NCBI GenBank assembly: GCA_021731245.1
Contig: JAKFXT010000008.1
Location: 1,045 to 65,044, forward strand
Direction of reading: 5' to 3'
From: Patescibacteria group bacterium
GTDB lineage: Bacteria; Patescibacteriota; Minisyncoccia; Phycocordibacterales; JAKFXT01
Length of the DNA: 64,000 nucleotides
This document shows positions 1 through 64,000 of this stretch, piece after piece. Every line of letters starts with the position of its first letter. Positions within the stretch are counted from its first letter, which is position 1. Position numbers and translations under genes: made by a program. Below the pieces are notes generated by a model. It saw only the letters and a list, made by a program, of their open reading frames with translations. It made no database searches and was not told the origin of the DNA.

Positions 1-101
1 CCATGGAGTAAAGCCTATCATCAGGAATAGCATAAACATCCCCTATGAATTTCTGGAATTCTTGCAAGGATTGATTTTTGCGAAAGCTCGCCATGGGATA
101 T

Positions 102-1034
102 CTATTTAGTATGAATATTTACGTAAATATCTTCTAGAGCGCGTACGGCGTCCCCTGATGCAATATTATTTTGATGATAGAGGGAATCAGTACAATCGCC
201 GGATGCCCATATTCCTTTTGTTTTTGTTTGCTGAGTTCTTGGGTCAATAAGAATTTGTCCTTGCTTATTTAGTTCAACAATATCTTTTACAAAATCAGTA
301 GAAGGAATGAGACCAATTTCTACGAACACTCCTTGAACAGGTAACGTTATTTCTTCGCCAGTTATCTTATCTTTATATTTAATACCTGAAACAGATTTAT
401 CTCCTTCAACAGAAAGAAGTTCTGCGTTCAATATTCCTTTTACATTTGGTTTAGATAAAACTTTTTGTACAGTAACCCCATCTCCTTTGAAAGATTCATT
501 TTTGTGAAGTATGTAAACATTTTTACAATATGCGCTAAGTTGAGCGGCTGTTTCAAAGCCAGCATTTCCTCCACCAATGACCACTACATCTTGGCCTGAA
601 AATAGGGGACCATCACAAGAAGCGCAATAAGTAATTCCTCGGTTTTCAAACTTATCGGAATTTGGGACTGTGATTTTTCTCCTAGTAGAACCAACTGTAA
701 TCAAAACAGTCTTAGCTTCAAAGGATTCTCCACTTTCTGTTGTTATAGTAAAAGTCTCTTCATTTTTTGGATTTTTTGAAATAGATTTAGCACGAGTGCC
801 AGTTTTTATATTTACAATGTCACCAGCATAAGTACGAAGGTGCTCCTCAAGTGATTTTGCTAAGTCGGCACCGGAAATATGGGGGAATCCAATCCAGTTT
901 TGAATGTCTTCGGACACTGTTGATTGTCCGCCGAAAGTGTCACTAATAAAAATAGTTTTTAGTTGTTTACGCGATGCGTAGACTCCGCCGGACACTCCCG
1001 CTGGACCTCCTCCAATTATTGCTAAGTCGTACAT
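102..1034 (-). CDS. trxB: thioredoxin-disulfide reductase
   Basis: N-terminal FAD Rossmann GGGPAG; redox-active CASC (CxxC); second NAD(P)H GGGN motif; length 310 aa typical. Confidence 0.85.
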   Translation of the reverse strand: MYDLAIIGGGPAGVSGGVYASRKQLKTIFISDTFGGQSTVSEDIQNWIGFPHISGADLAKSLEEHLRTYAGDIVNIKTGTRAKSISKNPKNEETFTITTESGESFEAKTVLITVGSTRRKITVPNSDKFENRGITYCASCDGPLFSGQDVVVIGGGNAGFETAAQLSAYCKNVYILHKNESFKGDGVTVQKVLSKPNVKGILNAELLSVEGDKSVSGIKYKDKITGEEITLPVQGVFVEIGLIPSTDFVKDIVELNKQGQILIDPRTQQTKTKGIWASGDCTDSLYHQNNIASGDAVRALEDIYVNIHTK

Positions 1035-1126
1035 AAAATAAGTTCAATTAGATTAATAGATAAAAAGACATGAGAAAACAGGATGAATTATAGCAGGGGA
1101 GAAGAATTAGAAGAATTTCACTACCA

Positions 1127-1155
1127 TTGACTTTATACCCTATTTATGCTATACT
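1127..1155 (+). promoter_or_regulatory. sigma70-like promoter TTGACT-17nt-TATACT upstream of GC-rich ORF
   Basis: read directly: TTGACT at 1127-1132, 17 nt spacer, TATACT at 1150-1155; GGGAGA RBS before ATG 1208. Confidence 0.35.
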
Positions 1156-1207
1156 TGCGGTTAGAAGGCGGATTTTCCGCCCGCACCTTCACACAAGGGA
1201 GATTGCT

Positions 1208-1741
1208 ATGAAAAAAAGGAATTATGCTGTTCTCTCGGCGGCTTTGGTTTTCAACGCCGTACGTATTGGCTTCCCCGGTATTTCCGAAAAAAGGGGAAGT
1301 CCGGTAAGGAACGCTCATTTCCATGGTGCGTCCGCCAATGAGGGGCCTCTGGTCCGTTACAACGGCGAAGTGCTGGAGAATATCCTGGACCAAATCCAGG
1401 CGGTGGCAAAAAGCGATTTTTCCACCGAGGAAGACATCAAGGTCTTGGTTTCGGCTGGTTTGAGCGGAGTCTCCGTTCAGGTCGCGTTGTACCCGTTTTT
1501 GAGTGACGAGCTCGCGAACGACATCATCGTCAGGTACGCCAGCCTTCTCGAGAAGAAGGCGCTGTTCGAAGGCAAAAATCACGGCGACGTGTTTCTGGAG
1601 GCGAACAACTTCCTGGTGGAATCCCTCGGGATTAGCCGGGAGCAAGCATCCGAGTACTTCGGCTTCATCATCGAGCAGATGCTTCCGTATGTGCAAAGGT
1701 TGCAGGGTGGAGTCATCGAGCCGAGGGTTGCTGTCAGCTGA
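1208..1741 (+). CDS. hypothetical protein in a GC-rich, GC3-rich island (177 aa from ATG 1208; ORF-track start 1127 rejected)
   Basis: codon third positions mostly G/C unlike flanking genes; RBS GGGAGA 6 nt upstream of ATG 1208; followed by strong terminator. Confidence 0.5.
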   Translation: MKKRNYAVLSAALVFNAVRIGFPGISEKRGSPVRNAHFHGASANEGPLVRYNGEVLENILDQIQAVAKSDFSTEEDIKVLVSAGLSGVSVQVALYPFLSDELANDIIVRYASLLEKKALFEGKNHGDVFLEANNFLVESLGISREQASEYFGFIIEQMLPYVQRLQGGVIEPRVAVS

Positions 1742-1760
1742 CGGTGACCCGCAAGACAAA

Positions 1761-1790
1761 ACGCCGACCTTCGGGTCGGCGTTTTTTTTA
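1761..1790. terminator. bidirectional rho-independent terminator between GC-rich ORF and ftsZ
   Basis: hairpin gccgacc-ttcg-ggtcggc followed by T8 on + strand and a T-rich run on - strand. Confidence 0.55.
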
Positions 1791-1791
1791 T

Positions 1792-2988
1792 TTACTTTTT
1801 ATTCCTTCGGAGGAATGCAGGCACTGCACCCCAATCATCATTGTCTTCGTCCGGTAGTGGCTTTGTATTTTTTTGTTCAACCGGAATTGATTTTACTTCC
1901 ACTTTGACTTCTTCTTTTGGAGAATCTTTTTCTTTTGATGTAAAAATACTACTCATTATTTTTTTCTCTTCCTCAATTGCTTTTTCACGATTACGAATTG
2001 GAAATAGTGATTCGCGAGTATTGTGGGCTGATGGATCAGGAAAACCTGTAGCAATCACCGTTACTTTGACTTCATTTTTCTTTAGTTTCTCATCGTAAAT
2101 TGTTCCGAAAATAACACGAGCATTTGGATCAATTGATTCGGTTATAACTTTTGCCGCATCTTGTATTTCTAGCATTCCCAAATCATCGCCACCGGAAACT
2201 GCAAAGAGCACCCCTTTTGCATTATGTATTGAAATATCGAGAAGTGGAGAATTCACGGCGGCCTTTGCTGCCTCAACTGCTCTGTTTTCGCCTGATGCCA
2301 TACCTATACCCATAAGAGCAGAGCCTGCATTTTCCATAACAGAACGAATATCAGCAAAGTCCACATTGATGATTCCAGGTGTAGTAATCAAATCGGAGAT
2401 TCCTTCCACTGCTTGGCGCAAGACATCATCGCACATTGCGAAGGCTGTCTTTACAGAAGTGTCTTTGGAGACTGTAGCTAGGATTCTGTCATTAGGAATA
2501 ACAATTAATGCGTCCACTTGTTTACGTAATTCATCGAGCCCTTGTTCAGCCAAACGTGAGCGTTGTGAACCTTCAAAAGAAAATGGTCTTGTAACAACAC
2601 CGACAGTTAGAGCCCCAAGTTCTTTGGCAGCTTGCGCAACAATTGGAGCCGCCCCTGTTCCAGTTCCGCCTCCCATTCCACCTGCTATGAAAACCATATC
2701 AGCTCCTTTTATTGCTTCTTGAATTTCTTCTTTAGTTTCTTCCGCAGCCCTACGTCCAATATCTGGATTCATTCCAGCACCAAGTCCGTGAGTTAAATTT
2801 TTTCCAATATGAATTTTCTTTTTTGCATCAGAATGTTGCAAATCTTGTGCGTCAGTATTAACAGCAATAAAGTCTACTCCTTTAACTCCAGTCTTTATCA
2901 TGTGATTGGTAGCATTTTTTCCTGAGCCACCAACACCAATAACCCTTATACGTGCAAATGTTTCGATTTCTGGAGAAATTTTAGGCAT
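1792..2988 (-). CDS. ftsZ: cell division GTPase FtsZ
   Basis: tubulin signature GGGTGTG, NTD... IAVNTD, T7 loop region; ftsA immediately upstream. Confidence 0.95.
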
Positions 2989-3138
2989 ATTTTCCTTCCG
3001 TGATTAAATCTCATAATAGCAGACGGTTTTACAATTGGGACCTCGACACTATAGGGGATTTTGTGTTGGAATTACATAAAAAACAAGCAAAAAACGACTC
3101 TGTTGAGCCGTTTTTTCTTAAATTCAGATTTCTTATTT

Positions 3139-4326
3139 TTACGGAAGTAGTGGCCGAACCATATTATGTAGCCCACGCCAGATTTTTTTACCTATGGCAG
3201 ATATATCTCCAGAAGATTTTATTCTAGAGTCTCCAGTAAAGCCCCAAATAGTTAATCCATAAGCTGGAGACCACGATGCGTCTTTCACTGGTTTGCCATC
3301 TTGTGAGAGGGGAAAGGTTCCGATTTTTGATGGAAGTTTTAAAGCAGCTTTAGCCAGCTCTTCAATCGTATGAATACTGGAACCTCCTCCGGTCAAAATA
3401 ATTCCTGCAGGTAATAATCCATTTTTATTAACTTTTTTTAAATGAGCTTCAATTAAATCAAATATATCTGAGAGACGCGCTACTACTATTTTATCCAATT
3501 CTTTTTTAGGAAATTGAGTTCCAGTAATTGCACCGAGCTTTATGCTCTCGGCTTCTTCAAGTGAGACGCGAAGGCCAAGCGCTATGTCATTGGTTATGTC
3601 AGTTGAGCCTATTGGAAAGACTTCAAGCGAATAGGGAATTCCATTTTCAAAGATTACAACGGAAACAGTCTCGGCCCCAATATTTGCTAAGACACAGCCA
3701 GCCATTTTTTGCGCTTTAGTTAAAGACACAAGACTTCCTGCAAGTGGTGTTGCCATTGCATCAATCACATCTATATCTGCCTCTTCTACTGCTGCAATCA
3801 AATCATTTAAATGTTGCTCAAGGCAGGTAATGAAAAGCATTTTGCAATCAAGTTTGAGTCCCTTCATTCCAATTGGGGAATTGCTCATAATATCTTTCCC
3901 ATCCACTTTATAACTTAGAGGAATAGAGTGCAGGATTTTTCTATTTATTATTGCCGCTTGCGACAATTGTAATCTGGCAGCTTCTTGCACTTTTTCTATA
4001 TCAAGTTCTGTTATCTCACCATCTCCACGAGAGACTATGGCGCTACCCGTATCCGTCACTGATTCAAGCCCAACGCCCCCGATTGAGATGAAAGCATTTT
4101 TTATTTTTATTTTGGCGATTTTCTCTGTTTGAGCGATGGCTTCCTTTACGCTTTCTGTTACGTCCGCTGAATTAATTATGTAGCCATGACGAAGTCCTTT
4201 TGACTCACTGTATCCGGTTGCAATTATTTTAGGGAAGTCTTTATCTTTTTCATTTATGCGCTCCGAAACCACCACTTTGACTTGGTGAGAACCTATATCT
4301 ATTCCAACAGAAATATTTCGTGCCAT
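3139..4326 (-). CDS. ftsA: cell division protein FtsA (actin-like ATPase)
   Basis: N-terminal VGIDIGS actin-fold phosphate-1 motif; synteny ftsA-ftsZ. Confidence 0.85.
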   Translation of the reverse strand: MARNISVGIDIGSHQVKVVVSERINEKDKDFPKIIATGYSESKGLRHGYIINSADVTESVKEAIAQTEKIAKIKIKNAFISIGGVGLESVTDTGSAIVSRGDGEITELDIEKVQEAARLQLSQAAIINRKILHSIPLSYKVDGKDIMSNSPIGMKGLKLDCKMLFITCLEQHLNDLIAAVEEADIDVIDAMATPLAGSLVSLTKAQKMAGCVLANIGAETVSVVIFENGIPYSLEVFPIGSTDITNDIALGLRVSLEEAESIKLGAITGTQFPKKELDKIVVARLSDIFDLIEAHLKKVNKNGLLPAGIILTGGGSSIHTIEELAKAALKLPSKIGTFPLSQDGKPVKDASWSPAYGLTIWGFTGDSRIKSSGDISAIGKKIWRGLHNMVRPLLP

Positions 4327-4362
4327 TTTTATTTAAAAGGCACACACTTCAAGATAAAAAAA

Positions 4363-4749
4363 TTAAACTCCCATTTTTCTCCGAACTGCTGCCTCCTTTA
4401 TGTCCATTGTAACGCTATGAGAGTAACCTTTCAAATGAAACAAACCGTGGATAAATAGAAATGCCACCAGATTTGAAAATTTACGCCCAAATTTCTTCTC
4501 TTCCGCTTTTATTGTTTTAAGGTCAAGGAAAATTTCCCCACTCGTTTTTGATAATGAAAAGCTCAAAACGTTCGTAGAATAATTTTTATTTCTGTAATCT
4601 TTATTTAATTTTTTAGATAGATTCGATGTAGCAAAAACTAATGAAAGTTTGTATTTTTTACCCAAAACCTCGTTCTTTATTAAAAGGAAATTAATCTTCG
4701 GTTTTTTGTACCGAGTAGTATTTGTTATAGAGAATAGACTCTCTCTCAT
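4363..4749 (-). CDS. ybeY: rRNA maturation endoribonuclease YbeY-like
   Basis: C-terminal HGLFHLKGYSH matches YbeY HxxxHxxGxxH zinc motif; ~128 aa. Confidence 0.5.
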   Translation of the reverse strand: MRESLFSITNTTRYKKPKINFLLIKNEVLGKKYKLSLVFATSNLSKKLNKDYRNKNYSTNVLSFSLSKTSGEIFLDLKTIKAEEKKFGRKFSNLVAFLFIHGLFHLKGYSHSVTMDIKEAAVRRKMGV

Positions 4750-4761
4750 ATGGCAGTCTCT

Positions 4762-5031
4762 TTAGCGGCGACCGCGTCTCTTAACTTCTATTACCTTGCC
4801 CATTTTTATAGCTTCTTCATAGACAGCTTTTTTAGATAATCGAGTTAGAGCCTTCTTCTTTCTAACGTAGTGGCTCTTAGTGCGTTCATTGTAGCGAATA
4901 CTGCGGACACGATTTAAAACACCTGATCCTTGCACTCTTTTGGTGAAGCGGCGAATAAGGTTCGTTGCGTTTTCGTTGGCGTTTTTTACTACCTCTACAT
5001 TTACTGAAGTCATGGGGAAAAAGATTAACAC
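4762..5031 (-). CDS. rpsU: 30S ribosomal protein S21 (true start possibly internal ATG at 5013)
   Basis: IRRFTKRVQGSGVLNRVRSIRYNERTKSHYVRKKK matches S21 consensus (RRFKR...GVL.E.R...YEKP...RKR). Confidence 0.6.
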   Translation of the reverse strand: MLIFFPMTSVNVEVVKNANENATNLIRRFTKRVQGSGVLNRVRSIRYNERTKSHYVRKKKALTRLSKKAVYEEAIKMGKVIEVKRRGRR

Positions 5032-5066
5032 ATTTTATTTACCTCTGCAACGAATGCTAATAGGGG

Positions 5067-6290
5067 CTAATCTTTTGAGAAGTGTTTTATATAGTGTGGG
5101 AGTTCTAATACGGGCACTGTTTCTTGAGAGCGGTTTTTCATATTGCGTATTATGGCACTGCCTTCAAGGGCCTCCTTTTGACCTATTATTATCATGAAAG
5201 GAATTTTCAGACTTTCTGCTGTTGCAATTTGAGCTGAAATTCTATCTTTAGAAAGAGATTGGTGAATTGGGATTTTTCCTTTACGTAATATTTCAAGTGC
5301 GGCCAAGCTTTTTATTTTTGCTTCAAACCCCAAGTGTATTAAATAAACTTTTGGTTTTTTTGTTTTTAGTTCTTGCTTTGTCTTTTTGGGAACCAATCCT
5401 AGTCCACCAAGGGAAATAGTGATACCAACAGCGGGCACTTCTTTTTTAGCACCGAAACGCTTTACCAAATCATCAAACCTACCTCCACGAGCAAGGACTG
5501 GGTCAAATTTATTTTTGGGATACATTTTATTTTGTTCGTTTTTGGTTTTTATTTCAAAAATAGTACGGGTGTAATATTCCTTTCCTCCCACAAGACAATT
5601 ATTTATTGTGTAAGGGACATTCATGCTTTCCAAAAATTCAAGAACTTCTGCAAAGTGAATACGACTTGTTTCTGTGAGGGCACTTATTGGTTTCGGCGCC
5701 TGATCCTTAAAGAGCATGCACTTATCTTGGGCACATTCTAGAACTTTGAATATATCTTTTTTCAAATTAGGGCGACAATGTGAAGGAACTTCTTCTTCGT
5801 GCTTTTTATAGTAATTATTGAACTCTCTACTGAAGCGAGCGATTGATTCACGGTCTCCCAAACTATTTATTTGAATAAAAGGGTCAGCAAATCCAGACTC
5901 TTCTATTATGGTAAGAGCTGTTTTGAATAGTAGGGCTTCAGCAATTGAACGTGACACCCCGATAATCTCCAGAGAAAACAAAACTGCATCTTTCCCGCCA
6001 TAATCTTCGCGCTTCATGTATTTACGAAGCGGCTCTGTGTGATAAAGCATTAATGGTTGTGGAAGCTCTCCAAAATTGTAATCAAGATAAGCTTTCATTA
6101 AGTCTGGTCTATTTATTTCTCCAGGGAGACCCTCTTTTGCTTCGGCTGGCGCAAAAGCTTTCTTTCTACCAGTCCTAGGTAGAATCTTTAGAGTTTCTTG
6201 TAATGAAGAAAATCCATAATAATTAGCAATTGATATTGCGTTTTCGAAAAGTTCATTTTTTGATCCTTTATCCATAATCAAATTATTCAA
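5067..6290 (-). CDS. hisS: histidyl-tRNA synthetase-like class II aaRS (divergent)
   Basis: motif 3-like ARGGRFDDL, INSLGDRES, LVGGKEYYTRTIFE and C-terminal anticodon-binding-like domain; motif 2 arginines partly replaced by K. Confidence 0.55.
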   Translation of the reverse strand: MNNLIMDKGSKNELFENAISIANYYGFSSLQETLKILPRTGRKKAFAPAEAKEGLPGEINRPDLMKAYLDYNFGELPQPLMLYHTEPLRKYMKREDYGGKDAVLFSLEIIGVSRSIAEALLFKTALTIIEESGFADPFIQINSLGDRESIARFSREFNNYYKKHEEEVPSHCRPNLKKDIFKVLECAQDKCMLFKDQAPKPISALTETSRIHFAEVLEFLESMNVPYTINNCLVGGKEYYTRTIFEIKTKNEQNKMYPKNKFDPVLARGGRFDDLVKRFGAKKEVPAVGITISLGGLGLVPKKTKQELKTKKPKVYLIHLGFEAKIKSLAALEILRKGKIPIHQSLSKDRISAQIATAESLKIPFMIIIGQKEALEGSAIIRNMKNRSQETVPVLELPHYIKHFSKD

Positions 6291-6888
6291 CTTTTTCTTC
6301 CAAATTTATTTTTCCAGGAAACAAACTTATATCTTTTGGTGGATACAATCTTAGAAAAGCTCTGCCGATTATATTTTCTTTCGGTACGGCTCCCCAAATT
6401 CTGGAATCCGAACTGTGAGAACGGTTGTCTCCAAGTACAAAGTACTCATCTTTCTTAAGTGTTGTTTGAAATTGTCCAACAGACTTAAAAGTTATATATG
6501 ATTGGTCAATTTGGAAACCATTTGGGTTCTTATTATTTTTTATAGTTATATTATTGTCAGAAATTAAAACAGTTTCTTCAGGTAGAGCTATTATTCTTTT
6601 AATAAAATATTTTTCAGGATTTTTAGGATAGCGAAAGATGATGACATCATTTCGTTTAGGGTCTTCTAGATTATAAGAGATGCGATCTACTATTAAATAA
6701 TTCAAATCTTCAAAAGTTGGTTCCATTGAGGCACCGGAAACTATGAATGGTTCTGCAATAAAAAAGCGAATAGGAAGTACTATTGCTAAAGTTATAATCA
6801 CGAAGCGAAATGTTTCTTTAAAGAACGATTCTTCTTTTTTTTCTTCCATATTGGTGCCAATTGTAATACCCGCATTCGTTTGACACAA
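6283..6888 (-). CDS. lepB: signal peptidase I
   Basis: N-terminal TM, catalytic GASMEPTF (Ser) box and GDNRSHSSDSRIWG box. Confidence 0.85.
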   Translation of the reverse strand: MCQTNAGITIGTNMEEKKEESFFKETFRFVIITLAIVLPIRFFIAEPFIVSGASMEPTFEDLNYLIVDRISYNLEDPKRNDVIIFRYPKNPEKYFIKRIIALPEETVLISDNNITIKNNKNPNGFQIDQSYITFKSVGQFQTTLKKDEYFVLGDNRSHSSDSRIWGAVPKENIIGRAFLRLYPPKDISLFPGKINLEEKVE

Positions 6889-6929
6889 GAGAAAATAAAT
6901 TTTGGATTAAATATTTTAATTATTTTTTA

Positions 6930-7030
6930 TCCGCCCTCAAACTGCACACATAATTTTCTGTTTAAAATTTGCTCCGCTCGGCGCGTCCGCCTTCGCAAGG
7001 CAGTTTGAGGGCGGATGGGGGTATTAGATG
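6930..7030 (+). repeat. structured intergenic element, family copy A (outer 16-bp stem tccgccctcaaactgc/gcagtttgagggcgga around core CACACATAATTTTCTGTTTAAAATTTGCTCCGCTCGG...CGCAAGG)
   Basis: read directly; homologous copies at ~10338, ~19316, ~26657 and on - strand at ~37083. Confidence 0.5.
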
Positions 7031-7068
7031 GAAGAAAAAACAGAAAAAATGAGGTAGAATAGCGGATT

Positions 7069-7656
7069 ATGAAGTTTACAGTTATAGGCCTGGGCAATCC
7101 TGGGGGAGAATATAAGGATACTCGGCACAACACGGGAGCTTTAATTGTAGAATATCTGCAATCAGCGTTAGATTCTTCTCCTTGGAAGGAAAATAAAAAG
7201 GCAAAAGCACTAGAGAGTGTTGGAAAAATTGGGAAACACACCGTTACACTCATATTGCCGGAACAATTTATGAATAATAATGGTAAGGTTCTTCCTTCAT
7301 TAATAAAAAGTAAGGCGGATGCAGGGCGACTTCTGGTAATTTATGATGAATTGGATTTACCTATTGGGAAAATGAAAATGTCTTTCGGGCGCTCTTCTGG
7401 TGGACACCGAGGACTCGATTCTGTGATGCGAGCAATAAAGACAAAAGATTTTATGCGTATTCGTGTTGGTGTTTCGCCTGAAAGTAAAGGTGTAGCTAAA
7501 AAACCAAAGGGGGAAGACGCTGTGATTAAATTTATTTTGGGGAAATTTAAACCTGATGAACTAGAAATTCTCAAAAAAGAAAAACTAAAAATCAAAAAGG
7601 CATTAGAAAATATTGTAGAGAACGGATTTGAGAGAGCAATGGGGGAGTTTAATTAA
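7069..7656 (+). CDS. pth: peptidyl-tRNA hydrolase
   Basis: N-terminal LGNPG...Y..TRHN motif characteristic of Pth. Confidence 0.9.
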   Translation: MKFTVIGLGNPGGEYKDTRHNTGALIVEYLQSALDSSPWKENKKAKALESVGKIGKHTVTLILPEQFMNNNGKVLPSLIKSKADAGRLLVIYDELDLPIGKMKMSFGRSSGGHRGLDSVMRAIKTKDFMRIRVGVSPESKGVAKKPKGEDAVIKFILGKFKPDELEILKKEKLKIKKALENIVENGFERAMGEFN

Positions 7657-7686
7657 AAAATCCGGCTTTGAACCGGATTTTTTAAT

Positions 7687-8838
7687 TTACTTTACGTAAG
7701 TAAGGGCCATCTTTTGATCTTTTGGATCAAATAGATTTATTTTGAATTTGTAGGTTTTACCAAGTTCAAGTGTTGAGCGAAGTTTGGCTTCATTGTTTTC
7801 AAATTCTGAAATATGAACCAATCCTGCAATTCCTTCTTCAATTGAAGCGAGAGCCCCGTGTTTATTGTGTTTGATTATGACACCCTCAACAGTCATATCT
7901 TTTTGATACTTCTTGTCAGCTTCTTTCCAAGGGTTTTCTTTGAGTGCCTTAACAGAAAGAGACACCTTACCATCTTTTATTTCAATAACTTTTACTTTTA
8001 TGTGATCTCCTACCTTGAAGATTGAGCGTGGGTCTTCCACTAAGCCCCAATCAATTTCTGAAATGTGTACCAACCCTTCAAGTCCTTCTTCTATTTTTAC
8101 GAATACTCCGAAGTCCACAATTCCTGTAACAGTTCCTTCCATAAGGTCTCCGACTCCATATTTACTAACAATTTCCTGTTTTTCTTTTTGGTCGTGGCTC
8201 TTTTCAGAGAAAATAAGTTTTCCTTCTTTAGGAGTTGCGCCAATTATAGTAACGGAGAGAACTTGTCCAACAAGTTTTTTAAGTTCCTCATATATTTTAT
8301 CTTTGTCCCCGTCATCTATTCTTGGATAGTGTTCAGCTTTAAGTTGTGAAGCTGGAAGAAATCCTACAATTCCTTGCCACTCCATTATAAGACCACCTTT
8401 ATTTGCATCTTTAACAGGTAAATCCAAAAGCTTCTTCTCTTTAATGGCGCTATCTGCCTCACTCCAAATCAAAGCTTGGCGAGCCTCTTTAAGAGAAAGT
8501 TCTAGATAACCCTCTTTATTATTTGTATCTACTACTTTAGCGGCAACATTGTCGCCAATATTTATGCGACGAATAACATCGCGCGCATTTAGAAATTCTT
8601 TGCCGTAAATTATTCCAGTACCGTATGGGTGCAAGTCAATATAAACAGATGCTTTTTCAACTGCTATGACCGGACCTTCTACAATATCTCCTGCTTGTGG
8701 GGGATTCTTCTCATCTTGGAGAAGTTTCGCCATCAAGCTGTTCTTTTTAGATTTTTTTTCTTCTTCGTGGTTTTCGTTTTCTTCTACTTCTAAATCCTTT
8801 CCTTTTTTTATTAAAGTTTCAGAGTCTGACATATTCAA
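7687..8838 (-). CDS. rpsA: 30S ribosomal protein S1 (multi-S1-domain RNA-binding protein)
   Basis: four repeated S1/OB-fold modules (G..V.G.V..v...G.fV.l) with acidic N-terminal extension. Confidence 0.75.
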   Translation of the reverse strand: MNMSDSETLIKKGKDLEVEENENHEEEKKSKKNSLMAKLLQDEKNPPQAGDIVEGPVIAVEKASVYIDLHPYGTGIIYGKEFLNARDVIRRINIGDNVAAKVVDTNNKEGYLELSLKEARQALIWSEADSAIKEKKLLDLPVKDANKGGLIMEWQGIVGFLPASQLKAEHYPRIDDGDKDKIYEELKKLVGQVLSVTIIGATPKEGKLIFSEKSHDQKEKQEIVSKYGVGDLMEGTVTGIVDFGVFVKIEEGLEGLVHISEIDWGLVEDPRSIFKVGDHIKVKVIEIKDGKVSLSVKALKENPWKEADKKYQKDMTVEGVIIKHNKHGALASIEEGIAGLVHISEFENNEAKLRSTLELGKTYKFKINLFDPKDQKMALTYVK

Positions 8839-9063
8839 TTGTATTCGTGGAGGGCCCCTTTAAATTTAAGACACTAATGACTTAAATTTTAGAGAAGTTT
8901 ACTTTCCGCGATTGGCTAATAATCAATTCCTTAAAACAAAAAAGCTCATGGAGCTTTTCATTAAATTAGCACAATATTTGGGAAATGACAAACCCCGCTA
9001 AGAGCGGGGGTCTGGCCGGCACACAGTCGAGCTGTGCGCCGGCCAGATTTTGCCGGGCTTTTA

Positions 9064-9244
9064 TCATTCAGGATTTATTCTTCTTATTACCTGGACGTGG
9101 CGGCTTGGGCCGCTTTGCCCGCTTTTTACTGCTTTCTTCTTGGACGATTTCTTTTTACCTGACGCTTTTCTACTTCTTTTTTTCGCCGCCGCCGGCGCCG
9201 ATGGTGGAACCGCGGAAGCCGGTTTTCGCTTTTTTCTTCGCCAT
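9064..9244 (-). CDS. Lys/Ala/Gly-rich basic small ORF, GC-rich, apparently frameshifted at an A7 run
   Basis: AAGGAG RBS 7 nt before ATG 9244 gives MAKKKAKTGFRGSTIGAGGGEKKK-stop; +1 frame continues KASGKKKSSKKKAVKSG... to 9064. Confidence 0.3.
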
Positions 9245-9433
9245 ATCAATCTCCTTAGAGGTGGTTGCGAAATAGCATCAAGACCGAAATGGTCCAAAAG
9301 ATGAACTGATGCCATTTAAAATTCTATACCCGTTTTAATTTTATGTAAATTATTTTCTGTGTTTAAAATAAAAAAACCAACCAATCGCGAAGATTGAAGT
9401 CGGTATGTTTCTGAAAGAACTTTAGAGACTTCG

Positions 9434-9481
9434 GCCCGCCACTGGACCCTTAGATCCGGACCCTTAGATCCAGTGGCGGGC
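9434..9481. other. 12-bp perfect hairpin (gcccgccactgg/ccagtggcgggc) whose loop is a tandem 13-nt direct repeat (acccttagatccgg x2)
   Basis: read directly in the 358-nt divergent intergenic region 9316-9673. Confidence 0.4.
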
Positions 9482-9673
9482 AGGCCATCATAATTCCGAG
9501 GATTCCGCGGATCCTTACGAAATTTTAAAATAGAACAAAAGACAGCAAAGCGTTCTTATCACCCAAGCCTAGCAACCCACCAGTGCCTGAAGCGGGAGCC
9601 GCTCTTAAAGTTATATTACTTAATTTAAAAGTCAATTTTTACAAAAACCTTTCGAAGAGTTAAACTGTGCTTC

Positions 9674-10312
9674 ATGGTTATCACTTATTTCGGACATGAA
9701 TTTTTTAAAGTGCAATTTGGAGACATAACTCTTGCTTTTAATCCTATTTCTAAAGACTCCAAATTAAAGACTTCTCGCTTTGGGGCAGATATCGCTCTTA
9801 TTTCAATGAGGAATGATGATATGAATGGTGAGGACCAAGTCTCTTTTGGAGAAAGAAACGCTTTTGTTATAAAAGGACCAGGTGAATATGAAGTGAAAGA
9901 GGTGTTTGTAAAAGGATTTCTCTCTAATCCAAAAGAAAAATCTGGACCACTAAATACAATTTATACAGTGAATCTTGAGGGAATGAACATTTGTTTTTTG
10001 GGGGCCCTCGCTAACAAAGACTTAGGCTCTGATGTGAAAGAAGTCTTGGGTGATATAGATATTCTTTTTGTGCCAATTGGCGGAGGTGACGTTCTTACTT
10101 CATCTGAAGGATATAAGCTCGCAGTTTCGCTTGGCGCAAGATTAATTATTCCAATGCATTATGGAGAAGGAAAAACTGGAGCGGATAATTTAAAAACTTT
10201 TCTAAAAGAAGGCGGTAAGGGAAATGTATCGCCTGAAGAAAAATTAACTCTAAAGAAAAAAGATTTGGAAGGCAAAGAAGGAGAAATTGCTGCTCTTAGT
10301 TCCAATGCGTAA
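9674..10312 (+). CDS. MBL-fold (UPF0173-like) hydrolase-like protein, metal ligands apparently degenerate
   Basis: ITYFGHEFF N-terminus and PMHYGE C-terminal motif resemble UPF0173 metallo-beta-lactamase fold proteins; HxHxDH not intact. Confidence 0.4.
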   Translation: MVITYFGHEFFKVQFGDITLAFNPISKDSKLKTSRFGADIALISMRNDDMNGEDQVSFGERNAFVIKGPGEYEVKEVFVKGFLSNPKEKSGPLNTIYTVNLEGMNICFLGALANKDLGSDVKEVLGDIDILFVPIGGGDVLTSSEGYKLAVSLGARLIIPMHYGEGKTGADNLKTFLKEGGKGNVSPEEKLTLKKKDLEGKEGEIAALSSNA

Positions 10313-10337
10313 AGGTTTTTAATAAAAAAGTTTTTTT

Positions 10338-10428
10338 GTTTGCGTTTGAATTACACGTATAATTTTCTGCTGAAAATTTACTCTGCTCGGCTCGCCAGCT
10401 TGTGCAAGGTAATACAAATGCAAACGTG
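10338..10428 (+). repeat. structured intergenic element, family copy B
   Basis: CACGTATAATTTTCTGCTGAAAATTTACTCTGCTCGGCTCGCC...TGCAAGG ~80% identical to copy A over ~58 nt; own outer stem ttgcgtttgaat/atacaaatgcaa. Confidence 0.45.
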
Positions 10429-10430
10429 GA

Positions 10431-10727
10431 GTGTTAAGATACAATACAAATATGAGTTGGCTGTTTAATTACATACACAGATTACAGCAGTTACCTTTGG
10501 ATGAGAAAAAAAGGAAAGCTCGTGTAATTGCGGGCGTACTAACTTTTATTGTTTTTATTTTTTGGCTTTCAACTTTGGCCCTTTCCAACGATAGGAGTGT
10601 CACAAGTGGAGTAAATATAGATATAACTCCATTAAAAAACATAAAATCTGCAACAGGTGACATTGTAAACAGCTTAACTAATTTGAAAAATAGTTTTAAT
10701 AAAATGGGGACTACAACTCTGGAGTAG
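10431..10727 (+). CDS. small hypothetical membrane protein (likely starts at ATG 10452)
   Basis: one predicted TM helix; two hairpins follow the stop. Confidence 0.3.
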   Translation: MLRYNTNMSWLFNYIHRLQQLPLDEKKRKARVIAGVLTFIVFIFWLSTLALSNDRSVTSGVNIDITPLKNIKSATGDIVNSLTNLKNSFNKMGTTTLE

Positions 10728-10817
10728 TGAGAGACTCCAAAGTGGCTAACTAGAGCCACTTTGAGGCCGTATTTCCTCTTCATTTTTTAAATTAAACATG
10801 CTAAAATAGGAGGAAAT

Positions 10818-13292
10818 ATGGCGAAAAAGCAGGAAGATTTAAAATCTGAAAAACCAGAAAAAGACGAAGAACGCGGAATAGTTATCCGCGATATTTCTGA
10901 TGAAATGCGAAAGTCTTACTTGGACTACGCAATGTCTGTTATCACATCGCGCGCCCTTCCTGATATTCGTGATGGACTGAAGCCTGTGCATCGCAGAATT
11001 CTTTTTACAATGCATGAAATGGGGCTCGTTGCATCCGCCAAATTAAGAAAGTCCGCTGCGGTAGTGGGAGATGTAATGGGAAAGTATCACCCGCACGGCG
11101 ACTCTGCTATTTATGAGTCTATGGTCAAAATGGCACAAGATTTTACTTTTAGATATCCATTGGTGATTGGACAAGGAAACTTCGGCTCAATTGATGGAGA
11201 TAATGCCGCTGCTATGCGTTATACGGAAGCAAAAATGTCTAAGCTTTCCGCAGAGCTCCTTCGTGATTTGGAAAAAGAAACAGTAGACTTTCGTCTCAAT
11301 TATGACTCCACAAGAAAAGAGCCAAGTGTTTTTCCATCCGCTGTACCGAATCTTTTATTAAATGGAACATTGGGAATTGCAGTTGGTATGGCAACAAATA
11401 TTCCACCGCACAATCTAAAAGAAGTTGTGGAGGCGACCATACATTTAATAGAAAATAAAGAAGCCTCAACTGAAGACCTACTAGAATTTGTTAAAGGCCC
11501 AGATTTCCCAACGGGAGGCATTGCTTACAATCAGACAGATATTTCTCACGCTTATATCAATGGTCGTGGGGGAGTTGTCGTGCGAGGTGTTGCAGACATT
11601 GTGGAGCAAAAAGGAGGGCAATTCCAAATCATTATTACTTCCATTCCATATCGCGTTAATAAATCTGATTTGATAGTTTCTATCGCGGACTTGGTGCGTG
11701 ACAAAAAATTGGAAGGAATAAAAGGAATCCGCGATGAGTCCACAAGAGATATTCGTGTGGTTATTGATTTGAAAAATGGAGTACAACCACAAAAGGTTTT
11801 GAATTTTATATACAAGCACACACAACTTGAAGAAGCTTTCCATTACAACAACGTAGCTTTGGTAAACGGTATTCCGCAGACGCTTTCTCTAAAGGCGATG
11901 CTTCAGGAGTTTATTACCCACAGACAAGAAGTAGTGCGACGCCGAAGTGAATTTGATTTAAGAAAAGCTAAAGACAGAGAACACATTTTGCTCGGTCTTA
12001 AGAAGGCGTTGGACCATATAGATGAAATAGTAAAACTGATAAGAAAGTCTAAGGATGTAGAAACTGCAAAGCTTGGACTCATGAAAGAGTTTAAGTTTTC
12101 TGATCGCCAAGCAGTAGCTATTTTGGAAATGCGTTTGCAGAAATTGGCCGGACTTGAAAGACAGAAAGTAGAAGACGAACTTAAAGAAGTAAAAGCTCTA
12201 ATAGAATTTCTTGAAGACATTTTAAAGAGTGATAAGAAAATGCTTGGAATTATAAAAAAGGAATTACAAGAAATCTCCGAAAAGTATGGTGATGAAAGAA
12301 AAACAAAAATAGTTAAAGGAGGTATCAAGACTTTCTCAATGGAAGATTTGGTGCCGGATGAAGAAACCGTCCTTGTTTATACAGCAGGTGGTTACATAAA
12401 GAGAACAAATCCCGATGAATATAGAAAACAAAAGCGCGGAGGTGTGGGTGTGGTTGATTTAGATACTAAAGAAGAAGATTTTATTACGCAATTTGTAACG
12501 ACGTCCACTCACAGTGACCTACTTTTCTTTACTGATAAGGGAAAGGTTTATCAATTGAAAATGTATGAAGTTCCAGAAGGACGTCGTGCAACGCGCGGTA
12601 AGTCCATTATGAATTTCCTTTCTATTTCATCGGATGAAAAAATAACTTCAATTCTTCCAATAACTAAAGATAATAAGAAGACAAAGTTTTCATTAATGAT
12701 GATTACTAAAGGTGGAGTGGGAAAGAAAGTGGCAGCAGAAAGCTTCCATGATGTGCGCCGAAGCGGAATTATTGCAATACGTCTAGATCAAGGTGACTCT
12801 CTAATTTCTGCAATGCTTGTTGAAAAAGGAGACAGTGTAATTCTAGGAACTAATGATGGTCAGTCTATTCGCTTTGATGAGGCGGACATTCGTGAGATGG
12901 GTCGCGCCGCAGGTGGAGTGCGTGCTATTAAACTCGATAAGAAAGATTTTATTGTAGCTTCCGACGTGGTGCGGAAAGAAACTGCCAAAGACGCAGAACT
13001 TCTTGTAATAAGTTCCAATGGCTACGGCAAGAGAACCTCACTTGATGAATATAAAATACAAAATAGAGGTGGGTCTGGAATAAAGACTATGAAAGTTACT
13101 CCCAAAACAGGAGTTGTTATAACGGGTGCGGTTGTTTGCGGAGAAGAAGCCGAGGTTGTAGCGATTTCTAAGAAAAGCCAAGTTATAAGAATTGATGTAA
13201 AAGAAATTCCCTCACTTAGTCGTGCAACTCAAGGTGTGCGCGTGATGCGTATGCGTGACGGGGATTCCATCGCGTCTCTTATTTGTCTCTAA
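10818..13292 (+). CDS. gyrA: DNA gyrase subunit A
   Basis: [11 protein letters not shown] (active-site Tyr), [17 protein letters not shown] region, C-terminal beta-pinwheel repeats. Confidence 0.95.
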
Positions 13293-13398
13293 AATAAATA
13301 GCACTGTTAATTGTTAGTTGGGGCTTGTGGGTTATAATTTACTTGTGTCATTTGCATATCCTAAATCAAATATTTCCAACCTTTTAATAGGAGAAGAA

Positions 13399-13872
13399 AT
13401 GAAAGTGTTAGACGTTGGTGCCGGAAGTGGTGCCTATACTTTGGCGGTGGCCGAACTTGCAAAGAACGGCAAGGTTTATGCAGTGGATGTACAGAAAGAA
13501 CTATTGGCTAAAATAAAAGCAGAAGGAGCCAAAAGGCATTTACATAATATAGAAGGAATTTGGGCTGATATAGAAAAGCCCCACGCTACAAAACTGGCTG
13601 ACAAAATAATAGATGTCGGAATCGTTTCTAATATTTTATTTCAAGTAGAACACAAAGAAGGCCTAGCAAAGGAGGTTTCTCGTTTGATTAGACCAAGAGG
13701 TAAACTAATGGTAATTGATTGGAGCGATTCTTTTGGCGGACTTGGCCCACAGGCGAAAGACGTTTTTAATGCTAATCGCACCAAAGGATTGTTTGAAACG
13801 GTTGGATTCAAATCAGTTAAAGAGTTTGATGCGGGCGACCACCACTACGGTATAATATTTGAACGAACATAA
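13399..13872 (+). CDS. class I SAM-dependent methyltransferase
   Basis: motif I VLDVGAGSGAYT; RBS GGAGAAG before ATG 13399. Confidence 0.6.
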   Translation: MKVLDVGAGSGAYTLAVAELAKNGKVYAVDVQKELLAKIKAEGAKRHLHNIEGIWADIEKPHATKLADKIIDVGIVSNILFQVEHKEGLAKEVSRLIRPRGKLMVIDWSDSFGGLGPQAKDVFNANRTKGLFETVGFKSVKEFDAGDHHYGIIFERT

Positions 13873-13876
13873 ATCT

Positions 13877-15184
13877 ATGGGTGAAATGTCACGATTCCAA
13901 ATAATTCTCCTTGCCCTCTTTGTATTTTTTATAATTGGAGGCGTTTTGGCCTTCTCTCTTTATCAAGGTTCAAAACAAAACGCTCATCCTCAAGTTGTGC
14001 TCTGGGGGACGCTTTCTGAGCAAATGTTTCGCACCATGTTTGATAGTGGAGAATATAGATCAAGTGGGCTTAATGTTTTTTATGTTGAAAAGGATGCAGT
14101 CACATTTGATAGAGATTTTGTAAACGCTCTTGCTGAAGGCAAAGGACCCGATTTAGTTTTGATGCCACAGGACTTGATTCAAAAAGAGAAAAACAAATTA
14201 GGCTTAATTCCATTTGAAACATATTCAGAAAGATCATATAAAGATTCTTTTGTAGAAGGAACGGAAATATTTATAGAAAGTGGGGGAGTGTCAGCCATTC
14301 CTTTTACAGTAGATCCGCTAGTTATGTATTGGAATCGTAATTTATTTCAAAATGCAGGTGTGTCTGTGCCTCCGAAACAGTGGGATGAATTTTTTGCTCT
14401 AGCTAGTAAATTGAGCGAAAAGGATAGTGCCGGAAACGTAAGAAAGAGCGTTGCTCCGCTCGGAGGGTTTTCTAATGTTAGAAATGCTAAAGAATTGATA
14501 AGTCTATTATTGATGCAGTCGGGCTCTTCTATTGTGATTGTTGGTTCACAAGGTGGACTTGAGGTTGATTTAAATAATTCAAAGCAAGTTGGAGGACAAA
14601 GTGGTGCCGAGCAAGCTCTTACTTTTTATACTACTTTCACCGACCCGACCTCTCCGAACCATTCTTGGAGTCGTGCTCTCCCAGAGTCTCAAAACGCATT
14701 TATAGGAGGAAATCTTGCAACTTATTTTGGTTTTGCAAGTGAACTTCCTAGTATAAGAGCGAAGAATCCTAATTTAAATTTTGATATTACAACCGTTCCT
14801 CAATTAAAAGGTTCAAACGTTAAAATGACCTACGGTCGTTTCAGCGCTTTTGCAATTCCTCTTCAAGCGAAAAACGGAGGAGAAGCAATTTTGGTAGCCC
14901 AAACCTTTACCTCAACACCGTTTGTGGCGCGCTTTACAGAAATAACAGGTCTTCCTCCAGTTAGACGCGACCTACTCTCTATTCCTCCCACAGATTCATA
15001 TAAACAAGTTTTCTATGGAAGCGCGCTTATAAGTCGTAGCTGGAGAGACCCAAATGGACTTGAGAGTAATAATATTTTCTCAAGTATGATTGATGATATT
15101 AATTCTGGGCGCGAAGGAGTGGGGAGTGCTTTGAGTAACGCTTCTGCGCAATTACAGCAACTATTACGTAGTTCAAATAATTAA
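13877..15184 (+). CDS. membrane-anchored extracellular solute-binding-protein-like protein (orphan; no permease/ATPase nearby)
   Basis: N-terminal TM anchor, ~430 aa, composition typical of family-1 SBPs; weak. Confidence 0.35.
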   Translation: MGEMSRFQIILLALFVFFIIGGVLAFSLYQGSKQNAHPQVVLWGTLSEQMFRTMFDSGEYRSSGLNVFYVEKDAVTFDRDFVNALAEGKGPDLVLMPQDLIQKEKNKLGLIPFETYSERSYKDSFVEGTEIFIESGGVSAIPFTVDPLVMYWNRNLFQNAGVSVPPKQWDEFFALASKLSEKDSAGNVRKSVAPLGGFSNVRNAKELISLLLMQSGSSIVIVGSQGGLEVDLNNSKQVGGQSGAEQALTFYTTFTDPTSPNHSWSRALPESQNAFIGGNLATYFGFASELPSIRAKNPNLNFDITTVPQLKGSNVKMTYGRFSAFAIPLQAKNGGEAILVAQTFTSTPFVARFTEITGLPPVRRDLLSIPPTDSYKQVFYGSALISRSWRDPNGLESNNIFSSMIDDINSGREGVGSALSNASAQLQQLLRSSNN

Positions 15185-15216
15185 ATGGTAAATACTTAAT
15201 ATTCGTGAAATAATTT

Positions 15217-15669
15217 ATGAACATGTTTAAAAAAATCCTTGCTACAGCAATACCCTTTATTTTTTCCTTGAGTCTATTATTACCAGTAGTTTCTACTGAA
15301 GTTTTTGCACAACAGGACAGGTCTGTAAATACAAATTCTTCAAATCAGGATAGAGGAGTTAATACAAATAGTCAGAATCAAACTTGTACAGGTAATGATT
15401 GTACTCTAACTAATCCTTTCACCATTAGCACTGTCACACAATTATTAAATGCCATTCTGGATATACTTATAAAAATTGGTTGGATATTAGCATTCTTCTT
15501 TCTTATTTATGCTGGATTTTTATTTGTTACTGCCGCAGGAAGCGAGGAACAAATAAATAAAGCCAAAGATACATTTAAATGGACGGTTATAGGTTCCGCC
15601 ATTGTTCTTGGCGCTAAAGCCCTAGCTATTATCATTGAAACTACTGTGAAAGAAGTGGTAGGAAGATAA
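15217..15669 (+). CDS. TrbC/VirB2-like small pilin-family protein, paralog 1 (N-terminal Q/N-rich repeats, CTGNDC)
   Basis: signal peptide, then two-helix core with LFVTAAGSEE...K..FKWT motif shared with the next three ORFs. Confidence 0.5.
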   Translation: MNMFKKILATAIPFIFSLSLLLPVVSTEVFAQQDRSVNTNSSNQDRGVNTNSQNQTCTGNDCTLTNPFTISTVTQLLNAILDILIKIGWILAFFFLIYAGFLFVTAAGSEEQINKAKDTFKWTVIGSAIVLGAKALAIIIETTVKEVVGR

Positions 15670-15672
15670 AAA

Positions 15673-16044
15673 ATGAAATCTTTTTTTAAATTGTTAATTG
15701 TTAGTTGTGGGTTGTTAGTCCCACTTATTGTTTTCGCCGCTCCAGAAAATTTCAAATCTTTAATTAATATATTCACCAATTTAATAAAAGCTATAATTCC
15801 AGTAATAGGAGGCCTAGCAATTCTTTATTTCTTTTGGGGTATAGCAAAATATATATTTTCTGCTGGCAGTGAAGAACTTCGAAGTGAGGCTAAAAATGTA
15901 ATGACTTGGGGACTGGTTGCAATGTTCGTCATGTTTTCTTTTTATGGAATTTTGTCACTTTTTGGGTACTCTTTTTTACCTAGTTTTGGTCAAAATAGCT
16001 CTGGGTCAAACAATTTAGAAATCATAGACCCGTATAGACCTTAA
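15673..16044 (+). CDS. TrbC/VirB2-like small pilin-family protein, paralog 2
   Basis: signal peptide; FFWGIAKYIFSAGSEE...K..MTWGLVAMFVMF core. Confidence 0.5.
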   Translation: MKSFFKLLIVSCGLLVPLIVFAAPENFKSLINIFTNLIKAIIPVIGGLAILYFFWGIAKYIFSAGSEELRSEAKNVMTWGLVAMFVMFSFYGILSLFGYSFLPSFGQNSSGSNNLEIIDPYRP

Positions 16045-16152
16045 TGAGAGAACTTCTTGTTAGCGGTTTCTATCCACAGGACCCCTTGTTTAAGCTGGGA
16101 AATACTTGTAAAATGTAAGTATTTAAAAGGTTATTAGTTATTTATTTAGTAA

Positions 16153-16524
16153 ATGAAAAAAACTTATATAAAGTTAGCAATATTATTAGCTTCTTTTATT
16201 CCTGTTTTAGCTTTGGCTCAAGCTGGTCAAGCTATAGGTACGCTTGATGATATTATTGGGCAAATTGCAGGAATTGTTCAAAAATTAATTCCTATAGCTT
16301 TCGGTCTCGCTATTTTAGGATTTTTCTGGGGCTTGGCCAAATATATCTTCTCTGCTGGAAACGAAGAAAGTAAGGTAGAAGGTAAGAAAATAATGCTTTA
16401 TGGACTTGTTGCGATTTTTGTTATGGCTTCAGTTTTCGGAATTGTAAGATTGGCTCAAAGAACTCTGGGTATAGATGATCGCGCTAATATTAATGTGCCA
16501 AACGTTACTATTCCTAGGAACTAG
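16153..16524 (+). CDS. TrbC/VirB2-like small pilin-family protein, paralog 3
   Basis: signal peptide; FFWGLAKYIFSAGNEE...K..MLYGLVAIFVMA core. Confidence 0.5.
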   Translation: MKKTYIKLAILLASFIPVLALAQAGQAIGTLDDIIGQIAGIVQKLIPIAFGLAILGFFWGLAKYIFSAGNEESKVEGKKIMLYGLVAIFVMASVFGIVRLAQRTLGIDDRANINVPNVTIPRN

Positions 16525-16559
16525 CACATCTTGTATTTTTCTGTTGGTTTCTTCTGTAA

Positions 16560-16805
16560 TTGATGACGTCAGATCAAATTCTAAATAATATTATTTCAAG
16601 TATAATTCAACCCTTCGTTGGCTTACTCTTTGCTGTCGCTTTCCTTGTATTCTTTTGGGGAATTTTCCAAATGATAAAAGGAGCCGATAGTGAAGAGGAT
16701 TTGAAGACAGGAAAGCGCCACTTACTTTGGGGGCTCATTGGCTTACTTATTATGTTTGGGGCACAGGGAATACTGATGATAATAAAAGGTACGTTTCAGT
16801 TGTAG
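16560..16805 (+). CDS. TrbC/VirB2-like small pilin-family protein, paralog 4 (short)
   Basis: FFWGIFQMIKGADSEE...K..LLWGLIGLLIMF core, 81 aa. Confidence 0.45.
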   Translation: MMTSDQILNNIISSIIQPFVGLLFAVAFLVFFWGIFQMIKGADSEEDLKTGKRHLLWGLIGLLIMFGAQGILMIIKGTFQL

Positions 16806-16833
16806 GACGTAAATCATTTAAGAAAAAGAAAAA

Positions 16834-16854
16834 GCCGCCTTGGGGGCGGCTTTT
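16834..16854. terminator. bidirectional terminator after pilin array / GC-rich island
   Basis: hairpin gccgcc-ttgggg-gcggc then TTTT on + ; T-rich run on - strand. Confidence 0.55.
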
Positions 16855-16883
16855 CGTCGGGTGTTAAACCCAACAATTAAAGA

Positions 16884-17570
16884 TCATTTCAGTTTCGCAA
16901 ACCAGAGGAGCTCTTTTTTCGACATGGAGGCGACTTCGAACTTGACGCCGGTGAGTTCGGGTTTTTCTGAAATGAAGCTCGTCCCTGGACGATCCCCATC
17001 AAAGACCCAATTTCTTTCCGGTTTTTCTCCGTCATCGCACAGAATGCCTCGGCTTTTCACCTCGCCCGAACTGTTGAAGCCTCGATAGGCGACACACCCT
17101 CTCTCTTTTCCAGTCAGGCCCTGTTCCCAGGGTCGGGAGTCTATCTGGAAAACAACCAGACTCCCATCTGCAGGCAAGGCTTTCTCGATCCTTGAAATCG
17201 AGACAGCTTTCGGACTTTCACTTTTCCACCAGTCTCGCAGGGATTGACCCCAGGGAGAAAGGAGAAACAGTGATAAAGCAAAGGCCGTAACCGATAGGCA
17301 CCAGCTCCGTCTGATGAAGCTGTTATCGGTAAAGTTGATCAGTGCGGCTGTAGCTGTCGCAATGACGGCTACGTTCAAGGCAAGCCATACTGGTCTCCAG
17401 AGCTCGACGTCGAAGGTATTCTTTTCAAGCAGAGAGTAAGCCACGAGGAGAGATGCGGCGAAGATGATTCCTCCGCCAGCATATACCCCGTACTTTTTCA
17501 CTGTTTGGTAGATTTCCTGACTTCTTTCGACGAGCGCTGGGTCTTTCACACGACTAATTGTTGTAGACAT
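16884..17570 (-). CDS. membrane protein in a GC-rich island (partner of SPFH-like gene)
   Basis: 3-4 TM helices N-terminal, soluble C-terminal domain; GC3-rich codons unlike neighbours. Confidence 0.4.
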   Translation of the reverse strand: MSTTISRVKDPALVERSQEIYQTVKKYGVYAGGGIIFAASLLVAYSLLEKNTFDVELWRPVWLALNVAVIATATAALINFTDNSFIRRSWCLSVTAFALSLFLLSPWGQSLRDWWKSESPKAVSISRIEKALPADGSLVVFQIDSRPWEQGLTGKERGCVAYRGFNSSGEVKSRGILCDDGEKPERNWVFDGDRPGTSFISEKPELTGVKFEVASMSKKELLWFAKLK

Positions 17571-17585
17571 GGATAGCTCCTGATC

Positions 17586-18671
17586 TCAAGCTGTTTTACC
17601 GAAGATTTGCTTAAGGGTGGCCACGGCCGCGTCTGCGCCTTGACCTTGTACCCCGATGATGCTGAGGGAAGCTCTCTCCGCGCTTACTAAAACCGTCTTC
17701 ATCGCGTCGTCGAAGGAAATTTCTTTCCCTCCGTCTTTCTTACTTTCCACGACGAGTCTGTTGGCGGCTCTGCGATATCGCTCCACGACAGCTTCATTGG
17801 TAATCGCTTCCTGTAGAGATTTGTCGATCTCAACATCATTGATTGTTGCAACAAGGATGTTGATGCCATACATCTTTTCTTTTTCACCACGAGCTTTAAC
17901 GCTCGGATCGACTTCTCCTGTCGCCGTCACTCCGGTACCCAAAGCTGTCACGGCAATTTTTTTCAGTTTTTCAATTTCTTGCCTTGTTTCAGCCGGAGTC
18001 AGTTTGCAGATTTCCTTCATCAGGGCCTCTGATACAGATTTGATGAGAGCCTCTTCGATTGCAGACTCATCAACCCCTAGATGTTGAGGAAGTTCGGCAA
18101 GAACTCTGCGAAATTGCAGCAGCCCCTTGATCTTCACCAGGGGGCCAATTTCCTTATCGTTCTCTCCTCTTGTGGGGAAGTCTTCTTCGAAGGAGCGTTC
18201 GGTAAGACGAAGATTGATGTAACGACTTTTCTCCACTTGTTCCCATGGTAGCCGGACGGAAAGTCCCGGTCCGTACACACGCATGTTTCCCGTGAAGTAA
18301 TTCGTCGTGACGAGTCCCGTCCATTCCGTAACCGAGACACTCAGTCCTTCGAAAAATTTGTTGAAGAAAAGAGTGAATAGTCCCAGCCCCAAAAGCCAGC
18401 CATATTGCAGGCCAACAGATGAGAATGAAACTCCCGCAAGTACGATGAAAGCGGAGAGAGCTAAAACCATAAGCAAGATAGCGAAGCTAACTCGCTGGTT
18501 TTGTTGCACATACCACTCATCGCCGAGGGCAAGGGTGTCGTCCACTAAGGGCGACGTAGACCTTTCTGACCAAGACCATGTCGGCCAAGACCAATTTATA
18601 AGTTTCATTTTCTGATTCTCCTCATTGGTTAATTCTGGTTTTTGTCGATGGGAAGAGGCGGAATGCCTCAA
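17586..18671 (-). CDS. SPFH/band-7 (stomatin/prohibitin-like) domain membrane protein in a GC-rich island
   Basis: two N-terminal TM helices, then GLSVRLPWEQVEKSRYINLRLTE, similar to SPFH beta-sheet core; Ala/Glu-rich helical C-term. Confidence 0.4.
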   Translation of the reverse strand: MRHSASSHRQKPELTNEENQKMKLINWSWPTWSWSERSTSPLVDDTLALGDEWYVQQNQRVSFAILLMVLALSAFIVLAGVSFSSVGLQYGWLLGLGLFTLFFNKFFEGLSVSVTEWTGLVTTNYFTGNMRVYGPGLSVRLPWEQVEKSRYINLRLTERSFEEDFPTRGENDKEIGPLVKIKGLLQFRRVLAELPQHLGVDESAIEEALIKSVSEALMKEICKLTPAETRQEIEKLKKIAVTALGTGVTATGEVDPSVKARGEKEKMYGINILVATINDVEIDKSLQEAITNEAVVERYRRAANRLVVESKKDGGKEISFDDAMKTVLVSAERASLSIIGVQGQGADAAVATLKQIFGKTA

Positions 18672-19062
18672 CCCGAACTAAATCGTATCTACCCCTAATA
18701 ATAGCATATTTTATAGTAAAAGTCAAGTGCTAGAAACACAAAAATACGGCTTTATTTAGCCGTATTTTTGTGTAATTTTATTTGCGGTGAACTTGTGGTC
18801 ACAAATATTTCCTCGTCGTCACTAGAAAATTTCGCGACCCCAGCTCGCGATTTCATTTGCTAATGAAATATCGCTCCGCTTCTCACAAACTAAAAACCTC
18901 CCGCAGGGGAGATTTTTTACGTTTGTGAGCAACAATAATTTGTTCGCCGTCGCTCACAAATTTTCCTTACCCGGCCTCACTTATTTTACTTGCTAGTAAA
19001 ATATAGTTCCGGCTCTCACAAGCATGAAAAAATCCCAAGCAGTTGGGATTTGTTTCATCTTG

Positions 19063-19144
19063 TGAGCAAGAGAGGACTCGAACCTCCACCCCTTGCGGGA
19101 CCAGTTCCTAAGACTGGCGCGTATACCAATTCCGCCACTTGCCC
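19063..19144 (-). tRNA. tRNA-Leu (anticodon TAG), long variable arm
   Basis: cloverleaf folded by hand: acceptor GGGCAAG/CTTGCTC, anticodon loop CTTAGGA, T-arm GGTTCGAGTCC. Confidence 0.8.
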
Positions 19145-19218
19145 AATGAAAAACATACTAACATAAAGTTTAAATTTTTTATTGCTGATAGTTTTTAAAT
19201 CTGTTACATTTCACAAAT

Positions 19219-19291
19219 CCGCCCATAGCTCAGTTGGTAGAGCAGATCCCTCTTAAGGATAAGGTCGTAGGTTCGAATCCTACTGGGCGGA
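19219..19291 (+). tRNA. tRNA-Lys (anticodon CTT)
   Basis: acceptor CCGCCCA/TGGGCGG, D-arm GCTCAGTTGGTAGAGC, anticodon loop CTCTTAA, T-arm GTAGGTTCGAATCCTAC. Confidence 0.75.
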
Positions 19292-19454
19292 CTATTTTAT
19301 TTTCGGGTGGGGAATCGGTCACAAATAATTTTCTGCTGAAAATTTTCGCGACCCGACAAATAGTGCTTAGGCACTGTTTGTCCGCGCCGTCGCGCTACAA
19401 CTTTCGATTCCCGCCAGCCAAAAATTTATACCCACACAAGGCAGGTATAAATTT

Positions 19455-19540
19455 TTGGTGCTCAGGGCGGGAATCGAACCCGCATGCCTTGCGGCCAGAG
19501 ATTTTAAGTCTCTTACGTCTACCAATTTCGTCACCCGAGC
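19455..19540 (-). tRNA. tRNA-Leu (anticodon TAA), CCA encoded
   Basis: acceptor GCTCGGG, anticodon stem-loop AGAGA-CTTAAAA-TCTCT, long variable arm, T-arm GCGGGTTCGATTCCCGC, 3' ACCA. Confidence 0.8.
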
Positions 19541-19561
19541 GCTAACAAAAGTAAAACTAAG

Positions 19562-19589
19562 TTTTACTTGAGGCGTAGGGCGGAATCGA
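19562..19589 (-). repeat. duplicated 3' fragment of tRNA-Cys (28 nt identical to 19702-19729: last ~19 nt of the tRNA plus 9 nt flank)
   Basis: read directly: ttttacttgaggcgtagggcggaatcga occurs twice ~140 nt apart. Confidence 0.6.
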
Positions 19590-19710
19590 GTCACAAATAA
19601 TTTGTTCGCCGTCGCTCACAAATTTTTGCGACCCCGTCTCGCGATTTATTTTACTAAATAAATCATCACTCCGACCGTTCGCTTCCTAAGTAAAATATAC
19701 ATTTTACTTG

Positions 19711-19782
19711 AGGCGTAGGGCGGAATCGAACCGCCGTATAAGAGTTTTGCAGACTCTCGCCTTACCACTTGGCCACTACGCC
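19711..19782 (-). tRNA. tRNA-Cys (anticodon GCA)
   Basis: acceptor GGCGTAG/CTACGCC, anticodon stem-loop AGAGT-CTGCAAA-ACTCT, T-arm GGCGGTTCGATTCCGCC. Confidence 0.8.
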
Positions 19783-19806
19783 TTTCAATACAGTAACCAA
19801 ATTATC

Positions 19807-20136
19807 CTAACCGTTTTTTGATATTTCCTCAATGCGCTGGCGATTCTTTTCCCCCAAATCTAGTTCAAAGGAAAGTCGCGGAAGTCGCCCCGTCTTTATA
19901 TTTTTTTGAGCGTATGCAGAGAATTCTCTTTGTTGACGTTTTAGAAAATCTAGCGCCGCTTCTTCTTTGTGCACAGGAAGAACTGAAACGAATATTTTTC
20001 CAGTTTTTGCATTATCCGATATGACAACGTTGGTTACTGTTATGAGTGAGGTTCCGTTTGAATTTTGTCCAACAAAAATAGACGCCTGTCTTGTTAATTC
20101 TCGTATTAATTTTTCATTTCTAAAATCCGCTGGCAT
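19807..20136 (-). CDS. rbfA: ribosome-binding factor A
   Basis: LITVTNVVISDNAKTGKIFVSV and C-terminal RLPRLSFELD match RbfA family; immediately downstream of infB. Confidence 0.75.
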   Translation of the reverse strand: MPADFRNEKLIRELTRQASIFVGQNSNGTSLITVTNVVISDNAKTGKIFVSVLPVHKEEAALDFLKRQQREFSAYAQKNIKTGRLPRLSFELDLGEKNRQRIEEISKNG

Positions 20137-20137
20137 A

Positions 20138-21637
20138 TTATTTTATTACTTTCACAATTGATTCTATTATGTCACCGGGCGCAATAGTCGTAACTCCGTC
20201 AATTGAAAGTCCGGCTTCGCCATCCATAATTTTACTTGTCTTAGATTTATTTTGTTGTAATTCATCAATTTTGCCACGGGCAATTTCTACATCTGTTCTT
20301 ATGATACGGACATTATCATTTACAGAAAGTGTTCCACTTAAAACACGTCCTCCAACTACTTGAGATGTTTTTGTGCTACTAAATAATTTCAGAACTTTAA
20401 GTTGCCCTATAGTTTCTTCCACTTCTATTTTAGGAGTTTGTTTCTCAATAGTTTCTTTTAGCCATTCAGTAAGATGATAAATAACATTAAATGTTTTTAT
20501 TATTATATTATTTCTGTCTGCCAAATCTTGCGCTCTGTCTTCTACTTTTACATTGAAACCAAGAATAATAGCACCAGGGAAGGGAAGGGCTTTCTTAGCA
20601 TCATTGTCTGTTATTGTTCCAGCCCCAATTTCAAGAATCTTGAGACAGGCTCTTTCTGTATTTAATTTTTGTACCTCATTTGCTATAGCATCAGCCACTC
20701 CCGCTACATCCGATTTTATTATTATTGGAATAATATGAGCCCCTTCAGTAATTTTGTTTTCTATAATTCCATTTTCTTCTTTGTTTTTTAGAGCGATGAT
20801 TTCTGCCTCTTTTTTATTTTTACAAGAAGTAACTAAGGCTCCCACTTTTGGCAAAGAGCTCCAACCCACAAGTCGTATCGGGGAGGAAAAACTAGCTTCA
20901 CTTATTTTTTTGCCAGTGAAGTCCTCTATCATTTTTAATGGACAAATACTTTTTCCAGATACTACGCACATACCACTTTCAAGTTTTCCATTTTTTATGA
21001 CAACCGTTGCGGTAATTCCTTTTTTTGCATCACGACTTGATTCAATGATAACTCCTTCAAATGGGGAGCTTATATCTCCCTTCAAATCTTCTAAGTCCGA
21101 TAGCAAAAGAATCATTTCTAGAAGTTCTGGAATATTTTCTCCAGTTTTTGCTGATATTAAGACGGAAGGAATATTTCCTCCATAACCTTCTATATAAATT
21201 CCATTTTCTGCTAGATTTTGCTTTGTTTTTTCAATATTAGCGTTCGGCTTGTCAATTTTATTAATTGCAACAAGGTACGGTGTTTCACTTTCTACTATAG
21301 TAGCAAAGGCCTCAAGTGTCTGTGGTTTTACACCGTCCTCAGCTGAAACAATTAAAATAGCGATATCAGCTACAGCAGCTCCGCGTGAGCGCATAGCTTT
21401 AAAAGCGACGTGTCCTGGGGTATCTAGAAAAGTAATTTTCTCAATGTCTCCATTTTCGCGCTTATGCTCTACTTCGTAGGCATTTATATGCTGAGTGATT
21501 CCGCCAAATTCTTTTTCTACAACGTTTGTTTTTCTAATGTAATCAAGGAGAGTCGATTTCCCATGATCAATATGCCCCATTACTGCAATAATGGGTGGGC
21601 GCTTCATAGGAGTTGTTGGCGGTTTTGCAGCTATCAT
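20138..21637 (-). CDS. infB: translation initiation factor IF-2 (N-terminally truncated short form)
   Basis: G1 AVMGHIDHGKSTLLD, G3 DTPGH, NKID G4; domains II/IV follow; 499 aa. Confidence 0.9.
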   Translation of the reverse strand: MIAAKPPTTPMKRPPIIAVMGHIDHGKSTLLDYIRKTNVVEKEFGGITQHINAYEVEHKRENGDIEKITFLDTPGHVAFKAMRSRGAAVADIAILIVSAEDGVKPQTLEAFATIVESETPYLVAINKIDKPNANIEKTKQNLAENGIYIEGYGGNIPSVLISAKTGENIPELLEMILLLSDLEDLKGDISSPFEGVIIESSRDAKKGITATVVIKNGKLESGMCVVSGKSICPLKMIEDFTGKKISEASFSSPIRLVGWSSLPKVGALVTSCKNKKEAEIIALKNKEENGIIENKITEGAHIIPIIIKSDVAGVADAIANEVQKLNTERACLKILEIGAGTITDNDAKKALPFPGAIILGFNVKVEDRAQDLADRNNIIIKTFNVIYHLTEWLKETIEKQTPKIEVEETIGQLKVLKLFSSTKTSQVVGGRVLSGTLSVNDNVRIIRTDVEIARGKIDELQQNKSKTSKIMDGEAGLSIDGVTTIAPGDIIESIVKVIK

Positions 21638-21734
21638 AGGTTTGTTTCATAAATGAAGACAGGATGTAGATTGGCATTATACACATTTCGGCCATTTTTG
21701 AAATGGCTCTTTGCTGTGCTAATTTAGCTATATA

Positions 21735-22958
21735 ATGGCTAAAAAAGGGAAACAAAAACGAATATATTTGGATTATGCAGCAGCGACTCCGCTTTCTAAG
21801 AAGGCTTATGATGCGTTGGTAAAAATCAGTAATCCAAAATCAGAGTTTTTTGGCAATCATTCCTCAACCCATAGTGAAGGGGTTTTGGCGCGTGACTTAT
21901 TACTTGAGATAAGGACTGACATCGCTCGTAAAATAGAAGTGCATAAAGACGAAGTTATTTTTACCAGTGGTTCCACTGAAGGCAATAATTTAATTATTCA
22001 GGGTGTATGTAAGGCCGCCGCATTTTCTAGCGGGGTAAAAAGGCCCCACATAATAACAAGTTTTGTAGATCATAGTTCTGTTTTGGAGCCGATTAGAAGT
22101 TTTTTGGAAAAGTATTATGCAGAAGTTGATTATTTAAAACCTCAAGATAATAAAATTTTAGATTTATCGCTTCTAGAAAAAAGTTTAAATGAAAACACAG
22201 TTCTTGTCTCACTTTCTTATGTAAATAGTGAAACTGGAAATATTATTCCTATAAGAGATGTTAGAAGATTAATAAATAAATTTAAAAGTAAATTGGGCCG
22301 TGGAATGAATGATTATCCTTATCTACATGTGGATGCGACACAGGCTGTGAACTCACTTCCTATTAATCCTCATAATATAGGAGCAGATTTTCTTGTTTTT
22401 GATGGTTCTAAAATTTATGCGCCGAAAGGGGTTGGAGTTTTAGTGGCACTCCGAGAAAGAAAAATATACCCAATTATTTTTGGTGGCGGACAAGAAAAAG
22501 GTCTAAGGCCTGGGACTGTGAATTTACCTGCAGTTTTTTCATTACAAATAGCTTTTAATGACAGTCTATTAATTCGCGAAAAAGAAAATAAAAGATTAGA
22601 AATTTTACAAAAATATTTTGAAGATTTATTAAAAAAAGAATTTCCTAATTGTGTAATAAACGGTGAGAGTGAAAAGAGAGTACCCAGCTTTACTAATGTC
22701 TGTATTCCTGGACTTGATGCAGAATATGCCATAGCGCAACTAGATGCTTTGGGAGTAGCCTCATCAAGTGCCAGCGCTTGCCAAAGCACTGGCGGGAGTG
22801 GCTCCTCCTATGTAATTAAAGAACTCTCCAATGGTAAAGATTGTGCGGGAAGCTCCATTCGTTTTTCAATGGGACGAGATACCAAGAGAGGGGATCTAAA
22901 GAAAACAGTAGAATCTTTAAAGAAAGTTGTAAGTTTGCAAAATGTATCTTCCAACTAA
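21735..22958 (+). CDS. class V aminotransferase / cysteine desulfurase family protein
   Basis: PLP fold, HVDATQAV and FDGSKIYAPKGVG (PLP-lysine region), C-terminal SSASAC active-site Cys-like loop. Confidence 0.65.
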   Translation: MAKKGKQKRIYLDYAAATPLSKKAYDALVKISNPKSEFFGNHSSTHSEGVLARDLLLEIRTDIARKIEVHKDEVIFTSGSTEGNNLIIQGVCKAAAFSSGVKRPHIITSFVDHSSVLEPIRSFLEKYYAEVDYLKPQDNKILDLSLLEKSLNENTVLVSLSYVNSETGNIIPIRDVRRLINKFKSKLGRGMNDYPYLHVDATQAVNSLPINPHNIGADFLVFDGSKIYAPKGVGVLVALRERKIYPIIFGGGQEKGLRPGTVNLPAVFSLQIAFNDSLLIREKENKRLEILQKYFEDLLKKEFPNCVINGESEKRVPSFTNVCIPGLDAEYAIAQLDALGVASSSASACQSTGGSGSSYVIKELSNGKDCAGSSIRFSMGRDTKRGDLKKTVESLKKVVSLQNVSSN

Positions 22959-22984
22959 GGTTTTAAGTTGTTATTATATAGGCA

Positions 22985-23854
22985 ATGGATATAAAAGATT
23001 TAAATAAAAACCAAATGGTGCTACTCACATTGCTTCTCAGTTTTGTGACTTCTATTGCTATGTCTGTTATTACAGTTTCACTTCTTCAAGAAAATCCAAC
23101 TACCATAACTCAAACTATAAATAAGGTTGTGGAGAGAACTGTAGAAAAAGTCGTCCCAGTCGTAACGGGTGGTAAAAGCACTGTGACTAAAGAAACAACT
23201 GTAGTTGTTAAAGAAGAAGATTTGATTACAAAATCAATAGATCAAAATAAAAATAAAATTGTAGCCGTTCATGAAAAATCTATTGGTGCTGATGGGGCAG
23301 CTGTGCACTCATTTATTGGCTGGGGCATTATTTTTAATAAAGATGGCGTAATAGCGACAGATAGTTCCTTCATAGCCGATTCAGGAACCTATTCTATTCT
23401 TACCGAAGATGGCGTTTCTTTTGACACGAAGGTTTTGGATCAAAATGAATCAAAAGGCGTAGCGTTACTTTCAGCTATAAGAGAAAAAGACAATAAAGAA
23501 AAGGAAAACTATGTCTTTACTCCAGCATCCTCTGTTAATAGTGATTCTATAAAGTTGGGGCAAACACTAATTGCTTTTGGAGGAAAAGGTAAAAAGGCAG
23601 TTTCTATTGGAATTGTTGGTAATATCATAAATAAAGAAGTAGAAGGAACTTCTTCTAGCACTCCTAAAATAAAAGTAGTAGAAAGTATAGAGGGGAACGT
23701 GTTTCCTCCTAGTAAAGTAAGTGGGGGACCCGTTATGAATTCATTTGGCGAAGTTATAGGTATGGCTGTTACAGGTCTTTGGGTGAGTGGAGATCCTATT
23801 TATCTACCGTTTTCTGTGGTTTCTGAAGTCTACTCTGCAATTCCAAAGTCATAG
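22985..23854 (+). CDS. membrane-anchored trypsin-like (HtrA-like) peptidase-fold protein, catalytic His apparently substituted
   Basis: KVSGGPVMNSFGEVIGMAV resembles HtrA GNSGGPL.N..GEVIGIN serine box; His-box position reads IATDSSF; no PDZ domain. Confidence 0.4.
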   Translation: MDIKDLNKNQMVLLTLLLSFVTSIAMSVITVSLLQENPTTITQTINKVVERTVEKVVPVVTGGKSTVTKETTVVVKEEDLITKSIDQNKNKIVAVHEKSIGADGAAVHSFIGWGIIFNKDGVIATDSSFIADSGTYSILTEDGVSFDTKVLDQNESKGVALLSAIREKDNKEKENYVFTPASSVNSDSIKLGQTLIAFGGKGKKAVSIGIVGNIINKEVEGTSSSTPKIKVVESIEGNVFPPSKVSGGPVMNSFGEVIGMAVTGLWVSGDPIYLPFSVVSEVYSAIPKS

Positions 23855-23923
23855 CTCTCTCATAAGTTGGTTGTTTTTTGATTAAATTTGACTAAATAAT
23901 TTTATCAACTAATGTAAATATAT

Positions 23924-26605
23924 ATGTTGCCATTTGAACACTTTACATCACGTGCCCGCGACGCTATACGCAAAGCTCATGAGCTTGCAGTTGAAAAAGG
24001 CATAAACCAAGTAAATCCAAATCATTTGGCTTTGGCGCTTTTGATGCAGGAAGAAAGCACAATTTATTCTATTTTTGAAGTATTAGAAATTGATGGTGCC
24101 GCTGTGATGGATTCTCTTTTGGAAACTGCAGAAAGTGGAGATTCCGGCCAAACTCTTTCTCCCTCATTTCAAATTTATTTAACACCGGAACTCGCTCAAA
24201 TTTTGGAGCACTCTGGAAAAGTCGCGCGCAATCTAGAAGATGAGTTCGTGGGTGTGGAACATCTATTTCTTGCGCTTTTAGAAGTTGCTTCAACTACCAA
24301 AGATTTGTTTACACGTTTCCGATTAAATAAAGATTTAGTTTTGAAGGTTGTTAACGAAATTCGCAAAGGGAAGATTAAAGATGCTCCTCAAGAAAAGAAA
24401 TTTCGTGTAATACAAAAGTATGCGAGAAACTTAACTAAGCTTGCTGCGGAAAATAAATTAGATCCAGTTATTGGGCGTGATACAGAAATATCTCGCATAA
24501 TGCAAATACTTTCTCGTCGCACCAAGAATAACCCTATTTTGATTGGAGAAGCGGGGGTAGGAAAAACTGCAATAGTAGAAGGTCTTGCCAATCGCATTGC
24601 AGCCGGTGATGTACCGGACTCACTTAAAAATAAAGAACTTATTTCACTCGACTTGGGGCTATTGATTGCTGGGACTAAGTATCGCGGTGAATTTGAAGAA
24701 CGGCTTAAATCAATTATGAAAGAAGTAGAACGTTCTGAAGGTAAGATTATAGTTTTTATAGATGAGATTCACACTATTGTTGGTGCAGGAGCCGCGGAAG
24801 GAGCAATGGACGCATCAAATATGCTAAAGCCAGCTTTGGCTCGCGGAGAACTCCGTGCAATTGGTGCAACAACAATAAAAGAATATCAAAAGCATATTGA
24901 GAAAGACCCAGCCTTGACGAGACGTTTTCAACCAGTTTATGTATTAGAGCCATCAGTAGAAGATGCCATTGCGGTTCTCCGTGGACTTAAAGAAAAATAC
25001 GAACTTTATCATGGTGTGCACATATCAGACGACGCGCTTATTGCGGCTGTGCAATTTTCTAGTCGGTATATTACAGATAGATATTTACCAGATAAGGCGG
25101 TGGACTTGATTGATGAAGCGGCGTCAGCCCTTCGCATTGCGCTTGAAAGCAAACCTCCAATTTTGGAAGAAACACACAGAAAGATAATGCGTCTTGAAAT
25201 TGAAAAAGAGGCTTTGAAAAAAGAAGCAGGAACCAGTGAAGGTAAAAACGCTAAAATTCGTGTTAAAGCGATTGATAAAGATATAGCGGACCTAAAAGAA
25301 AAAACTCACGACATCGAGCTTCGTTGGGGGAATGAGAAAGAACTTTTAGGAAGTATCAGAGAATTGAAAAAACAATTAGAACAACTTCGAGTTGATGCAG
25401 AAAACGCTGAAGTAAAATCAGATTTAGCAAAGGCCGCCGAAATTCGTTATGGCAAAATTCCAGAACTTACCAGTGAGCTTTCTGTAAAAATTAAAAAAAT
25501 AGAAAAATTACAACGCTCACGCCGTATTTTAAAAGAATCAATCACAGAACAAGAAATTGCCGATGTTGTTTCTCGTTGGACTGGAATACCAGTAAACAGA
25601 ATGCTTGAAGAAGAAGCGGAAAAGCTTGGCAGAATGGAAGAAGAATTGAAAAAGAGAATTGTAGGACAAGATGATGCCGTTAAGAAAATATCTGACGCTG
25701 TGCGACGCTCTCGTGCCGGTATTGCGGACCCAAACCGCCCTATTGGTTCATTTATTTTCTTAGGACCAACAGGTGTAGGAAAGACAGAGCTTACTAAAGC
25801 ACTTGCAGAATTTATGTTTGATACAGAAAAAGCTCTTATAAGAGTAGATATGTCTGAATATATGGAACGTCACGCTGTTTCTAAAATGATAGGTTCACCC
25901 CCAGGGTACGTTGGATATGACGAAGGAGGTGCTCTTACCGAAACTGTGCGTCACAGGCCATATTCAGTGATTCTGCTTGATGAAATAGAGAAAGCGCACC
26001 CAGAAGTGTTTAACCTACTGCTTCAGGTTTTTGATAATGGACGTCTCACAGATTCAAAGGGACGTGTCGCAAACTTCAAAAATTGTGTAATCGTTATGAC
26101 TTCAAATATCGGAGCACAATATATAGATAAGATGGAGCATATAGGTTTTTCTAGTGACAGAGGTAATGATGAAAAAGAATATAATTTGGCAAAAGAAAAA
26201 GTAGAGGAGTCGCTCAAAGAACACTTCCGTCCAGAATTCTTAAATCGCATTGATGACATTATTATGTTTGATATTTTGAAACCTGAAGCAATTAAAAATA
26301 TTGTTGGTATTCAAATTGATTTAGTTCGCACTCGTCTGAAAGAAAGGGGAATTGAACTTGTTCTTGAAGAATCCGTCATGGAACTTCTAAGTAAAGAAGG
26401 TTATGACCCACATTATGGAGCGCGCCCTTTGAAGCGATTAATTCAAAACAAAATACTTACACCGATTGCTAATTTTATGATTGGTAAAAATGTTATGGAA
26501 GGCGGAATGGTAACTATCGGTGTTAAAAATGGTGAATTTACTTTTGATGTAAAAAAGGGTAGAGGTGTTCGAATTACTGTTCCGAAAGAAACTGTAAAAG
26601 CTTAA
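23924..26605 (+). CDS. clpB: ATP-dependent chaperone ClpB
   Basis: Clp N-domain repeats, two AAA+ modules (GEAGVGKT; GPTGVGKT), long coiled-coil M-domain, 893 aa. Confidence 0.9.
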
Positions 26606-26610
26606 TTAAA

Positions 26611-26640
26611 AATCCCTAACTTAAAGTTAGGGATTTTTAA
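26611..26640 (+). terminator. clpB terminator
   Basis: hairpin aaatccctaac-ttaaa-gttagggattt followed by TTTT. Confidence 0.55.
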
Positions 26641-26656
26641 TTTTATCTGGTGCGGA

Positions 26657-26700
26657 CACGAATAAATTTCCTGACGGAAATTTTTTGCGATCCCCGGCTC
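26657..26700 (+). repeat. structured element family, core copy D (palindrome AAATTTCC-tgac-GGAAATTT then TTTTGCGATCCCCGGCTCG)
   Basis: matches core of copies A-C but hairpin arms carry compensatory changes. Confidence 0.4.
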
Positions 26701-26797
26701 GATATTTTTGCCTTTGCTTTACGCAAAACAAAAATATATCTGCGCCCACGCACAAGTACGAAAAAATCCCAAGAAGTTGGGATTTTATTTCGTCTAG

Positions 26798-26881
26798 TGC
26801 GTCGGGCAGGATTCGAACCTGCGTAGCCCATTGGGCGACAGATTTACAGTCTGTTGCGATTGACCGCTCCGCCACCGACGC
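26798..26881 (-). tRNA. tRNA-Tyr (anticodon GTA), long variable arm
   Basis: acceptor GCGTCGG/CCGACGC, anticodon stem-loop ACAGA-CTGTAAA-TCTGT, T-arm GCAGGTTCGAATCCTGC. Confidence 0.75.
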
Positions 26882-26981
26882 ATTTTCGCTTTTCGTAAAT
26901 ATTAAAATACCTCACTTATCATTAAATTGCAAAAGAAAAGACCGTCACACGCTTTCGCGCATGACGGCCGATTGATCGTTT

Positions 26982-28001
26982 TCAACGCCATCTCTTTCTG
27001 AGTATTTTTTCTTCTGTGAAGAAGGCGTCGAACTTTTTTTCAAATGTACCTCCCATCCCAGTCGAGACTCCTCCGAAGGGACCACCAAAGGAAGTGTTCT
27101 GATAAGAATGTGGATTTGTAGTGTTGCCGGTTGGAAATTCCCTATTGAGGTAGCCGAGTGCGACTGCGGGCCCAGCAGAAAGGTTCCTTGGATCCATGAT
27201 GAACGCGATGTTTATGGCCACTCCGCCCTCATGCCTTAAAGAAAAACCGGGCATAAGGCCGATGAACGGCAGCGTTTTATGGATCTCTTTCGTGTAATAG
27301 CTTCCCGCACAAGAGGCTACGGCAGGAGACAAGGAGAAGCCCCATGCTTCAATAAGCGAAACCTCCAACCCAGGGCAAAAGGTTGTAGCCAAACCGTTCT
27401 TGGTGTTTTTCAGGGCGTTGGCTTCAAAGAAAAAATCACTTCCCTCGAAAAGAAAATCCTTTCCGAACTGAATTTTCAGGCCAACTCCCGCGTTTTCTTC
27501 GTTGCAGATTTTTCCTCTTTTTTTGTCGTTTACGCACGGAATGAAATGCTGAGCTGCCCCGAAGGTGTTTAGCGAAACATTCAAGCCGCTAAGAGAGGAA
27601 AATTTCCCAAGCGCACTCCAAGTCGGCTGTGCCAACTCCGGAGGGACCATCATTCCTTGTGCACGTGACAGCAGGCGCCCTTTCATCATGGCTTCAGTTT
27701 GAATCACTACAGATGCTTGGGGATTGAAGCCGGTTTCCCACGCAGAAATTCTTGCGCTGCTAGATGGGAAGTTTCCCGAAAAGGAAACGCGAGTTTCTGT
27801 TTCGGGGGGATTTACTTGTGCAGGTCTCACATCCTGGAACGATGTGGCGTACACAGGCTCGTGATACGTGCCATCATCGGTTCCAATCCCAGCCCCCACT
27901 ATTTCCGGAGGAGGAGGAACGTCGCGCCCATGTTCCATCACGGCACAACCAGACAAAGACAAATTCAGTACGGCAGAAACAAAAGCAATTGTATTTTTCA
28001 C
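26982..28001 (-). CDS. hypothetical lipoprotein (lipobox LSGC) in a GC-rich island
   Basis: signal peptide + Cys lipobox, PPPP linker, Gly/aromatic-rich; GC3-rich codons. Confidence 0.45.
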   Translation of the reverse strand: MKNTIAFVSAVLNLSLSGCAVMEHGRDVPPPPEIVGAGIGTDDGTYHEPVYATSFQDVRPAQVNPPETETRVSFSGNFPSSSARISAWETGFNPQASVVIQTEAMMKGRLLSRAQGMMVPPELAQPTWSALGKFSSLSGLNVSLNTFGAAQHFIPCVNDKKRGKICNEENAGVGLKIQFGKDFLFEGSDFFFEANALKNTKNGLATTFCPGLEVSLIEAWGFSLSPAVASCAGSYYTKEIHKTLPFIGLMPGFSLRHEGGVAINIAFIMDPRNLSAGPAVALGYLNREFPTGNTTNPHSYQNTSFGGPFGGVSTGMGGTFEKKFDAFFTEEKILRKRWR

Positions 28002-28258
28002 ATTCCCTCCGGTCTTTTTGTGGAATTGCGGAAGAAAGCCCCTGACAGGTTCAGATAACTAAAGTGCCAAAGAACCCACCTTAGAGTATGGTGCACCTTT
28101 CATAATTAGTGGTCAATAGAGACAGGAAATATTTAAATTATATAAATTAATAAGACCCTGGTCACGCGTAGCGCGACCAGGGTCAGTTGATTGGGTGCCC
28201 AGGTTACAAGGCACAGCTCAAACAAACGTTTGTGGGGATGAAGCTTGGTGAAGCAACT

Positions 28259-28648
28259 TCAGAAGCTGATGAAGTACGTACCGCCCGATTTGAGCGTGGC
28301 CAGGATGCCGGTCGGAATGACCGTTTCAGCCATGAAGGCGGCAGAAATCCTGGCACAAATCCCGAGAGCCATGATTGCGAGAAGGCTCTCCCGTACAACA
28401 TCGCTCATGATGTAGGACGGATTTCCGCTCCTGAGTGAATCCGGGGAAAGGTGAACGAGGATTTCTTTCGGTCCTTGATCTCTCCATTCCTTGTACGGAA
28501 TCAGTCTTCTCGAGGTGCTGGGGCCGTCCTGGAGATTGGTGACGACGCCCTGCACTTTCTTGCTGAAATCGATTTCTTCCGCCGTCGGAATTGGCACAAC
28601 TTTCTTGGGCGGTCCGCTGTACCTCTTGAACATCTGATGCTCTAGCAT
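28259..28648 (-). CDS. hypothetical protein in same GC-rich island
   Basis: most protein-like of three overlapping frames; hairpin + T-run terminator downstream at ~28150-28185. Confidence 0.3.
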   Translation of the reverse strand: MLEHQMFKRYSGPPKKVVPIPTAEEIDFSKKVQGVVTNLQDGPSTSRRLIPYKEWRDQGPKEILVHLSPDSLRSGNPSYIMSDVVRESLLAIMALGICARISAAFMAETVIPTGILATLKSGGTYFISF

Positions 28649-28770
28649 GTCTTTCCCCCGAAATTGTTTCTACATATAAAGAACTACCCCTGTATCCGGA
28701 ATTTCGTTTCGCTCCGGAATTTTTCAAATATACTCCTAACCAAATTAATGTAAACCCCCTCTATGCACTT

Positions 28771-30531
28771 CTACTGCGCACGTTTTACAGAATAAATTAG
28801 TATTGGTTTTGATTTTCCTTTTACTACCACTTCACCAAGTGGTTTTGTTTCAAATTTTGTTTTATCTTTTATTTTTTCTAGAGTCGTGTCCCCAATAATT
28901 AAAGGTGTTTTATAATCTTTAGTTATTCCTTCAATGCGTGAACCTGCGTTCACGGTGTCCCCAATAGCCGTGTAATCAAATCTATGTTCAGAGCCAACAT
29001 TTCCGACAACCGCTTTTCCTGTATAAATTCCAACACCTATCGCAATTTCTGGGTCTCCCTGCGCACGAAGCACTACATTTAACTCATCAAGTGCCTCCAG
29101 CATTCCAAGCCCCGCCTCAACAGCTTTATCTGCTTGTAGAGGTTCATCAAGTGGAGCTCCCCAAAATGCCATAATAGCGTCTCCAATGTACTTATCTAAA
29201 ACTCCATCTTTTTCTATTATTTTTTTCGTTACAGCTGAAAAATACATATTTAAAATTCGGACGAGTTCAGTGGGTGTTGTTTTTTCTGAAATAGAAGTGA
29301 ATCCGCGAATATCAGAAAAAAGGACTGTAATTTCTTTTTCTTCTCCTCCTAAAACAACTTTTTCAGGAGAACTTAATAATTCGTCCAGTACATGAGGAGA
29401 AACATATTTAGAAAATGTGGCTTTAATAATTTTTCTTTCTTTTTCTCCAATAAGAGATCTGTATAGCCCCAAAGAAAGTGTCGTTAATACCCAAGAGAGT
29501 GTTATGTGAATCATATTGACCACAACCCCCTTATCGAAAAGAATAATCGTGGCAACAAGATAAACGACACCGATTATTACATTTACCAAAACGACAAATT
29601 CAATGCGTCTTATAAAGAAGAACAAAAGACAAGAAATAGTAGATGCAAATAAAATCCAAATTAAAGTTAAGTAAGTTTTTAAATCAGTAAGGGAAATGTT
29701 ATTGATAAGCATATTCACAATGTGCCCGTGTATTTCTACCCCAGACATTTCAAGTCCTGCGCCCGTCGGTGTTTTCTGTGAATCATGCAAGCTTGGCGCG
29801 GTGGCACCAAGTAATACAATTTTATCTTTCAGAGTTTCAGCGCTGTCCCCATATAGAACATCTGCAAAAGATATTGTTCTAATGCTTGAGGCGCCACCTG
29901 CAAAATAAATCCTCTCAGGATTCTCTGTACGATTTGTAATTGGTAAATTTGAAACTGAAAGCAGTTTTTCTGCAAAAGGAGCTACTGAGGTATCGGCATT
30001 TTCTAGGTTACTTTTGAAATATTTCCTAGTAACTCCGTCATTGTCTGTTATTACATTGACAAGTCCTAAACTTGTATTTTTAGTTTTAAATTCAGGAAGA
30101 GGTGTGAGTAGGGAATTAGCAAAGAGTTTCCCTTCATCGTTTAAATTCAATTTATCAGCTTGTGTTGCTAGAACTACTGGATAATTAATTTTGGTAAATG
30201 CATTTGATAAATAAACATCATCAAATTTACCAAGGCGTGACTCTTCGCTCCAAATAACATCAATACCAAGTGATATTGGTTTATTTGTATTTAATTTTTC
30301 TACAAAGTCAGCGAAGACTTTTCTTGGCCATGGCCACTGACCAATTTGCTGAATTGATTTATCATCAATTGCCACAATTACAATGCGAGAGGCAATTGGT
30401 TTAGGCGAAAACAGAGTGTCTTCAAGGAATGTCTCTATTCCGTGAAAAAGGCCTCCTACATAGGAAAAAGAAACCAAAATGGCTATGAGTAGGGTGATTG
30501 AAAGATATTTTACTCTCTCACTTTTGTTCAT
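28771..30531 (-). CDS. CHASE2 sensor domain-containing class III adenylate/guanylate cyclase
   Basis: N-terminal TM + extracytoplasmic CHASE2-like region, TM bundle, C-terminal VLFSDIRGFTSISE...YIGDAIMAFWGAP cyclase motifs. Confidence 0.8.
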   Translation of the reverse strand: MNKSERVKYLSITLLIAILVSFSYVGGLFHGIETFLEDTLFSPKPIASRIVIVAIDDKSIQQIGQWPWPRKVFADFVEKLNTNKPISLGIDVIWSEESRLGKFDDVYLSNAFTKINYPVVLATQADKLNLNDEGKLFANSLLTPLPEFKTKNTSLGLVNVITDNDGVTRKYFKSNLENADTSVAPFAEKLLSVSNLPITNRTENPERIYFAGGASSIRTISFADVLYGDSAETLKDKIVLLGATAPSLHDSQKTPTGAGLEMSGVEIHGHIVNMLINNISLTDLKTYLTLIWILFASTISCLLFFFIRRIEFVVLVNVIIGVVYLVATIILFDKGVVVNMIHITLSWVLTTLSLGLYRSLIGEKERKIIKATFSKYVSPHVLDELLSSPEKVVLGGEEKEITVLFSDIRGFTSISEKTTPTELVRILNMYFSAVTKKIIEKDGVLDKYIGDAIMAFWGAPLDEPLQADKAVEAGLGMLEALDELNVVLRAQGDPEIAIGVGIYTGKAVVGNVGSEHRFDYTAIGDTVNAGSRIEGITKDYKTPLIIGDTTLEKIKDKTKFETKPLGEVVVKGKSKPILIYSVKRAQ

Positions 30532-30533
30532 GC

Positions 30534-31913
30534 TTATTGCCCACCTATATCAAGTGGTGTTGATAGGGTGGGGGCATTTACTGTTATATTCGCACTCATT
30601 CCAATGGCATTTCTTTCTCCCTTTCTTGTTACTGCTATAAGTCCTACACCTTGCCCCGATTCTGAAATTTGGTCACCCAATTTGGCTACAAATATCCCAG
30701 GCCCACTGATGTTTCCTACGAATCCAATTACTTGCCAAGCGACAAGCTCGGTGACATCTACTTTTTTACCATCTCTCATTACATAAGCTCTGAATTTTAT
30801 AGTACTTCCTTCCTCTACTATAAGTCGGTCACTTGTTTCAATTGTTACCTTGTCGTTAACAGTAACCTCAAGAGTCCTAACTACGGTTTCAGTTTCTGTA
30901 GTTCTTACAGTCTCTGTTTTTATTTCAGTTGTTTCCTTGCTTTCAGTTTTCGTTTCGTCTCTTTCGTAAATAATGTCTTTTTCTTCACCAGTTAATCTTT
31001 CTATTGTTTTTTTCACATCCAATCTTTTACCTTCCAAGAACGCCTTTCTCTTTTCTTCAGTAAGTTCAATAAGTTTTTCTTTTGATTCAGCTTTTTTATC
31101 TTGAAGTCTTGTTTCAATGTCCTTAACTTCGGCATCTACTTCTTTGTGCTTTTCTTTAACTTGTTTTACCCAACTATCTTCTACAATTAGATTTGGTACA
31201 TCAGCAATTTTGTTTGTGAGGAATGCTTTTCTAGGATTTTCTACCGTTCCCGTTTCTGTTGTTGTAGAGGTTTGCTCTTTATTTATATTATTTACGTCTA
31301 CATTATTTATTTCTACATATTTTTTCTCCTCAATTATTATTTCTGCATCAGCTATTTTCTCCTTTGTTTCGGGGTCTAGTGGGGAAACAGCTACTTTGTG
31401 TTCAGAAGTATTTACCCAACTTGTAGTGCCTTTGAAGCCCATACCGAAAGCCGTGCCACGAACTGTGGCCACTGTGTTACTGGTCTTTACCTCCCATTCG
31501 GACTCTGGTGTTGCCAAAGATATAACTTTAGACCAAACACGTCCTACTGTGAGAGTTATTTTTATCAAAATACTTTTGTTACCATCATTTACCTCAATTT
31601 GTGGAATGGTAACTGCAGTTTCTTTATCCATACTCAATATTGAGCCGTCAGGGAAGTGAATTATCGCAGAACTATTTTTGCCAGTTTCAAGAGAAGCTCC
31701 ACTTTCTATAACGTCGCCACTTTTAAGTTGTCTAGATTGTCCTGGGAGCTTAAGAAATAGTGTGCCACGCTCTACTTCTACCCATGCCGTTTTTATAATA
31801 TTACCCTCTACTTTTGCGGGGCTATTATTTTCCGAATTATTATTTTTTAAAGCAAAAAAAGCTCCTCCACCTAGTATTAAAACAGCAATTCCTCCAAGAA
31901 TTAAGTTTTTCAT
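30534..31913 (-). CDS. FecR-domain protein with coiled-coil region and C-terminal Ig-like (Big_2-like) domain
   Basis: TM anchor then FecR-like beta motif (GDVIESGASLETGKNSSAIIHFPDGSILSM), E/K-rich helix, Ig-like C-terminus; directly upstream of CHASE2 cyclase. Confidence 0.55.
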   Translation of the reverse strand: MKNLILGGIAVLILGGGAFFALKNNNSENNSPAKVEGNIIKTAWVEVERGTLFLKLPGQSRQLKSGDVIESGASLETGKNSSAIIHFPDGSILSMDKETAVTIPQIEVNDGNKSILIKITLTVGRVWSKVISLATPESEWEVKTSNTVATVRGTAFGMGFKGTTSWVNTSEHKVAVSPLDPETKEKIADAEIIIEEKKYVEINNVDVNNINKEQTSTTTETGTVENPRKAFLTNKIADVPNLIVEDSWVKQVKEKHKEVDAEVKDIETRLQDKKAESKEKLIELTEEKRKAFLEGKRLDVKKTIERLTGEEKDIIYERDETKTESKETTEIKTETVRTTETETVVRTLEVTVNDKVTIETSDRLIVEEGSTIKFRAYVMRDGKKVDVTELVAWQVIGFVGNISGPGIFVAKLGDQISESGQGVGLIAVTRKGERNAIGMSANITVNAPTLSTPLDIGGQ

Positions 31914-32037
31914 GAATATTATCCTAGCATATGTAACTTCTGTTATACAAAGCGTAACGTCTTTGACTTATTTGTTTTGTAGAAGTAATGTTTTTCCAGA
32001 GCAGTATAAACCAACAAAGGAGCTTGCGATGATGACC

Positions 32038-32403
32038 AAGGTTGTGATTGTTGCGCAAGGAGATCCGCAGAATAAAGAAGCCGACTATTGGCAAATCGCG
32101 CGAAACCTACGCGAGTTGATAGACTCGGTGGATGTCGGCAAAGGTGCACATGAAAGGACTTTCAATGTGCAAATTGTCGGCTCTGAGAAGGATGCTTTAC
32201 TTGAACTTTTGAGCGAGGGCTGCTGGAATGGATGCCTCGTTTTCGTTTCCTCCTACTTCGTTCAACAGGCGGAGATGATTGCCAAGAAGCTCTATCCCAG
32301 GCACAAGGTGCTGGTTTACACTGTCGGCCTTCACCAGGGCTCAGAGCCCCTGCTGATTTCACGGGGTATGCTGGTTCCGGAGAATATCCGCGCTTTTTTC
32401 TGA
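32038..32403 (+). CDS. hypothetical protein in a GC-rich island (ORF-track N-terminal extension from 31678 rejected)
   Basis: RBS AAAGGAG before ATG 32038; TTGACT-17-TAATGT promoter-like at 31963-31991; GC3-rich. Confidence 0.4.
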   Translation, partial: KVVIVAQGDPQNKEADYWQIARNLRELIDSVDVGKGAHERTFNVQIVGSEKDALLELLSEGCWNGCLVFVSSYFVQQAEMIAKKLYPRHKVLVYTVGLHQGSEPLLISRGMLVPENIRAFF

Positions 32404-32430
32404 AGCACACCTATCTTGGAGACGGAAAAT

Positions 32431-32473
32431 AACCGCAGGCACACTCGTGCGCCTGCGGTTGAATTTTTATTTT
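32431..32473 (+). terminator. rho-independent terminator
   Basis: 10-bp stem aaccgcaggc/gcctgcggtt then TTTTTATTTT. Confidence 0.55.
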
Positions 32474-32539
32474 AATTTGCCTAAACACACTATTTATAGT
32501 AGTTTGTATAGGTTTTAATAAACCGAACTAAATTCATAT

Positions 32540-32698
32540 ATGTCTCAAACTAGATTAATCAAATTGGCCTGTGGCACCTGCAAAAGGGTGAACTATTGGA
32601 GCTCAAAAAATAAGAAAAAAGTAGAGCGAAAAATCGAGCTTAAAAAGTATTGCAACTGGTGTAGGAAGAATACGAAACATAAAGAATCTAAGAAGTAG
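32540..32698 (+). CDS. rpmG: 50S ribosomal protein L33 (52 aa, below ORF-track cutoff)
   Basis: hand translation MSQTRLIKLACGTCKRVNYWSSKNKKKVERKIELKKYCNWCRKNTKHKESKK: zinc-ribbon C..C...C..C and L33 consensus; tRNA-Trp follows as in many bacteria. Confidence 0.8.
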   Translation: MSQTRLIKLACGTCKRVNYWSSKNKKKVERKIELKKYCNWCRKNTKHKESKK

Positions 32699-32799
32699 TT
32701 TTCAGTTGTCAGCTTTTAGCTTACAGGTTAAAACTCTTGAGAAAGAACTCTTTTCTCGCTACACTAGCAACTGACAGCTAGCACCTAAAAGCTGTTTCA

Positions 32800-32873
32800 G
32801 GGCCTATAGTTCAGAGGTAGAATTTCTCTCTCCAAAAGAGAAGACCCGGGTTCGATTCCTGGTGGGCCCGCCA
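32800..32873 (+). tRNA. tRNA-Trp (anticodon CCA), CCA encoded
   Basis: acceptor GGGCCTA/TGGGCCC, anticodon stem-loop TCTCT-CTCCAAA-AGAGA, T-arm CCGGGTTCGATTCCTGG. Confidence 0.85.
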
Positions 32874-33058
32874 AACACAGAAAAGATGATACACATCATG
32901 TTTTCTGGTTTGGCGGGAGACGGAGTGATGTTTTGTCATCAGACAAAACCACGAGTCAGGGTCGTGGAATTTTGCGAGAGACGACGAGCAAAATATCCCT
33001 GACCGCCATGCGGGTAATAAAAATGTGAACGAATTCTAATGATGTTAAAATAATAAGA
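32869..33058 (+). other. structured non-coding region (at least four hairpins) immediately 3' of tRNA-Trp; candidate ncRNA or integration scar
   Basis: hairpins gccaaac.cagaaaa/ttttctg.gtttggc, gttttgtc/gacaaaac, ccacg/cgtgg, gtcaggg...ccctgac read directly. Confidence 0.3.
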
Positions 33059-33589
33059 ATGAATTTACTAAAGAATAAAACAATAATAGCAGCGATAATA
33101 ACAGGAATTCTGGGTTTAATAGCTGTTGGGTTAAATATTTATTTTCAAAAACCGACGACTCAGCAAAATCATTCTGGGCCCGGCGATAATGTAGCTAGAG
33201 ATAAAAATTTAAATGTTAACATTCAGCCCGTATCTCAAGATAGATATTTAAATTCTGAGCAGAAATCTTGTATCTTAAAGCAAATTTCTAAATATAATAC
33301 CCAAGATGTATCTATTGAATTGGTAGGATCTGTTAAGCAAATTTCTAATCAAACCGGAGCTGGAATATTTGTTGAACCACCGGATAATGAAACTATAAAT
33401 TACGTAAAGCAGATTGTTAATTTTCTAAAAGAAAATAATTATAAAATTGATGGTCCATATAACGTCGTTTCCTCGTACGATTCTAATGAACCCTTATTTG
33501 AAGGATTGCTAATAAAACAAGATAATGGTGAAGAATCAGTAAAAATCATAGTTGGCAGAAATGATGGTAAGAGTTTTTTGTGTAATTAA
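33059..33589 (+). CDS. hypothetical membrane-anchored protein
   Basis: single N-terminal TM, no recognisable motif. Confidence 0.3.
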   Translation: MNLLKNKTIIAAIITGILGLIAVGLNIYFQKPTTQQNHSGPGDNVARDKNLNVNIQPVSQDRYLNSEQKSCILKQISKYNTQDVSIELVGSVKQISNQTGAGIFVEPPDNETINYVKQIVNFLKENNYKIDGPYNVVSSYDSNEPLFEGLLIKQDNGEESVKIIVGRNDGKSFLCN

Positions 33590-33591
33590 TT

Positions 33592-34479
33592 CTAAACCCA
33601 CCCCACGCTCTTATCCCTCCTAAACCAAGTTCTTTGACGCTTGGCATAATCCCAATTTCCTTTTTCTATTTTTTCTATTAATTCTTTTTTATTTATTTCA
33701 CCCTGTAAGTACTCTGCCAAATATCTATATTCAAGCCCCAACTCTTTCATACGTTTAAAACTTAAACCCCCTTTTCTAAGTCTTTTCGCTTCCGCAATCA
33801 TCCCTGACCTAATTCGCGCGAATAGGCGAATATGAATTCTTTTCTTAAGTTCTGCGTCAGGGAAGTCTAGTCCAATTTTTGTTATTTTGAACTCCTCTGC
33901 TAATTTAGGGTTTTTTATTCCCACGCTGGCTTTGCCGGCGCGGGCTATTTCAATTGCACGAATTAGGCGCACAGGATTTTTGGCATCAATTATTTTGGCT
34001 CGCTTTGGGTTTAATTTTTTTAATATTGTAAAAAGCTCACTTGCAGATTTCTTTGCAAGTTTTTTGCGAAGAGCTTTATTTGCCGGAACATCAGATAATT
34101 CTATTTCTCCAAGTAAAGCAGAAATATAAAAGCCAGTACCACCACAAATTATAGGAGTTCTGCCGTTTCGTACGATATATCGTATGATTTTTGTTCCATC
34201 TTTCACGTAGCGCGCCGCGCTGTAGGCGCGGCGCGGGTCTGCAACACTAAGCAAGTGATGTGGAACCCCCCTCATTTCTTTTTTAGTGATTTTACCTGTC
34301 GCTATATCTAATCCTTTATAAACTTGCCTTGAGTCAGCTGAAATAATTTCACCCCCAACTTTTTTGGCGAGTTTTACGGCATAGTCACTTTTGCCTGTAG
34401 CTGTGGGGCCAACAATGACAAAAATCTCCTTTTTGTGTGTTTTTTGAGAGTTCATCTTAGTATGATAAAATTTTGTCAT
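33592..34479 (-). CDS. miaA: tRNA dimethylallyltransferase
   Basis: P-loop GPTATGKS, ISADSRQVYKGLDIATGK, GVPHHLL motifs. Confidence 0.9.
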   Translation of the reverse strand: MTKFYHTKMNSQKTHKKEIFVIVGPTATGKSDYAVKLAKKVGGEIISADSRQVYKGLDIATGKITKKEMRGVPHHLLSVADPRRAYSAARYVKDGTKIIRYIVRNGRTPIICGGTGFYISALLGEIELSDVPANKALRKKLAKKSASELFTILKKLNPKRAKIIDAKNPVRLIRAIEIARAGKASVGIKNPKLAEEFKITKIGLDFPDAELKKRIHIRLFARIRSGMIAEAKRLRKGGLSFKRMKELGLEYRYLAEYLQGEINKKELIEKIEKGNWDYAKRQRTWFRRDKSVGWV

Positions 34480-34503
34480 TATAGTTAATCAAATTAAATC
34501 ATT

Positions 34504-35124
34504 ATGGCTAAAAATCAACCAAAAGAAAGTGTTATGGCAAAACCGTGTTCTACCCCAATTAAAATAGGGGAGACAATTCCGGAAATAAATTTTGAAATTT
34601 ATGACCCAATTAAAGACCAAGATAGGAAAGCAAAATTGTCAGAATTTCGTGGCAAATGGCTCGTCCTAATGTTTTATCCAGCGGACTTCACATTTGTTTG
34701 CCCGACAGAATTAGAAGAGATGGCGGGTTTGTATGAAGATTTTAAAAAGGAAGGAGCAGAAGTATTAAGCGTCTCAACGGACACCGTCTTCGTGCACAAA
34801 GCATGGCATGACCACTCTGATGCTATTAAGAAAATAAAATATCCTATGGCAGCAGACCCAACAGGTGCATTGAGTAAGGCCTTCGGTACCTACATTGATG
34901 AAGAGGGACTCTCACTTCGCGGAACATTCATTATTGATCCAAAAGGAGAATTAAAAGGTATAGAAATAACTCACAATGATATTGGTAGAAAAGCAGCAGA
35001 GACTCTTAGAAAAATGCGCGCAGCAAAGTTTGTCGCAACAAACCCAGGCAAGGTGTGTCCTGCCTCATGGGAACCAGGAGATAAAACTCTTAAACCAGGA
35101 ATGGACCTAGTGGGAAAGATATAA
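34504..35124 (+). CDS. peroxiredoxin (AhpC/TSA family)
   Basis: peroxidatic Cys motif FTFVCPTEL, thioredoxin fold length. Confidence 0.85.
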   Translation: MAKNQPKESVMAKPCSTPIKIGETIPEINFEIYDPIKDQDRKAKLSEFRGKWLVLMFYPADFTFVCPTELEEMAGLYEDFKKEGAEVLSVSTDTVFVHKAWHDHSDAIKKIKYPMAADPTGALSKAFGTYIDEEGLSLRGTFIIDPKGELKGIEITHNDIGRKAAETLRKMRAAKFVATNPGKVCPASWEPGDKTLKPGMDLVGKI

Positions 35125-35332
35125 ATAAAATAAACGAAGCCCGACACAAGTCGGGCTTTAAGTTTCTTCTCCTTTCTTTTGTGTGTAGCGTGGCGGATAG
35201 AGTCGCTCTAATTCTTCAGGGGTCAAATCTTTTTTTGGCTTGGCGCGATTTATTCTTGGTGGCAACAGTTTTGCCATAATAAATTCTGCCAATCGAGCTT
35301 TTATTCCTGGAGGCTTTTTATTTTTCCAAGCG

Positions 35333-35665
35333 CTATCCATTAGGACCTCTCTTTTTAGTCGGATCGGGACACTCGCCGAGTTCCACGATTTTATTCGGCC
35401 ACCAGCAGACCCTAATTTCGCTTCTGCAGGGTAATTCTTCATCTACTACGCATTCGGGTGTCTCACTTCTCGTTTTGTATATTGCGTAGACGTTGGAAGT
35501 GACTTTGAAATCTCTTTTTTCTCCTCTGTATTCCAGTTCAAGAATAAATCTGGACCCGCTCTCTTTTTTTCCTGTTATTGCTACCCAGACGGTTTCCTGG
35601 TGCCCCCCACAGCCAGAAATTGTGGAGGCCGTAAATGCTATGAATAATACAAAGATGCGAAGCAT
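35333..35665 (-). CDS. small hypothetical lipoprotein (lipobox ISGC), GC-enriched
   Basis: signal peptide + lipobox; Cys-rich C-terminus; followed by a ~60-aa basic ORF (MDSAWKNKK...) in another frame. Confidence 0.4.
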   Translation of the reverse strand: MLRIFVLFIAFTASTISGCGGHQETVWVAITGKKESGSRFILELEYRGEKRDFKVTSNVYAIYKTRSETPECVVDEELPCRSEIRVCWWPNKIVELGECPDPTKKRGPNG

Positions 35666-35698
35666 TGTGCCCCCATTAGAAGTTAAAGAACATTACTT

Positions 35699-35779
35699 GT
35701 GCCGGAGGTGAGACTTGAACTCACACCTCTCGCGAGACACGATTTTGAGTCGTGCGCGGCTACCATTACGCCACTCCGG
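35699..35779 (-). tRNA. tRNA-Leu (anticodon CAA), long variable arm
   Basis: acceptor GCCGGAG/CTCCGGC, anticodon stem-loop CACGA-CTCAAAA-TCGTG, T-arm GTGAGTTCAAGTCTCAC. Confidence 0.8.
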
Positions 35780-35855
35780 CAATTAATCACTAAATTACAA
35801 CAATAAACTTATAAACACAATTTGATTTTACACCACCCGTGATAAAATAACTTCA

Positions 35856-36884
35856 ATGTCACAATATTTAGGAGATTCTATTTTTTGGATTGAAATTGAT
35901 AAGGTAGATCCAAATCCATATCAACCCCGTCGAGAATTTGACGAGGTACGTCTTAAAGATTTATCCGAGTCAATCCGCCAATATGGAATCTTGCAACCAA
36001 TTGTTGTTACTAGAAAAGAAGTTGTAAAAGAAGATGGCGGACTACAAAGTCGTTATGAATTAATCGCAGGAGAAAGAAGACTTCGTGCTTCAAAACTTGC
36101 AGGACTTAAAGACATACCCGCAATCATTCGCGCGAACGCAGACGATGCGAGAGTAAAACTAGAACTTGCAATAATTGAGAATTTACAAAGAGAAGATTTA
36201 AACGCGGTGGATAGAGCCCGCGCATTTGAAAGACTGACAAGTGAATTCGGTTTTAAGGCAGGACAAATTGCACAGAAAATAAATAGAAGTCGTGAATATG
36301 TTTCTAATACAATGAGAATTTTGGCATTACCTCCTGAAATGCTGGAAGCTGTTTCAATGGGGAAAATAAGCGAGGGTCACACAAGACCACTTCTCATGCT
36401 TGCAGATAGACCGCAAGAACAGCAGGTGCTTTTTAAAGAAATAATGTATAAGAAATTATCTGTTCGCGAAACAGAAAGTTTGGCTCGACGTGTCGCCTTT
36501 GATAGAGTCCGCAAGAAAGAATATATAGTAGATCCAGAAATAGCAGATTTAGAACAGCAATTTGTAGAATCCCTTGGTACTAGGGTAAAAATAGAAAAAA
36601 GAGATAATGGAGGACAACTTATAATAGATTTTTTTACAGCGGAAGATTTGAAAAATATTTACAACGCTATTAAGACAACTGAAGTAAAAACAGTGGACCA
36701 TATGATGAATAAAGTAATGGGGAGTGTAGATGGTGCGGGGATTGTAGCTGTGCCAAGTTTTACTCCAGGAACTGAAATTCCTGAAACAGAAAATACACAA
36801 AACGAAGTTATAGATGACCGATCAAAAGAAGAAAAAGATTCCACGGACGAAGATCTATACTCTGTAAAGAATTTTTCCATATAA
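35856..36884 (+). CDS. parB: chromosome partitioning protein ParB/Spo0J
   Basis: ParB box ELIAGERRLRASKLAGL, HTH region, C-terminal extension; no parA in window. Confidence 0.85.
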   Translation: MSQYLGDSIFWIEIDKVDPNPYQPRREFDEVRLKDLSESIRQYGILQPIVVTRKEVVKEDGGLQSRYELIAGERRLRASKLAGLKDIPAIIRANADDARVKLELAIIENLQREDLNAVDRARAFERLTSEFGFKAGQIAQKINRSREYVSNTMRILALPPEMLEAVSMGKISEGHTRPLLMLADRPQEQQVLFKEIMYKKLSVRETESLARRVAFDRVRKKEYIVDPEIADLEQQFVESLGTRVKIEKRDNGGQLIIDFFTAEDLKNIYNAIKTTEVKTVDHMMNKVMGSVDGAGIVAVPSFTPGTEIPETENTQNEVIDDRSKEEKDSTDEDLYSVKNFSI

Positions 36885-37082
36885 AAATCAAAAGGGCCGG
36901 TAGAAATTCACCGGCCCCTGGGAATGAAACGAGCTTGCCTAAGGCTCGCCCAGCATTGGTCCCTTTAAATATCCATTGATAGACGCACCCACGGAGGGAA
37001 CGTTTCTCTTTGGAACCCAATGTTGTTATAAGGCACTACAAAACTGCTACTTTCTATTATAGCACCTAGTTTAATTTTGTCA

Positions 37083-37190
37083 AGTTTTTCCTATACCTCC
37101 CAATTTACCCTCGAACTGCCTTGCGCAGTCTGACTGGGACGAGCAGAACAATTCGCCAGGAGGCGAATATGTGTGCAGTTTGGGGGTAAA
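37083..37190 (-). repeat. structured element family copy E (minus strand): CAAACTGCACACATA - hairpin attcgcc/ggcgaat - ...CGCAAGGCAGTTCGAGGG...TGGGAGGTAT
   Basis: ~100 nt homologous to copy A including GGGRGGTAT tail; central hairpin arms compensatorily changed. Confidence 0.4.
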
Positions 37191-37206
37191 TTAAAAAAAG
37201 AATTTT

Positions 37207-38721
37207 CTATAATTTTCCTTCTCCAATTGCGTTCCTAATATGACGCTTAGCCATTGTGGTTTTGGTAATGTCTAGCCATTTTTTATTAGGCTTACTTTTT
37301 TTATTTACTATTATTTCTACAATATCTCCATTGTGTAGCTCTGTATCGAGTGAAACCAACTTACTATTTACTTTGGCGGCTGAAACATGATTACCAATGT
37401 CCGAATGCACCGCGTATGCAAAATCTATTGGACTAGATTCACGAGGTAAATCCATGACGTCTCCTTTTGGGGTAAATACGAATACACGATGAGCGAAGAA
37501 ATCAGTTTTTAAATTTTCTATTAAATCTTCTCCCTCTTTGTCTATATGTTGTGCTTCCCCAAGTTGTTGAATCCATTCTGGAATGGTTAAAGCGTCTTTT
37601 TTACTGACATCATCGCTTTTTCCGCCAAATATTTTTGGTCTATTTGGTAAGAGTCGCATAACCCAAAGTAGATTTGGATTAATACTTTTACCTTTATAAC
37701 CTTCTTTATATGAAAGGTGAGCGGCGATACCAAATTCTGCTTCGCGATGCATTTCTTCTGTACGAATCTGTACTTCTACTATGGATTTATCTCCAGTGAA
37801 AAGAGTTGTATGAAGTGAACGATAACCATTTGGTTTTGGAAAAGACATGAAATCTTTAATGCGTCCTGGTAGAGGTTGCCATTCACCGTGCAATATTCCA
37901 AGAACTTTGTAACAATCGCTTTCAGTTGGCACTATGACCCGTATCGCCAAGATATCGTGCACATTTGCAATTTCTCTTTTGCGCGATAGCTTTTGAAATA
38001 AACTATATATACCTTTAACGCGATAATCTGTCTTGAAATTACGAACACTATTTCTAGCAAGTTCCGATTTTATATTATTTAAAAACTTTTCTAACTTATC
38101 CTCAGCCCCCTTTATTGTTTCTTTAAGTATTTTTACTGTTTTTTTATAATCTTCTGGAAATACATAGCAAAAAGCAAGGTCTTCTAATTCACGATTTAAA
38201 CGTCTCATCCCAAGACGGTGGGCAAGTGGGGCATAAATATACAAAGTCTCTTCTGCAATGCGCTTTTGCTTGTGTTCTGGCACGTGTTGAAGCGTCTGCA
38301 TATTGTGGAGTCGCTCTACCAGCTTAATTATTATTACGCGTATATCTTGAGAGGTGGCTACAAAGAGTTTGCGTAAACTTTCTGTGTGGCGCTCAGCTCC
38401 ATGATATTTAAGTTTTCCTAATTTTGTAACACCCTCAATTAAAAAAAGTATCTCAGGTCCAAATTCCACACCCACTTTTTCCTGACTAGCGTGAGCGTCT
38501 TCTATGACATCGTGGAGAAGCCCGGCCGCTATGGATGTGGCATCCATACTAAGACGGGCCAAGTTTTTAGCAGTTTCAAATAGATGGAGAAAATATGGTT
38601 CACCCGAATAACGCTTGTGGTCTTTGTGCGCTTCTTTTGCAAATTCAAAGGCCTTGGTGACCAAATCAATTTCCTCCTTAGAAGGAGAGTTCATTAAACT
38701 TATAATCTCCTTAATTTCCAT
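37207..38721 (-). CDS. relA: bifunctional (p)ppGpp synthetase/hydrolase, RelA/SpoT family (short form)
   Basis: HD hydrolase domain (HD...LLHDVIED), synthetase domain (RVKGIYSLFQKL..., ILAIRVIV) and TGS domain. Confidence 0.9.
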   Translation of the reverse strand: MEIKEIISLMNSPSKEEIDLVTKAFEFAKEAHKDHKRYSGEPYFLHLFETAKNLARLSMDATSIAAGLLHDVIEDAHASQEKVGVEFGPEILFLIEGVTKLGKLKYHGAERHTESLRKLFVATSQDIRVIIIKLVERLHNMQTLQHVPEHKQKRIAEETLYIYAPLAHRLGMRRLNRELEDLAFCYVFPEDYKKTVKILKETIKGAEDKLEKFLNNIKSELARNSVRNFKTDYRVKGIYSLFQKLSRKREIANVHDILAIRVIVPTESDCYKVLGILHGEWQPLPGRIKDFMSFPKPNGYRSLHTTLFTGDKSIVEVQIRTEEMHREAEFGIAAHLSYKEGYKGKSINPNLLWVMRLLPNRPKIFGGKSDDVSKKDALTIPEWIQQLGEAQHIDKEGEDLIENLKTDFFAHRVFVFTPKGDVMDLPRESSPIDFAYAVHSDIGNHVSAAKVNSKLVSLDTELHNGDIVEIIVNKKSKPNKKWLDITKTTMAKRHIRNAIGEGKL

Positions 38722-38814
38722 CCAATTTATATTAAGGGTTTATTACTATTTTGACAAGTAAATTAATAAATGGTTAAATTTTACTTAGTCCAGTTTCCCC
38801 CCGAAGGAAGGAGT

Positions 38815-39087
38815 ATGTTCGAAGAAAGGATTAAATATCGTCCAGCGTTTTGTCATTGTGGTCTGGTGATGGGCCATCCGGATTGCCACCATTCGCAGGC
38901 TTTCCTGCAGGATCTTCTGGATCGTATGGAGGACCTGTATGAAAGAGGGGGTCTCATGTTTGCCGTTACGGCTTTGCTTGGTGAGCACAGTGAAGACCGC
39001 GTCTACACTCAGGACGAGTTGAATCGGGCGATGGTGTTTGCGGTACGAGCCAAGGCCATTAATTTCAGCTTAACGGTGCCAGGATGA
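38815..39087 (+). CDS. small Cys/His-motif protein (CHCx7HPDCHH) in a GC-rich island
   Basis: AGGAG RBS before ATG 38815; TTGACA-17-TTAAAT promoter-like upstream; terminator 39118-39143 (ggcacc-tgcg-ggtgcc + T8). Confidence 0.4.
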   Translation: MFEERIKYRPAFCHCGLVMGHPDCHHSQAFLQDLLDRMEDLYERGGLMFAVTALLGEHSEDRVYTQDELNRAMVFAVRAKAINFSLTVPG

Positions 39088-39145
39088 ATTTTTTCGGAGG
39101 AGGAGGGAGAAGTACGACGGCACCTGCGGGTGCCGTTTTTTTTAT

Positions 39146-41320
39146 CTATTTTTTCTTTGCGTCTATTTTATGTGGATTATGATTTGCGCATATTTTACTT
39201 GAGCATCTTTCTGGAATTGTTTTAGTGCCCTCCATCATTAGGGAGTTACAAAGTTTACAAATCGCTCCAGTTGGCTTTGCTTTGATAGCATTTTTACAAT
39301 CAGGATAATCACTGCAAGAATAAAATATTCCAAATTTACCACGTCTTTCAATCATTGTTCCTTTATTACATGTTGGACAATTTACCCCAGTATTTTTCTT
39401 AGCGGCCTCAATCGGATCTTCTTTTATAAATTTACATTTAGGATAATTATTACAAGCGATGAAGCGTCCAAATCTTCCATCACGTTCGATAAGCATTCCT
39501 TTTGAACAATCAGGACACTTTTCTCCAGTTTCTTTTGGTCCTTGAAGTTCCTCGCCTGTTTCTGTACGAGCTCCCTGACAATCTGGAAATTTAGAACAAC
39601 TCATAAACTTTCCATTTTTGGATAATTTAAAAATCATATCAGCGCCACACTTTGGACATTTAAATTCAGCGGAAGCAGGACCCAAATCGGTAATTTTTTT
39701 TGCTTCTTTGGTTTTTATTTTTACATCTTTAAGAAATGGAGTGTAGAAATCTCTAAGAGTTTTAACATATTCACGTTTCCCGTTGGCGATATCATCAAGC
39801 TCATCTTCCATTTCAGCTGTAAAAGTATCACTTATATAATTTCCAAAGTTTTCTTCTAGAAATGTACTAACAACGCCACCTGTTTCTGTTGGTTTTAGCG
39901 CGCGACCCTCTTTCACTACATAACCTCTTTGGTCCAGTGTTTTCATAATGGAGGCGTAAGTAGAAGGACGTCCTATGCCACGTTTTTCTAGTTCTTTAAC
40001 AAGCCCTGCTTCTGTGTAGCGTGGTGGTGGTTCCGTTTCTTTCCCTTGCGAATTTATTTCTATCAATTTCAAATCTTCGTCCACTATAACTTTTGGCAAT
40101 TCTACATCTTCTCCACGTGCGTCAGTGTCGCAGGCGAGCCATCCTGGGAAAAGGACACGAGAACCTGTTGTGGAAAATGGGGGAGCATCCCCATCGATTA
40201 TTTCTGTAATTATTTTTGTTCGGAGTAGCTTGGCATCAGCCATTTGAGAAGAAACAGCTCTGTCGTGAATTAGTCTATAAAGTTTTTTCTGCTCCTCATT
40301 ATTCCCAGCGCTCATTTTAGTTGCATGTGATGGACGTATGGCTTCGTGCGCTTCTTGTGCATTTTTACTTTTAGTAGCAAATTGTTTTAGTGCCAAATAT
40401 TCTTTTCCATATTCTTTTTCAATTACCCCAGCAATTTCTTTTTGCGCTCCTAGACTCAAAGTAGTTGAGTCTGTTCTCATATAAGTTATAAAACCAGCTT
40501 CATATAATTTCTGTGCAATGCCCATAGTGCGTGATGGAGAAAATCCAAGACGAGAGGAGGCTGTTTGTTGAAGAGTAGATGTGGTAAATGGTGCGCGAGC
40601 AGAACGTTTTACTTCGCTTTCCACAACGTCCGCTACTTTCCAGAGCTTTGTATTTCCAGCTTTAAGTATTTTTTCCACTTCTTTTTCATCTCGCGGTTCT
40701 TTTTCGCAAGTGACTAGAAAACTAGCGTTTTTGTTTTTTACATTAGCCGTAATAACCCAATATTTTTCTGGGATGAAAGCGCGTATTTCTCGCTCGCGTT
40801 CCATTATTATGCGCAAAGCTGGGGATTGAACACGTCCAGCAGAAAGCCCATAACGAACCTTTTTCCAAATAAGCCCTGATAAATCATATCCCACCAATCT
40901 ATCCAAAACGCGACGAGCTTCCTGTGCCTCCTTTAGCTTCATATCTATAGTACGTGGGTTGGCCACCGCTTCCTTCACTGCTTCTTCTGTAATTTCGTGA
41001 AATGTAACACGCTTTGGCTTTTTAAGTCCCAAAGCTTCTTTAATATGCCAAGCAATAGCTTCCCCCTCTCTATCCGGGTCGGTCGCAAGATATATTTCCT
41101 TTGCTTTTTTAGCTAAGTCCGTTAGTTCTTGAATCACCTTTTCTTTGCCACGACTCACTTCATAATGGGGAATAAAACCACCATCTATATCAATCGCTTT
41201 TTTATTATTTTTAGGCAAATCACGAACATGTCCCACAGACGCACGCACAGTAAAATCCCCACCGAGATATTTCTCAATAGTTTTTGCTTTAGCGGGTGAC
41301 TCTACAATTAATAATTTCAT
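39146..41320 (-). CDS. topA: DNA topoisomerase I with four C-terminal C4 zinc ribbons
   Basis: TOPRIM N-terminus LLIVESPAKAKTI, active-site region, repeated CP.C...C..C ribbons. Confidence 0.9.
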   Translation of the reverse strand: MKLLIVESPAKAKTIEKYLGGDFTVRASVGHVRDLPKNNKKAIDIDGGFIPHYEVSRGKEKVIQELTDLAKKAKEIYLATDPDREGEAIAWHIKEALGLKKPKRVTFHEITEEAVKEAVANPRTIDMKLKEAQEARRVLDRLVGYDLSGLIWKKVRYGLSAGRVQSPALRIIMEREREIRAFIPEKYWVITANVKNKNASFLVTCEKEPRDEKEVEKILKAGNTKLWKVADVVESEVKRSARAPFTTSTLQQTASSRLGFSPSRTMGIAQKLYEAGFITYMRTDSTTLSLGAQKEIAGVIEKEYGKEYLALKQFATKSKNAQEAHEAIRPSHATKMSAGNNEEQKKLYRLIHDRAVSSQMADAKLLRTKIITEIIDGDAPPFSTTGSRVLFPGWLACDTDARGEDVELPKVIVDEDLKLIEINSQGKETEPPPRYTEAGLVKELEKRGIGRPSTYASIMKTLDQRGYVVKEGRALKPTETGGVVSTFLEENFGNYISDTFTAEMEDELDDIANGKREYVKTLRDFYTPFLKDVKIKTKEAKKITDLGPASAEFKCPKCGADMIFKLSKNGKFMSCSKFPDCQGARTETGEELQGPKETGEKCPDCSKGMLIERDGRFGRFIACNNYPKCKFIKEDPIEAAKKNTGVNCPTCNKGTMIERRGKFGIFYSCSDYPDCKNAIKAKPTGAICKLCNSLMMEGTKTIPERCSSKICANHNPHKIDAKKK

Positions 41321-41376
41321 AAGTAGTCACCGCAACAAATAACACGAGGGCTATTGTAGTGTCAAATTTTATTTTT

Positions 41377-42240
41377 TTAAATTCTTCTTATTTCTCCCAA
41401 AGATTCTTTGATTAATCCTTTAATCTCCATTACAGAAAGTAAAGTGTTGATTTCGTTTATTGGCATGTTGATAAGAAAAATTAAATCTTCTTTAGATTTT
41501 GGCTCTCTAAGTATTTCTAGAACTTTTATTTCATCCGCTGAACAGTCACTTGGCATACCAAAATCTAATTTTTCCTTATCAGTTTCTATATGAAGTGCCT
41601 CTAGAATATCGTCACTATTTCTTATTGGTGTTGCGCCCAATTTCAAAAGCATATGCGGACCTTCTGATGTTGTAGAAAACATTGAACCAGGGACTGTTAA
41701 AACATCTCTATTGTATTCTGTTGCAAGGCGCGAAGTTATAAGAGTTCCCGACATTTTCTCGGCTTCAATAACAAATGTGGCGTGCGACATGCCCGCCATT
41801 ATTCTATTTCTTTGTGGGAATGTGTAAGGAGCAGCTTTTAAGTTTGGTTCAAATTCAGAAAGTAAAAGACCCCCTGCTTTCAATATTCTTTCGGACAATC
41901 CAAAATTAGTTCTCGGATAAATTACATTTGGGTGAATTCCAGAACCAGGTATGGCAATAGTTTTTATTCCCGCACTTAATGCAAATTCGTGAGCAAGGGC
42001 ATCCATGCCGAGTGCCATACCAGAAATTATTATTACAGGATATCCACGGAGCCCTTGAATTAATTTTTGACAGGCAGATTTTCCATATTCGCTATATTTA
42101 CGTGAGCCGACAATTGCTAAGAATTTATTATTTTCCCAATCGGGGAGAGTCCCACGATAATAAAGTTTTTTAGGTGGGCTCGGTATTTCTTTTAAAAGGG
42201 GAGGGAAATTTTCTGGAGATATTTCTTTTATCTCATTCAT
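41377..42240 (-). CDS. dprA: DNA processing protein DprA/Smf
   Basis: Rossmann-like core AIVGSRKYSEYG, GMALGMDALAH, FPQRNRIMAG; conserved dprA-topA synteny. Confidence 0.85.
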   Translation of the reverse strand: MNEIKEISPENFPPLLKEIPSPPKKLYYRGTLPDWENNKFLAIVGSRKYSEYGKSACQKLIQGLRGYPVIIISGMALGMDALAHEFALSAGIKTIAIPGSGIHPNVIYPRTNFGLSERILKAGGLLLSEFEPNLKAAPYTFPQRNRIMAGMSHATFVIEAEKMSGTLITSRLATEYNRDVLTVPGSMFSTTSEGPHMLLKLGATPIRNSDDILEALHIETDKEKLDFGMPSDCSADEIKVLEILREPKSKEDLIFLINMPINEINTLLSVMEIKGLIKESLGEIRRI

Positions 42241-42282
42241 TAAAAAATTGTATCACGATAAATATTTATCAATTTCCACATA

Positions 42283-42311
42283 TTGACAAATCTGTTTATT
42301 TAGTGTATTAT
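42283..42311 (+). promoter_or_regulatory. consensus-like promoter TTGACA-17-TATTAT, copy 1 of a duplicated ~30-bp promoter module
   Basis: ttgacaaatctgtttatttagtgtattat read directly; ATG 42359 downstream with GAAGGAG RBS. Confidence 0.45.
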
Positions 42312-42343
42312 TAAGGATAGATTTTCCGAATAACGCTTTCTTT

Positions 42344-42811
42344 TTGAAGGAGCAGAAAATGAACAAAATCCTGATTTTCTTGGCGTTTTTCGTCACCCTG
42401 ACCGGCAATGTTCGCGCAAGTGGAGACGGGGACGGTGGCGATGGTGCAGGCGGTGGAGATGGTGGAGGTGCGGGGAAACAAATCCCGCAGTACGAAAAAT
42501 GCTTCACCTTCGGTCGCGCGCTCCTCAACAGGGTGAACGACGAAAAGATTTCCGAGACCGATGCTCTCAAGATTGCCAGGGCAAATGCCACGATTCTCTA
42601 CCCTGGAAAGACCGACCTCTGGGAACCCATCGTCGCGGACGCGGTGAAGTATGCGTACTCGTTGAGTCTTGCGACAGCAAGATCGCAAGTCGGAACCCAG
42701 CTCACCGGCGACTGCGCGCAGGCGGATGCGGTGCTCAAGAGTAAAGACCGCTGGGGAGACAATCAAGGATGGATTTCCAGGGTGGAAAAAGTTCCGGCGA
42801 AAAAGAAGTAA
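42344..42811 (+). CDS. secreted Gly/Asp-rich small protein in a GC-rich island
   Basis: signal peptide (start likely ATG 42359 MNKILIFLAFF), (GD)n/GGG tract, GC3-rich; terminator 42834-42868. Confidence 0.45.
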   Translation: MKEQKMNKILIFLAFFVTLTGNVRASGDGDGGDGAGGGDGGGAGKQIPQYEKCFTFGRALLNRVNDEKISETDALKIARANATILYPGKTDLWEPIVADAVKYAYSLSLATARSQVGTQLTGDCAQADAVLKSKDRWGDNQGWISRVEKVPAKKK

Positions 42812-42866
42812 GTCGCTTGCGAGCGACGGAATAGGCGGGTGTGCAAGCACCCGCCTTTTGTTTTGT

Positions 42867-42895
42867 TTGACAAATTTGTATATTTAGTGTATTAT
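42867..42895 (+). promoter_or_regulatory. consensus-like promoter TTGACA-17-TATTAT, copy 2 (27/30 nt identical to copy 1)
   Basis: ttgacaaatttgtatatttagtgtattat; GGGAGA RBS and ATG 42938 downstream. Confidence 0.45.
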
Positions 42896-42937
42896 TTAAA
42901 ATAGAAGTGTTTCGACAACTAACTATGGGAGATTTCC

Positions 42938-43222
42938 ATGAACGCTGATTTGCTGATTGGAGCTGTTTGCTGGGGCTTGATGTTCCTCTTCTTTTTTTGG
43001 AACATCTTCCACAGGAAGGAGGGCGAGAAATTCCTCACCATTCTGACTGGCGGTGGGGTGTCGGCATACTGTCTGTCCGGGATTTTGTTCCATATCACCT
43101 TCCCGAGCTACTCGACATGGAGCTTCAAGGCCCTCCAGGTTTGGTCCTTGGCCGGCATGCTCATGGTTCTCATCGTGGTGATGATGGCGATTCGTGGCAG
43201 TCCCGAAAGAGGAAGAAACTGA
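42938..43222 (+). CDS. small 3-TM membrane protein in a GC-rich island
   Basis: three hydrophobic helices, GC3-rich; terminator 43242-43279 (agccggttccg...cggaaccggct + T-run). Confidence 0.4.
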   Translation: MNADLLIGAVCWGLMFLFFFWNIFHRKEGEKFLTILTGGGVSAYCLSGILFHITFPSYSTWSFKALQVWSLAGMLMVLIVVMMAIRGSPERGRN

Positions 43223-43304
43223 TATAGAAGGCAACAGGTCGAGCCGGTTCCGCATCACGGAACCGGCTTTTCATTTTTCATACTTATAATTTATACTTGA
43301 CTCC

Positions 43305-44567
43305 ATGCTTGATATTAAGTTTATTCGCGAAAATAAAGATTTAGTTGATTTGGCCGCCAAGAAAAAATTAATTAAGTTTGATGTTTCCAAGTTGCTCGCG
43401 GTGGATGAAAGACGCCGAGAGACTTTGCAATTGGTAGAAAGTAAGCGTGCGGAACAAAATAATACTGCTGGAGCTGTTGCTATAGAAAAAGATATTAATA
43501 AAAGAGGGCAATTAATAGCTGAATCAAAGCTTGTAAAAGAAGAATTACAGAAAGAAGAAGAAAATCTCAAAGAAATAATGAAGGAGTGGCAATCTTTGAT
43601 GCTTCAAGTTCCTAACATTCCCGATATGTCTGTCCCAGATGGAATGAGTGATGCCGATAATAAAGAAATAAAAGTTTGGGGAGAAAAAACAAAATTTGAA
43701 TTCGAGGCGAAGGGGCACACTGATTTAATGCTCTTGCACGATATGATTGATTTAGAACGTGGGGTGAAGGTATCTGGTTTCAGAGGATATTTTTTGAAAA
43801 ATGATGGAGCTCTTTTATCTTTTGCTATTTGGCAATATGCCCAGAGATTTTTTTTGAGTAAAGGATTTTCACCAATAATCTCTCCTTCTTTGATTAGAAG
43901 GGAAGTTCTTATGGGTAGTGGATATTTGCCACAAGGTGAAGAAGATTTGTATAAAACACAAGATGGAGAATATTTGGCGGGAACTGCAGAAGTTGGAATG
44001 ATGGGTTATCACATGGATGAGATTTTAAAAAAAGAAGAATTACCAATAAAGTTTCTAGGTTTTTCTCCGTGTTTCAGACGTGAAGCGGGAGCACATGGTA
44101 AAGATACTAAAGGACTTATTCGAGTGCATGAATTTTATAAATGGGAGCAAGTTATTTTGTGTGAAGCAACGCATGAGGAGAGTGTGAAATATCATGAGTG
44201 GCTAAATAGAAATACAGAAGAATTTATAGAATCTTTAGGCCTTCCATATCACACAGTTATAAATTGTGGAGGGGACTTGGGTCTTGGACAGGTTAAGAAA
44301 TATGATATTGAACTTTGGGTTCCAGGAGAGCAGAAATATAGAGAAATAAGTTCCGCCTCATATTTTCATGATTTTCAGACGCGTCGCCTTAATATTCGTT
44401 ACAAAGACTCTGATGGCACAATGCGTTTTGCGCACTCATTAAATAGCACAGCCATTCCCACTCCTAGAATTCTAGTTTCAATTGTTGAAAATAATCAGCA
44501 AGCAGATGGCAGTATAAAAATTCCTGAAGCCCTTGTGCCGTATTTGGGTAAGGATACAATAAAATAG
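43305..44567 (+). CDS. serS: seryl-tRNA synthetase
   Basis: N-terminal coiled-coil tRNA-binding arm, class II motif 2 FRREAGAHGKDTKGLIRVHEF, motif 3 region. Confidence 0.9.
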   Translation: MLDIKFIRENKDLVDLAAKKKLIKFDVSKLLAVDERRRETLQLVESKRAEQNNTAGAVAIEKDINKRGQLIAESKLVKEELQKEEENLKEIMKEWQSLMLQVPNIPDMSVPDGMSDADNKEIKVWGEKTKFEFEAKGHTDLMLLHDMIDLERGVKVSGFRGYFLKNDGALLSFAIWQYAQRFFLSKGFSPIISPSLIRREVLMGSGYLPQGEEDLYKTQDGEYLAGTAEVGMMGYHMDEILKKEELPIKFLGFSPCFRREAGAHGKDTKGLIRVHEFYKWEQVILCEATHEESVKYHEWLNRNTEEFIESLGLPYHTVINCGGDLGLGQVKKYDIELWVPGEQKYREISSASYFHDFQTRRLNIRYKDSDGTMRFAHSLNSTAIPTPRILVSIVENNQQADGSIKIPEALVPYLGKDTIK

Positions 44568-45398
44568 ATGTTTTCAAGCAAAGGGGTTTTATCCTCTCCG
44601 CAGGCACAAAAGAAAAAAAGAATAAACCGTATTAAGGGCACACTTACGTTTATTTTTATTATTTTAGGTATTAGTTCTGGTCTATACAGTGCTCCAAGGT
44701 ATAAGGAGGTCACAATTTATAATATTTCAATATCAGGAAATGAGGTAATAGAAAAAAATACTATTGAGAATATTGTTTCGGAAAAGCTCTCTGGCAATCA
44801 ATATCTATTTTTCCCTAATAGAAACATTTTTCTCTACCCAAAAACATCTATCATTGATTCAATAAAAAATATAAGCCCCTATATTTTAAGCGCCAATGTT
44901 TCCTTTGGAAATTTCAATAGTATTAATGTGGAAGTAATAGAAAGGAAACCCCACTCTCTATATTGTGGAGCAGAATATAAAAAGGAAGATGGTGTTAGTT
45001 GTTATTTCTTAGATGACAAAGGTTTTATTTTTGATGAAGCTCCTCAATTTTCGGGTAATACTTTTGTTAGATACTTTGGCACAACCACAGAGCCATATAT
45101 TGGCAACACTTACTCAAACACTATTTTATTCCAAACACTCTCTCGTTTTATAGATAATTTGAAAGAAAAAGGATTAGATGTGGTTTCTGTGCGCATTATT
45201 TCACCTGATGAGATTTTATTTTATCTAGATACTGGAAGTAAATTGATTATTTCTGAAAAAACAGACTATAACAAAGTCATTACTTATATTGCAGACATAA
45301 TGACAAGTGCTGATTTTAAAGGAAAAGATGAAAACGGGAAATTAAATGTTTCTTATGTAGATTTTCGTTTCGGTAACAAAATATTCTACAAAAAATAA
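44568..45398 (+). CDS. FtsQ/DivIB-like POTRA-domain membrane protein (tentative)
   Basis: N-terminal TM then V.I.ISGNEVIEKNTIENIV...INVEVIERKPH pattern resembling FtsQ POTRA; not adjacent to ftsA/Z. Confidence 0.35.
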   Translation: MFSSKGVLSSPQAQKKKRINRIKGTLTFIFIILGISSGLYSAPRYKEVTIYNISISGNEVIEKNTIENIVSEKLSGNQYLFFPNRNIFLYPKTSIIDSIKNISPYILSANVSFGNFNSINVEVIERKPHSLYCGAEYKKEDGVSCYFLDDKGFIFDEAPQFSGNTFVRYFGTTTEPYIGNTYSNTILFQTLSRFIDNLKEKGLDVVSVRIISPDEILFYLDTGSKLIISEKTDYNKVITYIADIMTSADFKGKDENGKLNVSYVDFRFGNKIFYKK

Positions 45399-45416
45399 AA
45401 CAAGCGGAAGTCTACA

Positions 45417-45710
45417 TCAACTTCCGCTTTTCCTCAAAAGATTAAAAAGATTATAGAAACATTCGTATATAGCGATTTCGCTTGAGGCGCCTACTCCAAA
45501 GCATTTTTCAGGGTGGAATATTTGGGCAACTATAATTCTCCTTTTTTGCTTGTTAATCGAGAATTCCTGTGTAGATATGTAGACAAGGGTTGTCTGTCTC
45601 GATCTCAGTGGTTCAGCGGATCCCGACCTGATCACAGTTCCTTTTGGAACAGGTATGACCCCCTCGTACTCAAAAGCTTCCTTCAAGATTTCGTTCATTG
45701 TCTCTCCCAA
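45417..45710 (-). CDS. hypothetical protein
   Basis: ORF only; bidirectional hairpin terminator at 45399-45416 (aagcggaagt...acttccgctt). Confidence 0.25.
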   Translation of the reverse strand: MGETMNEILKEAFEYEGVIPVPKGTVIRSGSAEPLRSRQTTLVYISTQEFSINKQKRRIIVAQIFHPEKCFGVGASSEIAIYECFYNLFNLLRKSGS

Positions 45711-45774
45711 GGTACAGTTTCTTCTTTATACAATCACAAAGCATTATTTCTATCAAATTTAGCTTTGTGTTAAT

Positions 45775-46734
45775 GTGCATTTTGTAATGAGTAATTTTTG
45801 GGAAAAGTTGAATAAGCCATTTTTTGTTTTAGCTCCGCTTGCTGATGTTACGGATGCGGCCTTTCGTCGTGTCATTGCAAAGTATGGAAAGCCGGATGTC
45901 CTCTGGACCGAATTCGTTTCCGCGGATGGGCTCATGAGTCCGGGGCGTGAAGTTTTGCTAAATGATTTGAAATATACAGAAGGGGAGCGTCCGATTGTTG
46001 CACAACTTTTTTCAGGACACCCAGAGAAAATGTTTGGCGCGGCCAAGCTCTGTAAAGAATTAGGATTTGATGCAATTGATATAAATATGGGTTGTCCTGA
46101 TAAATCCATAGAAAAACAATGTGCGGGGGCGGCTTTAATAAAAAACCCAGAGTTAGCCAAAGAAATAATTCGTGCCGCTAAGAGTGGCGCGGAAGGACTT
46201 CCTATTTCCGTTAAAACTCGTGTGGGTTACAACAAAGATGAAATATATACTTGGATTCGCTCTCTTCTTGAAGAAGATTTGGCAGTACTAACAATTCATG
46301 CGAGAACCAGAAAAGAAATGTCTCTTGTTCCTGCGCGATGGGAAGATGTCGCAAGAGTTGTGAAATTACGAGATGAAATGAAAAAGAAAACTTTGATAAT
46401 TGGAAATGGGGATGTAAAAAATTTAGATGATACACGCGAAAAAGCAAAAACAAGTGGAGCCGATGGAATAATGCTAGGGCGGGCTATTTTTGGTAACCCA
46501 TGGTTATTTTCTGAAAAAGTGCCGGATATAAAAGAAAAATTATCTGTAATGGTGGAACATACAAAACTTTTTGAAGAATTGTTGGGGGGTATAAAAAGTT
46601 TTGCCATTATGAAAAAACATTACAAAGCCTATGTAAACGGTTTTGATGGAGCTAAAGAATTACGTATGAAATTAATGGATTGTAATAATGCCACTGAAAT
46701 AGAAACTATTGTAAATGAATTTTTAAAAGGGTAG
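45775..46734 (+). CDS. dus: tRNA-dihydrouridine synthase
   Basis: TIM-barrel Dus motifs LAPLADVTD, DINMGCPDK (catalytic Cys), HARTR. Confidence 0.85.
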   Translation: MHFVMSNFWEKLNKPFFVLAPLADVTDAAFRRVIAKYGKPDVLWTEFVSADGLMSPGREVLLNDLKYTEGERPIVAQLFSGHPEKMFGAAKLCKELGFDAIDINMGCPDKSIEKQCAGAALIKNPELAKEIIRAAKSGAEGLPISVKTRVGYNKDEIYTWIRSLLEEDLAVLTIHARTRKEMSLVPARWEDVARVVKLRDEMKKKTLIIGNGDVKNLDDTREKAKTSGADGIMLGRAIFGNPWLFSEKVPDIKEKLSVMVEHTKLFEELLGGIKSFAIMKKHYKAYVNGFDGAKELRMKLMDCNNATEIETIVNEFLKG

Positions 46735-46778
46735 TCTGAAGTAAATTTGTTCCCAAGGGAGGTCTCAGTGGCTTATGG

Positions 46779-47091
46779 TTTCGTGTGTTCCCGTTGCGGA
46801 AGTGTCGAGGGTGTGCACGGATTTGAGCCTGATGAGGATGGCTCAAAACGCTTGAGTGCATATCGCTCCAATCTCAACTCCTGTCCTGGCTTCAAGTACA
46901 AGAGAAAAGATGAGAGATTGGCTGTACACGCATACTCATGGTGTCCAACCAGTACTTTTCCTAGAGAAATACTCTTGAGAGATCAGAGACGGCAATATGG
47001 AGGAAAAAAAATTAAACACATCAACCACTCAGTTACAGCAATTTTGTTCTTCAGCGGGGGTCGCAGTGCGGTGGTCGACATCGGCTCGTAG
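46779..47091 (+). CDS. small Cys-rich (CxxC) hypothetical protein in a GC-rich island, GTG start
   Basis: AAGGGAGG RBS before GTG 46779; terminator 47103-47136 (gggcgc...gcgccc + T-run). Confidence 0.35.
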
Positions 47092-47201
47092 TTTTTGGGG
47101 TGGGGCGCTTGAAACATGGCGCCCTTTCTTTTTGTCTTGTAAAACTTTTTTTAAAGTAGTTTAATAGCCTTGACTGAACATTCACAAAGAAAGGACAAAG
47201 G

Positions 47202-47597
47202 ATGTTTCAACAAAGCGATTTCCCCACCCCTCGAATACTGGGTCTTGCGTGGGCAACGGCTTTTTCCATGGACAGAGAAGTCGAAAGAATTATTTCTTCC
47301 TGGAATGACGGTAAAGCCAAGATTTCGTTCATGCAGTTGGTGAACTCTAAGCCTTTTGGCCCCCTTGCTTTTGATGCCATGCTTGAATCTCTGAACCCGG
47401 ACGTTACCGCTACACTGCGAAACTTAGTCAAAAAAGATTTGAACAAGAAACTCTGGGTCGTGTATTGCAAACTAAAAGCAGAAAAAGGTCTACGTAGGCC
47501 ACCAACCTTCAATCCATTGACCTTTCTCCACGCCTGTACTTTGGACCCAGCCATTTTTTCTTATCAAGCTGAAGAGTATTGCGTGCAGGAAGTTTGA
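47202..47597 (+). CDS. hypothetical protein in a GC-enriched island
   Basis: ORF with AAGGA RBS; terminator 47598-47632 (agtgcgcc...ggcgcact + TTTTGTTT). Confidence 0.35.
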   Translation: MFQQSDFPTPRILGLAWATAFSMDREVERIISSWNDGKAKISFMQLVNSKPFGPLAFDAMLESLNPDVTATLRNLVKKDLNKKLWVVYCKLKAEKGLRRPPTFNPLTFLHACTLDPAIFSYQAEEYCVQEV

Positions 47598-47660
47598 AGT
47601 GCGCCCCGACACCAAGGGCGCACTTTTTGTTTGGGGGATTTTTTCAGATATACTAGTGCA

Positions 47661-48698
47661 ATGTCGGAAGTTGCTTTATATAGAAAATACAGACCAAAGA
47701 CTTTTGCTGATGTCTTGGATCAAGAAGAAGTAGTTAAGGTATTGGAGTCTGCCATAAAAAAAGATAATATTTCTCACGCCTACATTTTTGCGGGAAGCCG
47801 TGGTACTGGTAAAACATCTGTTGCTAGAATATTTGCAAGAGAAATCGGCACAACCGATGATGATATTTATGAAATAGACGCGGCTTCAAATCGAGGAATA
47901 GACGAAATTCGTGTTATTCGGGATGCGGTACACACTTCACCGTTTTCTTCAAAATATAAAGTATATATTTTAGACGAAGCGCACATGCTTACTAAAGATG
48001 CCTGGAATGCACTTTTGAAAACTTTAGAAGAGCCACCAGCTTATGTGATTTTTATATTAGCTACGACCGAGATAGAAAAGGTGCCAGAAACTGTACTTTC
48101 TCGATGCCAAACATTTTCTTTTAAAAAACCAACCCACGAAACTTTAAAAAAGGTGATTACGGATATAGCTAAAGCTGAAGGTTTTGCATTAGATAAATCT
48201 GCATCAGAACTCATTTCTTTTTTGGGAGATGGATCTTTTCGTGACGCACAAGTGATTTTACAAAAGATAATTACTGCACAAAGCGGTAAAAATATCTCAA
48301 TTGAAGATGTGGAAGCAGTAAGTGGGGCGCCAAAAGGAAAACTCTTGGAGGATGTTATTTTAGGTATTGAAGAAAAGAACGGTGGTAAGTCACTTTTAGC
48401 GCTTGAAAAAGCCAAGGAACAAAACATCGACATGAAATTATTTCTCCGGTTACTTCTTGAAAGGGTGCGCGTAGTACTTTTACTTCGTTTTGCCAAAGAA
48501 ATGGAGAAAAAGCTTTCGGAAAATTATACAGAAGATGATTTTAAATTATTGAAAGATTTAGCTAATAAAAAAGGTGGGGTAATAAATTCTAAAGTATTGG
48601 ACGAACTACTTCGAGCGTATGAAGAAATAAACTTCGCCGCTATCAAAGAACTCCCACTCCAGCTTGCCCTCATGCGAATAATAGGTGAAAATAAGTAA
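47661..48698 (+). CDS. dnaX: DNA polymerase III subunit gamma/tau (short)
   Basis: YRPKTF, AAA+ Walker A GSRGTGKTS, Walker B ILDEAHML, sensor SRC. Confidence 0.85.
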   Translation: MSEVALYRKYRPKTFADVLDQEEVVKVLESAIKKDNISHAYIFAGSRGTGKTSVARIFAREIGTTDDDIYEIDAASNRGIDEIRVIRDAVHTSPFSSKYKVYILDEAHMLTKDAWNALLKTLEEPPAYVIFILATTEIEKVPETVLSRCQTFSFKKPTHETLKKVITDIAKAEGFALDKSASELISFLGDGSFRDAQVILQKIITAQSGKNISIEDVEAVSGAPKGKLLEDVILGIEEKNGGKSLLALEKAKEQNIDMKLFLRLLLERVRVVLLLRFAKEMEKKLSENYTEDDFKLLKDLANKKGGVINSKVLDELLRAYEEINFAAIKELPLQLALMRIIGENK

Positions 48699-48703
48699 AT
48701 ATA

Positions 48704-48733
48704 TATTCTGATATTCTGCAGAATATCAGAATA
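48704..48733. repeat. 30-bp perfect palindrome tattctgatattctgcagaatatcagaata, copy 1 (between dnaX stop and ArsR start)
   Basis: read directly; identical copy at 49005-49034. Confidence 0.7.
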
Positions 48734-48746
48734 GATAAATGAGTTT

Positions 48747-49013
48747 ATGAAAACCAGTAAGCAACTAGAAAGATATTTCAAAGGTGCAGCAAATCATTGG
48801 CGCATTTCCATATTGTTATTAGTCGACAAACAAGAGGGCGTTACAGTAGAGGGTATTGCGGATAATTTGAATGGAAATTTAAAAACAATTTCTCAACACA
48901 CAAGGTCTTTGGTTCATGCTGGGTTACTTAATAAAAAATATAAAGGTAACAGAGTTAATCACACTCTATCTCCTTATGGAAAAATGTTTTTACGCTTCAT
49001 AAAACTATTCTGA
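48747..49013 (+). CDS. ArsR/SmtB-family winged-helix transcriptional regulator
   Basis: HTH region RISILLLVDKQEGVTVEGIADNLNGNLKTISQHTRSLVHAGLL matches ArsR-type wHTH; 88 aa. Confidence 0.6.
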   Translation: MKTSKQLERYFKGAANHWRISILLLVDKQEGVTVEGIADNLNGNLKTISQHTRSLVHAGLLNKKYKGNRVNHTLSPYGKMFLRFIKLF

Positions 49014-49034
49014 TATTCTGCAGAATATCAGAAT
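49005..49034. repeat. 30-bp perfect palindrome, copy 2 (overlaps ArsR stop; followed by TAGTTTTAT, terminator-like)
   Basis: identical to 48704-48733. Confidence 0.7.
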
Positions 49035-49124
49035 AGTTTTATGGCAATTGGGAAGACAAGAGATTGAGGAAAAGAGGTTTTTGTTGTAAATTAGTTAAGT
49101 TTTGCAAAGTTTCGTGTTTAGAGC

Positions 49125-49195
49125 TGGGGGATCGTCTAATGGTAGGACAGCGGCCTTTGAAGCCGTTAATTGGGGTTCGAGTCCCTGTCCCCCAG
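49125..49195 (+). tRNA. tRNA-Gln (anticodon TTG), U1-A72 first pair
   Basis: acceptor TGGGGGA/TCCCCCA, D-arm GTCTAATGGTAGGAC, anticodon stem-loop GCGGC-CTTTGAA-GCCGT, T-arm GGGGTTCGAGTCCCT. Confidence 0.8.
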
Positions 49196-49222
49196 CTTTG
49201 AACAGGAAAATAAAATAATTTT

Positions 49223-49474
49223 ATGACTATTAAAACTATTGCCGGAGGTACAGTGCATAAAATGCCGGAAGATTTAAAGAAGGTAATTATTGCGGCACCT
49301 GTTGCGCGAAAATTATGGGACGATATAACCCCACTTGCACGCAATGAGTGGATTTGTTGGGTGACCTCCGGCAAAAAAGCAGAAACTAGAGGTATTCGAA
49401 TTCAAAAAGGAATCTCGAGGATGAAAGGTGGAATGAGGAGACCTTGTTGTTGGGAAGGATGTTCCCATCGTTGA
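49223..49474 (+). CDS. YdeI/OmpD-associated-family-like small protein (tentative)
   Basis: ARNEWICWVTSGKKAETRGIRIQKGISRMKGG resembles the conserved C-terminal segment of that family; terminator hairpin 49510-49540. Confidence 0.35.
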   Translation: MTIKTIAGGTVHKMPEDLKKVIIAAPVARKLWDDITPLARNEWICWVTSGKKAETRGIRIQKGISRMKGGMRRPCCWEGCSHR

Positions 49475-49579
49475 GGAGCTTAGGCGACGAAATACTGAGG
49501 TCAGCAGATCCGAATGTGCTGATATTTTTTAGTAAAACCTTCATGGAGTTTTAATGTAGAGGTTTGTTATAATGCGTTC

Positions 49580-50083
49580 ATGAAAAATCCTGTCACCATT
49601 CTTTTGGTTGTCGCCGTTATTTTTATGCTTGGATATATAGTTAATTTGAAAGTTTCAAATAAGGATTCAGACACTGACAAAACTCCTGTAACGACAAATA
49701 ATAATGGTCCAAAGATAAATCTAAGTAATCAGGGACTTACAAAAGCCCCAGAATACATCTTTAGTCAAAGTAATCTTGAAGAATTGGACCTCTCTTATAA
49801 TTCGATTGGGGGCGCTTTGCAATCTCAGATTAGAAACTTGAAAAAATTGAAAGTTCTAAACTTAAGTAATAATAAATTTACAGGGGTGCCGGCTGAGGTG
49901 GGTCAACTTGTAAATTTAGAAGTATTAAATTTGAGCAAAAATCAAATTACAGGTTTGCCATACGAGCTTGGTAATTTGAAAAATCTTAAACTTCTCGACT
50001 TATCTCAGAATCAATATTCAGAAATAGATTTGGCAAAAATAAAAGAAACTTTACCAAAAACAACTATTATTAAAACAAAGTAG
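49580..50083 (+). CDS. leucine-rich repeat protein, N-terminal TM anchor
   Basis: five LxxLxLxxNxI/F repeats (LDLSYNSI, LNLSNNKF, LNLSKNQI, LDLSQNQY). Confidence 0.7.
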   Translation: MKNPVTILLVVAVIFMLGYIVNLKVSNKDSDTDKTPVTTNNNGPKINLSNQGLTKAPEYIFSQSNLEELDLSYNSIGGALQSQIRNLKKLKVLNLSNNKFTGVPAEVGQLVNLEVLNLSKNQITGLPYELGNLKNLKLLDLSQNQYSEIDLAKIKETLPKTTIIKTK

Positions 50084-50109
50084 TCACGAATAGAGAATGG
50101 TCCAAATTT

Positions 50110-50754
50110 GTGAAGCCTCATTTTAAATATTTTCTATATGGTTGCGGAATAATTGCGATTTTTGTTTTGATTATAAATTTGGCTTTTTACTTTAAGACAA
50201 AGTCATTTATATATAAAAACGTTGATGATATCCCTACAACACAAGTAGTAATTATTCCTGGCGCGGCAATACTGAAAAGCGGAGAGCTTTCTCCAATTTT
50301 TAAAGACAGGGTGGATAAAGCTATAGAATTATATAATTTGAAAAAAGTTTCTAAGATTCTGGTTTCGGGTGACAATAGCACTGTAAGTTACAACGAAGTG
50401 AACCCTGTTCGTATATATCTTTTGGAAAGAGGTATACCAGACCAAGATATTTTTCTAGATCATGCTGGGTTTGATACTTATAGTACTATGTATCGCGCCC
50501 GTGACGTTTTTGGCGCCACCTCAACCGTTATTTCGACTCAGGACTTTCATTTGCCAAGAGCTGTATTTATAGGGAAAAGTCTAGGTTTAACAGCTTATGG
50601 TGCCGATGCCGATACGCTCAATATTCTCCCGCGTAATTATGTTCGTGAAGTCTTTGCCAATGTGAAAGCCTTTTTAAATCTATCTTTTGATAGACTACCT
50701 AAATATCTAGGAGAGCCTATTCCTATAACAGGAGATGGCAGAATTTACCCTTAA
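50110..50754 (+). CDS. SanA/YdcF (DUF218) family membrane protein
   Basis: N-terminal TM then VVIIPGAA...ILVSGDN...YNEV pattern typical of DUF218. Confidence 0.55.
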   Translation: MKPHFKYFLYGCGIIAIFVLIINLAFYFKTKSFIYKNVDDIPTTQVVIIPGAAILKSGELSPIFKDRVDKAIELYNLKKVSKILVSGDNSTVSYNEVNPVRIYLLERGIPDQDIFLDHAGFDTYSTMYRARDVFGATSTVISTQDFHLPRAVFIGKSLGLTAYGADADTLNILPRNYVREVFANVKAFLNLSFDRLPKYLGEPIPITGDGRIYP

Positions 50755-50820
50755 TAATTGATTACAAAAACTTTTGAATATGATTAATGTAATAAAAAAC
50801 ATATTTACCCGTCTATATCT

Positions 50821-51345
50821 ATGAAGGCAGATAATGATAAAATGGAGAAAACCTTTCTAAGAGCATATGAAGATTATAGTGATGCCATTTTTCGCTTCTG
50901 CTACTACAAAACCAATGATAGAGAAGTTGCAAAAGATTTGGCACAAGAAACCTTTGTTAAAACCTGGGACTCTATTCGGGCGGGGAAAGCTGTCAACAAT
51001 TTCAAAGTTTTTCTTTATTTTGTGGCGAGAAATACAGTCATTGATTTTTGGCGCAAAAAGAAATCTATTCCAGAAAGTAGATTGGAGGAAGATTTTTTTG
51101 AAACTGTCGCAAGTGGAGAAGACAGTGAGATGGACGCCGAAATTAGTTTACTTATCTTAAATATGAAGAAATTAGAAAATTCTGATCGCGAACTCATCAC
51201 ACTTAGATTTATTGAAGGTTTAGGTATAAAAGAAATAGCCACGATTTTAAATGAAAGAGAAAATACTGTTTCTGTCCGAATGATGAGAGCTGTGGAACGC
51301 CTGAAAAAAATCACAATGGGACCAGATGGTAATAATAAAATTTAA
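50821..51345 (+). CDS. ECF-type RNA polymerase sigma-70 family factor
   Basis: region 2 (FRFCYYKTNDREVAKDLAQETFVKTW) and region 4 HTH (GLGIKEIATILNERENTVSVRMMRAVERL). Confidence 0.8.
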   Translation: MKADNDKMEKTFLRAYEDYSDAIFRFCYYKTNDREVAKDLAQETFVKTWDSIRAGKAVNNFKVFLYFVARNTVIDFWRKKKSIPESRLEEDFFETVASGEDSEMDAEISLLILNMKKLENSDRELITLRFIEGLGIKEIATILNERENTVSVRMMRAVERLKKITMGPDGNNKI

Positions 51346-51349
51346 ATAT

Positions 51350-52753
51350 ATGGAAGAATCATTTGAAAAAAGAATAGAAAAGTTAAAAAGTGTTTCTCAA
51401 AATATTTCCCTTAGAAAAGAGGAGAAGCTTTTGATGCGTGAGAACATTAATAAGTATATGGAAAGTTTCCCTTTGATAGCCAAGTTAGGTGTAATAGAAA
51501 GCCTGATGGCACGTCTTAATAGTTGGAAGCAGGCAATATTAAGCTTCCGATTATTAGCTTTAAAGAAAACCAAAATTATGATAACTGCAATAATAAGTCT
51601 AGTTTTAGCCCTTTCAGGAGGAGTATCATTCGCCGCTCAAGGGTCTGTCCCAGGAGATGCGCTCTACCCGATTAAGGTTAACGTTAATGAAAAGGCCCAA
51701 GTACTTTTGGCAGTTTCGCCAGAAGCCAAGTTAGCTTTGCAAGGGAAGTTAGCTGAATATCGTCTAGAAGAAGCATCTAAATTAGCCGCTGAAGGTAAAT
51801 TAAACGCGGAAAATAAAAAAGAATTAGAAGCTCGTTTCAAGGCCAATGTTAAGGTGTTTACAGAAAATTCCAAAAAACTTTCCGATAATGATAAAAATTT
51901 TAATCCCACAGACTTAAACATTCGCTTTGAGTCACAAATAAAAGCTTATGAAGCGGTGTTGCAAAACATCTTGAATCAATCCGCCTCAACCACAGCGACA
52001 AGTACAACGAATGGTGCCAATCAATTCTTGTTCACTATTAACGATGCCAAAATGAAAATTCAGGAAAATAGAGGACAGTTTGAACTCAAATTAGGTGGAA
52101 CTCTCAGTGTTCTCAATGGCTCTACTACTGCCACAACCACAGTGAAGGTTCACGCAACTAGCACTAAGGAAATGGCCGAAGGAAAACAAAGAGCCGCTGA
52201 AAATGTATTAGCTTCCGCCAAATCTATGTTTGAAAGAGCTGAGGATAAACTAGCCACTACCACAGAAGTTCAAGTTCAAGCTAAACTCGATGAATCAAAT
52301 AGAAATATAGTTGAGGGTAAGACTAAGGTTACTGCTGGGAATTATGCCGGAGCAATAATCAATTTCCAAACAGCCATTAGATTAGCTAATGATGCCAAAG
52401 TTCTCACTATGACTAGTCTTGTTAAGACTCACATAAAGATAGATATAAGAGATGATCATAAAGACAAAAAGGATAAAGATGATGACAAAGATGACAAGCA
52501 TCGTGACAATGATGATAAATACAAAACATCAACCACGACTTATAACAAAGATGGAAAAATCTACTATAGACCAAGCATTGATATAAAAAATATCATTGAT
52601 GTCAAGAAAGTAGAAAATAATAATAACAACAACGATAATGATGATGACGACAATAAAGATGAAAAGAAGCATGTAGAGACTAACGTCAAAATAAATGGGA
52701 ACTCCAATAATGGAGAAGTGAACATTGATGTAAGAGGAAAAATTGGATTATAG
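51350..52753 (+). CDS. putative anti-sigma factor, DUF5667-like extracytoplasmic domain, D/K/N-rich low-complexity C-terminus
   Basis: start ATG 51350 abuts sigma stop; single TM ~aa 85-105; PGDALYPIKVNVNEKAQ motif; strong terminator 52769-52820. Confidence 0.5.
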   Translation: MEESFEKRIEKLKSVSQNISLRKEEKLLMRENINKYMESFPLIAKLGVIESLMARLNSWKQAILSFRLLALKKTKIMITAIISLVLALSGGVSFAAQGSVPGDALYPIKVNVNEKAQVLLAVSPEAKLALQGKLAEYRLEEASKLAAEGKLNAENKKELEARFKANVKVFTENSKKLSDNDKNFNPTDLNIRFESQIKAYEAVLQNILNQSASTTATSTTNGANQFLFTINDAKMKIQENRGQFELKLGGTLSVLNGSTTATTTVKVHATSTKEMAEGKQRAAENVLASAKSMFERAEDKLATTTEVQVQAKLDESNRNIVEGKTKVTAGNYAGAIINFQTAIRLANDAKVLTMTSLVKTHIKIDIRDDHKDKKDKDDDKDDKHRDNDDKYKTSTTTYNKDGKIYYRPSIDIKNIIDVKKVENNNNNNDNDDDDNKDEKKHVETNVKINGNSNNGEVNIDVRGKIGL

Positions 52754-52881
52754 ATTCTGAAAATTAGAAAACCCGCCTAAGGTATAAGGTTAGCCCTTAC
52801 CTTAGGCGGGTTTTCCTTTTATCGATTACTTATGATAAATTTAGTAAGGTATATAAAATTACAAATATTAAATAACACTCA

Positions 52882-54000
52882 ATGAGAAAATACGTATCAG
52901 TTTTTGTCTTAACAATATTTTTAGCCCTTGCTCCTACGGCCCTTGCTCATGAGTCCCGCACATATGAAATAAACGGAAATGAATATGCGTTCACCGTTGG
53001 TTCTTTGGGGGAACCTGTTGTGGTAGACGATAAAAGCGGAGTCGACTTAGGTATTAAACGCTTCGGCGCTGCACTTGAAGGAGCAGAGAAAATTTTGAAG
53101 GTTGAAGTAAAGAGCGGTGATGTCAAAAAAGTTTTTGACTTAGAGACTGTTTGGGGAGAAGTTGGGAAATACAAAACTACATTTTTTATTACAAAGGAGG
53201 ACCCTATCTCATACAGGTTTATAGGAACTATAGATGGTAGAGAAATTGATTTTCTGTTTGAGTGTTCTCCTAAGGGACACCAAATGAATGCAATGGAGGA
53301 AGATAAAACCAGGACTAAATTATCAGAAAATGTTTTCCTAATTTCAAAGAAAGGTTCATTTGGTTGCCCTGCAAAAAAGAGCGATTATCAATTTCCTGTT
53401 TCTACAAAAGATCAGCTTCATTTGAATAACGGTATATTTTTCGCAATCTTTCTAGGTATTGTAGGAACAATTCTTTCCATTTGGGCTATTTTAAGAAATA
53501 GGAATAATGGAAATCAAATGGTGGAGTCTGTGAGTAACAAAAAAATAATTCGTATATTAATCATCGCCCTAATCTTAGGACTTGTCGTTTATGGAGTATT
53601 TTGTCTAAATAGCAGAACTGATAAGAAAGACAAAGTGGAAGTGCCTATGGACCATATGGCTCATCCTATGGTTGAAATAAATCTTTCTAGTCCGATTCCA
53701 AAATTATCTCTGGATGTGGTTAAAGATTCAAAGGATGGATATAACATTCATCTGATTACTCAAAATTATTCCTTTACTCCAGAAAGTGTTGGCGGAAAGA
53801 ATAAGGACAATACTGGACACGCGCATTTGTATGTAAATGGGGTCAAAGTAGCTAGACTTTATAGCTCATGGTTTAACCTTGGGAACAGTTTTTTGAAAGA
53901 AGGAGAGAATCTTATTGAAGTTACTCTTAATGCAAATGACCACAGCGAATGGGTGCAAAAAGGTGAACACATTTCTGCTAAAACAAAAATAATAAAATAG
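52882..54000 (+). CDS. hypothetical secreted/membrane protein (signal peptide, two internal TM helices)
   Basis: signal peptide ...ALA then His at predicted mature N-terminus; no family recognised. Confidence 0.3.
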   Translation: MRKYVSVFVLTIFLALAPTALAHESRTYEINGNEYAFTVGSLGEPVVVDDKSGVDLGIKRFGAALEGAEKILKVEVKSGDVKKVFDLETVWGEVGKYKTTFFITKEDPISYRFIGTIDGREIDFLFECSPKGHQMNAMEEDKTRTKLSENVFLISKKGSFGCPAKKSDYQFPVSTKDQLHLNNGIFFAIFLGIVGTILSIWAILRNRNNGNQMVESVSNKKIIRILIIALILGLVVYGVFCLNSRTDKKDKVEVPMDHMAHPMVEINLSSPIPKLSLDVVKDSKDGYNIHLITQNYSFTPESVGGKNKDNTGHAHLYVNGVKVARLYSSWFNLGNSFLKEGENLIEVTLNANDHSEWVQKGEHISAKTKIIK

Positions 54001-54003
54001 TTA

Positions 54004-54420
54004 ATGAAAAGTATAACTGTAGAAGTAATTGTAGGTGCACCAATAGAAAAGGTATGGAAGATGTGGACTGGTCCGGAGCATATTGTACATTGGTGTCACG
54101 CATCTGATGACTGGGAGTGTCCGAAGGCTGAAAATGATTTGAGAGTGGGAGGAAGATTTTTATCAACTTTTGCCGCTAAAGATAAATCACAATCTTTCGA
54201 TTTAACGGGGACTTATACGGCAGTGGAAGAAAATAAATTGATTGGCTACACCATGGATGGGGATGATGCTAGAAAAGTGGAGATTCATTTTGAAAAAGTT
54301 GATGGGGGAGTAAAAATTACTGAGACTTTTGATATGGAAAATCAAAATTCTGAAGAGCTCCAGCGCTCCGGCTGGCAAGCAATACTGAATAATTTTAAAT
54401 CTTACGTCGAGAGTAATTAG
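54004..54420 (+). CDS. SRPBCC (AHSA1-like) domain protein
   Basis: ITVEVIVGAPIEKVWKMWTGPEHIVHW... pattern typical of Aha1/SRPBCC fold, 138 aa. Confidence 0.55.
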   Translation: MKSITVEVIVGAPIEKVWKMWTGPEHIVHWCHASDDWECPKAENDLRVGGRFLSTFAAKDKSQSFDLTGTYTAVEENKLIGYTMDGDDARKVEIHFEKVDGGVKITETFDMENQNSEELQRSGWQAILNNFKSYVESN

Positions 54421-54444
54421 AGAGTAATTAATTTTAAATAAAAA

Positions 54445-54465
54445 GAAGCCCGCATCGCGGGCTTC
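54445..54465. terminator. hairpin terminator shared by convergent genes
   Basis: gaagcccgc-atc-gcgggcttc; T-run on minus strand immediately after, weaker on plus. Confidence 0.45.
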
Positions 54466-54466
54466 G

Positions 54467-54829
54467 TCAGGCGGCTTTTTTCTCTCCTTTTTGATCTTCA
54501 CGCTCAAATTCTCGTTCCATCTCTTCTTCCATGTCCCGAAGATCTTTGGGACACACAGGGTCGTGTCTCTTTGTCACGAAGAAGTGGGGTTTTTCATTTA
54601 GCTTTTTTTCTACCCAAATCTCGCAGCTATACCACTCTCCAGCGTGGATTCCTTCTCTGCAGTAGGAGCAGTCGTGCCATTGCCAGGCCATTCGACTGAA
54701 GTTTCGAAGCAGACGCAGGTACTCTCGATAGGATTCGTCGTTGTCTGCAAAGAGCTCGCCGAATTCACCGGGATTTGGGTCTAAATGAAGTGGAGTTCCC
54801 GCCACTTCATGCACAATGATTTCTTGCAT
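54467..54829 (-). CDS. Cys-rich hypothetical protein in a GC-rich island
   Basis: GC3-rich; motifs WHDCSYC, WYSCE, DPVCP; acidic tail. Confidence 0.35.
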   Translation of the reverse strand: MQEIIVHEVAGTPLHLDPNPGEFGELFADNDESYREYLRLLRNFSRMAWQWHDCSYCREGIHAGEWYSCEIWVEKKLNEKPHFFVTKRHDPVCPKDLRDMEEEMEREFEREDQKGEKKAA

Positions 54830-54983
54830 GGTGGCTCCTTATGAAAGAACGGGTGGGATTCAGAAAATACTATACTATATAAATTTTCTAATGCGCAAAC
54901 GGTGATTTTAAATGGGCTCTTGTGACTATATCTATAGAGTAGTAGACTTTTTTGATGGGTATTTAATTCATTTAAAAATAATA

Positions 54984-55634
54984 ATGAGTGATGAAAAACA
55001 AATTATAATTTGTGAGCATTGTGGTAATAAAACTCCCCACGAGGTAATTTTTAACGTGAGTGGCCCAGATGAAATAATTGATTTGGGGGATGGACACGAG
55101 TTCGGTGTAGCTACGTTTTATTTTGTAGCAAAATGTAATGTATGTTCAGAAATATCATTTTATACAGATTGGGAAGAGAGTGGTAATTTAGGACAATTAA
55201 GCGAGGCCGTTCTACTTTACCCAACAAAGAATAAGTTAGATAAAATTGTTCCCGAGCCTATAATTAAGGATTATGAAGAAGCAAAAAAAGTCATAAAGAA
55301 ATCACCGATAGCTTTCGCTGTTTTAGTTAGAAGGGCTCTTGAGAATGTATGTATAAATAAAAGTGCTGTCGGAAAAAATTTAAAACAAAAACTTGATGAT
55401 TTAGGAAAAAAAGGAGTTATTCCAGAATCTCTATCAAAAATGGCAGATGCTATAAGATATCTAGGTAATGCTGGGGCGCACGCGGGGGGAGAAGATATTG
55501 ATGACGAAGAGGCAAAAATACTTGACGATTTTGTTAGGGCTATTATTGAGTATGTGTATGTTGCTCCTGATAAATTAAATAAACTTGCCAACAAAATAAG
55601 TAAGAAAAAAAATCATATTGAAAATAAAAAATAA
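54984..55634 (+). CDS. zinc-ribbon + DUF4145 (HEPN-superfamily-like) domain protein
   Basis: N-terminal CEHCGN...CNVCSE ribbon; C-terminal FAVLVRRALENV...MADAIRYLGNAGAH (R-x-x-GN-x-x-x-H) typical of DUF4145. Confidence 0.45.
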   Translation: MSDEKQIIICEHCGNKTPHEVIFNVSGPDEIIDLGDGHEFGVATFYFVAKCNVCSEISFYTDWEESGNLGQLSEAVLLYPTKNKLDKIVPEPIIKDYEEAKKVIKKSPIAFAVLVRRALENVCINKSAVGKNLKQKLDDLGKKGVIPESLSKMADAIRYLGNAGAHAGGEDIDDEEAKILDDFVRAIIEYVYVAPDKLNKLANKISKKKNHIENKK

Positions 55635-55637
55635 ATT

Positions 55638-55964
55638 ATGCACACCAATCTCGACAACTTAATAAAATTTATCACTAAGAACTATCCTTTTTCGGAGGAG
55701 ACGCATTCTAAGGTTAAGGGTTTGAGTAAAGATGAGTGGCATTTATTTGCTGTGAGGCATTTAGCCATGCACCACGCTAAAACCGCTGGAAAAATAGTTG
55801 GGGTGGTGGAACCAACGGACCATGGAGAAGAAATAAATGTTGCGCAAATAAAAGAAGACTTGCCTAAAGCTTTGGTAAATACCCTGAGACTTGCTGAACT
55901 TGTGGGTATGACTGAAAAAGATTTTATAGAAGCACTTGAAAAGATGTATAACGATAAGGTATAA
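55638..55964 (+). CDS. hypothetical small protein immediately downstream of DUF4145 gene
   Basis: 4-nt gap to upstream gene suggests co-transcription. Confidence 0.3.
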   Translation: MHTNLDNLIKFITKNYPFSEETHSKVKGLSKDEWHLFAVRHLAMHHAKTAGKIVGVVEPTDHGEEINVAQIKEDLPKALVNTLRLAELVGMTEKDFIEALEKMYNDKV

Positions 55965-55972
55965 AATACTTT

Positions 55973-56836
55973 ATGACCAAACACACCGTCATACTTTTCT
56001 ATAAATTCACCAATCTTAAGAACCCAGAAAGGTTGGCCAAATTGCACAGCCTCAAGTGCAAGGAGCTTAATTTGTTGGGGCGTATGATTCTGGCTCGCGA
56101 GGGGGTGAATGCGACATTTGAGGGCCTCACTAAAAATATAAATGCCTATAAGAGATTCCTAAAGAGAGATAAAATTTTTAAGAATATAGTAATAAAAGAG
56201 AGTGCGGGAAATGGTAAAGCTTTTACTAAACTTTCTGTTCGGGTGCGAGATGAGGTAGTGACACTTGGAACTCCAAATAAATTTAATATAAAAAAGGAAA
56301 CGGCTAAAGAGATAACAGCGACACAACTGCAAAAAATGTATGAGAAGAATGAGGACTTTGTAATTTTGGATTTGCGAAATGATTATGAAATAGCGAGTGG
56401 TAAGTTTGATAAAACAGTGGACCCAGGGTTAACGAATTTCCGAGATTTGCCAGCGAAAATAAAAGAGATTGCCCCGCTGAAAAGGAAAAAGACAATAACT
56501 GTTTGTACGGGTGGAATTCGCTGTGAGAAAGCAACCTGTCTTTTGAAGCGAGAAGGGTTTACTGATTTGTATCAGCTTAAAGATGGTATTCATACCTATA
56601 TGAAAAAATATCCTGCCAAGCACTTCAAGGGAACTCTATTTGTCTTTGATAATAGGATGACGACGGATGTGGTTAAGACGAGAAAAAAAGAAGTAATAGG
56701 TAGATGTAGCTTTTGCGACATTAAGACAGAAAATTATTGTTCTGATGATAGTGTTCGGCCATCTAGAAAAATCCTTTGTTGCGAAAAATGTTTCAAAAAA
56801 GAAGGGGCTCATTTGCGTGAAAGTGTGAGTGTGTAG
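55973..56836 (+). CDS. trhO: rhodanese-domain tRNA U34 hydroxylase-like protein (TrhO/UPF0176 family)
   Basis: N-terminal ILFYKF...GRMILAREGVNAT, rhodanese Cys loop CTGGIRCEKA, C-terminal Cys cluster. Confidence 0.6.
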   Translation: MTKHTVILFYKFTNLKNPERLAKLHSLKCKELNLLGRMILAREGVNATFEGLTKNINAYKRFLKRDKIFKNIVIKESAGNGKAFTKLSVRVRDEVVTLGTPNKFNIKKETAKEITATQLQKMYEKNEDFVILDLRNDYEIASGKFDKTVDPGLTNFRDLPAKIKEIAPLKRKKTITVCTGGIRCEKATCLLKREGFTDLYQLKDGIHTYMKKYPAKHFKGTLFVFDNRMTTDVVKTRKKEVIGRCSFCDIKTENYCSDDSVRPSRKILCCEKCFKKEGAHLRESVSV

Positions 56837-56845
56837 AATAAGTAT

Positions 56846-58132
56846 ATGAATACTGCAGATGTTGTCATAATTGGGGCTGGAGCAGCTGGATTAATGGCCG
56901 CACGGGAACTTTCTAAATCTGGAAAGAAGGTGGTTATTCTTGAGGCGAGAGATAGGGTTGGCGGGAGAATCTTTCCCTTAGATGGATTTGATTATCCGGC
57001 ACAGGGAGGAGCTGAGTTTGTACATGGAGAAGCTCCTCTTACCAAAGATTTAATAAAACAGGCCGGATTAACATACGTTCCCGAAGAAGGTGAGCTTTGG
57101 AGTATCCAAGAGCAAGACCTTGTCATAAGAGAAGCTCAACTAGTTATACCTAAAAATGATTTGTTAAAAGAGAAATTGGATAACTTAAAGGAGGATATTT
57201 CTATTAGAGAATTTCTTGATATTAATTTTTCTGGAAAAGAATACGACTCTTTTAGAAATGCGGTTATAACAATGGTAGAAGGGTATGAAGCGGCCGACCC
57301 AAAATTGATGAGCACCTTTGCTTTGAGAGATGGTTGGCTTGGCAAAGAGATGTTAAGTGATGGGAAAATTAAAGAAGGTTATGGGGCTTTATTAAATTTT
57401 CTTGAAGTTGAATGCATAAAAAATGGAGTAGATATTATTCTGAATAGTCCAGTTAATAATGTGGCTCTTGAACACAACAATACTTTTGTAAAAACAGAGA
57501 AAGGAGATATTTATAAATCTCAAAAAGCAATAGTGACTGTACCTCTTCCTGTTTTAAAAGATATCACATTCATTCCCGATATTAATCAGAAGATTAAACT
57601 GTTATCAAAAATAGGCTTTGGTGGAGTTGTTAAGATTTTAATAAAATTTAAAAGTCGTTGGTGGATAAAAACGTTAGAAAAAGATACGAGTGAAATGGCA
57701 TTTCTTTTGTCTAATGAAAAATTTAAAATCTGGTGGACACAATATCCCGAATTAGAACCTGTAATTACAGGCTGGTTGGCAGGCCCAGAATCAGAAAGGT
57801 ATAGGAATTATTCTTCTGAAGAGTTAGTTGATTTGGCCCTCGTTTCTCTTTCAAATATTTTTAAAATTGATAAGGAAATTATAGAAAAAGAAATCAAAAT
57901 TACGAAAGTTATAAATTGGCAACAAGATAAATTTTCTCAAGGCGCATACAGTTACGCTGCTTTAGGTACTGAATCTATTATGGAAAAACTGTCGGAACCA
58001 ATAGAAGAGAGTATTTTCTTTGCAGGAGAGGCCTTGTTTTCAGGGGATGCAACATCAACTGTTGAAGGTGCTTTGGGGAGTGGTTTGGAAGTCTCAAGAA
58101 AAGTGTTAGATAAATATGATAAAATTATCTAA
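56846..58132 (+). CDS. FAD-dependent amine oxidase-like oxidoreductase
   Basis: DVVIIGAGAAGLMAAREL...ILEARDRVGGRI dinucleotide-binding motif. Confidence 0.65.
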   Translation: MNTADVVIIGAGAAGLMAARELSKSGKKVVILEARDRVGGRIFPLDGFDYPAQGGAEFVHGEAPLTKDLIKQAGLTYVPEEGELWSIQEQDLVIREAQLVIPKNDLLKEKLDNLKEDISIREFLDINFSGKEYDSFRNAVITMVEGYEAADPKLMSTFALRDGWLGKEMLSDGKIKEGYGALLNFLEVECIKNGVDIILNSPVNNVALEHNNTFVKTEKGDIYKSQKAIVTVPLPVLKDITFIPDINQKIKLLSKIGFGGVVKILIKFKSRWWIKTLEKDTSEMAFLLSNEKFKIWWTQYPELEPVITGWLAGPESERYRNYSSEELVDLALVSLSNIFKIDKEIIEKEIKITKVINWQQDKFSQGAYSYAALGTESIMEKLSEPIEESIFFAGEALFSGDATSTVEGALGSGLEVSRKVLDKYDKII

Positions 58133-58174
58133 TCTTCATTAAGCCTTCAGTATAGTTAATTAAAATTAAACAAA

Positions 58175-58702
58175 ATGAGAAATACAATTATAGCGGTAGT
58201 AGCAGTAGCCATCATCGGTGTAGGCGCTTATTTTTATTATTCAAATAAGAAAGACGGCGCTAGTAATCAAATCATTGCATGTACCATGGAAGCTAAAATG
58301 TGCCCCGATGGTTCTGCTGTGGGTCGCTCTGGACCAAACTGTGAATTTGCTAAGTGCCCTGAATACATCACGCTTCCTGCAAGTGGGAATGTGACCATGT
58401 CTCTCGGAGAAAGTATTTCACTCATTAATATGAAACTTACTTTAAATAGTATTAAGGAAGATAGCAGATGCCCAAGTGATGTGACTTGTGTGTGGGTGGG
58501 GAGAGTCGTCGCAAATATTACACTTAGCGATGGCTTCGATACCCCAGTAGAGAGAGATATTGTACTCAGTGGAGCGAAAGAAGGATTTAATAATTATTTT
58601 GTGTCGCTTGTTGGAGTTATGCCAGGGACTATAAGCACTAAAACTATTTCGCCAAGCGAATATCGAGTCACATTCCACATAGATGAGCTTGATGCTAAAT
58701 AA
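58175..58702 (+). CDS. hypothetical membrane-anchored Cys-containing protein
   Basis: N-terminal TM; no family recognised. Confidence 0.3.
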   Translation: MRNTIIAVVAVAIIGVGAYFYYSNKKDGASNQIIACTMEAKMCPDGSAVGRSGPNCEFAKCPEYITLPASGNVTMSLGESISLINMKLTLNSIKEDSRCPSDVTCVWVGRVVANITLSDGFDTPVERDIVLSGAKEGFNNYFVSLVGVMPGTISTKTISPSEYRVTFHIDELDAK

Positions 58703-58726
58703 AATTATCAATAACAATATAAATAT

Positions 58727-58960
58727 ATGAGCACAGAAGAATTTAAATTGGACGGTAAAGATTTGCTAGCGAAAGTAAAAGATTTGATTCATCAGGGGAA
58801 TATACGACGCATAACTATTAAGAATGAAAAGGGGGAATCTATATTAGAGATTCCTCTTACAATTGGTGCGGTTGGTGCGGTGCTCTTGCCTATTTTTGCA
58901 GCTGTGGGAGCACTGGCTGCGCTTCTTGCTAATTGTTCTATTGTTGTAGAGAAGAAATAA
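58727..58960 (+). CDS. DUF4342-like small membrane protein
   Basis: LIHQGNIRRITIKNEKGESILEIPLTIGAVGAVLLPIFAAVGALAAL pattern recalled for DUF4342. Confidence 0.4.
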   Translation: MSTEEFKLDGKDLLAKVKDLIHQGNIRRITIKNEKGESILEIPLTIGAVGAVLLPIFAAVGALAALLANCSIVVEKK

Positions 58961-59023
58961 ATAAATTGGTTAATTTTTTTTAGCTTCACGCAATATTCAG
59001 TTCCCGCACTCTATTCTTGAGTT

Positions 59024-59686
59024 GTGACTCAAGTAATTTCTGCTTATACAAAAGAGGAAATAAAAGAAAAAAAAGAAAAGATTTTACTCTATATAGTCGG
59101 GGTGTTTTTTGTTATTGCTCAAATTGTTATTTTGAGCGCACTCATTATTGACCCTGAAACACGGCCGCTTTTATTTTGGCTTTGTAATAATTTTTGTTTT
59201 CTTTTAGCCATTGCTTGTTTTCGTAACAATATGCAAATGGTGAAAGGTATTAGTTACGTTGGCTTAATTCCGCAATTGCTTTGGATAACAGATTTTTTAA
59301 CACACTTCTTTGGTTTTGATTTTCTTAATACGGCTGACTACATATTTAGTGAGGGGTTTACTTATGCCAATAAGATTTCTGTTGTGCTTCATATGGTCAT
59401 TCCTATTCTGGTGGTCCTTATTAGTTTTAGAGTTATTCCAAAACTAAGTTCATTACTTTATTCTTTTGGTTACATAGCTTTTCTATATATAGCTACAATT
59501 GCCGGAACTACAGTGAGTAGAGATATTAATTGTATTTTTAATGCCTGTAATCAAAATTTCAATCTTCCTTACAATATTCTTTTGTGGCCAGTATATGTAG
59601 TGATAGTTAGTTTATTGGGGTATATAACTCATTTCATTCTTTATTATATATATAAAGAGATTAGCAATATAAAGACGAGGGTTTAA
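59024..59686 (+). CDS. hypothetical polytopic membrane protein
   Basis: 5-6 predicted TM helices. Confidence 0.3.
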   Translation: MTQVISAYTKEEIKEKKEKILLYIVGVFFVIAQIVILSALIIDPETRPLLFWLCNNFCFLLAIACFRNNMQMVKGISYVGLIPQLLWITDFLTHFFGFDFLNTADYIFSEGFTYANKISVVLHMVIPILVVLISFRVIPKLSSLLYSFGYIAFLYIATIAGTTVSRDINCIFNACNQNFNLPYNILLWPVYVVIVSLLGYITHFILYYIYKEISNIKTRV

Positions 59687-59728
59687 ATTCTTCATACTCG
59701 CTTCAGTAACTTAATTATATTGTGATGT

Positions 59729-60034
59729 ATGGCTGATATTGTCCAAGCTGATATTTTTTTCTTTATCACAACGATAGCGGTCATAGTAGTAGGTATTGGA
59801 CTGGTGATTTTTTTGTATTACGCGATCACTATTACGCAAGACATACGCTTTATAGTTAAAAAGGTGCGCAAATTGAGTGATGAATTTGAAAAGGATTTTG
59901 TAGACATGAGAGCGCAAATAAAAAGTGAAGGACTTCGTATAGGGACAATATTCAATTTTATTTCCAGGTTTTTTAAAAGTAAAAGCTCTAAGTCGAGAGC
60001 GAATAAAAAAGAAAGTGAAAGAGATGGAGAATAA
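59729..60034 (+). CDS. hypothetical small membrane protein
   Basis: one TM helix. Confidence 0.25.
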   Translation: MADIVQADIFFFITTIAVIVVGIGLVIFLYYAITITQDIRFIVKKVRKLSDEFEKDFVDMRAQIKSEGLRIGTIFNFISRFFKSKSSKSRANKKESERDGE

Positions 60035-60055
60035 TTAATAATTTATTTATTTAAT

Positions 60056-60463
60056 ATGGCAAAAATAAAAAAAGGGATGTCAACAAGTAATATGGTGGCT
60101 GTGGGAGTGGGGGCCGCAACCGTTGCGGTTGCGGCGGTTGGCGCATATTGGTTCTATGGTTCTAATGATGCCTCAAAGCACAGAAAAAGTGCCAGAAGCT
60201 GGATGTTGAAGGCCAGAGGAGAAGTACTTGAAGCAGTGGAAAATGTAATTGAAAAAGTAGGTGAAATAGATAAGGAAAAGTATATGAGTATTGTGGAAGA
60301 TGTACTCAAGAGATATTCAAAGCTTGCTGGAGTGACGCAAGATGAGATGGCTCAAATGACTCGTGATATGAAGGCCGCTTGGCAGCATATGCAAAAAGCA
60401 AGAAAGAGTAGTGTTTCAAAAATAAAAAAGGCAGTTAAAAATACAATGAAAACGAAGAGCTAA
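60056..60463 (+). CDS. hypothetical membrane-anchored helical protein
   Basis: Ala/Val-rich TM then K/E-rich helix. Confidence 0.25.
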   Translation: MAKIKKGMSTSNMVAVGVGAATVAVAAVGAYWFYGSNDASKHRKSARSWMLKARGEVLEAVENVIEKVGEIDKEKYMSIVEDVLKRYSKLAGVTQDEMAQMTRDMKAAWQHMQKARKSSVSKIKKAVKNTMKTKS

Positions 60464-60484
60464 AGAGATCGTATAATTACAGAG

Positions 60485-61024
60485 ATGAATATAAAACAAT
60501 TTTATATGGGTAGGGCAGTAGGATTTGTTATTGTCGCTATTGTTGTGGCAGCTGTTTTTTGGTTTTTTGAATTTGATAAAATAGGCACGGTTGTGAAGGA
60601 AGAGCTTAATCAGAACTGGAAAACGATAACTAATCCTCAAGGAGTAACATTCCAATACCCTGAAAAACTCGGAACTACTTATATATCAGCAGTAGAATGG
60701 CCACCTGAAATTAGTTTAATCAAGGAAAAATTTGTTTGCGTAGAGTCTGGTACGGAAGTGAGTTCCAATGGGCAGATTCAAAAAGTAACGGTAGAAAATA
60801 AGACTTATTGTTTAACGAAACAGGCTGAAGGAGCGGCGGGCAGTACTTATATTAAATATACATACACTTCGGCCTTAGCCTCAGAAATGCTTGCAACCGT
60901 GAAGTTTGATTTACGTTTTGTGCAATGTGCCAATTACGACGAACCTAAGAAGGGCGAGTGTGAGGTAGAAAGAGAAAAATTTGATATCAATAGTATAATA
61001 AATAGTATTGTTAAAACAATTTAA
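60485..61024 (+). CDS. hypothetical membrane-anchored protein
   Basis: one N-terminal TM. Confidence 0.25.
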   Translation: MNIKQFYMGRAVGFVIVAIVVAAVFWFFEFDKIGTVVKEELNQNWKTITNPQGVTFQYPEKLGTTYISAVEWPPEISLIKEKFVCVESGTEVSSNGQIQKVTVENKTYCLTKQAEGAAGSTYIKYTYTSALASEMLATVKFDLRFVQCANYDEPKKGECEVEREKFDINSIINSIVKTI

Positions 61025-61038
61025 TTAATTTAATAATT

Positions 61039-61917
61039 ATGCAGAAAATTACACCCCATTTGTGGTTTGATAAAGAAGCTAAGGAAGCCACTCAATTTTA
61101 TGTTGATGTCTTTAAAGAAGGGAAAATAAATAATATAAGTGTAATAAAAGACACTCCATCAGGGGATTGTGACATGGTAAGTTTCGAACTTTTTGGGCAA
61201 AAGTTTATGGCCATAAGTGCGGGGCCATATTTTAAGTTAAATCCCGCAATTTCTATGTTTGTAGTTTTTGATAATGAAGCAGAAATTGAAGAGGTTTGGA
61301 ATAAGCTTGTTGATGGAGGGAAAGCTCTTATGGAGTACAACACGTATCCTTGGGCGAAAAAATATGGCTGGCTTCAAGATAAGTACGGCGTATCTTGGCA
61401 ATTGTCTTGGAGCGAAAACCATAAAATGGAAAAAAGAATTACTCCGCTTTTAATGTTTACTCAAAGTGGAGCTGGAAAAGCAAAAGAAGCGATTGAAGAA
61501 TATACAAAAATTTTCCCAAGTTCAAAAGTGGAAATGCTGGTACCGTATGAAAAGGGAGATGGAGATAAAGAAGGTTATATAAAACATTCAAGATTCTCTT
61601 TGAATGGAGAAAACTTTATGGCCATGGATAGTTCGGGACCACATCAATTTATTTTTAATGAAGCAATATCTTTTGTTGTTAAGTGTGATGATCAAGAAGA
61701 GATAGATCATTATTGGGGCAAACTTTCAGCCTACCCTGAATCAGAGCAATGTGGCTGGCTTAAAGATAAGTACGGTGTGTCTTGGCAAATTGTGCCGAGT
61801 GCTATGGATAAAATGATGACAGAAGGGACTCCGGAACAAATGAAAAGAGTGACACAATCTTTTTTGAAAATGAAAAAGTTTGATATTGTGGAATTAGAAA
61901 AAGCTTACAATGGGTAG
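61039..61917 (+). CDS. tandem-domain VOC-superfamily protein (PhnB / 3-demethylubiquinone-9 3-methyltransferase-like domains x2)
   Basis: two repeats of HLWFD...YGWLQDKYGVSWQL pattern. Confidence 0.6.
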   Translation: MQKITPHLWFDKEAKEATQFYVDVFKEGKINNISVIKDTPSGDCDMVSFELFGQKFMAISAGPYFKLNPAISMFVVFDNEAEIEEVWNKLVDGGKALMEYNTYPWAKKYGWLQDKYGVSWQLSWSENHKMEKRITPLLMFTQSGAGKAKEAIEEYTKIFPSSKVEMLVPYEKGDGDKEGYIKHSRFSLNGENFMAMDSSGPHQFIFNEAISFVVKCDDQEEIDHYWGKLSAYPESEQCGWLKDKYGVSWQIVPSAMDKMMTEGTPEQMKRVTQSFLKMKKFDIVELEKAYNG

Positions 61918-61955
61918 TTATTATTAATTCAACTAATTAAATTAAATCAAAATAT

Positions 61956-62324
61956 ATGGCATACGTAGATGGATATGTTCTTGTGGTCAAAAAGAAAAAT
62001 ATAAAAGCTTATACTGAAATGGCAAAGATGGGGGGAAAATTATGGCGCAAATACGGAGCGTTGGATTATAAGGAATGTATTGCAGATGATATGAAGCCAA
62101 ACAAATATGTGACACTTACATTTTCTAAATTAGTGAAATTAAAAAAAGAAGAAACAGTTTGGTTTTCATATATTGTCTTTAAATCACGAAAGCACAGAGA
62201 CATAGTCAATAAAAAAGTAATGAAAGACCCATCAATGAACGACCCTAAATATAAAGATATGCCAATGCCATTTGATATGAAGAAAATGGCTTATGCTGGT
62301 TTCAAGACAATGGTTGAGGCCTAA
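61956..62324 (+). CDS. DUF1428 family protein
   Basis: MAYVDGYVLVVKKKNIKAYTEMAKMGGKLWRKYGALDYKECIADD matches DUF1428 N-terminal consensus. Confidence 0.55.
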   Translation: MAYVDGYVLVVKKKNIKAYTEMAKMGGKLWRKYGALDYKECIADDMKPNKYVTLTFSKLVKLKKEETVWFSYIVFKSRKHRDIVNKKVMKDPSMNDPKYKDMPMPFDMKKMAYAGFKTMVEA

Positions 62325-62345
62325 ATTATAAGTAACAATAAAAAA

Positions 62346-63143
62346 ATGAGTAGAACCGCTTACATAATAATAGTTGTCCTTGTTATTGCGGGAGCTTTTT
62401 TAGCATTCAAGAAAGACAATGATGATGTGGGACAAATGAAAAATGCAGAAATGTTAAAGCAAGAAAATAATACAGAAATTGTAATAGAAACAGATGTGCA
62501 GTATTTCGAAGGAGCGAAAGGTTACTTTGTTCGTCCCAAAGCAGAAGGGAATTATCCTGGAGTCATTATGATTCATGAAAATAGAGGTCTTCGTCCAGAA
62601 ATAAAAGATACAGCTGAACAACTCGCTAAAGTAGGTTATATGGTTCTTGCGGTGGACTTGCTTGGAGGAGTAGCAGAAGATCAGACGGGAGCGAGAGAAT
62701 TAACTTCCAAATTTAATCAGGTAAAGGGAGTAGAAAATATGAAAGCAGCTGTCGCATATTTGAAGAGTAAGGGTGTTACCAAGGTCGCATCTTTAGGCTG
62801 GTGCTTTGGCGGAAAACAATCTGTAGAACTTTCAATTTCTGGAGAAAAGCTGGACGCAACAGTTGTCTATTACGGTGGCAATATGGCGACAAGCACAGAG
62901 CGCCTTGCTCCTATAAAGTGGCCAGTACTTGGAATATTCGGAGATAAGGACCAGGCTATACCAGTTGAAATGGTTCGTACGTTTGAATCATCCCTTAATA
63001 CTTTGGGTGTAAAAAATGAAATACATATTTATCCGGGTGTAGGACACGCCTTTGCAAATCCATCTGGAGCAAGTTATGCGCCAAATGAAACGAAAGATGC
63101 TTGGGCGAAGACGGTAGAGTTTCTAAGAAAAAATCTCAAGTAA
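62346..63143 (+). CDS. dienelactone hydrolase family protein, membrane-anchored
   Basis: YPGVIMIHENRGL, nucleophile elbow GWCFGG, C-terminal His region GVGHAF. Confidence 0.65.
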   Translation: MSRTAYIIIVVLVIAGAFLAFKKDNDDVGQMKNAEMLKQENNTEIVIETDVQYFEGAKGYFVRPKAEGNYPGVIMIHENRGLRPEIKDTAEQLAKVGYMVLAVDLLGGVAEDQTGARELTSKFNQVKGVENMKAAVAYLKSKGVTKVASLGWCFGGKQSVELSISGEKLDATVVYYGGNMATSTERLAPIKWPVLGIFGDKDQAIPVEMVRTFESSLNTLGVKNEIHIYPGVGHAFANPSGASYAPNETKDAWAKTVEFLRKNLK

Positions 63144-63168
63144 GAATATTATTAGTGATTAAATACAT

Positions 63169-63570
63169 ATGAATAGAGTTGTACATTTTGAAGTTCAAGC
63201 AGATGATTGCGAAAGAGCGATTAAGTTTTATAAAGAAATTTTTGGTTGGGAATTTATAAAGTGGGATGGCTCCCCAACGCCGTATTGGATGCTTATGACG
63301 GCGCCGAAGGACAGTAAAGAACCAGGCATTAATGGGGGGTTGCTTCCACGACCTGCTAAGTCTCCAGCTAAAGAGTGTGGGGCAAATTCTTTTGTTTGTA
63401 CTGTACAAGTTGAAAATTATGATGAAATGGAAAAGAAAATACTGGAAATGGGTGGGGTAATAATGATGCCAAAGTTTGCAATCCCCGGTATGGCTTGGCA
63501 AGGATATTATTTAGATACAGAAGGAAATGGCTTTGGAATACATCAGGCAGATGTGGACGCTAAGATGTAA
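63169..63570 (+). CDS. VOC/glyoxalase-bleomycin-resistance family protein
   Basis: HFEVQADDCERAIKFYKEIFGWEF typical VOC N-terminal beta-alpha-beta-beta-beta module. Confidence 0.6.
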   Translation: MNRVVHFEVQADDCERAIKFYKEIFGWEFIKWDGSPTPYWMLMTAPKDSKEPGINGGLLPRPAKSPAKECGANSFVCTVQVENYDEMEKKILEMGGVIMMPKFAIPGMAWQGYYLDTEGNGFGIHQADVDAKM

Positions 63571-63589
63571 AAAGTGTATAGAATAGGGA

Positions 63590-64000
63590 ATGGCTGTATC
63601 ACAAACTAAATACGATGTAATTGTAGTTGGAGGGGGCGCGTCAGGGCTAATGGCGGCAGGACGTGCGGCGGAGCGAGGACTACGTGTTCTTTTGCTTGAG
63701 AAAAATAGAAAACTAGCTGAGAAATTAAGAATTTCAGGTGGAGGCCGTTGCAATATAACTAACGCTGAATATGACCCACACATTTTGCTTCGCGCTTACG
63801 GAAAAGCAGAACAATTTCTTTACTCGCTTTTTGCGCAGTTTGGAGTGAAGGAAACCTTTTCATTTTTTGAGAAAAAGGGATTGCCACTCGTCGTGCAAGC
63901 GAGAAAGCGTGCTTTTCCTAAAACAGAAAAAGCGGAAGATGTGGTGAAGATTATGGAAAAATATGTGCGTGATGGGAAAGTAATAATTCGCACAGGAGTA
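63590..64000 (+). CDS. HI0933-like FAD-dependent flavoprotein (partial, runs off window end)
   Basis: YDVIVVGGGASGLMAAGRAAERGLRVLLLEKN...GGGRCNITN. Confidence 0.6.
   Translation, partial: MAVSQTKYDVIVVGGGASGLMAAGRAAERGLRVLLLEKNRKLAEKLRISGGGRCNITNAEYDPHILLRAYGKAEQFLYSLFAQFGVKETFSFFEKKGLPLVVQARKRAFPKTEKAEDVVKIMEKYVRDGKVIIRTGV

Follow-up and report, generated by a model that had tools for sequence, protein, structure and literature searches.

The GC-rich patches in the 64-kb stretch analysed here (the window) are real: they are small accessory genes that sit between conserved housekeeping genes in the AT-rich genome of a member of the Paceibacteria. We somewhat favour the view that on this AT-rich chromosome, which belongs to the Paceibacteria (Patescibacteria/CPR), the islands make up a flexible set of genes with fast turnover and fall into two classes. 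Class A (I3a/b, I7, I6a and I9a) consists of old, fast-evolving residents that have been at their sites since the common ancestor with related genomes. Class B (I1, I5, I6b, I8a and I9b) consists of cassettes that arrived or disappeared after this genome and its nearest relative diverged. I8b and x97 probably also belong to class A, and I2 probably to class B.

Composition and coding capacity

All ten patches named in a preliminary description of the window were recovered (GC peaks of 0.44–0.58 in 400-nt windows; window mean, 0.386). They comprise 15 ORFs, an 11th weak patch lies at 45417–45698, and the islands take up 11% of the window. In a reference set of 42 core genes, GC3 at synonymous codons (GC3s) was 0.254±0.032 (maximum 0.365) and the CAI was 0.722±0.025 (minimum 0.642). 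The island ORFs differed, as had been proposed, with GC3s of 0.34–0.69 and CAI of 0.42–0.60, I2 and I6a being marginal. With corrected start codons, mean GC was 0.49 in islands vs 0.37 in core genes, and the shift was found at GC1 (0.52 vs 0.47), GC2 (0.42 vs 0.35) and GC3 (0.52 vs 0.27) as well as in the share of GARP residues (0.27 vs 0.21). All codon positions and the amino-acid make-up of the islands resemble a genome of ~50% GC. The claim that most third positions are G or C held for roughly half the ORFs (I1, I3a, I3b, I4b, I5, I7, I8a and I8b) but not for I2 (GC3 0.39) or I6a (0.31).

Most island ORFs lack homologues, and antisense ORFs of considerable length occur in I1, I8 and I9b, which would fit an artefact, that is, a chimeric assembly, contamination or GC-rich non-coding DNA with chance ORFs. 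However, the ORFs reach 340 aa, most of them have GC1>GC2 periodicity, and promoters, Shine–Dalgarno (SD) motifs and terminators are found. A permissive Rfam scan (E≤1) detected no RNA family inside the islands, and the only tRNA/Rfam matches in the window were eight tRNAs (four at 19062–19782, the others at 26797, 32800, 35699 and 49125); none of the islands is an RNA gene. A side observation was a structured repeat of ~99 nt that shows covariation and matches nothing in Rfam. Independent Logan assemblies reproduced 16341–18714 (I3) at 100% identity, and two of them contained both junctions of I10 at 100% identity (52701–54884 and 53337–55188), so these junctions are not assembly chimeras. 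I9a, I7 and I6a have counterparts at matching junctions in the nearest relative, and conservation of the I9a N-terminus and of the I7 motif has codon structure. An artefactual origin is therefore barely credible.

Expression signals

A near-consensus promoter had been proposed before each island, which was overstated. It was found for eight transcription units with at least 10 of 12 positions matched (at 1127, 9349, 18726, 28754, 28165, 38751, 42283 and 42867), but I6b directly follows tRNA-Leu, I9a follows dus, and I3a lies in an operon with I3b. Sites of this quality number 24 across 60 kb, and by position ~0.3 of them would have been expected here, against the eight observed. The proposed terminators were borne out: of the ~14 strongest hairpins (≥9 pairs, ≥6 of them G-C), about 12 lie directly next to islands, and the convergent neighbour shares several of them. 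Island borders are also where the best promoter matches concentrate. An SD motif precedes 14/16 ORFs. Related Paceibacteria have the same gene order and expression signals as the window genome.

Islands conserved in place

We compared the window with its nearest relative, L083 (TopA 90% identical); fourfold-site identity of core genes was 0.38–0.63 (Ks ~1). The I3 operon (minus strand, 16829..18726; promoter 18726–18698, terminator 16855–16829) comprises I3b (17586–18608, start corrected to 18608), predicted to be a membrane-anchored, SPFH/Band-7-like protein of 340 aa, and I3a (16884–17570), a predicted membrane protein of 228 aa, with GC3 of 0.51 and 0.54 for the pair. Full-length I3b orthologues were present in L082, L163 and L164, all in gyrA–methyltransferase–SBP–pilin synteny, and their similarity ranking agreed with that of the flanks. 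The I3 pair thereby has this setting in at least three Paceibacteria genomes besides that of the window. A deep search found 185 relatives among 1.84 billion representatives, the best non-self match being 37% identical, and the four family members whose contigs were inspected all lay in Paceibacteria-type synteny. I3b scored 21.3 bits with the Band_7 profile (Pfam cutoff, 23.6) and matched HflC with an E value of 2e-4, far under the NCBIfam cutoff; its orthologues P0002 and P0003 carry PF01145. Like SPFH/Band-7 (HflK/C-like) membrane scaffolds, I3b is predicted to begin with a membrane segment, behind which lies an SPFH-like domain. Unlike them, it belongs to a small Paceibacteria-specific clade tied to a T4SS–pilin cluster.

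I7, I6a and I9a have diverged orthologues at matching junctions in L083. For I7 (plus strand, 38751..39137; promoter 38751–38780, ORF 38815–39087 of 90 aa with a CxCG...C motif, terminator 39116–39137), promoter, start codon and terminator were conserved while the coding sequence had diverged. Its junction holds a small Cys-rich ORF in four genomes (17–33% identical) with invariant M1, C13, C15, G16 and C24. I6a (minus strand, 35158–35340, 60 aa, start corrected to 35340) is not a GC3 outlier because of its low GC3; its orthologue (L083 positions 15323–15550) was 52% identical. I9a (plus strand, 46768..47125; ORF 46768–47091, 107 aa, CxxC; terminator 47102–47125) begins 34 nt downstream of dus with GTG at 46768, the previously given start at 46779 being out of frame. 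DNA identity to its L083 orthologue was ~76–82% and protein identity 56%, and the L083 copy is interrupted after codon 25.

Two further units probably belong here. I8b (plus strand, 42867..43269; promoter 42867–42895 with 11/12 matches, ORF 42938–43222 of 94 aa with ~3 predicted TM segments, terminator 43241–43269; GC3 0.72) has a promoter and 5'UTR that are homologous in L083, where they precede the gene for a 111-aa membrane protein that does not align with I8b (GC3 0.64). The extra weak islet x97 (minus strand, 45402..45698; ORF 45417–45698, 93 aa, terminator 45429–45402; GC3 0.43), absent from the earlier list, corresponds in place and orientation to a 98-aa ORF of L083 (GC3 0.47; 29% identical, E 0.07).

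Divergence of class A proteins is much more rapid than that of the genes on either side, yet their promoters and terminators remain conserved, and their orthologues hold GC3 at 0.42–0.65 in AT-rich genomes. A simple course of import followed by amelioration fits poorly, because this GC3 is kept despite a core Ks of ~1 and I3 stays at GC3 0.5 after much deeper divergence. These orthologues, GC3-rich in both the window and L083, would also be expected if the islands were inherited vertically, a gene-specific force kept their GC high (such as GC-biased gene conversion at recombination hot spots, or relaxed selection for AT-ending codons where expression is low) and absences were lineage-specific deletions. 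The SPFH operon, whose similarity ranking follows its flanks, tends to the top of the local GC3 range in AT-rich genomes and does not do so in a 53% GC genome, which again favours such endogenous heterogeneity. Against it, the shift extends beyond synonymous sites to GC2 and amino-acid composition, and AT-rich ORFan outliers are as frequent as GC-rich ones in related loci. Intergenic DNA is AT-rich (GC 0.367), so the mutational equilibrium is not GC-rich. Moreover, the outgroup L085 has neither I9a nor I9b and most of 74 relatives have nothing at the I1 site, so that gains are more parsimonious than repeated losses. We regard purely endogenous heterogeneity as rather unlikely, though not negligible.

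Islands gained or lost

Absence from the syntenic site in relatives was found for I1, I5, I6b, I8a and I9b, and was not found for I3a/b, I7, I6a and I9a. I1 (plus strand, 1127..1785) has an ORF at 1208–1741 (177 aa, N-terminal signal-like segment, SD), a promoter at 1127–1155 (TTGACT-17-TGnTATACT) and a bidirectional terminator at 1758–1785 common to ftsZ; its GC is 0.54 and its GC3 0.68. It fills the ftsZ–trxB junction, which is ~100 nt in most of the 74 relatives, and searches of local loci, Pfam, NCBIfam, PHROGs, PADLOC and viral contigs gave no homologue. I5 (plus strand, 31932..32473; ORF 32029–32403, 124 aa, start corrected to 32029, SD; terminator 32431–32460; GC3 0.59) forms a singleton cluster and is present in a Logan contig too; the whole ~545-nt unit is missing from L083 between conserved flanks. 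I9b (plus strand, 47160..47630; ORF 47202–47597, 131 aa, SD, own hairpin and T-run; GC3 0.46; singleton cluster) is absent from L083 as a clean promoter–ORF–terminator indel.

I6b and I8a are likewise absent from L083. I6b (35333–35665, 110 aa, lipobox ISGC, GC3 0.45) begins 34 nt after tRNA-Leu and with I6a makes up I6 (minus strand, 35137..35665; bidirectional terminator 35137–35158). I8a (plus strand, 42283..42856) has an ORF at 42359–42811 (150 aa, predicted signal peptide, Gly/Asp-rich linker; GC3 0.64), a promoter at 42283–42311 (11/12) and a terminator at 42833–42856. The native-style signals that had been proposed are literally true of I8a: over 39 nt, its promoter duplicates that of the resident I8b with 87% identity. 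I2 (minus strand, 8993..9349; promoter 9349–9321, ORF 9064–9315 for a very basic protein of 83 aa, lacking an SD and perhaps leaderless; weak hairpin 9009–8993; GC 0.48) is the weakest island because of its GC3. Its junction (S1-protein/MBL) varies from 237 to 1894 nt across 35 relatives, and the I1 and I2 junctions are hot spots reused across the order with differing content.

The remaining islands are I4 and I10, at sites that no contig of a relative spans. I4b (minus strand, 28154..28754; promoter 28754–28727, ORF 28259–28648 of 129 aa, terminator 28184–28154 of 14 bp; GC3 0.66) is a singleton 90% cluster. I4a (minus strand, 26940..28165; promoter 28165–28137, ORF 26982–28001 of 339 aa with lipobox LSGC, terminator 26969–26940; GC3 0.49) sits directly upstream of tRNA-Tyr. 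I10 (minus strand, 54445..54829; ORF 54467–54829, 120 aa, Cys-rich with an acidic tail; GC3 0.49; singleton cluster) shares its terminator (54465–54445) with the convergent gene 54004–54420 and lies within a 6.8-kb segment (49196–55983) absent from L083. Judged from their sequences, most islands probably code either for envelope proteins (signal peptide, lipoprotein, membrane, SPFH) or for small proteins rich in Cys.

Origin and mobility

The preliminary description had read the islands as foreign cargo acquired piecemeal, possibly from a higher-GC host. The part that stood is that several come or go as units between relatives (I5, I9b, I6b, I8a and I1). The part that failed concerns roughly half the islands, whose orthologues occupy matching sites in relatives, an observation that the description itself had set against its reading. 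A series of about ten recent and independent transfers from a higher-GC organism such as the host, with native signals fitted to each gene, would account for the atypical composition at every codon position, the clean cassette indels of I5 and I9b relative to L083 and the I8a promoter duplication. Such a history is at odds with the orthologues of I3, I7, I6a and I9a at matching loci, and for class A recent foreign acquisition is refuted by them. Homologues were found only in Paceibacteria contigs, including the four inspected for the I3b family; none was found outside Paceibacteria, deep searches having been made with I3b and I4a. A search of 5.8 billion protein clusters with I4a returned only I4a itself. 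For class B proteins, the searches made gave neither a donor nor a close homologue, and no donor lineage or species-tree conflict emerged. A host donor is unsupported, and we consider serial foreign acquisition improbable.

As had been noted, no integrase, IS end or attC-like site was found. Pfam, NCBIfam and PHROGs gave no integrase or transposase match among the island ORFs, and comparison of island borders revealed no repeats apart from the I8a/I8b promoter duplication. The cassette ends share no repeat or imperfect palindrome family. The islands resemble integron cassettes as single promoter-dependent or self-expressed ORFan cassettes accumulating at defined sites; they differ in lacking IntI (among the island ORFs scanned), attC, attI and any inter-cassette repeat, and in being scattered rather than arrayed.

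Phage morons are autonomous promoter–ORF–terminator units of deviant composition inserted between conserved genes. The islands share this architecture and siting, and I4 and I6b adjoin tRNA genes, so the islands might be what is left of phage morons, of plasmid genes or of genes for defence or anti-defence. The context, however, is not a prophage and phage homology is lacking: tblastn gave no match to 50,697 phage records or 72,556 plasmids, and PHROGs yielded nothing meaningful (I10 alone had a weak partial match, E 2e-4, to a family of unknown function). PADLOC gave 0 hits for 16 proteins, IMG/VR contained no close relative of the five island proteins tested, and no relatives were found in PDB or Pfam (I3b being below the Pfam threshold). 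We therefore judge such remnants very improbable. Sequence similarity between islands was undetectable, and therefore nothing ties them into one system.

Relation to flexible genomic islands

Genomic islets, or flexible genomic islands, of pangenomes come in additive and replacement types. They have atypical composition and fixed junctions between syntenic core genes, some of them tRNA-adjacent; their content varies among close relatives and is rich in envelope proteins and ORFans, and integrase-free exchange is possible via homologous flanks. The islands described here have the same traits of composition, siting and content, and could be exchanged in the same way. They differ in being very small (0.3–1.9 kb, one or two genes), very dense (~11% of 64 kb) and GC-richer, not AT-richer, than the core, and about half of them are positionally conserved yet hyper-divergent instead of present or absent. 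GC-rich ORFans in other AT-rich Paceibacteria loci occur at 0.2–0.35 per 10 kb, and at up to 2.2 in some.

In groundwater Patescibacteria, HGT has been detected as ~10 kb islands and single genes with identifiable partners (Gios et al. 2025, mSystems, PMC12455944). The window genome is of the same phylum and habitat type, but for its islets no partners could be detected, and methods of this kind would miss most of them. In that study, up to 13% of genome length was attributed to HGT, mostly between Patescibacteria, and competence and pili were proposed as the uptake route (Gios et al. 2025, PMC12455944).

The flexible complement that we favour would consist of small autonomous transcription units (promoter, SD, ORF, hairpin terminator) occupying a limited set of junctions between core genes, with gene order conserved across the order. 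These genes may circulate in a Paceibacteria gene pool, their likeliest source being exchange among Paceibacteria of ~50% GC by DNA uptake and recombination; the GC range of related Paceibacteria (32–58%) includes the ~50% value of the island genes. Since class B proteins have no donor or close homologue, this proposal rests on composition, shared signals and the literature. Entry could be by DNA uptake, DprA and pilin genes being encoded in the window. Integration might then proceed by homologous recombination, or by illegitimate recombination facilitated by homology, with conserved flanks or resident promoters as anchors; the duplicated I8a promoter is the one direct trace of this. The pattern is that of ordinary flexible genes, if unusually dense.

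GC-rich islands differ from the core genes in composition

The window holds a conserved Paceibacteria (Patescibacteria/CPR) core gene set and has a GC content of 38.6%. Pfam confirmed a TrxB-like reductase, FtsZ, an S1 protein, an MBL hydrolase, GyrA, ClpB, a CHASE2 cyclase, RelA/SpoT and DprA, and FtsA, TopA, SerS, Dus and HolB were named by sequence similarity or by eye only. Among species-representative genomes, relatives of its FtsZ (identity ≤71%) were found in Adler-, Taylor-, Zambryski- and Kaiserbacteria and similar groups, which range from 32 to 58% GC.

Sliding-window GC peaked at 0.44–0.58 at every position where the preliminary description had placed a GC-rich island (I1–I10, with a and b for separate ORFs). 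The 15 island ORFs also differed in codon usage (GC3s 0.34–0.69, CAI 0.42–0.60) from 42 core genes (GC3s 0.254±0.032, CAI 0.722±0.025). With corrected start codons, the island means were GC 0.49, GC1 0.52, GC2 0.42, GC3 0.52 and GARP 0.27, compared with core means of 0.37, 0.47, 0.35, 0.27 and 0.21, respectively. This profile is that of genes in a genome of ~50% GC. That most third positions are G or C was true of about half of the ORFs (GC3 >0.5) and not of others, such as I2 (0.39) and I6a (0.31). Together, the island ORFs amount to 7185 nt, or 11.2% of the window. Eight tRNAs were the sole RNA genes of the window and none accounts for any island; the RNA-gene and Rfam scans thus ruled out that the islands are RNA genes.

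Several island proteins were singletons in the public protein collection. They come from a single NCBI contig (70,949 bp) and from the Logan assemblies SRR10388252 and SRR10388253; the I3 and I10 junctions were 100% identical in independent assemblies.

Island proteins are mostly orphans

Inspection of the translations revealed signal-peptide-like N-termini (I1, I8a), lipoboxes (I4a, I6b), membrane proteins (I3a, I3b, I8b) and small Cys-rich proteins (I7, I9a, I10). Pfam, NCBIfam, PHROGs and PADLOC recognized nothing in the islands save a sub-threshold SPFH/HflC signal in I3b. Searches by tblastn of phage and plasmid collections gave zero matches, the PDB gave no meaningful match, and the five island proteins compared with viral contigs had no close relatives there. 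These collections thus showed no phage, plasmid, defence or PDB homology. The islands were also dissimilar to each other in protein and DNA, and on this ground one repeated family or one system was rejected. For I5, AlphaFold2 run without an alignment reached a pLDDT of 56, which is insufficient for searching by fold.

When 1.84 billion representatives were scanned in full with HMMER, I3b had 185 relatives, the best non-self one being 37% identical; I4a, searched alone against 5.8 billion protein clusters, matched only itself. Neither these two deep searches nor the other comparisons gave support to a higher-GC host as the donor, which the preliminary description had considered.

The I3 operon is old and fast-evolving

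In the window (13318–18726) and in the contigs of the three nearest I3b relatives (L082, L163 and L164), we found the same gene order: gyrA, a SAM-methyltransferase gene, an SBP-like gene, three to six T4SS_pilin genes (PF18895) and a convergent operon of a small membrane ORF and the SPFH gene. The constant pairing suggests that the SPFH-like protein works with the pilin system. L082 was collinear with window 13342–18671; the flanking proteins were 46–69% and I3b 34–37% identical. SPFH identity was ~35–44% in every genome pair, and the partner gene, which encodes a hyper-variable membrane protein, was unalignable in every pair. Window and L082 formed the best-scoring pair for SPFH, as they did for the flanks. 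Because synteny is the same, identity is low and SPFH ranks the genomes like its flanks do, we conclude that I3 is an old, vertically compatible and fast-evolving operon. Its compositional contrast was clear in the window (GC3 0.5 versus 0.27), slight in L082 and absent from relatives of 48–53% GC.

Comparison with the nearest relative separates resident islands from those gained or lost recently

The nearest relative, L083, is a Hainich groundwater contig (37.5% GC; TopA 90% and core DNA 73–82% identical) that was collinear with window 29218–49196. It lacked I5 and I9b, both of which were clean promoter–ORF–terminator indels with conserved flanks on either side, and neither I6b nor I8a was present. 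The outgroup L085 lacked both I9a and I9b.

Other islands had counterparts in place. The DNA of I9a was about as similar to that of L083 as the flanking genes were, with 56% protein identity and synonymous-type changes in the N-terminal CxxC region. In the L083 orthologue (4506–4845, minus strand), a 1-nt insertion brings in a stop behind codon 25, and further on the frame is resumed; the copy could be a pseudogene or be recoded, or the insertion could be a sequencing error. I6a was 52% identical. In I7, promoter, start codon, Cys motif and terminator were kept and the remainder had diverged. Four genomes carried a small Cys-rich ORF in one orientation at this topA–relA junction, 17–33% identical and with invariant Cys residues. 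The promoter and 5′UTR of I8b had a homologue in L083, but this preceded a non-alignable 111-aa membrane protein (GC3 0.64). The promoter of I8a was a 39-nt copy of the I8b promoter (87% identical; repeat family D14).

By the syntenic comparison, half of the islands are not fresh imports but old, hyper-divergent residents with orthologues in place in relatives. These residents are GC-rich although their synonymous sites differ from L083 by roughly one substitution each (fourfold-site identity 0.38–0.63). This may be due to amelioration that is slow or incomplete, to alleles being imported repeatedly or to biased gene conversion.

Window 49196–55983 (6.8 kb of mostly AT-rich genes, including I10) is a larger variable region adjoining tRNA-Gln. 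L083 has ~1 kb instead (1719–2783), with two small ORFs of 130 and 76 aa that by eye form a putative toxin–antitoxin pair.

Variable junctions recur among related loci

ftsZ and trxB were adjacent in 74 of 80 relatives, usually with a gap of ~100 nt; in the window the gap is 757 nt at 53% GC (I1), and about a dozen other lineages carried different inserts of 450–1700 nt. The S1–MBL junction (I2) varied from 237 to 1894 nt among 35 relatives.

We surveyed ORFans in 109 related loci by total GC, as an earlier GC3 version was open to inflation by spurious ORFs. Conserved genes essentially never deviated by >0.08 in GC. In AT-rich loci, 9–14% of the ORFans were GC-rich outliers (0.2–0.35 per 10 kb), and AT-rich outliers were about as frequent; with both tails present, total GC revealed no rule for the direction of deviation. 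GC-rich outliers per 10 kb numbered ~1.6–1.9 in the window, 0.9 in L083 and 1.4–2.2 in a few loci, and the window is therefore a dense case of a recurrent pattern. In a Zambryskibacteria locus of 35% GC (L014, 12634–14082), a GC-rich gene (0.49–0.57) directly after trxB encodes a 482-aa secreted protein with a PEPEPE-type linker, which shows a comparable island in a separate lineage.

Expression signals and structured elements

A Shine–Dalgarno motif was present in 14 of 16 ORFs. Eight of the 24 promoter matches of at least 10 of 12 were located just upstream of islands; a near-consensus promoter before each island had been claimed, and I6b, I9a and I3a have none of their own. The terminators were as described, since ~12 of the ~14 strongest hairpin-plus-T-run sites adjoin islands and several also serve the convergent neighbour.

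A three-stem element of ~99 nt occurs at window 6926–7024 (+), 10335–10433 (+) and 37095–37194 (−) and at L083 18662–18761 (−). A 14-bp stem closes the element, which also has two hairpins and, in single-stranded parts, the conserved motifs CACAYATA, GCTCYGCTCG and GCAAGG. A covariance model (R1) built from the four copies retrieved 29 more (E<1e-4) in ~24 Paceibacteria loci, often immediately 3′ of a stop codon at variable island junctions (ftsZ–trxB in L069 and L045, after topA in L130). Across the 33 copies, pairing was possible in 90.4% of cells, and compensatory changes were seen at 30 of 32 pairs; covariation scored 0.71, compared with 0.19 for shuffled and 0.09–0.15 for slid controls. 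No Rfam family matched at E≤1. The element may be a new ncRNA or 3′UTR motif, or else a structured repeat of the ERIC/Correia type.

Segment 36885–37206, which separates parB from the convergent relA, contains a perfect sigma-70-type promoter (TTGACA-16-TGnTATAAT, 37083–37056, minus strand) and, ~140 nt downstream, a strong terminator (36919–36892, minus strand). It held no fitting ORF or Rfam family, and its fold z-score was only −2.2. L083 and L085 lack the segment altogether, the gap being 28–37 nt there.

The 30-nt perfect palindrome TATTCTGATATTCTGCAGAATATCAGAATA is present in two copies (92%) at 48704–48741 and 49006–49043, on either side of an 88-aa ORF (48747–49013), and copies also surround its L083 orthologue. 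They resemble the operators of a small regulator. Short conserved modules adjoin several tRNA genes (19017–19051 and 26751–26785; 18934–18978 and 19596–19640; 19535–19589 and 19675–19729; families D1, D5 and D16) and include the hairpin AAAATCCCAAG..CTTGGGATTT; they may be common tRNA promoter, terminator or processing signals.

Origin and meaning of the islands

Taken together, the islands make up the chromosome's flexible gene complement, in which long-resident hyper-divergent genes and recently gained or lost cassettes occupy reusable junctions. Their source would be the wider pool of Paceibacteria genes, with its 32–58% GC, common signals and common gene order. Entry would occur by DNA uptake followed by homologous or homology-facilitated recombination. 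DprA and the pilins encoded in the window are in line with such a route, which is backed by the literature on Patescibacteria (Gios et al. 2025, PMC12455944).

A further reading, which we regard as rather improbable, is that the junctions between core genes serve as fixed 'expression sockets' in which promoter/5′UTR and terminator are conserved and the coding sequence between them is repeatedly replaced or hyper-diversified. Paceibacteria would then possess integrase-free, competence-driven cassette swapping, with ~50% GC as the signature of a lineage-wide shared pool. I7 in four genomes, I8b versus the 111-aa protein of L083 and the unalignable SPFH partner gene are the examples behind it. 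If it were true, the swapped cassettes would be surface and small Cys-rich proteins.

The ftsZ–trxB, S1–MBL, topA–relA, dprA–serS and dus–holB junctions are sites at which metagenomes can be used to track gene turnover in this lineage. Practical value is modest, as the phenomenon in general is already on record for Patescibacteria. As half of the islands are old residents, GC islands in AT-rich symbionts need not be host-derived horizontal transfers. CPR/Patescibacteria genomes are tiny and held to be streamlined. Despite this presumed streamlining, ~11% of the window consists of orphan small genes that look foreign in composition, mostly for envelope or Cys-rich proteins, the kinds from which a role in host and phage contact would be expected.

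Follow-up and report, generated by a model that had tools for sequence, protein, structure and literature searches.

Copies of the element in the window

The window is the whole 64,000-nt stretch of a Patescibacteria/Paceibacteria contig that was analysed (JAKFXT010000008.1, positions 1,045 to 65,044 of the forward strand). It holds nine copies of a short structured element, compared with five in the initial annotation, all of which were found where it had placed them (Table 1). The four additional copies lie at 18784-18890, 18921-19022 and 19562-19676 (minus sense) and at 32867-33014 (plus sense). Read on the folding strand, six of the nine copies have a same-strand tRNA gene 40-220 nt upstream (Cys, Leu-taa, Leu-tag (twice), Tyr and Trp). 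The other three (copies A, B and E) are orphans enclosed by palindromes of 17-18 bp, and the outer stems reported for them are real. Copy A is in the spacer of the divergent pth and lepB genes, immediately upstream of the lepB promoter and not in a leader, and copy E is between the convergent parB and relA/spoT genes. Copy C, which had been taken as partial, is enclosed by an outer stem of its own (GGCGGGAATCG/CGATTCCCC) and includes an additional hairpin, and copy D, described as the core only, has a long first hairpin. Copy F has terminator-like hairpins on both sides (18737-18772 and 18892-18918).

The claim of a dispersed family was borne out by the 20-mer ATAATTTTCTGCTGAAAATT common to the copies, which occurs three times in the window at ≤2 mismatches and four times at ≤3 mismatches, counting a self-overlapping minus-strand match. 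The chance expectation for this count is 0.05, and none of 100 shuffles was as high as observed; the motif 'TTGCTCYGCTCGGC' alone was not above chance.

Table 1 Positions of the nine copies and their parts in the window.
Feature	Position	Strand	Details
Copy A, orphan	6929-7016	-	covariance model 45.5 bits
Copy A, P1 arms	6929-6945 and 7000-7016	-	17 bp, perfect
Copy A, core	6946-6999	-	H1 with GAA/GA loop and GACG tetraloop, then H2
Copy A, conserved flank	7017-7029	-	
Copy B, orphan	10338-10425	-	covariance model 48.3 bits
Copy B, P1 arms	10338-10354 and 10409-10425	-	17 bp with 2 mismatches
Copy B, core	10355-10408	-	
Copy F, second unit past tRNA-Leu(tag)	18784-18890	-	53.6 bits
Copy F, S2; H2; H1; A arm	18784-18797; 18798-18841; 18842-18880; 18882-18890	-	
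Copy G, first unit past tRNA-Leu(tag) (19062-19144)	18921-19051	-	only 15 bits, E 0.28
Copy G, S2	18921-18932	-	TTGCTCACAAAC, copy of the tRNA 3' end
Copy G, H2; H1; A arm; T1 hairpin	18933-18972; 18974-19013; 19012-19022; 19030-19051	-	H2 degenerate
Copy C, past tRNA-Leu(taa) (19456-19540)	19305-19456	-	57.8 bits
Copy C, S2; H2; extra hairpin	19305-19317; 19318-19354; 19355-19382	-	
Copy C, H1	19384-19395	-	GCGC-GACG-GCGC
Copy C, A arm	19405-19419	-	antisense of the tRNA T-loop and T-stem
Copy C, T1 terminator	19420-19456	-	
Copy H, past tRNA-Cys (19710-19782)	19550-19729	-	
Copy H, S1 and T1 hairpin	19702-19729	-	within the tRNA and just past it
Copy H, H1; H2	19636-19676; 19590-19635	-	
Copy H, S2	19562-19589	-	exact 28-nt tRNA copy, T55 through the trailer hairpin
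Copy D, past tRNA-Tyr (26797-26881)	26647-26786	-	40.3 bits
Copy D, S2; H2; H1; A arm; T1 hairpin	26647-26654; 26655-26695; 26696-26746; 26743-26756; 26763-26786	-	H1 long
Copy W (new), past tRNA-Trp (32800-32873)	32867-33014	+	36.2 bits
Copy W, hairpin including the tRNA 3' end	32867-32917	+	
Copy W, H1; H2; S2	32919-32957; 32959-33004; 33004-33014	+	S2 is CGCCA...
Copy E, orphan	37102-37192	+	covariance model 44.2 bits; z -6.3
Copy E, P1 arms	37102-37119 and 37175-37192	+	18 bp, 2 G.U pairs on the plus strand
Copy E, core	37120-37174	+	

The core folds on one strand

The core of the element (hereafter, X) is a three-way junction of the hairpins H1 and H2. The base of H1 is G-N-C/G-N'-C, its internal loop GGA/GA and its tetraloop GACG; H2 has 16 bp, among them an invariant G.U, and a bulged A. 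Of the H2 cells in 120 distinct sequences, 95.7% were paired, compared with 38-51% in slid controls, compensatory changes were found in 14 of the 16 pairs, and the G.U was present in 118 sequences. Since the pattern used to choose the metagenome set fixes parts of H2, the invariance of the fixed positions partly reflects how the set was chosen. In H1, N and N' form a Watson-Crick pair in 54 of 61 sequences, with all four pair types used; GA occupies the 3' side of the internal loop in all 61, and 20 of the 31 short forms have a GACG tetraloop. The proposal that pairing is kept despite sequence change, and that the structure is selected, holds, with selection acting on a folded single strand. 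The three hairpin variants initially described do exist, except that the hairpin of copy A has only 6 bp (AATTTT/AAAATT, with a 6-nt loop) and the loop of copy E is tcct.

The folding strand is the reverse complement of the one read in the initial annotation, because the invariant G.U and the frequent G.U pairs turn into A.C mismatches on the latter. At one locus the covariance model scored 57.8 bits for the sense strand versus 16.8 bits for the antisense strand. The sense strand was the better fold in seven of the eight window copies assessed (z of -6.3 versus -4.4 for copy A), with copy B alone having a slightly better antisense fold.

Units contain copies of the tRNA tail

The same architecture, with a fixed T-loop junction and an exact duplication of the tRNA tail, was found in at least 120 metagenome loci as tRNA[1-55]-S1-T1-A-X-S2. 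In this layout T1 denotes a terminator-like hairpin and S2 an exact repeat of the tRNA segment that starts at C56 in the T-loop and runs to the tRNA 3' end (modal length 19-24 nt); A, located 5' of X, is the antisense of S2. The units are 130-200 bp in size and usually without a gene. P1 runs over 6-17 bp, and S1-T1-A can make perfect palindromes with arms of 35-45 bp. A same-strand tRNA gene lies within 450 nt upstream in 110 of the 149 H2 instances, mostly at 40-300 nt, and nearly all isotypes are affected, as well as one tmRNA. Past ...GTGAC, the sequence repeats that tRNA exactly from C56 onward, and in 49 of 55 cases the tRNA has GGTT or AGTT just before this point; the exact insertion point is ambiguous (55/56 or directly past the tRNA) because of the direct repeat. 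In the window, copies D and G, at tRNA-Tyr and tRNA-Leu, share 91% identity over 35 nt of T1 and the nearby part of A, so copies at different tRNAs are related. While the family and its covarying fold had been recognized at the outset, the main feature, an association with tRNA genes and with direct and inverted copies of the tRNA 3' portion on the flanks, had been missed.

Units are gained as insertions

Two comparisons of empty and occupied loci show that the block is an insertion, present or absent in close relatives. In the first, tRNA-Leu(tag) is 100% identical between the empty locus L001 and the occupied locus L002; the trailer and terminator of L001 align to the L002 sequence past S2, and T1 of L002 is unrelated to the resident terminator. 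The second has the same pattern with a unit of another core family (Y), which is unrelated to X and fills the same slot (L031 occupied; L033, L077 and L023 empty). Whole units also form tandem arrays (L086, L103, L136 (three units)), and at L126 an ORF lies between two identical T1-A-X-S2 units. Among the 124 tRNAs assessed in unbiased gyrA loci, 106 are without X, and 94 have neither X nor an inverted or direct copy of the 3' end. No protein is co-encoded with the units: no recurring protein family was found beside the elements, the best occurring in 8 of 120 loci and the top neighbour families all being housekeeping genes.

The positions on the sense strand, downstream of tRNA genes and mostly beyond a terminator-like hairpin, argue against the suggested leaders or regulator-binding palindromes. 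The suggestion of a lineage-specific small RNA is not supported either; in a modified form of it, X would be a functional small RNA or cis-acting RNA module from tRNA read-through, and gain and loss would be ordinary gene turnover. The orientation shared with the tRNA in 110 of 149 instances would fit, the transcribed strand is favoured by the G.U pairs, the non-Watson-Crick motifs (GGA/GA loop, bulged A and GACG loop) are kept, cores share 80-90% identity across genomes, and some units without a terminator sit in short tRNA-tRNA spacers (L003, L135). S2 is often exact though the neighbouring trailers have diverged, which could mean selection on RNA; the identity of S2 to the tRNA would then be held by selection, and the A:S2 stem would be a processing stalk (e.g., for RNase III or RNase P) or a mimic of the tRNA acceptor/T-arm. 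However, a terminator-like hairpin with a U tract usually stands between the tRNA and A-X-S2, and there is no space for a separate promoter. Moreover, A is complementary to 20-45 nt of tRNA plus trailer, so the read-through RNA could unfold the tRNA. The unrelated core Y in the same slot points to a shared insertion process and not one RNA function. The tandem arrays, the unit-flanked ORF and the insertion of a foreign terminator with a replacement tRNA tail also speak against an RNA gene, and no Rfam family matches the element. We thus consider an RNA function as the explanation unlikely.

The triplication of S1, A and S2 could also have arisen as a side effect of template switching during replication (snap-back or tandem-inversion duplication) at the terminator and X hairpins, with no dedicated mobility and X a very stable hairpin spread by ordinary recombination. 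S1-T1-A-X-S2 is the topology expected from two successive snap-backs, and template switching creates and perfects long stems (PMC8794818). The arms are long, perfect and wholly different among copies with near-identical cores, and the pth-lepB spacer has different palindromes in different genomes. Variable end points are predicted, but the inner boundary of S2 is fixed at the T-loop C56 in ~50 independent tRNAs. Nor was T1 of L002 copied from the resident terminator, X and Y are conserved foreign sequences that need a source, and the 94 tRNAs mentioned above lack all of these features. This is the least probable of the readings weighed here.

The units show a crossover in the T-loop, a block of identity reaching the tRNA 3' end and a displaced 3' fragment, a combination reportedly described, for example by Williams in 2002, as the classic signature of tRNA-integrating elements. 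The small units might therefore be dead attR-side ends of kilobase-scale T-loop-targeting islands or prophages after internal deletion, X being a conserved attP arm. Some X-S2 copies without a nearby tRNA adjoin accessory genes, namely DNA methyltransferases (L119), DUF3800 and MerR (L158) and ResIII (L181), as such remnants might. On the other hand, more than 100 independent deletions would need to leave the same 130-200 bp unit, and the units form tandem arrays of identical copies. Covariation in the hairpin stems points to a folded strand rather than a row of protein-binding arm sites, and classical attP arms lack an antisense arm A. A search of IMG/VR yielded no copy, a crude motif scan of 2.1 Mb of loci gave no tyrosine-recombinase-like ORF, and no integrase, other recombinase or nuclease for the elements was found in these loci. 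An origin as remnants is, accordingly, quite unlikely.

A proposed cassette model for the elements

We judge the chances about even that the elements are insertion cassettes, neither autonomous nor coding, that specifically target the 3' portion of tRNA (and tmRNA) genes. Read along the tRNA strand, a unit would consist of S-T1-A-X placed between T55 and C56, with S as the replacement tail from C56 to the 3' end and S2 as the displaced original tail directly past X; the tRNA gene would stay intact because the incoming S is now used. A, X and S2 (or A, X and S in a free circle) may form a single long hairpin capped by the forked X core. This folded single strand would be the cis-acting site for insertion, its stem mimicking the target duplex and the crossover falling at the stem/core junction; integron attC and the forked attP hairpin of phage CTX are the nearest analogies. 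The cargo between S and A would usually be the terminator alone, up to one ORF, and possibly multi-gene islands. The intermediate would be circular or single-stranded, and the enzyme, presumably encoded elsewhere, could be a tyrosine recombinase or an HUH nuclease. Since a cassette needs an S matching each tRNA, a jump to a new isotype would first yield a chimeric, probably dead tRNA. The arms would have to be re-matched upon such a move, possibly by template switching at the two hairpins during replication, and homology-driven spread via natural transformation, with the tRNA gene and S2 as homology arms, could contribute. It counts against the cassette reading that the loci scanned gave no recombinase or nuclease and that no free circle or excision product was seen in the data. 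The orphan copies (A, B, E, L011, L056 and others), which are without a flanking direct repeat and have arms that are not tRNA-like, are not well explained by it.

Comparison with known systems

Like tRNA- and tmRNA-targeting islands and prophages with tyrosine integrases, the elements insert at the T-loop, bring a replacement 3' end that keeps the gene intact and leave a displaced partial 3' copy at the far end; tmRNA is a target of both. They differ in being 130-200 bp units with no integrase and usually no gene, in using essentially every isotype, in forming tandem arrays and in carrying an inverted target copy that gives a long hairpin with a three-way-junction cap. With integron attC sites and gene cassettes they share a structure-defined site, a variable stem, conserved unpaired or bulged bases, strand-specific folding, arrays and a variable or absent cargo. 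Unlike attC, they have no R''/R' boxes (RYYYAAC/GTTRRRY) and no attI or intI context, their stems are copies of the target tRNA, and they attach at a housekeeping RNA gene. The attP of CTX phage and Xer-using elements likewise has a forked, single-stranded hairpin with a stem mimicking the target duplex of the chromosome, forms tandem arrays and, once integrated, shows an inverted target-like copy, a spacer and the target at one junction, but there the target is dif instead of a tRNA T-loop and a phage body is present in CTX.

A REP-like element was the closest of the three options originally offered. The elements resemble REP/REPIN, MITE, ERIC, Correia and RUP sequences in being short, non-coding, multi-copy, hairpin-forming and non-autonomous, whereas their arms vary between copies, they lack a GTAG/CGTC tag and a short target-site duplication, and they show a 19-24 nt duplication of a specific gene segment at one fixed insertion point. 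Tandem inversion duplications and template-switch palindromes have the same direct-inverted-direct order, hairpins at both junctions and perfect long arms, but not the conserved foreign core at one junction or the boundary fixed at C56. No earlier description of such an element was found. The elements are tiny non-coding DNA insertions behind the tRNA genes of Patescibacteria, which are ultra-small bacteria.

Distribution of the elements

All five element copies of the initial annotation were located where it had placed them, and a search with a covariance model built from the hairpin, together with a repeat search, added four more, giving nine in the window. Three of these (A, B and E) are orphans and six (C, D, F, G, H and W) are adjacent to tRNA genes. 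A 20-mer common to the copies occurred three times with ≤2 mismatches, against a chance expectation of 0.05, and four times with ≤3 mismatches, counting one self-overlapping minus-strand match. Copies C and D, previously taken as partial or core only, are both complete. The three hairpin variants were present as described, except that copy A pairs over 6 bp only and copy E has tcct as its loop. Folding of the outer stems was also confirmed, over 17 bp in A, 17 bp with 2 mismatches in B and 18 bp in E.

A GyrA comparison placed the window within the Patescibacteria (Paceibacteria/Parcubacteria), with the best species representative only 80% identical. Copies were present in many of 80 gyrA-centred loci from related genomes, and groundwater, lake and sediment metagenomes added at least 120 contigs with copies. 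Scanning IMG/VR with the pattern of H2, one of the two core hairpins, revealed no copy and two chance matches that lacked the hairpin. At the gathering threshold, Rfam detected only the eight tRNAs in the window, and a permissive search over copy A and the tRNA cluster gave chance-level matches only.

Structure and strand of the conserved core

The conserved core (hereafter, X) is a three-way junction of two hairpins, H1 and H2, closed by an outer stem, P1. The base helix of H1 has the form G-N-C/G-N'-C, and N and N' were Watson-Crick partners in 54 of 61 cases, with all four pair types in use. The internal loop of H1 has GGA (43) or GCA (9) on its 5' side opposite an invariant GA (61/61), and the inner stem is capped by a GACG tetraloop (in 20 of the 31 short forms) or drawn out into a long AU-rich extension. 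H2, a hairpin of 16 bp, has a GGUCGC/GUGACC base, then three covarying pairs, a bulged A and a variable stem of 6-8 bp, with an ANCA-type loop or a GACG mini-hairpin. The metagenome loci were picked by a pattern that fixes GGGGTCGM and WWTAYNNGTGACC and leaves the covarying positions free, so the invariance of these two stretches is partly built in. The earlier claim that hairpin pairing is kept while the sequence changes was borne out for H2: 95.7% of cells paired, compared with 38-51% when the partners were slid by 1-3 columns as a control, and 14 of 16 pairs had compensatory changes. No shuffle reached the observed values. The cores of the orphans ("type 1") keep both hairpins and the GA/GA-type loop, and lack the GUCGC/GUGAC base of H2.

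Both folding and covariation favoured the reverse complement of the strand on which the hairpin had first been drawn. One H2 pair was G.U in every one of 17 copies from the window and relatives and, overall, in 118 of the 120 distinct sequences; another was G.U in 41, G-C in 54 and A-U in 11. On the original strand, these G.U pairs would become A.C mismatches. At one locus, the covariance model scored 57.8 bits for the sense strand and 16.8 bits for the antisense strand, and the sense strand folded better in seven of eight window copies. The six linked copies are located downstream of, and co-oriented with, tRNA-Cys, tRNA-Leu(taa), tRNA-Leu(tag) (two units), tRNA-Tyr and tRNA-Trp, a set that covers five of the window's eight tRNA genes.

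Several other identities for the core were considered and rejected. CACRNATAAT is on the wrong strand for a promoter and has no conserved -35. A kink-turn or box C/D motif (GGA/GA, GUGAUGA) does not fit, as the bulge is 1 nt rather than 3 and the bases come from the H1 stem. The core motifs of hammerhead, twister and other ribozymes are absent, and Rfam gave no match to them.

Duplicated tRNA tails flank the core

A same-strand tRNA gene was found within 450 nt upstream of 110 of the 149 H2 instances, mostly at 40-300 nt, and nearly every isotype was represented. Directly after ...GTGAC comes S2, a displaced tail that copies the upstream tRNA exactly from T-loop base C56, with identity runs peaking at 19-24 nt (from C56 to the discriminator and 1-6 nt beyond it). 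The junction ...GTGAC|C56 was seen in about 50 tRNAs, and the tRNA bases preceding C56 were GGTT or AGTT in 49 of 55. A smaller class ("class ii"), to which F, G, D and W of the window belong, duplicates only the last few tRNA bases and the trailer. A mature tRNA as the source of S2 was rejected: CCA was present in only ~4 of 55, with a similar number of reverse cases, which is not significant.

On the other side, the A arm, antisense of the tail S, is directly 5' of X and forms P1. The tRNA tail, the terminator-like trailer hairpin T1 and A often make up one perfect palindrome with arms of 35-45 bp. The placements of the tail, T1, A and S2 therefore give the layout tRNA[1-55]-S1-T1-A-X-S2-T2, in which S1 is the replacement tail. 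A degenerate tRNA pseudogene does not account for the A arm, which complements the T-stem, the T-loop and the 3' strand of the acceptor perfectly and is not a D- or anticodon arm. Another X unit adjoins a tmRNA gene (table), and its S2 resembles the sequence from the T-loop to the 3' end, indicating that tmRNA is also a target.

Two further observations concern the trailers and spacers. Trailer hairpins in the window and in L006, L021, L069 and L162 are perfect and unusually long (13-24 bp); many have a CUGC (or GCAG) tetraloop and AA/UU closing pairs, and they often take in the last tRNA bases. Some spacers between tRNA-Lys and tRNA-Leu (L003, L042) are ~30-40 nt long and contain little beyond a lone or degenerate H2 ending in GTGAC; they look like eroded units inside a tRNA operon.

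Insertion, amplification and a second core family

The tRNA-Leu(tag) genes of an empty locus (L001) and an occupied one (L002) are 100% identical. L002 has ~212 nt extra, including a different terminator (T1), and the tail, trailer and terminator of L001 align after X in L002, as S2-T2. The same pattern was found for tRNA-Leu(taa), which is occupied in L031 (with a different core) and empty in L033, L077 and L023. The unit is an insertion, whichever core it carries, and the direct repeat allows it to be placed either at 55/56 or immediately behind the tRNA. What was inserted is S-T1-A-X; the tRNA keeps a working tail and terminator, and the original tail is displaced beyond X. The junction is fixed in the T-loop, and the unit folds on one strand only, as a long hairpin with a conserved forked cap.

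Whole units also occur in tandem arrays (L086, L103 and L136, three units). In L126, an ORF of 183 aa (IGPS-like fragment) is located between two identical T1-A-X-S2 units, and copies D (tRNA-Tyr) and G (tRNA-Leu) are 91% identical over 35 nt of T1 and the nearby part of A. The arrays, the bracketed ORF and the likeness of D and G are further signs of mobility or amplification.

Many tRNAs without X have inverted and direct tail copies around a different core, Y, which consists of GAA-GCCCGAUUGAG, a hairpin, CAAUCGGGG-UACUG and a 4-6 bp hairpin with a UGUAA loop, and is followed by S2. Y is a three-way junction that occupies the same slot as X, between the antisense and sense tail copies. As X and Y are unrelated and yet share one architecture, a common insertion process is indicated. 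Loci with Y include L004, L031, L035, L066, L069, L112, L113, L143 and L148, besides the one in the table, and further Y variants were noted in L035 and L002. The unbiased gyrA loci provided 124 tRNAs for assessment: 18 had X, 12 more had tail copies without X, and 94 had neither X nor an inverted or direct copy. About a quarter of the tRNA genes in these loci carry such a structure.

These results bear on two other explanations. A functional RNA made by read-through of the tRNA gene would agree with the orientation, the G.U bias, the conserved non-canonical motifs and the exact S2, but there are terminators in between, the A arm is antisense to the tRNA, and the Y family, the arrays and the insertion data also argue against it, so we consider this unlikely. 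Pure template switching, with no dedicated mobility, has a slim chance: the topology and the perfect arms are what it would produce, whereas the fixed C56 boundary, the foreign T1 and the conserved cores are left unexplained.

Orphan copies and the pth-lepB spacer

In A, B and E, and in L011, L029, L056, L061 and L065, the core is at the exact centre of a near-perfect palindrome, with arms of 17-18 bp in the window and 20-36 bp elsewhere. Core identity between genomes is 80-90%, although the arms are unrelated in sequence. Outside the stem, the three window orphans share, on the sense strand, ..ACCYCC(C)A 5' of it and an A run 3' of it; no direct repeat was found at the orphans. They are the part least well explained by the insertion model.

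The divergent pth-lepB spacer is occupied in the window and in L056, L057, L030 and L045, by different arms and even different cores, and most relatives have no such element there. Copy A and the L056 orphan are both upstream of lepB, but their orthology was rejected in view of the other palindromes and cores that the spacer carries elsewhere. We read this spacer as a permissive hot spot, which is a better reading than inheritance. The leader position first suggested for the element does not hold for copy A, which falls outside any leader because it is just upstream of the conserved lepB promoter (CTTGTGTCAA ... TAnnAT).

The tRNA-Lys(CTT) gene, as called by ARAGORN, has an unusual first pair (C1 to G72; acceptor CCGCCCA/TGGGCGG), and the outermost 7 bp of the copy A stem (TCCGCCC/GGGCGGA) match its acceptor end. 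Between parB and copy E is a promoter-terminator unit (table), for which Rfam returned no family at E values up to 1.

Gene neighbourhood

The 684 ORFs within 3 kb of elements in 120 metagenome loci were clustered. No family was present in more than 8 of the 120 loci, no transposase or integrase recurred, and neither TnpA nor TnpB was among the clustered ORFs. The top families were housekeeping (PilM/N-like, L19, FtsH, RluD, ClpB, ComF, RelA, ParB and Ddl). In the window, the copies adjoin lepB/hisS, pth, a metallo-beta-lactamase-fold protein gene, parB, relA and miaA. DprA is also encoded in the window. A crude regular expression for tyrosine-recombinase motifs, a weak test, found no matching ORF in 2.1 Mb.

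Three X-S2 loci have a tRNA-like S2 and no nearby tRNA, next to DNA methyltransferases (L119), DUF3800 and MerR (L158) and ResIII (L181). These accessory genes hint at larger cargo, with the S1 side located beyond the sequence examined. Such neighbours, and the T-loop signature, would be expected if the elements were dead remnants of large islands; the uniform mini units, identical tandem copies, covarying stems and A arm are not, and we regard this origin as unlikely.

Coordinates of features noted in the window and in related loci
Sequence	Position	Strand	Feature
Window	6860-6900		Promoter-like motif of lepB (CTTGTGTCAA, ~17 nt, TAnnAT), Paceibacteria-wide, also in ~35 related loci
Window	6888		Mechanically assigned TTG start of the lepB ORF; true start probably further downstream because this one falls inside the -35-like box
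Window	19030-19051		Long trailer hairpin
Window	19219-19292		tRNA-Lys(CTT) (ARAGORN)
Window	26763-26786		Long trailer hairpin
Window	36885-37082	-	ORF-less promoter-terminator unit, ~150 nt
Window	37082-37077, 37060-37055	-	Near-consensus promoter of this unit, TTGACA and TATAAT, 16-nt spacer
Window	36918-36885	-	Intrinsic terminator of this unit, GGGGCCGGTGAATTTCTACCGGCCCTTTTGATTTTT, ~130 nt past the promoter
Window	42283-42321, 42867-42905		Promoter-like 39-nt duplicate (TTGACAAATCTGTTTATTTAGTGTATTATT...), 87% identical, 584 nt apart
Window	48704-48742, 48997-49035		39-nt sequence found twice, 92% identical, around the perfect palindrome TATTCTGATATTCTGCAGAATATCAGAATA
Window	48747-49013		Small ORF (88 aa) bracketed by the TATTCTGATATTCTGCAGAATATCAGAATA copies, just upstream of tRNA-Gln
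L002	19080-18840		Y locus after tRNA-Lys
L003	11161-11205		Short spacer between tRNA-Lys and tRNA-Leu
L145	5225-8548		FtsH homologue (1108 aa), large insertion after the Walker A region; looks like an intein with a homing-endonuclease-like segment, as judged from sequence
L145	9056-9620		X unit after the tmRNA gene, smpB adjoining

Comparison with known systems

The mechanism proposed below follows the logic of three known systems, namely the attC sites of integrons, the forked attP hairpin of phage CTX and tRNA-integrating islands. Like integrative elements that target the T-loop, the units insert inside the T-loop (~50 tRNAs), have a block identical to the tRNA 3' end and leave an intact gene plus a displaced 3' fragment; unlike them, they are 130-200 bp long, have no ORF and carry no integrase. 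With attC they share a variable stem, conserved unpaired bases and strand-specific folding, but the R'' (RYYYAAC) and R' (GTTRRRY) boxes are absent, and the stem bases are tRNA-derived (CGAAT..., CAAGT...) or arbitrary. For CTX-type integration of a folded single strand, the architecture alone is comparable (inverted target copy, forked core, target).

Other classes fit less well. A MITE would have conserved terminal inverted repeats and a short target-site duplication (2-10 bp), whereas here the arms are wholly different in copies whose cores are nearly identical, and the direct repeat is 19-24 nt of tRNA, or none at the orphans. Of the three labels first offered, REP-like is the nearest, but the GTAG/CGTC tag of REP/REPIN sequences (20-40 nt palindromes in an inverted doublet, with an associated RAYT gene) is lacking, and the two hairpins of the core are unlike each other, which makes it asymmetric. 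IS200/IS605 derivatives, which have subterminal hairpins, insert 3' of a fixed tetra- or pentanucleotide and make no target duplication, do not match units with a long one. A lineage-specific small RNA, also proposed at first, would be expected at a stable orthologous position, with a promoter and terminator to itself; instead there is no Rfam match, close relatives differ in having or lacking the unit, and the 5' side is occupied by the A arm, set by the tRNA sequence. Group I introns do occur in tRNA genes of Patescibacteria (PMC13011429), but their site is position 35/36 of the anticodon loop and they are far larger, so this identity was rejected.

The literature searched for tRNA-linked hairpin elements in Patescibacteria contained nothing on elements at the T-loop or 3' end. 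Individual parts resemble what is known (T-loop integration, attC-like hairpins and small non-autonomous repeats), while we did not find described the combination of gene-less 130-200 bp units that bring their own tRNA tail and terminator, a palindrome derived from the target and capped by a conserved three-way junction, and targeting of all isotypes. We file the elements as mobile non-coding DNA, with a real chance that the mechanism is new.

A possible mechanism and its implications

The folded strand A-X-S may act as the recombination site, with its stem mimicking the target duplex and the crossover at GTGAC|C56. A circle of S-T1-A-X, linearised at GTGAC|C56 and joined into the T-loop, would give exactly the observed order. 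Horizontal spread could be aided by homology-driven uptake, in which the tRNA gene would serve as the anchor and S2 would provide a short second arm. Template switching, a known means of making or perfecting long stems (PMC8794818), could act at the two hairpins to match the arms anew once a unit has moved and to maintain their perfect pairing. The overall reading, insertion cassettes at the tRNA T-loop, seems to us evenly balanced between right and wrong, and the folded-strand recombinase step specifically is less certain and only tentatively proposed.

More broadly, and still doubtful though possible, Patescibacteria may have an unrecognised cassette system comparable to integrons. Its docking site would be the universal T-loop of tRNA and tmRNA genes, and its mobile unit would be defined solely by a structure-specific forked hairpin that is recognised in folded, single-stranded form and has two or more core families, X and Y among them. 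With a replacement 3' end and terminator, each cassette would repair the gene that it interrupts, and its cargo would range from nothing to defence or restriction-modification genes.

The elements are a natural data set on the origin and persistence of long perfect palindromes. If the reading is true, tRNA and pseudo-tRNA annotation would need adjusting because partial 3' copies adjoin real genes, the hairpin is a compact, structure-defined recombination site, and the spare tail carried by the element allows entry without harm to the tRNA gene. In Patescibacteria, which lack group II introns according to a recent survey (PMC13011429), this would be a new route for the movement of accessory genes, and the smallest known bacteria would be living with much selfish or semi-domesticated DNA attached to their single-copy tRNA genes.

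Follow-up and report, generated by a model that had tools for sequence, protein, structure and literature searches.

This locus raises the question of what four small, diverged pilin-like genes do where no VirB4 gene lies beside them. They are located in a 64-kb window, by which we mean the whole stretch of DNA analysed, and a sequence-only reading had described them as VirB2/TrbC-like paralogs flanked by an orphan SBP-like gene and a terminator. We identified the locus as belonging to an operon that is conserved in Paceibacteria and lies downstream of gyrA, consisting of a methyltransferase (MTase) gene, a solute-binding protein (SBP) gene, four PF18895 genes and a probable terminator. The organism, an ultrasmall one, had been recognized as a CPR bacterium, in agreement with the names of its relatives and homologues (Zambryski-, Kaiser-, Wolfe-, Taylorbacteria or Paceibacterota).

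Family assignment and architecture of the array

The array consists, as first described, of four small consecutive ORFs (150, 123, 123 and 81 aa) on the same, plus strand: P1 (15217-15669), P2 (15673-16044), P3 (16153-16524) and P4 (16560-16805, 80-81 aa), the last of which is leaderless. All four proteins passed the gathering cut-off of the Pfam family PF18895 (T4SS_pilin, 26.6 bits), with scores of 38.1, 36.1, 28.0 and 40.0 bits for P1 to P4, respectively, and E-values of 2e-6 to 4e-10, far above chance. The TrbC/VirB2 family PF04956 (gathering threshold 27.9 bits) was matched below its threshold by P1 (22.6 bits) and P4 (19.3 bits), and the Pfam search yielded no PF04956 match for P2 and P3. 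The HMM search against pilin families that had been proposed as a check on the VirB2/TrbC-like assignment thus upheld it through PF18895, which was significant for all four, with PF04956 contributing sub-threshold matches only. These profile scores place the relation of P1-P4 to TrbC/VirB2 at the level of the clan and not of PF04956 membership. Most of the 628 homologues recovered also had precomputed PF04956 matches, and some are labelled "pilin" by NCBI. P4 additionally aligned to nearly the full length of NF045849, a Mycoplasma ICE pilin-like model, at 34.8 bits, short of the cut-off of 40. No fifth copy was found in the window with a local family HMM run on the six-frame translation; a 23-bit NF045849 match at 52882-54000 was rejected as spurious, the family HMM scoring -1 bit there.

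Pairwise identity of the paralogs was low (~16-48%), amounting to 16-29% in the P1-P4 alignment, where only 8 columns are invariant. Of the paralogs, P2 and P3 alone have the full motif FFWG..AKYIFSAG, which had been presented as common to the array; P4 has part of it and P1 a loose version. P1 comprises a Sec leader (…VFA↓QQ), an exposed N-extension of 39 aa with two copies of an 11-aa repeat and a Cys pair, and a two-helix core. P2, which starts 3 nt past the P1 stop, comprises a Sec leader (…VFA↓AP), a core with FFWGIAKYIFSAGSEE and a variable C-tail. P3 follows after a 108-nt spacer and has a Sec leader (…ALA↓QA), a core and a variable C-tail. The P4 frame opens immediately after a stop codon, and its true start is probably the ATG at 16563, as in orthologues. 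Leaders are therefore present in P1-P3, as had been suggested for all four paralogs, but not in P4. The final member was likewise leaderless in 64/94 arrays. The VirB2-type layout of leader, VFA/ALA site, two hydrophobic helices and short charged loop was found in P1-P3, with P4 lacking the leader. Both the tandem repeats and the CTGNDC motif reported for P1 are present, although the repeat has just two copies, QDRSVNTNSSN (residues 33-43) and QDRGVNTNSQN (44-54), identical at 9/11 positions, and it went undetected at the DNA level.

The AF2 model of P4 is a helical hairpin (helices 3-39 and 44-77, pLDDT 89.8). Foldseek matched none of the solved conjugative pilins significantly (best E 2.4; archaeal conjugation pilin 8dfu at E 5.9, rank 22), and a PDB profile search returned 0 matches. 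The hairpin was equally like ATP-synthase subunit c and other membrane hairpins, and similarity to subunit c or other membrane hairpins is likewise listed by Wang et al. (Table S2, PMC10633639). Structural searches were rejected as proof of pilin identity, both being non-discriminating, as is a bare hairpin.

A conserved operon with a membrane-anchored SBP

The first gene of the unit (13318-13872, plus strand) encodes a class I SAM-dependent MTase of 184 aa (Methyltransf_31/11/25, E 5e-16). It is followed on the same strand by the SBP gene (13859-15184), whose probable true start is the ATG at 13877, 4 nt past the MTase stop, and which ends 32 nt before P1. The product is a membrane-anchored MalE-like protein of family 1 (SBP_bac_8, E 1e-16; SBP_bac_1, E 4e-15). 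Its AF2 model (pLDDT 93.5) shows a transmembrane (TM) helix at residues 12-37 and then a two-lobe fold, for which Foldseek matched oligosaccharide and sugar SBPs with E-values of 8e-23 to 1e-20 and TM-scores of 0.6-0.8. The protein thus resembles family 1 SBPs of ABC transporters in fold and sequence family, but differs from them in being anchored by an N-terminal TM helix and in having a pilin array as its constant neighbour. No ABC permease or ATPase (ABC_tran, BPD_transp) was found near it among the scanned window ORFs.

The SBP gene is not the orphan flank it had been taken for: it is an invariant operon partner, followed by the pilin array in 71/71 SBP-family metagenome loci. Approached from the pilin side, every distinct locus extending upstream (about 24) had the SBP upstream of the array. 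The median gap at the SBP-pilin junction was 4 nt, and the genes often overlapped or lay 0-15 nt apart. The MTase gene was directly upstream of the SBP gene in 54/63 metagenome loci; it was absent from L018, L019, L021 and L023, and in L033 it remained with the SBP-pilin genes although other genes were inserted after gyrA. The module was found in Zambryski-, Wolfe-, Campbell- and Taylorbacteria, usually with the MTase just upstream and beside gyrA, and the copy number of the pilin genes varied from 1 to 8 by species.

The terminator flanking the array in the sequence-only reading corresponds to a GC-rich hairpin of 11 bp (16829-16855, GCCGCC…GGCGGC) that separates P4 from a 228-aa gene convergent with it. 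The hairpin scan flagged it on the minus strand, and it probably acts as a bidirectional terminator closing the operon. Matches in the promoter scan were no more numerous than the shuffled expectation. The downstream pair encoding TM228 and an SPFH/Band_7 protein was discarded as a part of the module, being detectable in only 9/62 loci with iterated HMMs, and is a mere neighbour. A replication origin by the array was also rejected: there were 21 DnaA boxes versus 17 expected, none of them in the 8839-9673 gap, and GC skew tracked gene strand. Proximity of arrays to dnaA is stressed in the survey by Quiñonero-Coronel et al. (2025, PMC12102498).

Diverged pilin arrays of Patescibacteria have been published (Wang 2023; Quiñonero-Coronel 2025), and the array described here is another such. 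The 2025 survey (PMC12102498) covers 441 arrays of 2-11 genes, in tandem or one gene apart, with a mean identity of 25% and a maximum of 54%, and the present locus falls under its array definition with four tandem PF18895 genes of low mutual identity in a Patescibacteria genome. The resemblance extends to tandem PF18895/VirB2-like genes that keep their structure at an identity of roughly 25%, and to a monoderm CPR genome generally without a relaxase. Unlike the published arrays, those of this locus type usually close with a leaderless member. An SBP-coupled pilin arrangement was not found in the literature searched. The new point is that, across the class, the array is always joined in one operon with a membrane-anchored SBP, at a distance from the secretion ATPase.

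Orthology and sequence evolution of the paralogs

Related genomes contain a 1:1 orthologue of every paralog and keep the gene order, and identity was 47-92% between orthologues versus 19-48% between paralogs. P4 was the most conserved member (orthologues 92% and 78% identical, dN 0.061). The P3 orthologues were 67% and 65% identical overall and 92% and 85% identical in the core (core dN 0.05-0.11), while those of P2 were 59% identical, with a C-tail dN of 0.36-0.64. For P1, with orthologues 75% and 47% identical, dN was 0.085 in the core versus 0.38 in the N-extension, and a two-copy repeat was present in all three orthologues with a different sequence in each. Overall, core dN was about 0.05-0.09, similar to that of GyrA (0.046), and fast evolution was confined to the exposed N-extensions and C-tails (dN about 0.4-0.8). 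No region had dN/dS > 1; dS was saturated (above 1 or undefined), leaving only dN comparable, and dN/dS was dropped as a test of positive selection for this reason.

On the sequence evidence, the paralogs are ancient, with duplications older than speciation. They are non-redundant, given the 1:1 orthologues, the GyrA-like core dN and the conserved gene order. P1-P4 thus belong to the VirB2/TrbC-related "T4SS_pilin" family as paralogs that are old and non-redundant.

Function of the array and its relation to type IV secretion

The absence of secretion machinery nearby, on which the sequence-only reading had remarked, holds within the 64-kb window. A Pfam search of essentially all window ORFs of at least 110 aa detected no VirB4, VirD4, VirB6 or VirB11, and all ORFs of at least 450 aa were housekeeping or otherwise assigned. 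It does not extend to the whole chromosome in GCA_000996025.1, a genome of the same lineage that carries this locus (as L028): it encodes pilin-VirB4-TrsD-VirB3 at genes 156-162, with a remote VirB2 match at gene 409, and has a separate PF18895 gene beside virB4. VirB4 was never found within 8-10 kb of the array in about 100 related loci, and the case for a link to a T4SS is accordingly drawn from homology and from Saccharibacteria. The PF18895 arrays of S. epibionticum (SEML1_0014-0019) are essential and lie inside a VirB4/VirB6/PrgI cluster (Wang et al. 2023, PMC10633639). That cluster lacks an SBP (PMC10633639), whereas the array here is outside the virB4 cluster, beside gyrA, in an operon with an SBP and usually an MTase. 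According to the survey, the pilin is distant from virB4 in about 40% of assemblies (PMC12102498); remote pilins are marked there only as "not near VirB4", and the sections cited here leave their context undescribed. The PF18895 protein KKR41586.1 from Table S3 of the same survey also matched CONJscan FATA_PrgF. In cultured Patescibacteria, expression of PF18895 genes is high.

Compared with VirB2/TrbC/TraA pilins of diderm T4SSs, the array proteins share the leader, two hydrophobic helices, short charged loop and small mature size, but score below the PF04956 threshold, come from a monoderm, and form several paralogs, one leaderless, with extra exposed tails. The array also has no adjacent VirB3-B11 genes, and we found no evidence of cyclisation or acetylation enzymes. 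P4 resembles the Mycoplasma ICE protein Mbov_0395/MMCAP2_0565 (NF045849) in aligning along almost the full model, both being two-TM proteins of about 80 aa; it differs in scoring below the NCBIfam cut-off and in not being on a mobile element. The VirB2 arrays of Bartonella and Anaplasma, as cited in the 2025 survey, are similar in having several diverged tandem VirB2-like genes in a host-dependent bacterium. Those paralogs lie within or beside the virB operon, whereas the present array is ancient, orthologously fixed and without a cassette signature.

Our preferred reading, to which we assign a probability of about 0.55, is that P1-P4 act as pilin-like subunits, none redundant with another, that are produced together with a MalE-like oligosaccharide-binding protein and serve a T4SS whose genes lie elsewhere. 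For the array, we infer pilus assembly, VirB4 dependence, membrane topology and the role of the SBP as follows. The Sec leaders of P1-P3 would be cut by type I signal peptidase (LepB), a gene for which is located at 6283-6888. In the membrane, P1-P3 would form helical hairpins whose two ends lie outside and whose conserved AGSEE..K loop faces the cytoplasm, with the fast-evolving tails exposed, and P4, as a leaderless conserved hairpin, would probably insert like ATP-synthase subunit c. The array subunits would then constitute a membrane pool on which a monoderm-type T4SS (VirB4-TrsD-PrgI/VirB3), coded elsewhere in the chromosome, may draw. From this pool the T4SS would build a heteromeric filament or channel on the surface that serves in host-cell contact, and the co-translated SBP may add oligosaccharide recognition to it (host-envelope binding or ligand capture). 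Against a T4SS-pilin reading count the sub-threshold or absent PF04956 matches of P1-P4, the lack of a significant fold match, the absence of VirB4 within 8-10 kb in the related loci and the leaderless P4, which is atypical for VirB2. We know of no PF18895 protein for which pilus formation has been demonstrated. The separate pilin beside virB4 could be the true T4SS pilin, and the SBP-linked array would then have another job.

Such a job is made explicit in an alternative that we consider unlikely, in which the hairpins oligomerise into a ring, channel or scaffold and serve the anchored SBP in a self-contained, T4SS-independent module for uptake, sensing or adhesion, with the single copy by virB4 as the genuine T4SS pilin. 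The obligate SBP-array linkage (71/71 loci and the pilin-side loci), the often overlapping or 0-15 nt junctions and the absence of VirB4 near the array all fit this alternative, as does the additional PF18895 gene kept beside virB4 in GCA_000996025.1; with no ABC permease or ATPase nearby, the SBP needs some other partner, and the hairpin fold matches subunit c and other membrane hairpins equally well. The fast-evolving exposed tails, however, suit a surface polymer better than a channel, we know of no precedent for SBP-dependent transport via two-helix proteins, and the array falls within the Pfam family that includes the essential pilins of the S. epibionticum T4SS cluster. That family membership in an essential T4SS cluster also argues against regarding P1-P4 as generic small membrane proteins (holin-like, bacteriocin/immunity or defence) with a nominal pilin label. 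PF18895 was indeed named by inference and without biochemical characterisation, and the proteins are short, hydrophobic and leader-bearing, with non-specific fold searches. Yet PHROGs and PADLOC gave no match, on which a holin, phage or defence origin was rejected; tblastn of P4 found no homologue in 72,556 plasmids, on which homologues on conjugative plasmids were likewise discarded; the position beside gyrA is fixed in the core genome throughout the class; and sub-threshold TrbC/VirB2 and Mycoplasma ICE pilin-like matches recurred. We judge this explanation improbable.

Equally improbable in our view is a variation system, in which the paralogs diversify and so change the antigenicity or host range of a surface filament; the Bartonella/Anaplasma VirB2 paralogs have been proposed to work in this way. 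The 2025 survey (Quiñonero-Coronel 2025) voices the same speculation, and the low paralog identity (16-48%), the dN of 0.4-0.8 in exposed N-extensions and C-tails, the replacement of the P1 repeat by different repeats in each orthologue and the copy number of 1 to 8 across species are in its favour. The duplications nevertheless predate speciation, with 1:1 orthologues in unchanged order, core purifying selection is about as strong as in GyrA, and no region exceeds dN/dS of 1, dS being saturated. DNA repeats shared between the paralogs do not exceed 14 nt, and the array has neither silent cassettes nor invertible promoters nor genes for recombinases, hence no cassette signature; all four genes apparently form one operon with a single terminator. 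Antigenic variation or continuing diversification, which the sequence-only reading had brought up, is thus not supported by the orthologues, the GyrA-like cores or the DNA.

The preferred reading of T4SS-associated subunits can be taken further, though only tentatively and with rather low confidence. The SBP and the PF18895 array may form one Paceibacteria-specific apparatus. A VirB2-like filament or channel would then have the SBP as its receptor or adhesin, placed at the tip, base or gate, and glycans of the host envelope would be recognized or captured in connection with a repurposed T4SS that possibly imports instead of exporting. Reviews speculate that the Patescibacteria T4SS may serve uptake from the host, and we know of no precedent for an SBP-dependent function of a T4SS pilus.

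Our result also indicates that a survey built around virB4 may overlook the surroundings of such arrays; for the lineage genome checked here, Table S3 of the 2025 survey calls just one member of a remote array. Epibiotic growth of Patescibacteria depends on their T4SS genes, the pilin array among them, in the single species for which this was tested. An array-SBP operon that occurs class-wide and away from the ATPase genes offers a concrete, testable handle on the cargo and direction of this T4SS.

The four pilin-like ORFs

The sequence-only reading placed four consecutive pilin-like ORFs in tandem, and they were found at exactly those positions, all on the + strand: P1 (15217-15669), P2 (15673-16044), P3 (16153-16524) and P4 (16560-16805). 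The pilin family assignment was also correct. All four belong to PF18895; P1 and P4 additionally gave sub-threshold TrbC/VirB2 matches, and all four gave sub-threshold matches to NF045849 (Mycoplasma-ICE pilin-like), with P4 alone near the cut-off (34.8 versus 40). Pairwise identity among them was 16-29%, and a search of the six-frame translation with the family HMM detected no fifth copy in the window. The gaps between P1 and P2 and between P3 and P4 were 3 and 35 nt, respectively, and the unit ends in a strong GC hairpin (16829-16855). The two-copy 11-aa repeat and the CTGNDC motif attributed to P1 are both present.

A signal peptide had been proposed for all four proteins, and for P4 this did not hold: its frame opens immediately past a stop codon and thus has no space for one. 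The orthologues of P4 start with MTFDQ or MNSDQ, and these N-termini point to ATG 16563 as the probable start. The predicted fold of P4 is a confident helical hairpin. One P4-type orthologue (P0015, 108 aa, on a 637-bp ENA contig) does carry an N-terminal signal peptide, so the leaderless state is not universal within the orthogroup.

The SBP-methyltransferase-pilin operon

We collected related loci from the pilin side, by looking up gene contexts and scanning GTDB with the P4 orthogroup (about 25 distinct genomes), and from the side of the MalE-like solute-binding protein (SBP) gene at 13859-15184 (+), by a metagenome scan with the SBP alignment. Every pilin-side locus reaching upstream showed GyrA, usually the class I SAM-dependent methyltransferase (13318-13872, + in the window), the SBP and then an array of 4-7 pilin genes. 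Among the best 80 of at least 504 SBP relatives, the array lay directly 3' of the SBP in 71 of the 71 loci with enough downstream sequence, at a median gap of 4 nt (<=20 nt in 54 of the 71, some junctions overlapping); complete arrays in this set held 1-8 genes (mode 5-6), and the methyltransferase was immediately 5' of the SBP in 54 of 63 loci. The SBP, previously regarded as an orphan flanking gene, is therefore the constant partner of the array. Even where four unrelated genes had been inserted past gyrA (L033), the methyltransferase-SBP-pilin block was unbroken.

The SBP subfamily comprises at least 1742 clusters, and the same module was found in Wolfe-, Campbell- and Taylorbacteria. Its predicted structure combines an N-terminal TM helix with a confident MalE-like fold (pLDDT 93.5), and it matched oligosaccharide-binding proteins strongly (E ~1e-22, TM up to 0.8). 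The first array member had a leader in 84 of 94 arrays, and the last was leaderless in 64 of the 94. The SBP (with the methyltransferase) and the pilin array form a class-wide operon in Paceibacteria. In the literature searched, we found no description of this operon, its consistent remoteness from virB4 or the leaderless last member.

Some loci showed further peculiarities. Enlarged array members of 221-324 aa, with a PF18895 core fused to a long extra domain, were seen in L010 (10001-10666), L024, L033 (11468-12301) and L117 (13582-14319). An IS200/IS605-type Y1 transposase gene separates gyrA and the methyltransferase gene in one lineage (L010 6271-6891, L011 3505-4125). A complete Paceibacteria GyrA-methyltransferase-SBP-pilin block in L030 (JBEBJM010000007.1), labelled "Nitrospira sp.", suggests a mis-binned contig, and the title "uncultured Candidatus Saccharibacteria" looks generic on the many MAGs (among L014-L026) bearing the same Paceibacteria-type block.

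Gene content of the window

Pfam scans covered essentially all window ORFs >=110 aa. Matches were mostly to housekeeping proteins (FtsZ, FtsA, HisRS, LepB, Pth, S1, GyrA, IF-2, NifS, ClpB, RelA/SpoT, TopA, DprA, SerRS, a DNA polymerase III clamp-loader subunit and others), the remainder comprising a small number of signalling proteins and several ORFs without annotation. As every ORF >=450 aa has an assignment, the window cannot encode an ATPase of the size of VirB4 or VirD4, and the proposed lack of secretion machinery near the array was borne out for the window. No ABC permease or ATPase was detected among the scanned ORFs, and no PHROGs, PADLOC or plasmid matches supported a phage, defence or mobile-element origin.

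Convergent to P4 lies a very fast-evolving pair (16884-18671, -; 22-68% identity between close relatives) that resembles an NfeD-SPFH pair: one partner is a TM protein of 228 aa whose C-terminal domain is soluble, the other an SPFH/Band_7-like protein of 361 aa with a weak HflC-like match. It is not conserved with the array, being detectable downstream in 9 of 62 loci. Just past it, four tRNA genes (Leu, Lys, Leu, Cys; 19062-19782) are clustered on mixed strands. An 835-nt gene-free gap (8839-9673) lies where the coding strand changes from the S1 gene (-) to the Lactamase_B_3 gene (+); it gave no Rfam matches and no DnaA-box enrichment, and relatives have a similar gap (L003 2555-3328). A two-gene unit at 28771-31913 (-), encoding a FecR-domain protein (459 aa) and then a CHASE2-sensor adenylate/guanylate cyclase (586 aa), represents notable signalling capacity in a reduced genome. 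The gene for DprA, a competence-associated DNA-processing protein, is directly 5' of that for topoisomerase I (39146-42240, -), and a small leucine-rich-repeat protein (167 aa; LRR_8, E 2e-27) is encoded at 49580-50083 (+). Downstream of an ECF sigma factor and DUF5667 (anti-sigma-like) gene at 50821-52753, an unannotated 372-aa protein (52882-54000, +) has a signal peptide, two mid-protein TM helices and two extracytoplasmic domains; its weak NF045849 match is spurious.

Age of the paralogs and relation to the T4SS

Starting from exact or close relatives of P2, we reached two groundwater MAGs (L003 and L006) with the gene order of the window, from GyrA through the methyltransferase, SBP and P1-P4 to the convergent gene pair. 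Orthologue identities in the two MAGs were 75% and 47% (P1), 59% and 59% (P2), 67% and 65% (P3), and 92% and 78% (P4), compared with 94% and 88% for GyrA, and paralog identities remained 19-48%. As dS was saturated, dN/dS was unreliable. The core dN of P1 (0.085), P3 (0.052) and P4 (0.061) was close to that of GyrA (0.046). The exposed N-terminal extensions and C-terminal tails had dN values of up to 0.4-0.8. Each of the three species has a two-copy repeat as its P1 N-extension, but the repeat sequences are unrelated. The paralogs are ancient, each of them conserved in its own right, a pattern that fits fixed, non-redundant subunits with fast-evolving, presumably surface-exposed tails. The variable tails could also be read as antigenic or host-range cassette variation, in line with the diversification first suggested for the array. 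An actively diversifying cassette system is not a fit to the 1:1 orthologues, the GyrA-like core dN and inter-paralog DNA repeats of at most 14 nt, and we consider it improbable. Equally improbable is that "pilin" is merely a nominal label. Structure offers no decisive support for pilin identity, as Foldseek and PDB profile searches gave no significant match.

In about 100 loci, no VirB4 was detected at distances of up to 8-10 kb from the array, the sole T4SS-related match being one weak T4CP-like ORF (L094); the SBP-pilin operon is consistently remote from virB4. For GCA_000996025.1, the assembly to which L028 belongs and which shares this locus, the tables of Quiñonero-Coronel et al. 2025 (PMC12102498) list a PF18895 pilin (gene 156), VirB4 (160), TrsD (161), VirB3/PrgI (162) and T4CP (136), as well as a remote VirB2 match (gene 409) marked there as lying away from VirB4. 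Lineage members therefore possess the machinery and a separate virB4-proximal pilin. That copy could be the true pilin and the SBP-linked array could act independently of the T4SS; this is the main rival, and we regard it as unlikely. We favour, at a probability of roughly 0.55, the reading that P1-P4 are non-redundant VirB2-like subunits, co-expressed with the SBP and used by a T4SS encoded elsewhere for a host-contact structure. P1-P3 would be Sec-exported with variable exposed tails, P4 would be a conserved leaderless hairpin subunit, and these subunits, co-expressed with an oligosaccharide-binding membrane protein, would be drawn on by a monoderm-type T4SS.

In PMC12102498, 3035 Patescibacteria genomes were searched with PF18895, PF04956 and CONJscan profiles, yielding 441 arrays of 2-11 VirB2-like genes (identity mean 25%, maximum 54%), and a pilin was near virB4 in only 1135 of 1948 assemblies. 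Six PF18895 genes of S. epibionticum (SEML1_0014-0019) are essential and lie inside a VirB4/VirB6/PrgI cluster (Wang et al. 2023, PMC10633639), a 2025 review considers whether such genes might provide a monoderm with a pilus, and in cultured Patescibacteria PF18895 genes rank with the most strongly expressed of the unknown genes (Kuroda et al. 2024). A diverged CPR pilin array is therefore a feature of a kind already known, even when it lies far from virB4. In Table S3 of PMC12102498, entries in the Pfam column are almost confined to virB4-proximal proteins and remote pilins are listed only if matching CONJscan profiles (e.g., GCA_000996035.1 genes 184, 186 and 188); remote arrays are probably under-called there. 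The four-ORF array as first described is thus another case of a published phenomenon, and what is added is the class-wide SBP (and methyltransferase)-pilin operon, its remoteness from virB4 and the leaderless last member typical of its arrays.
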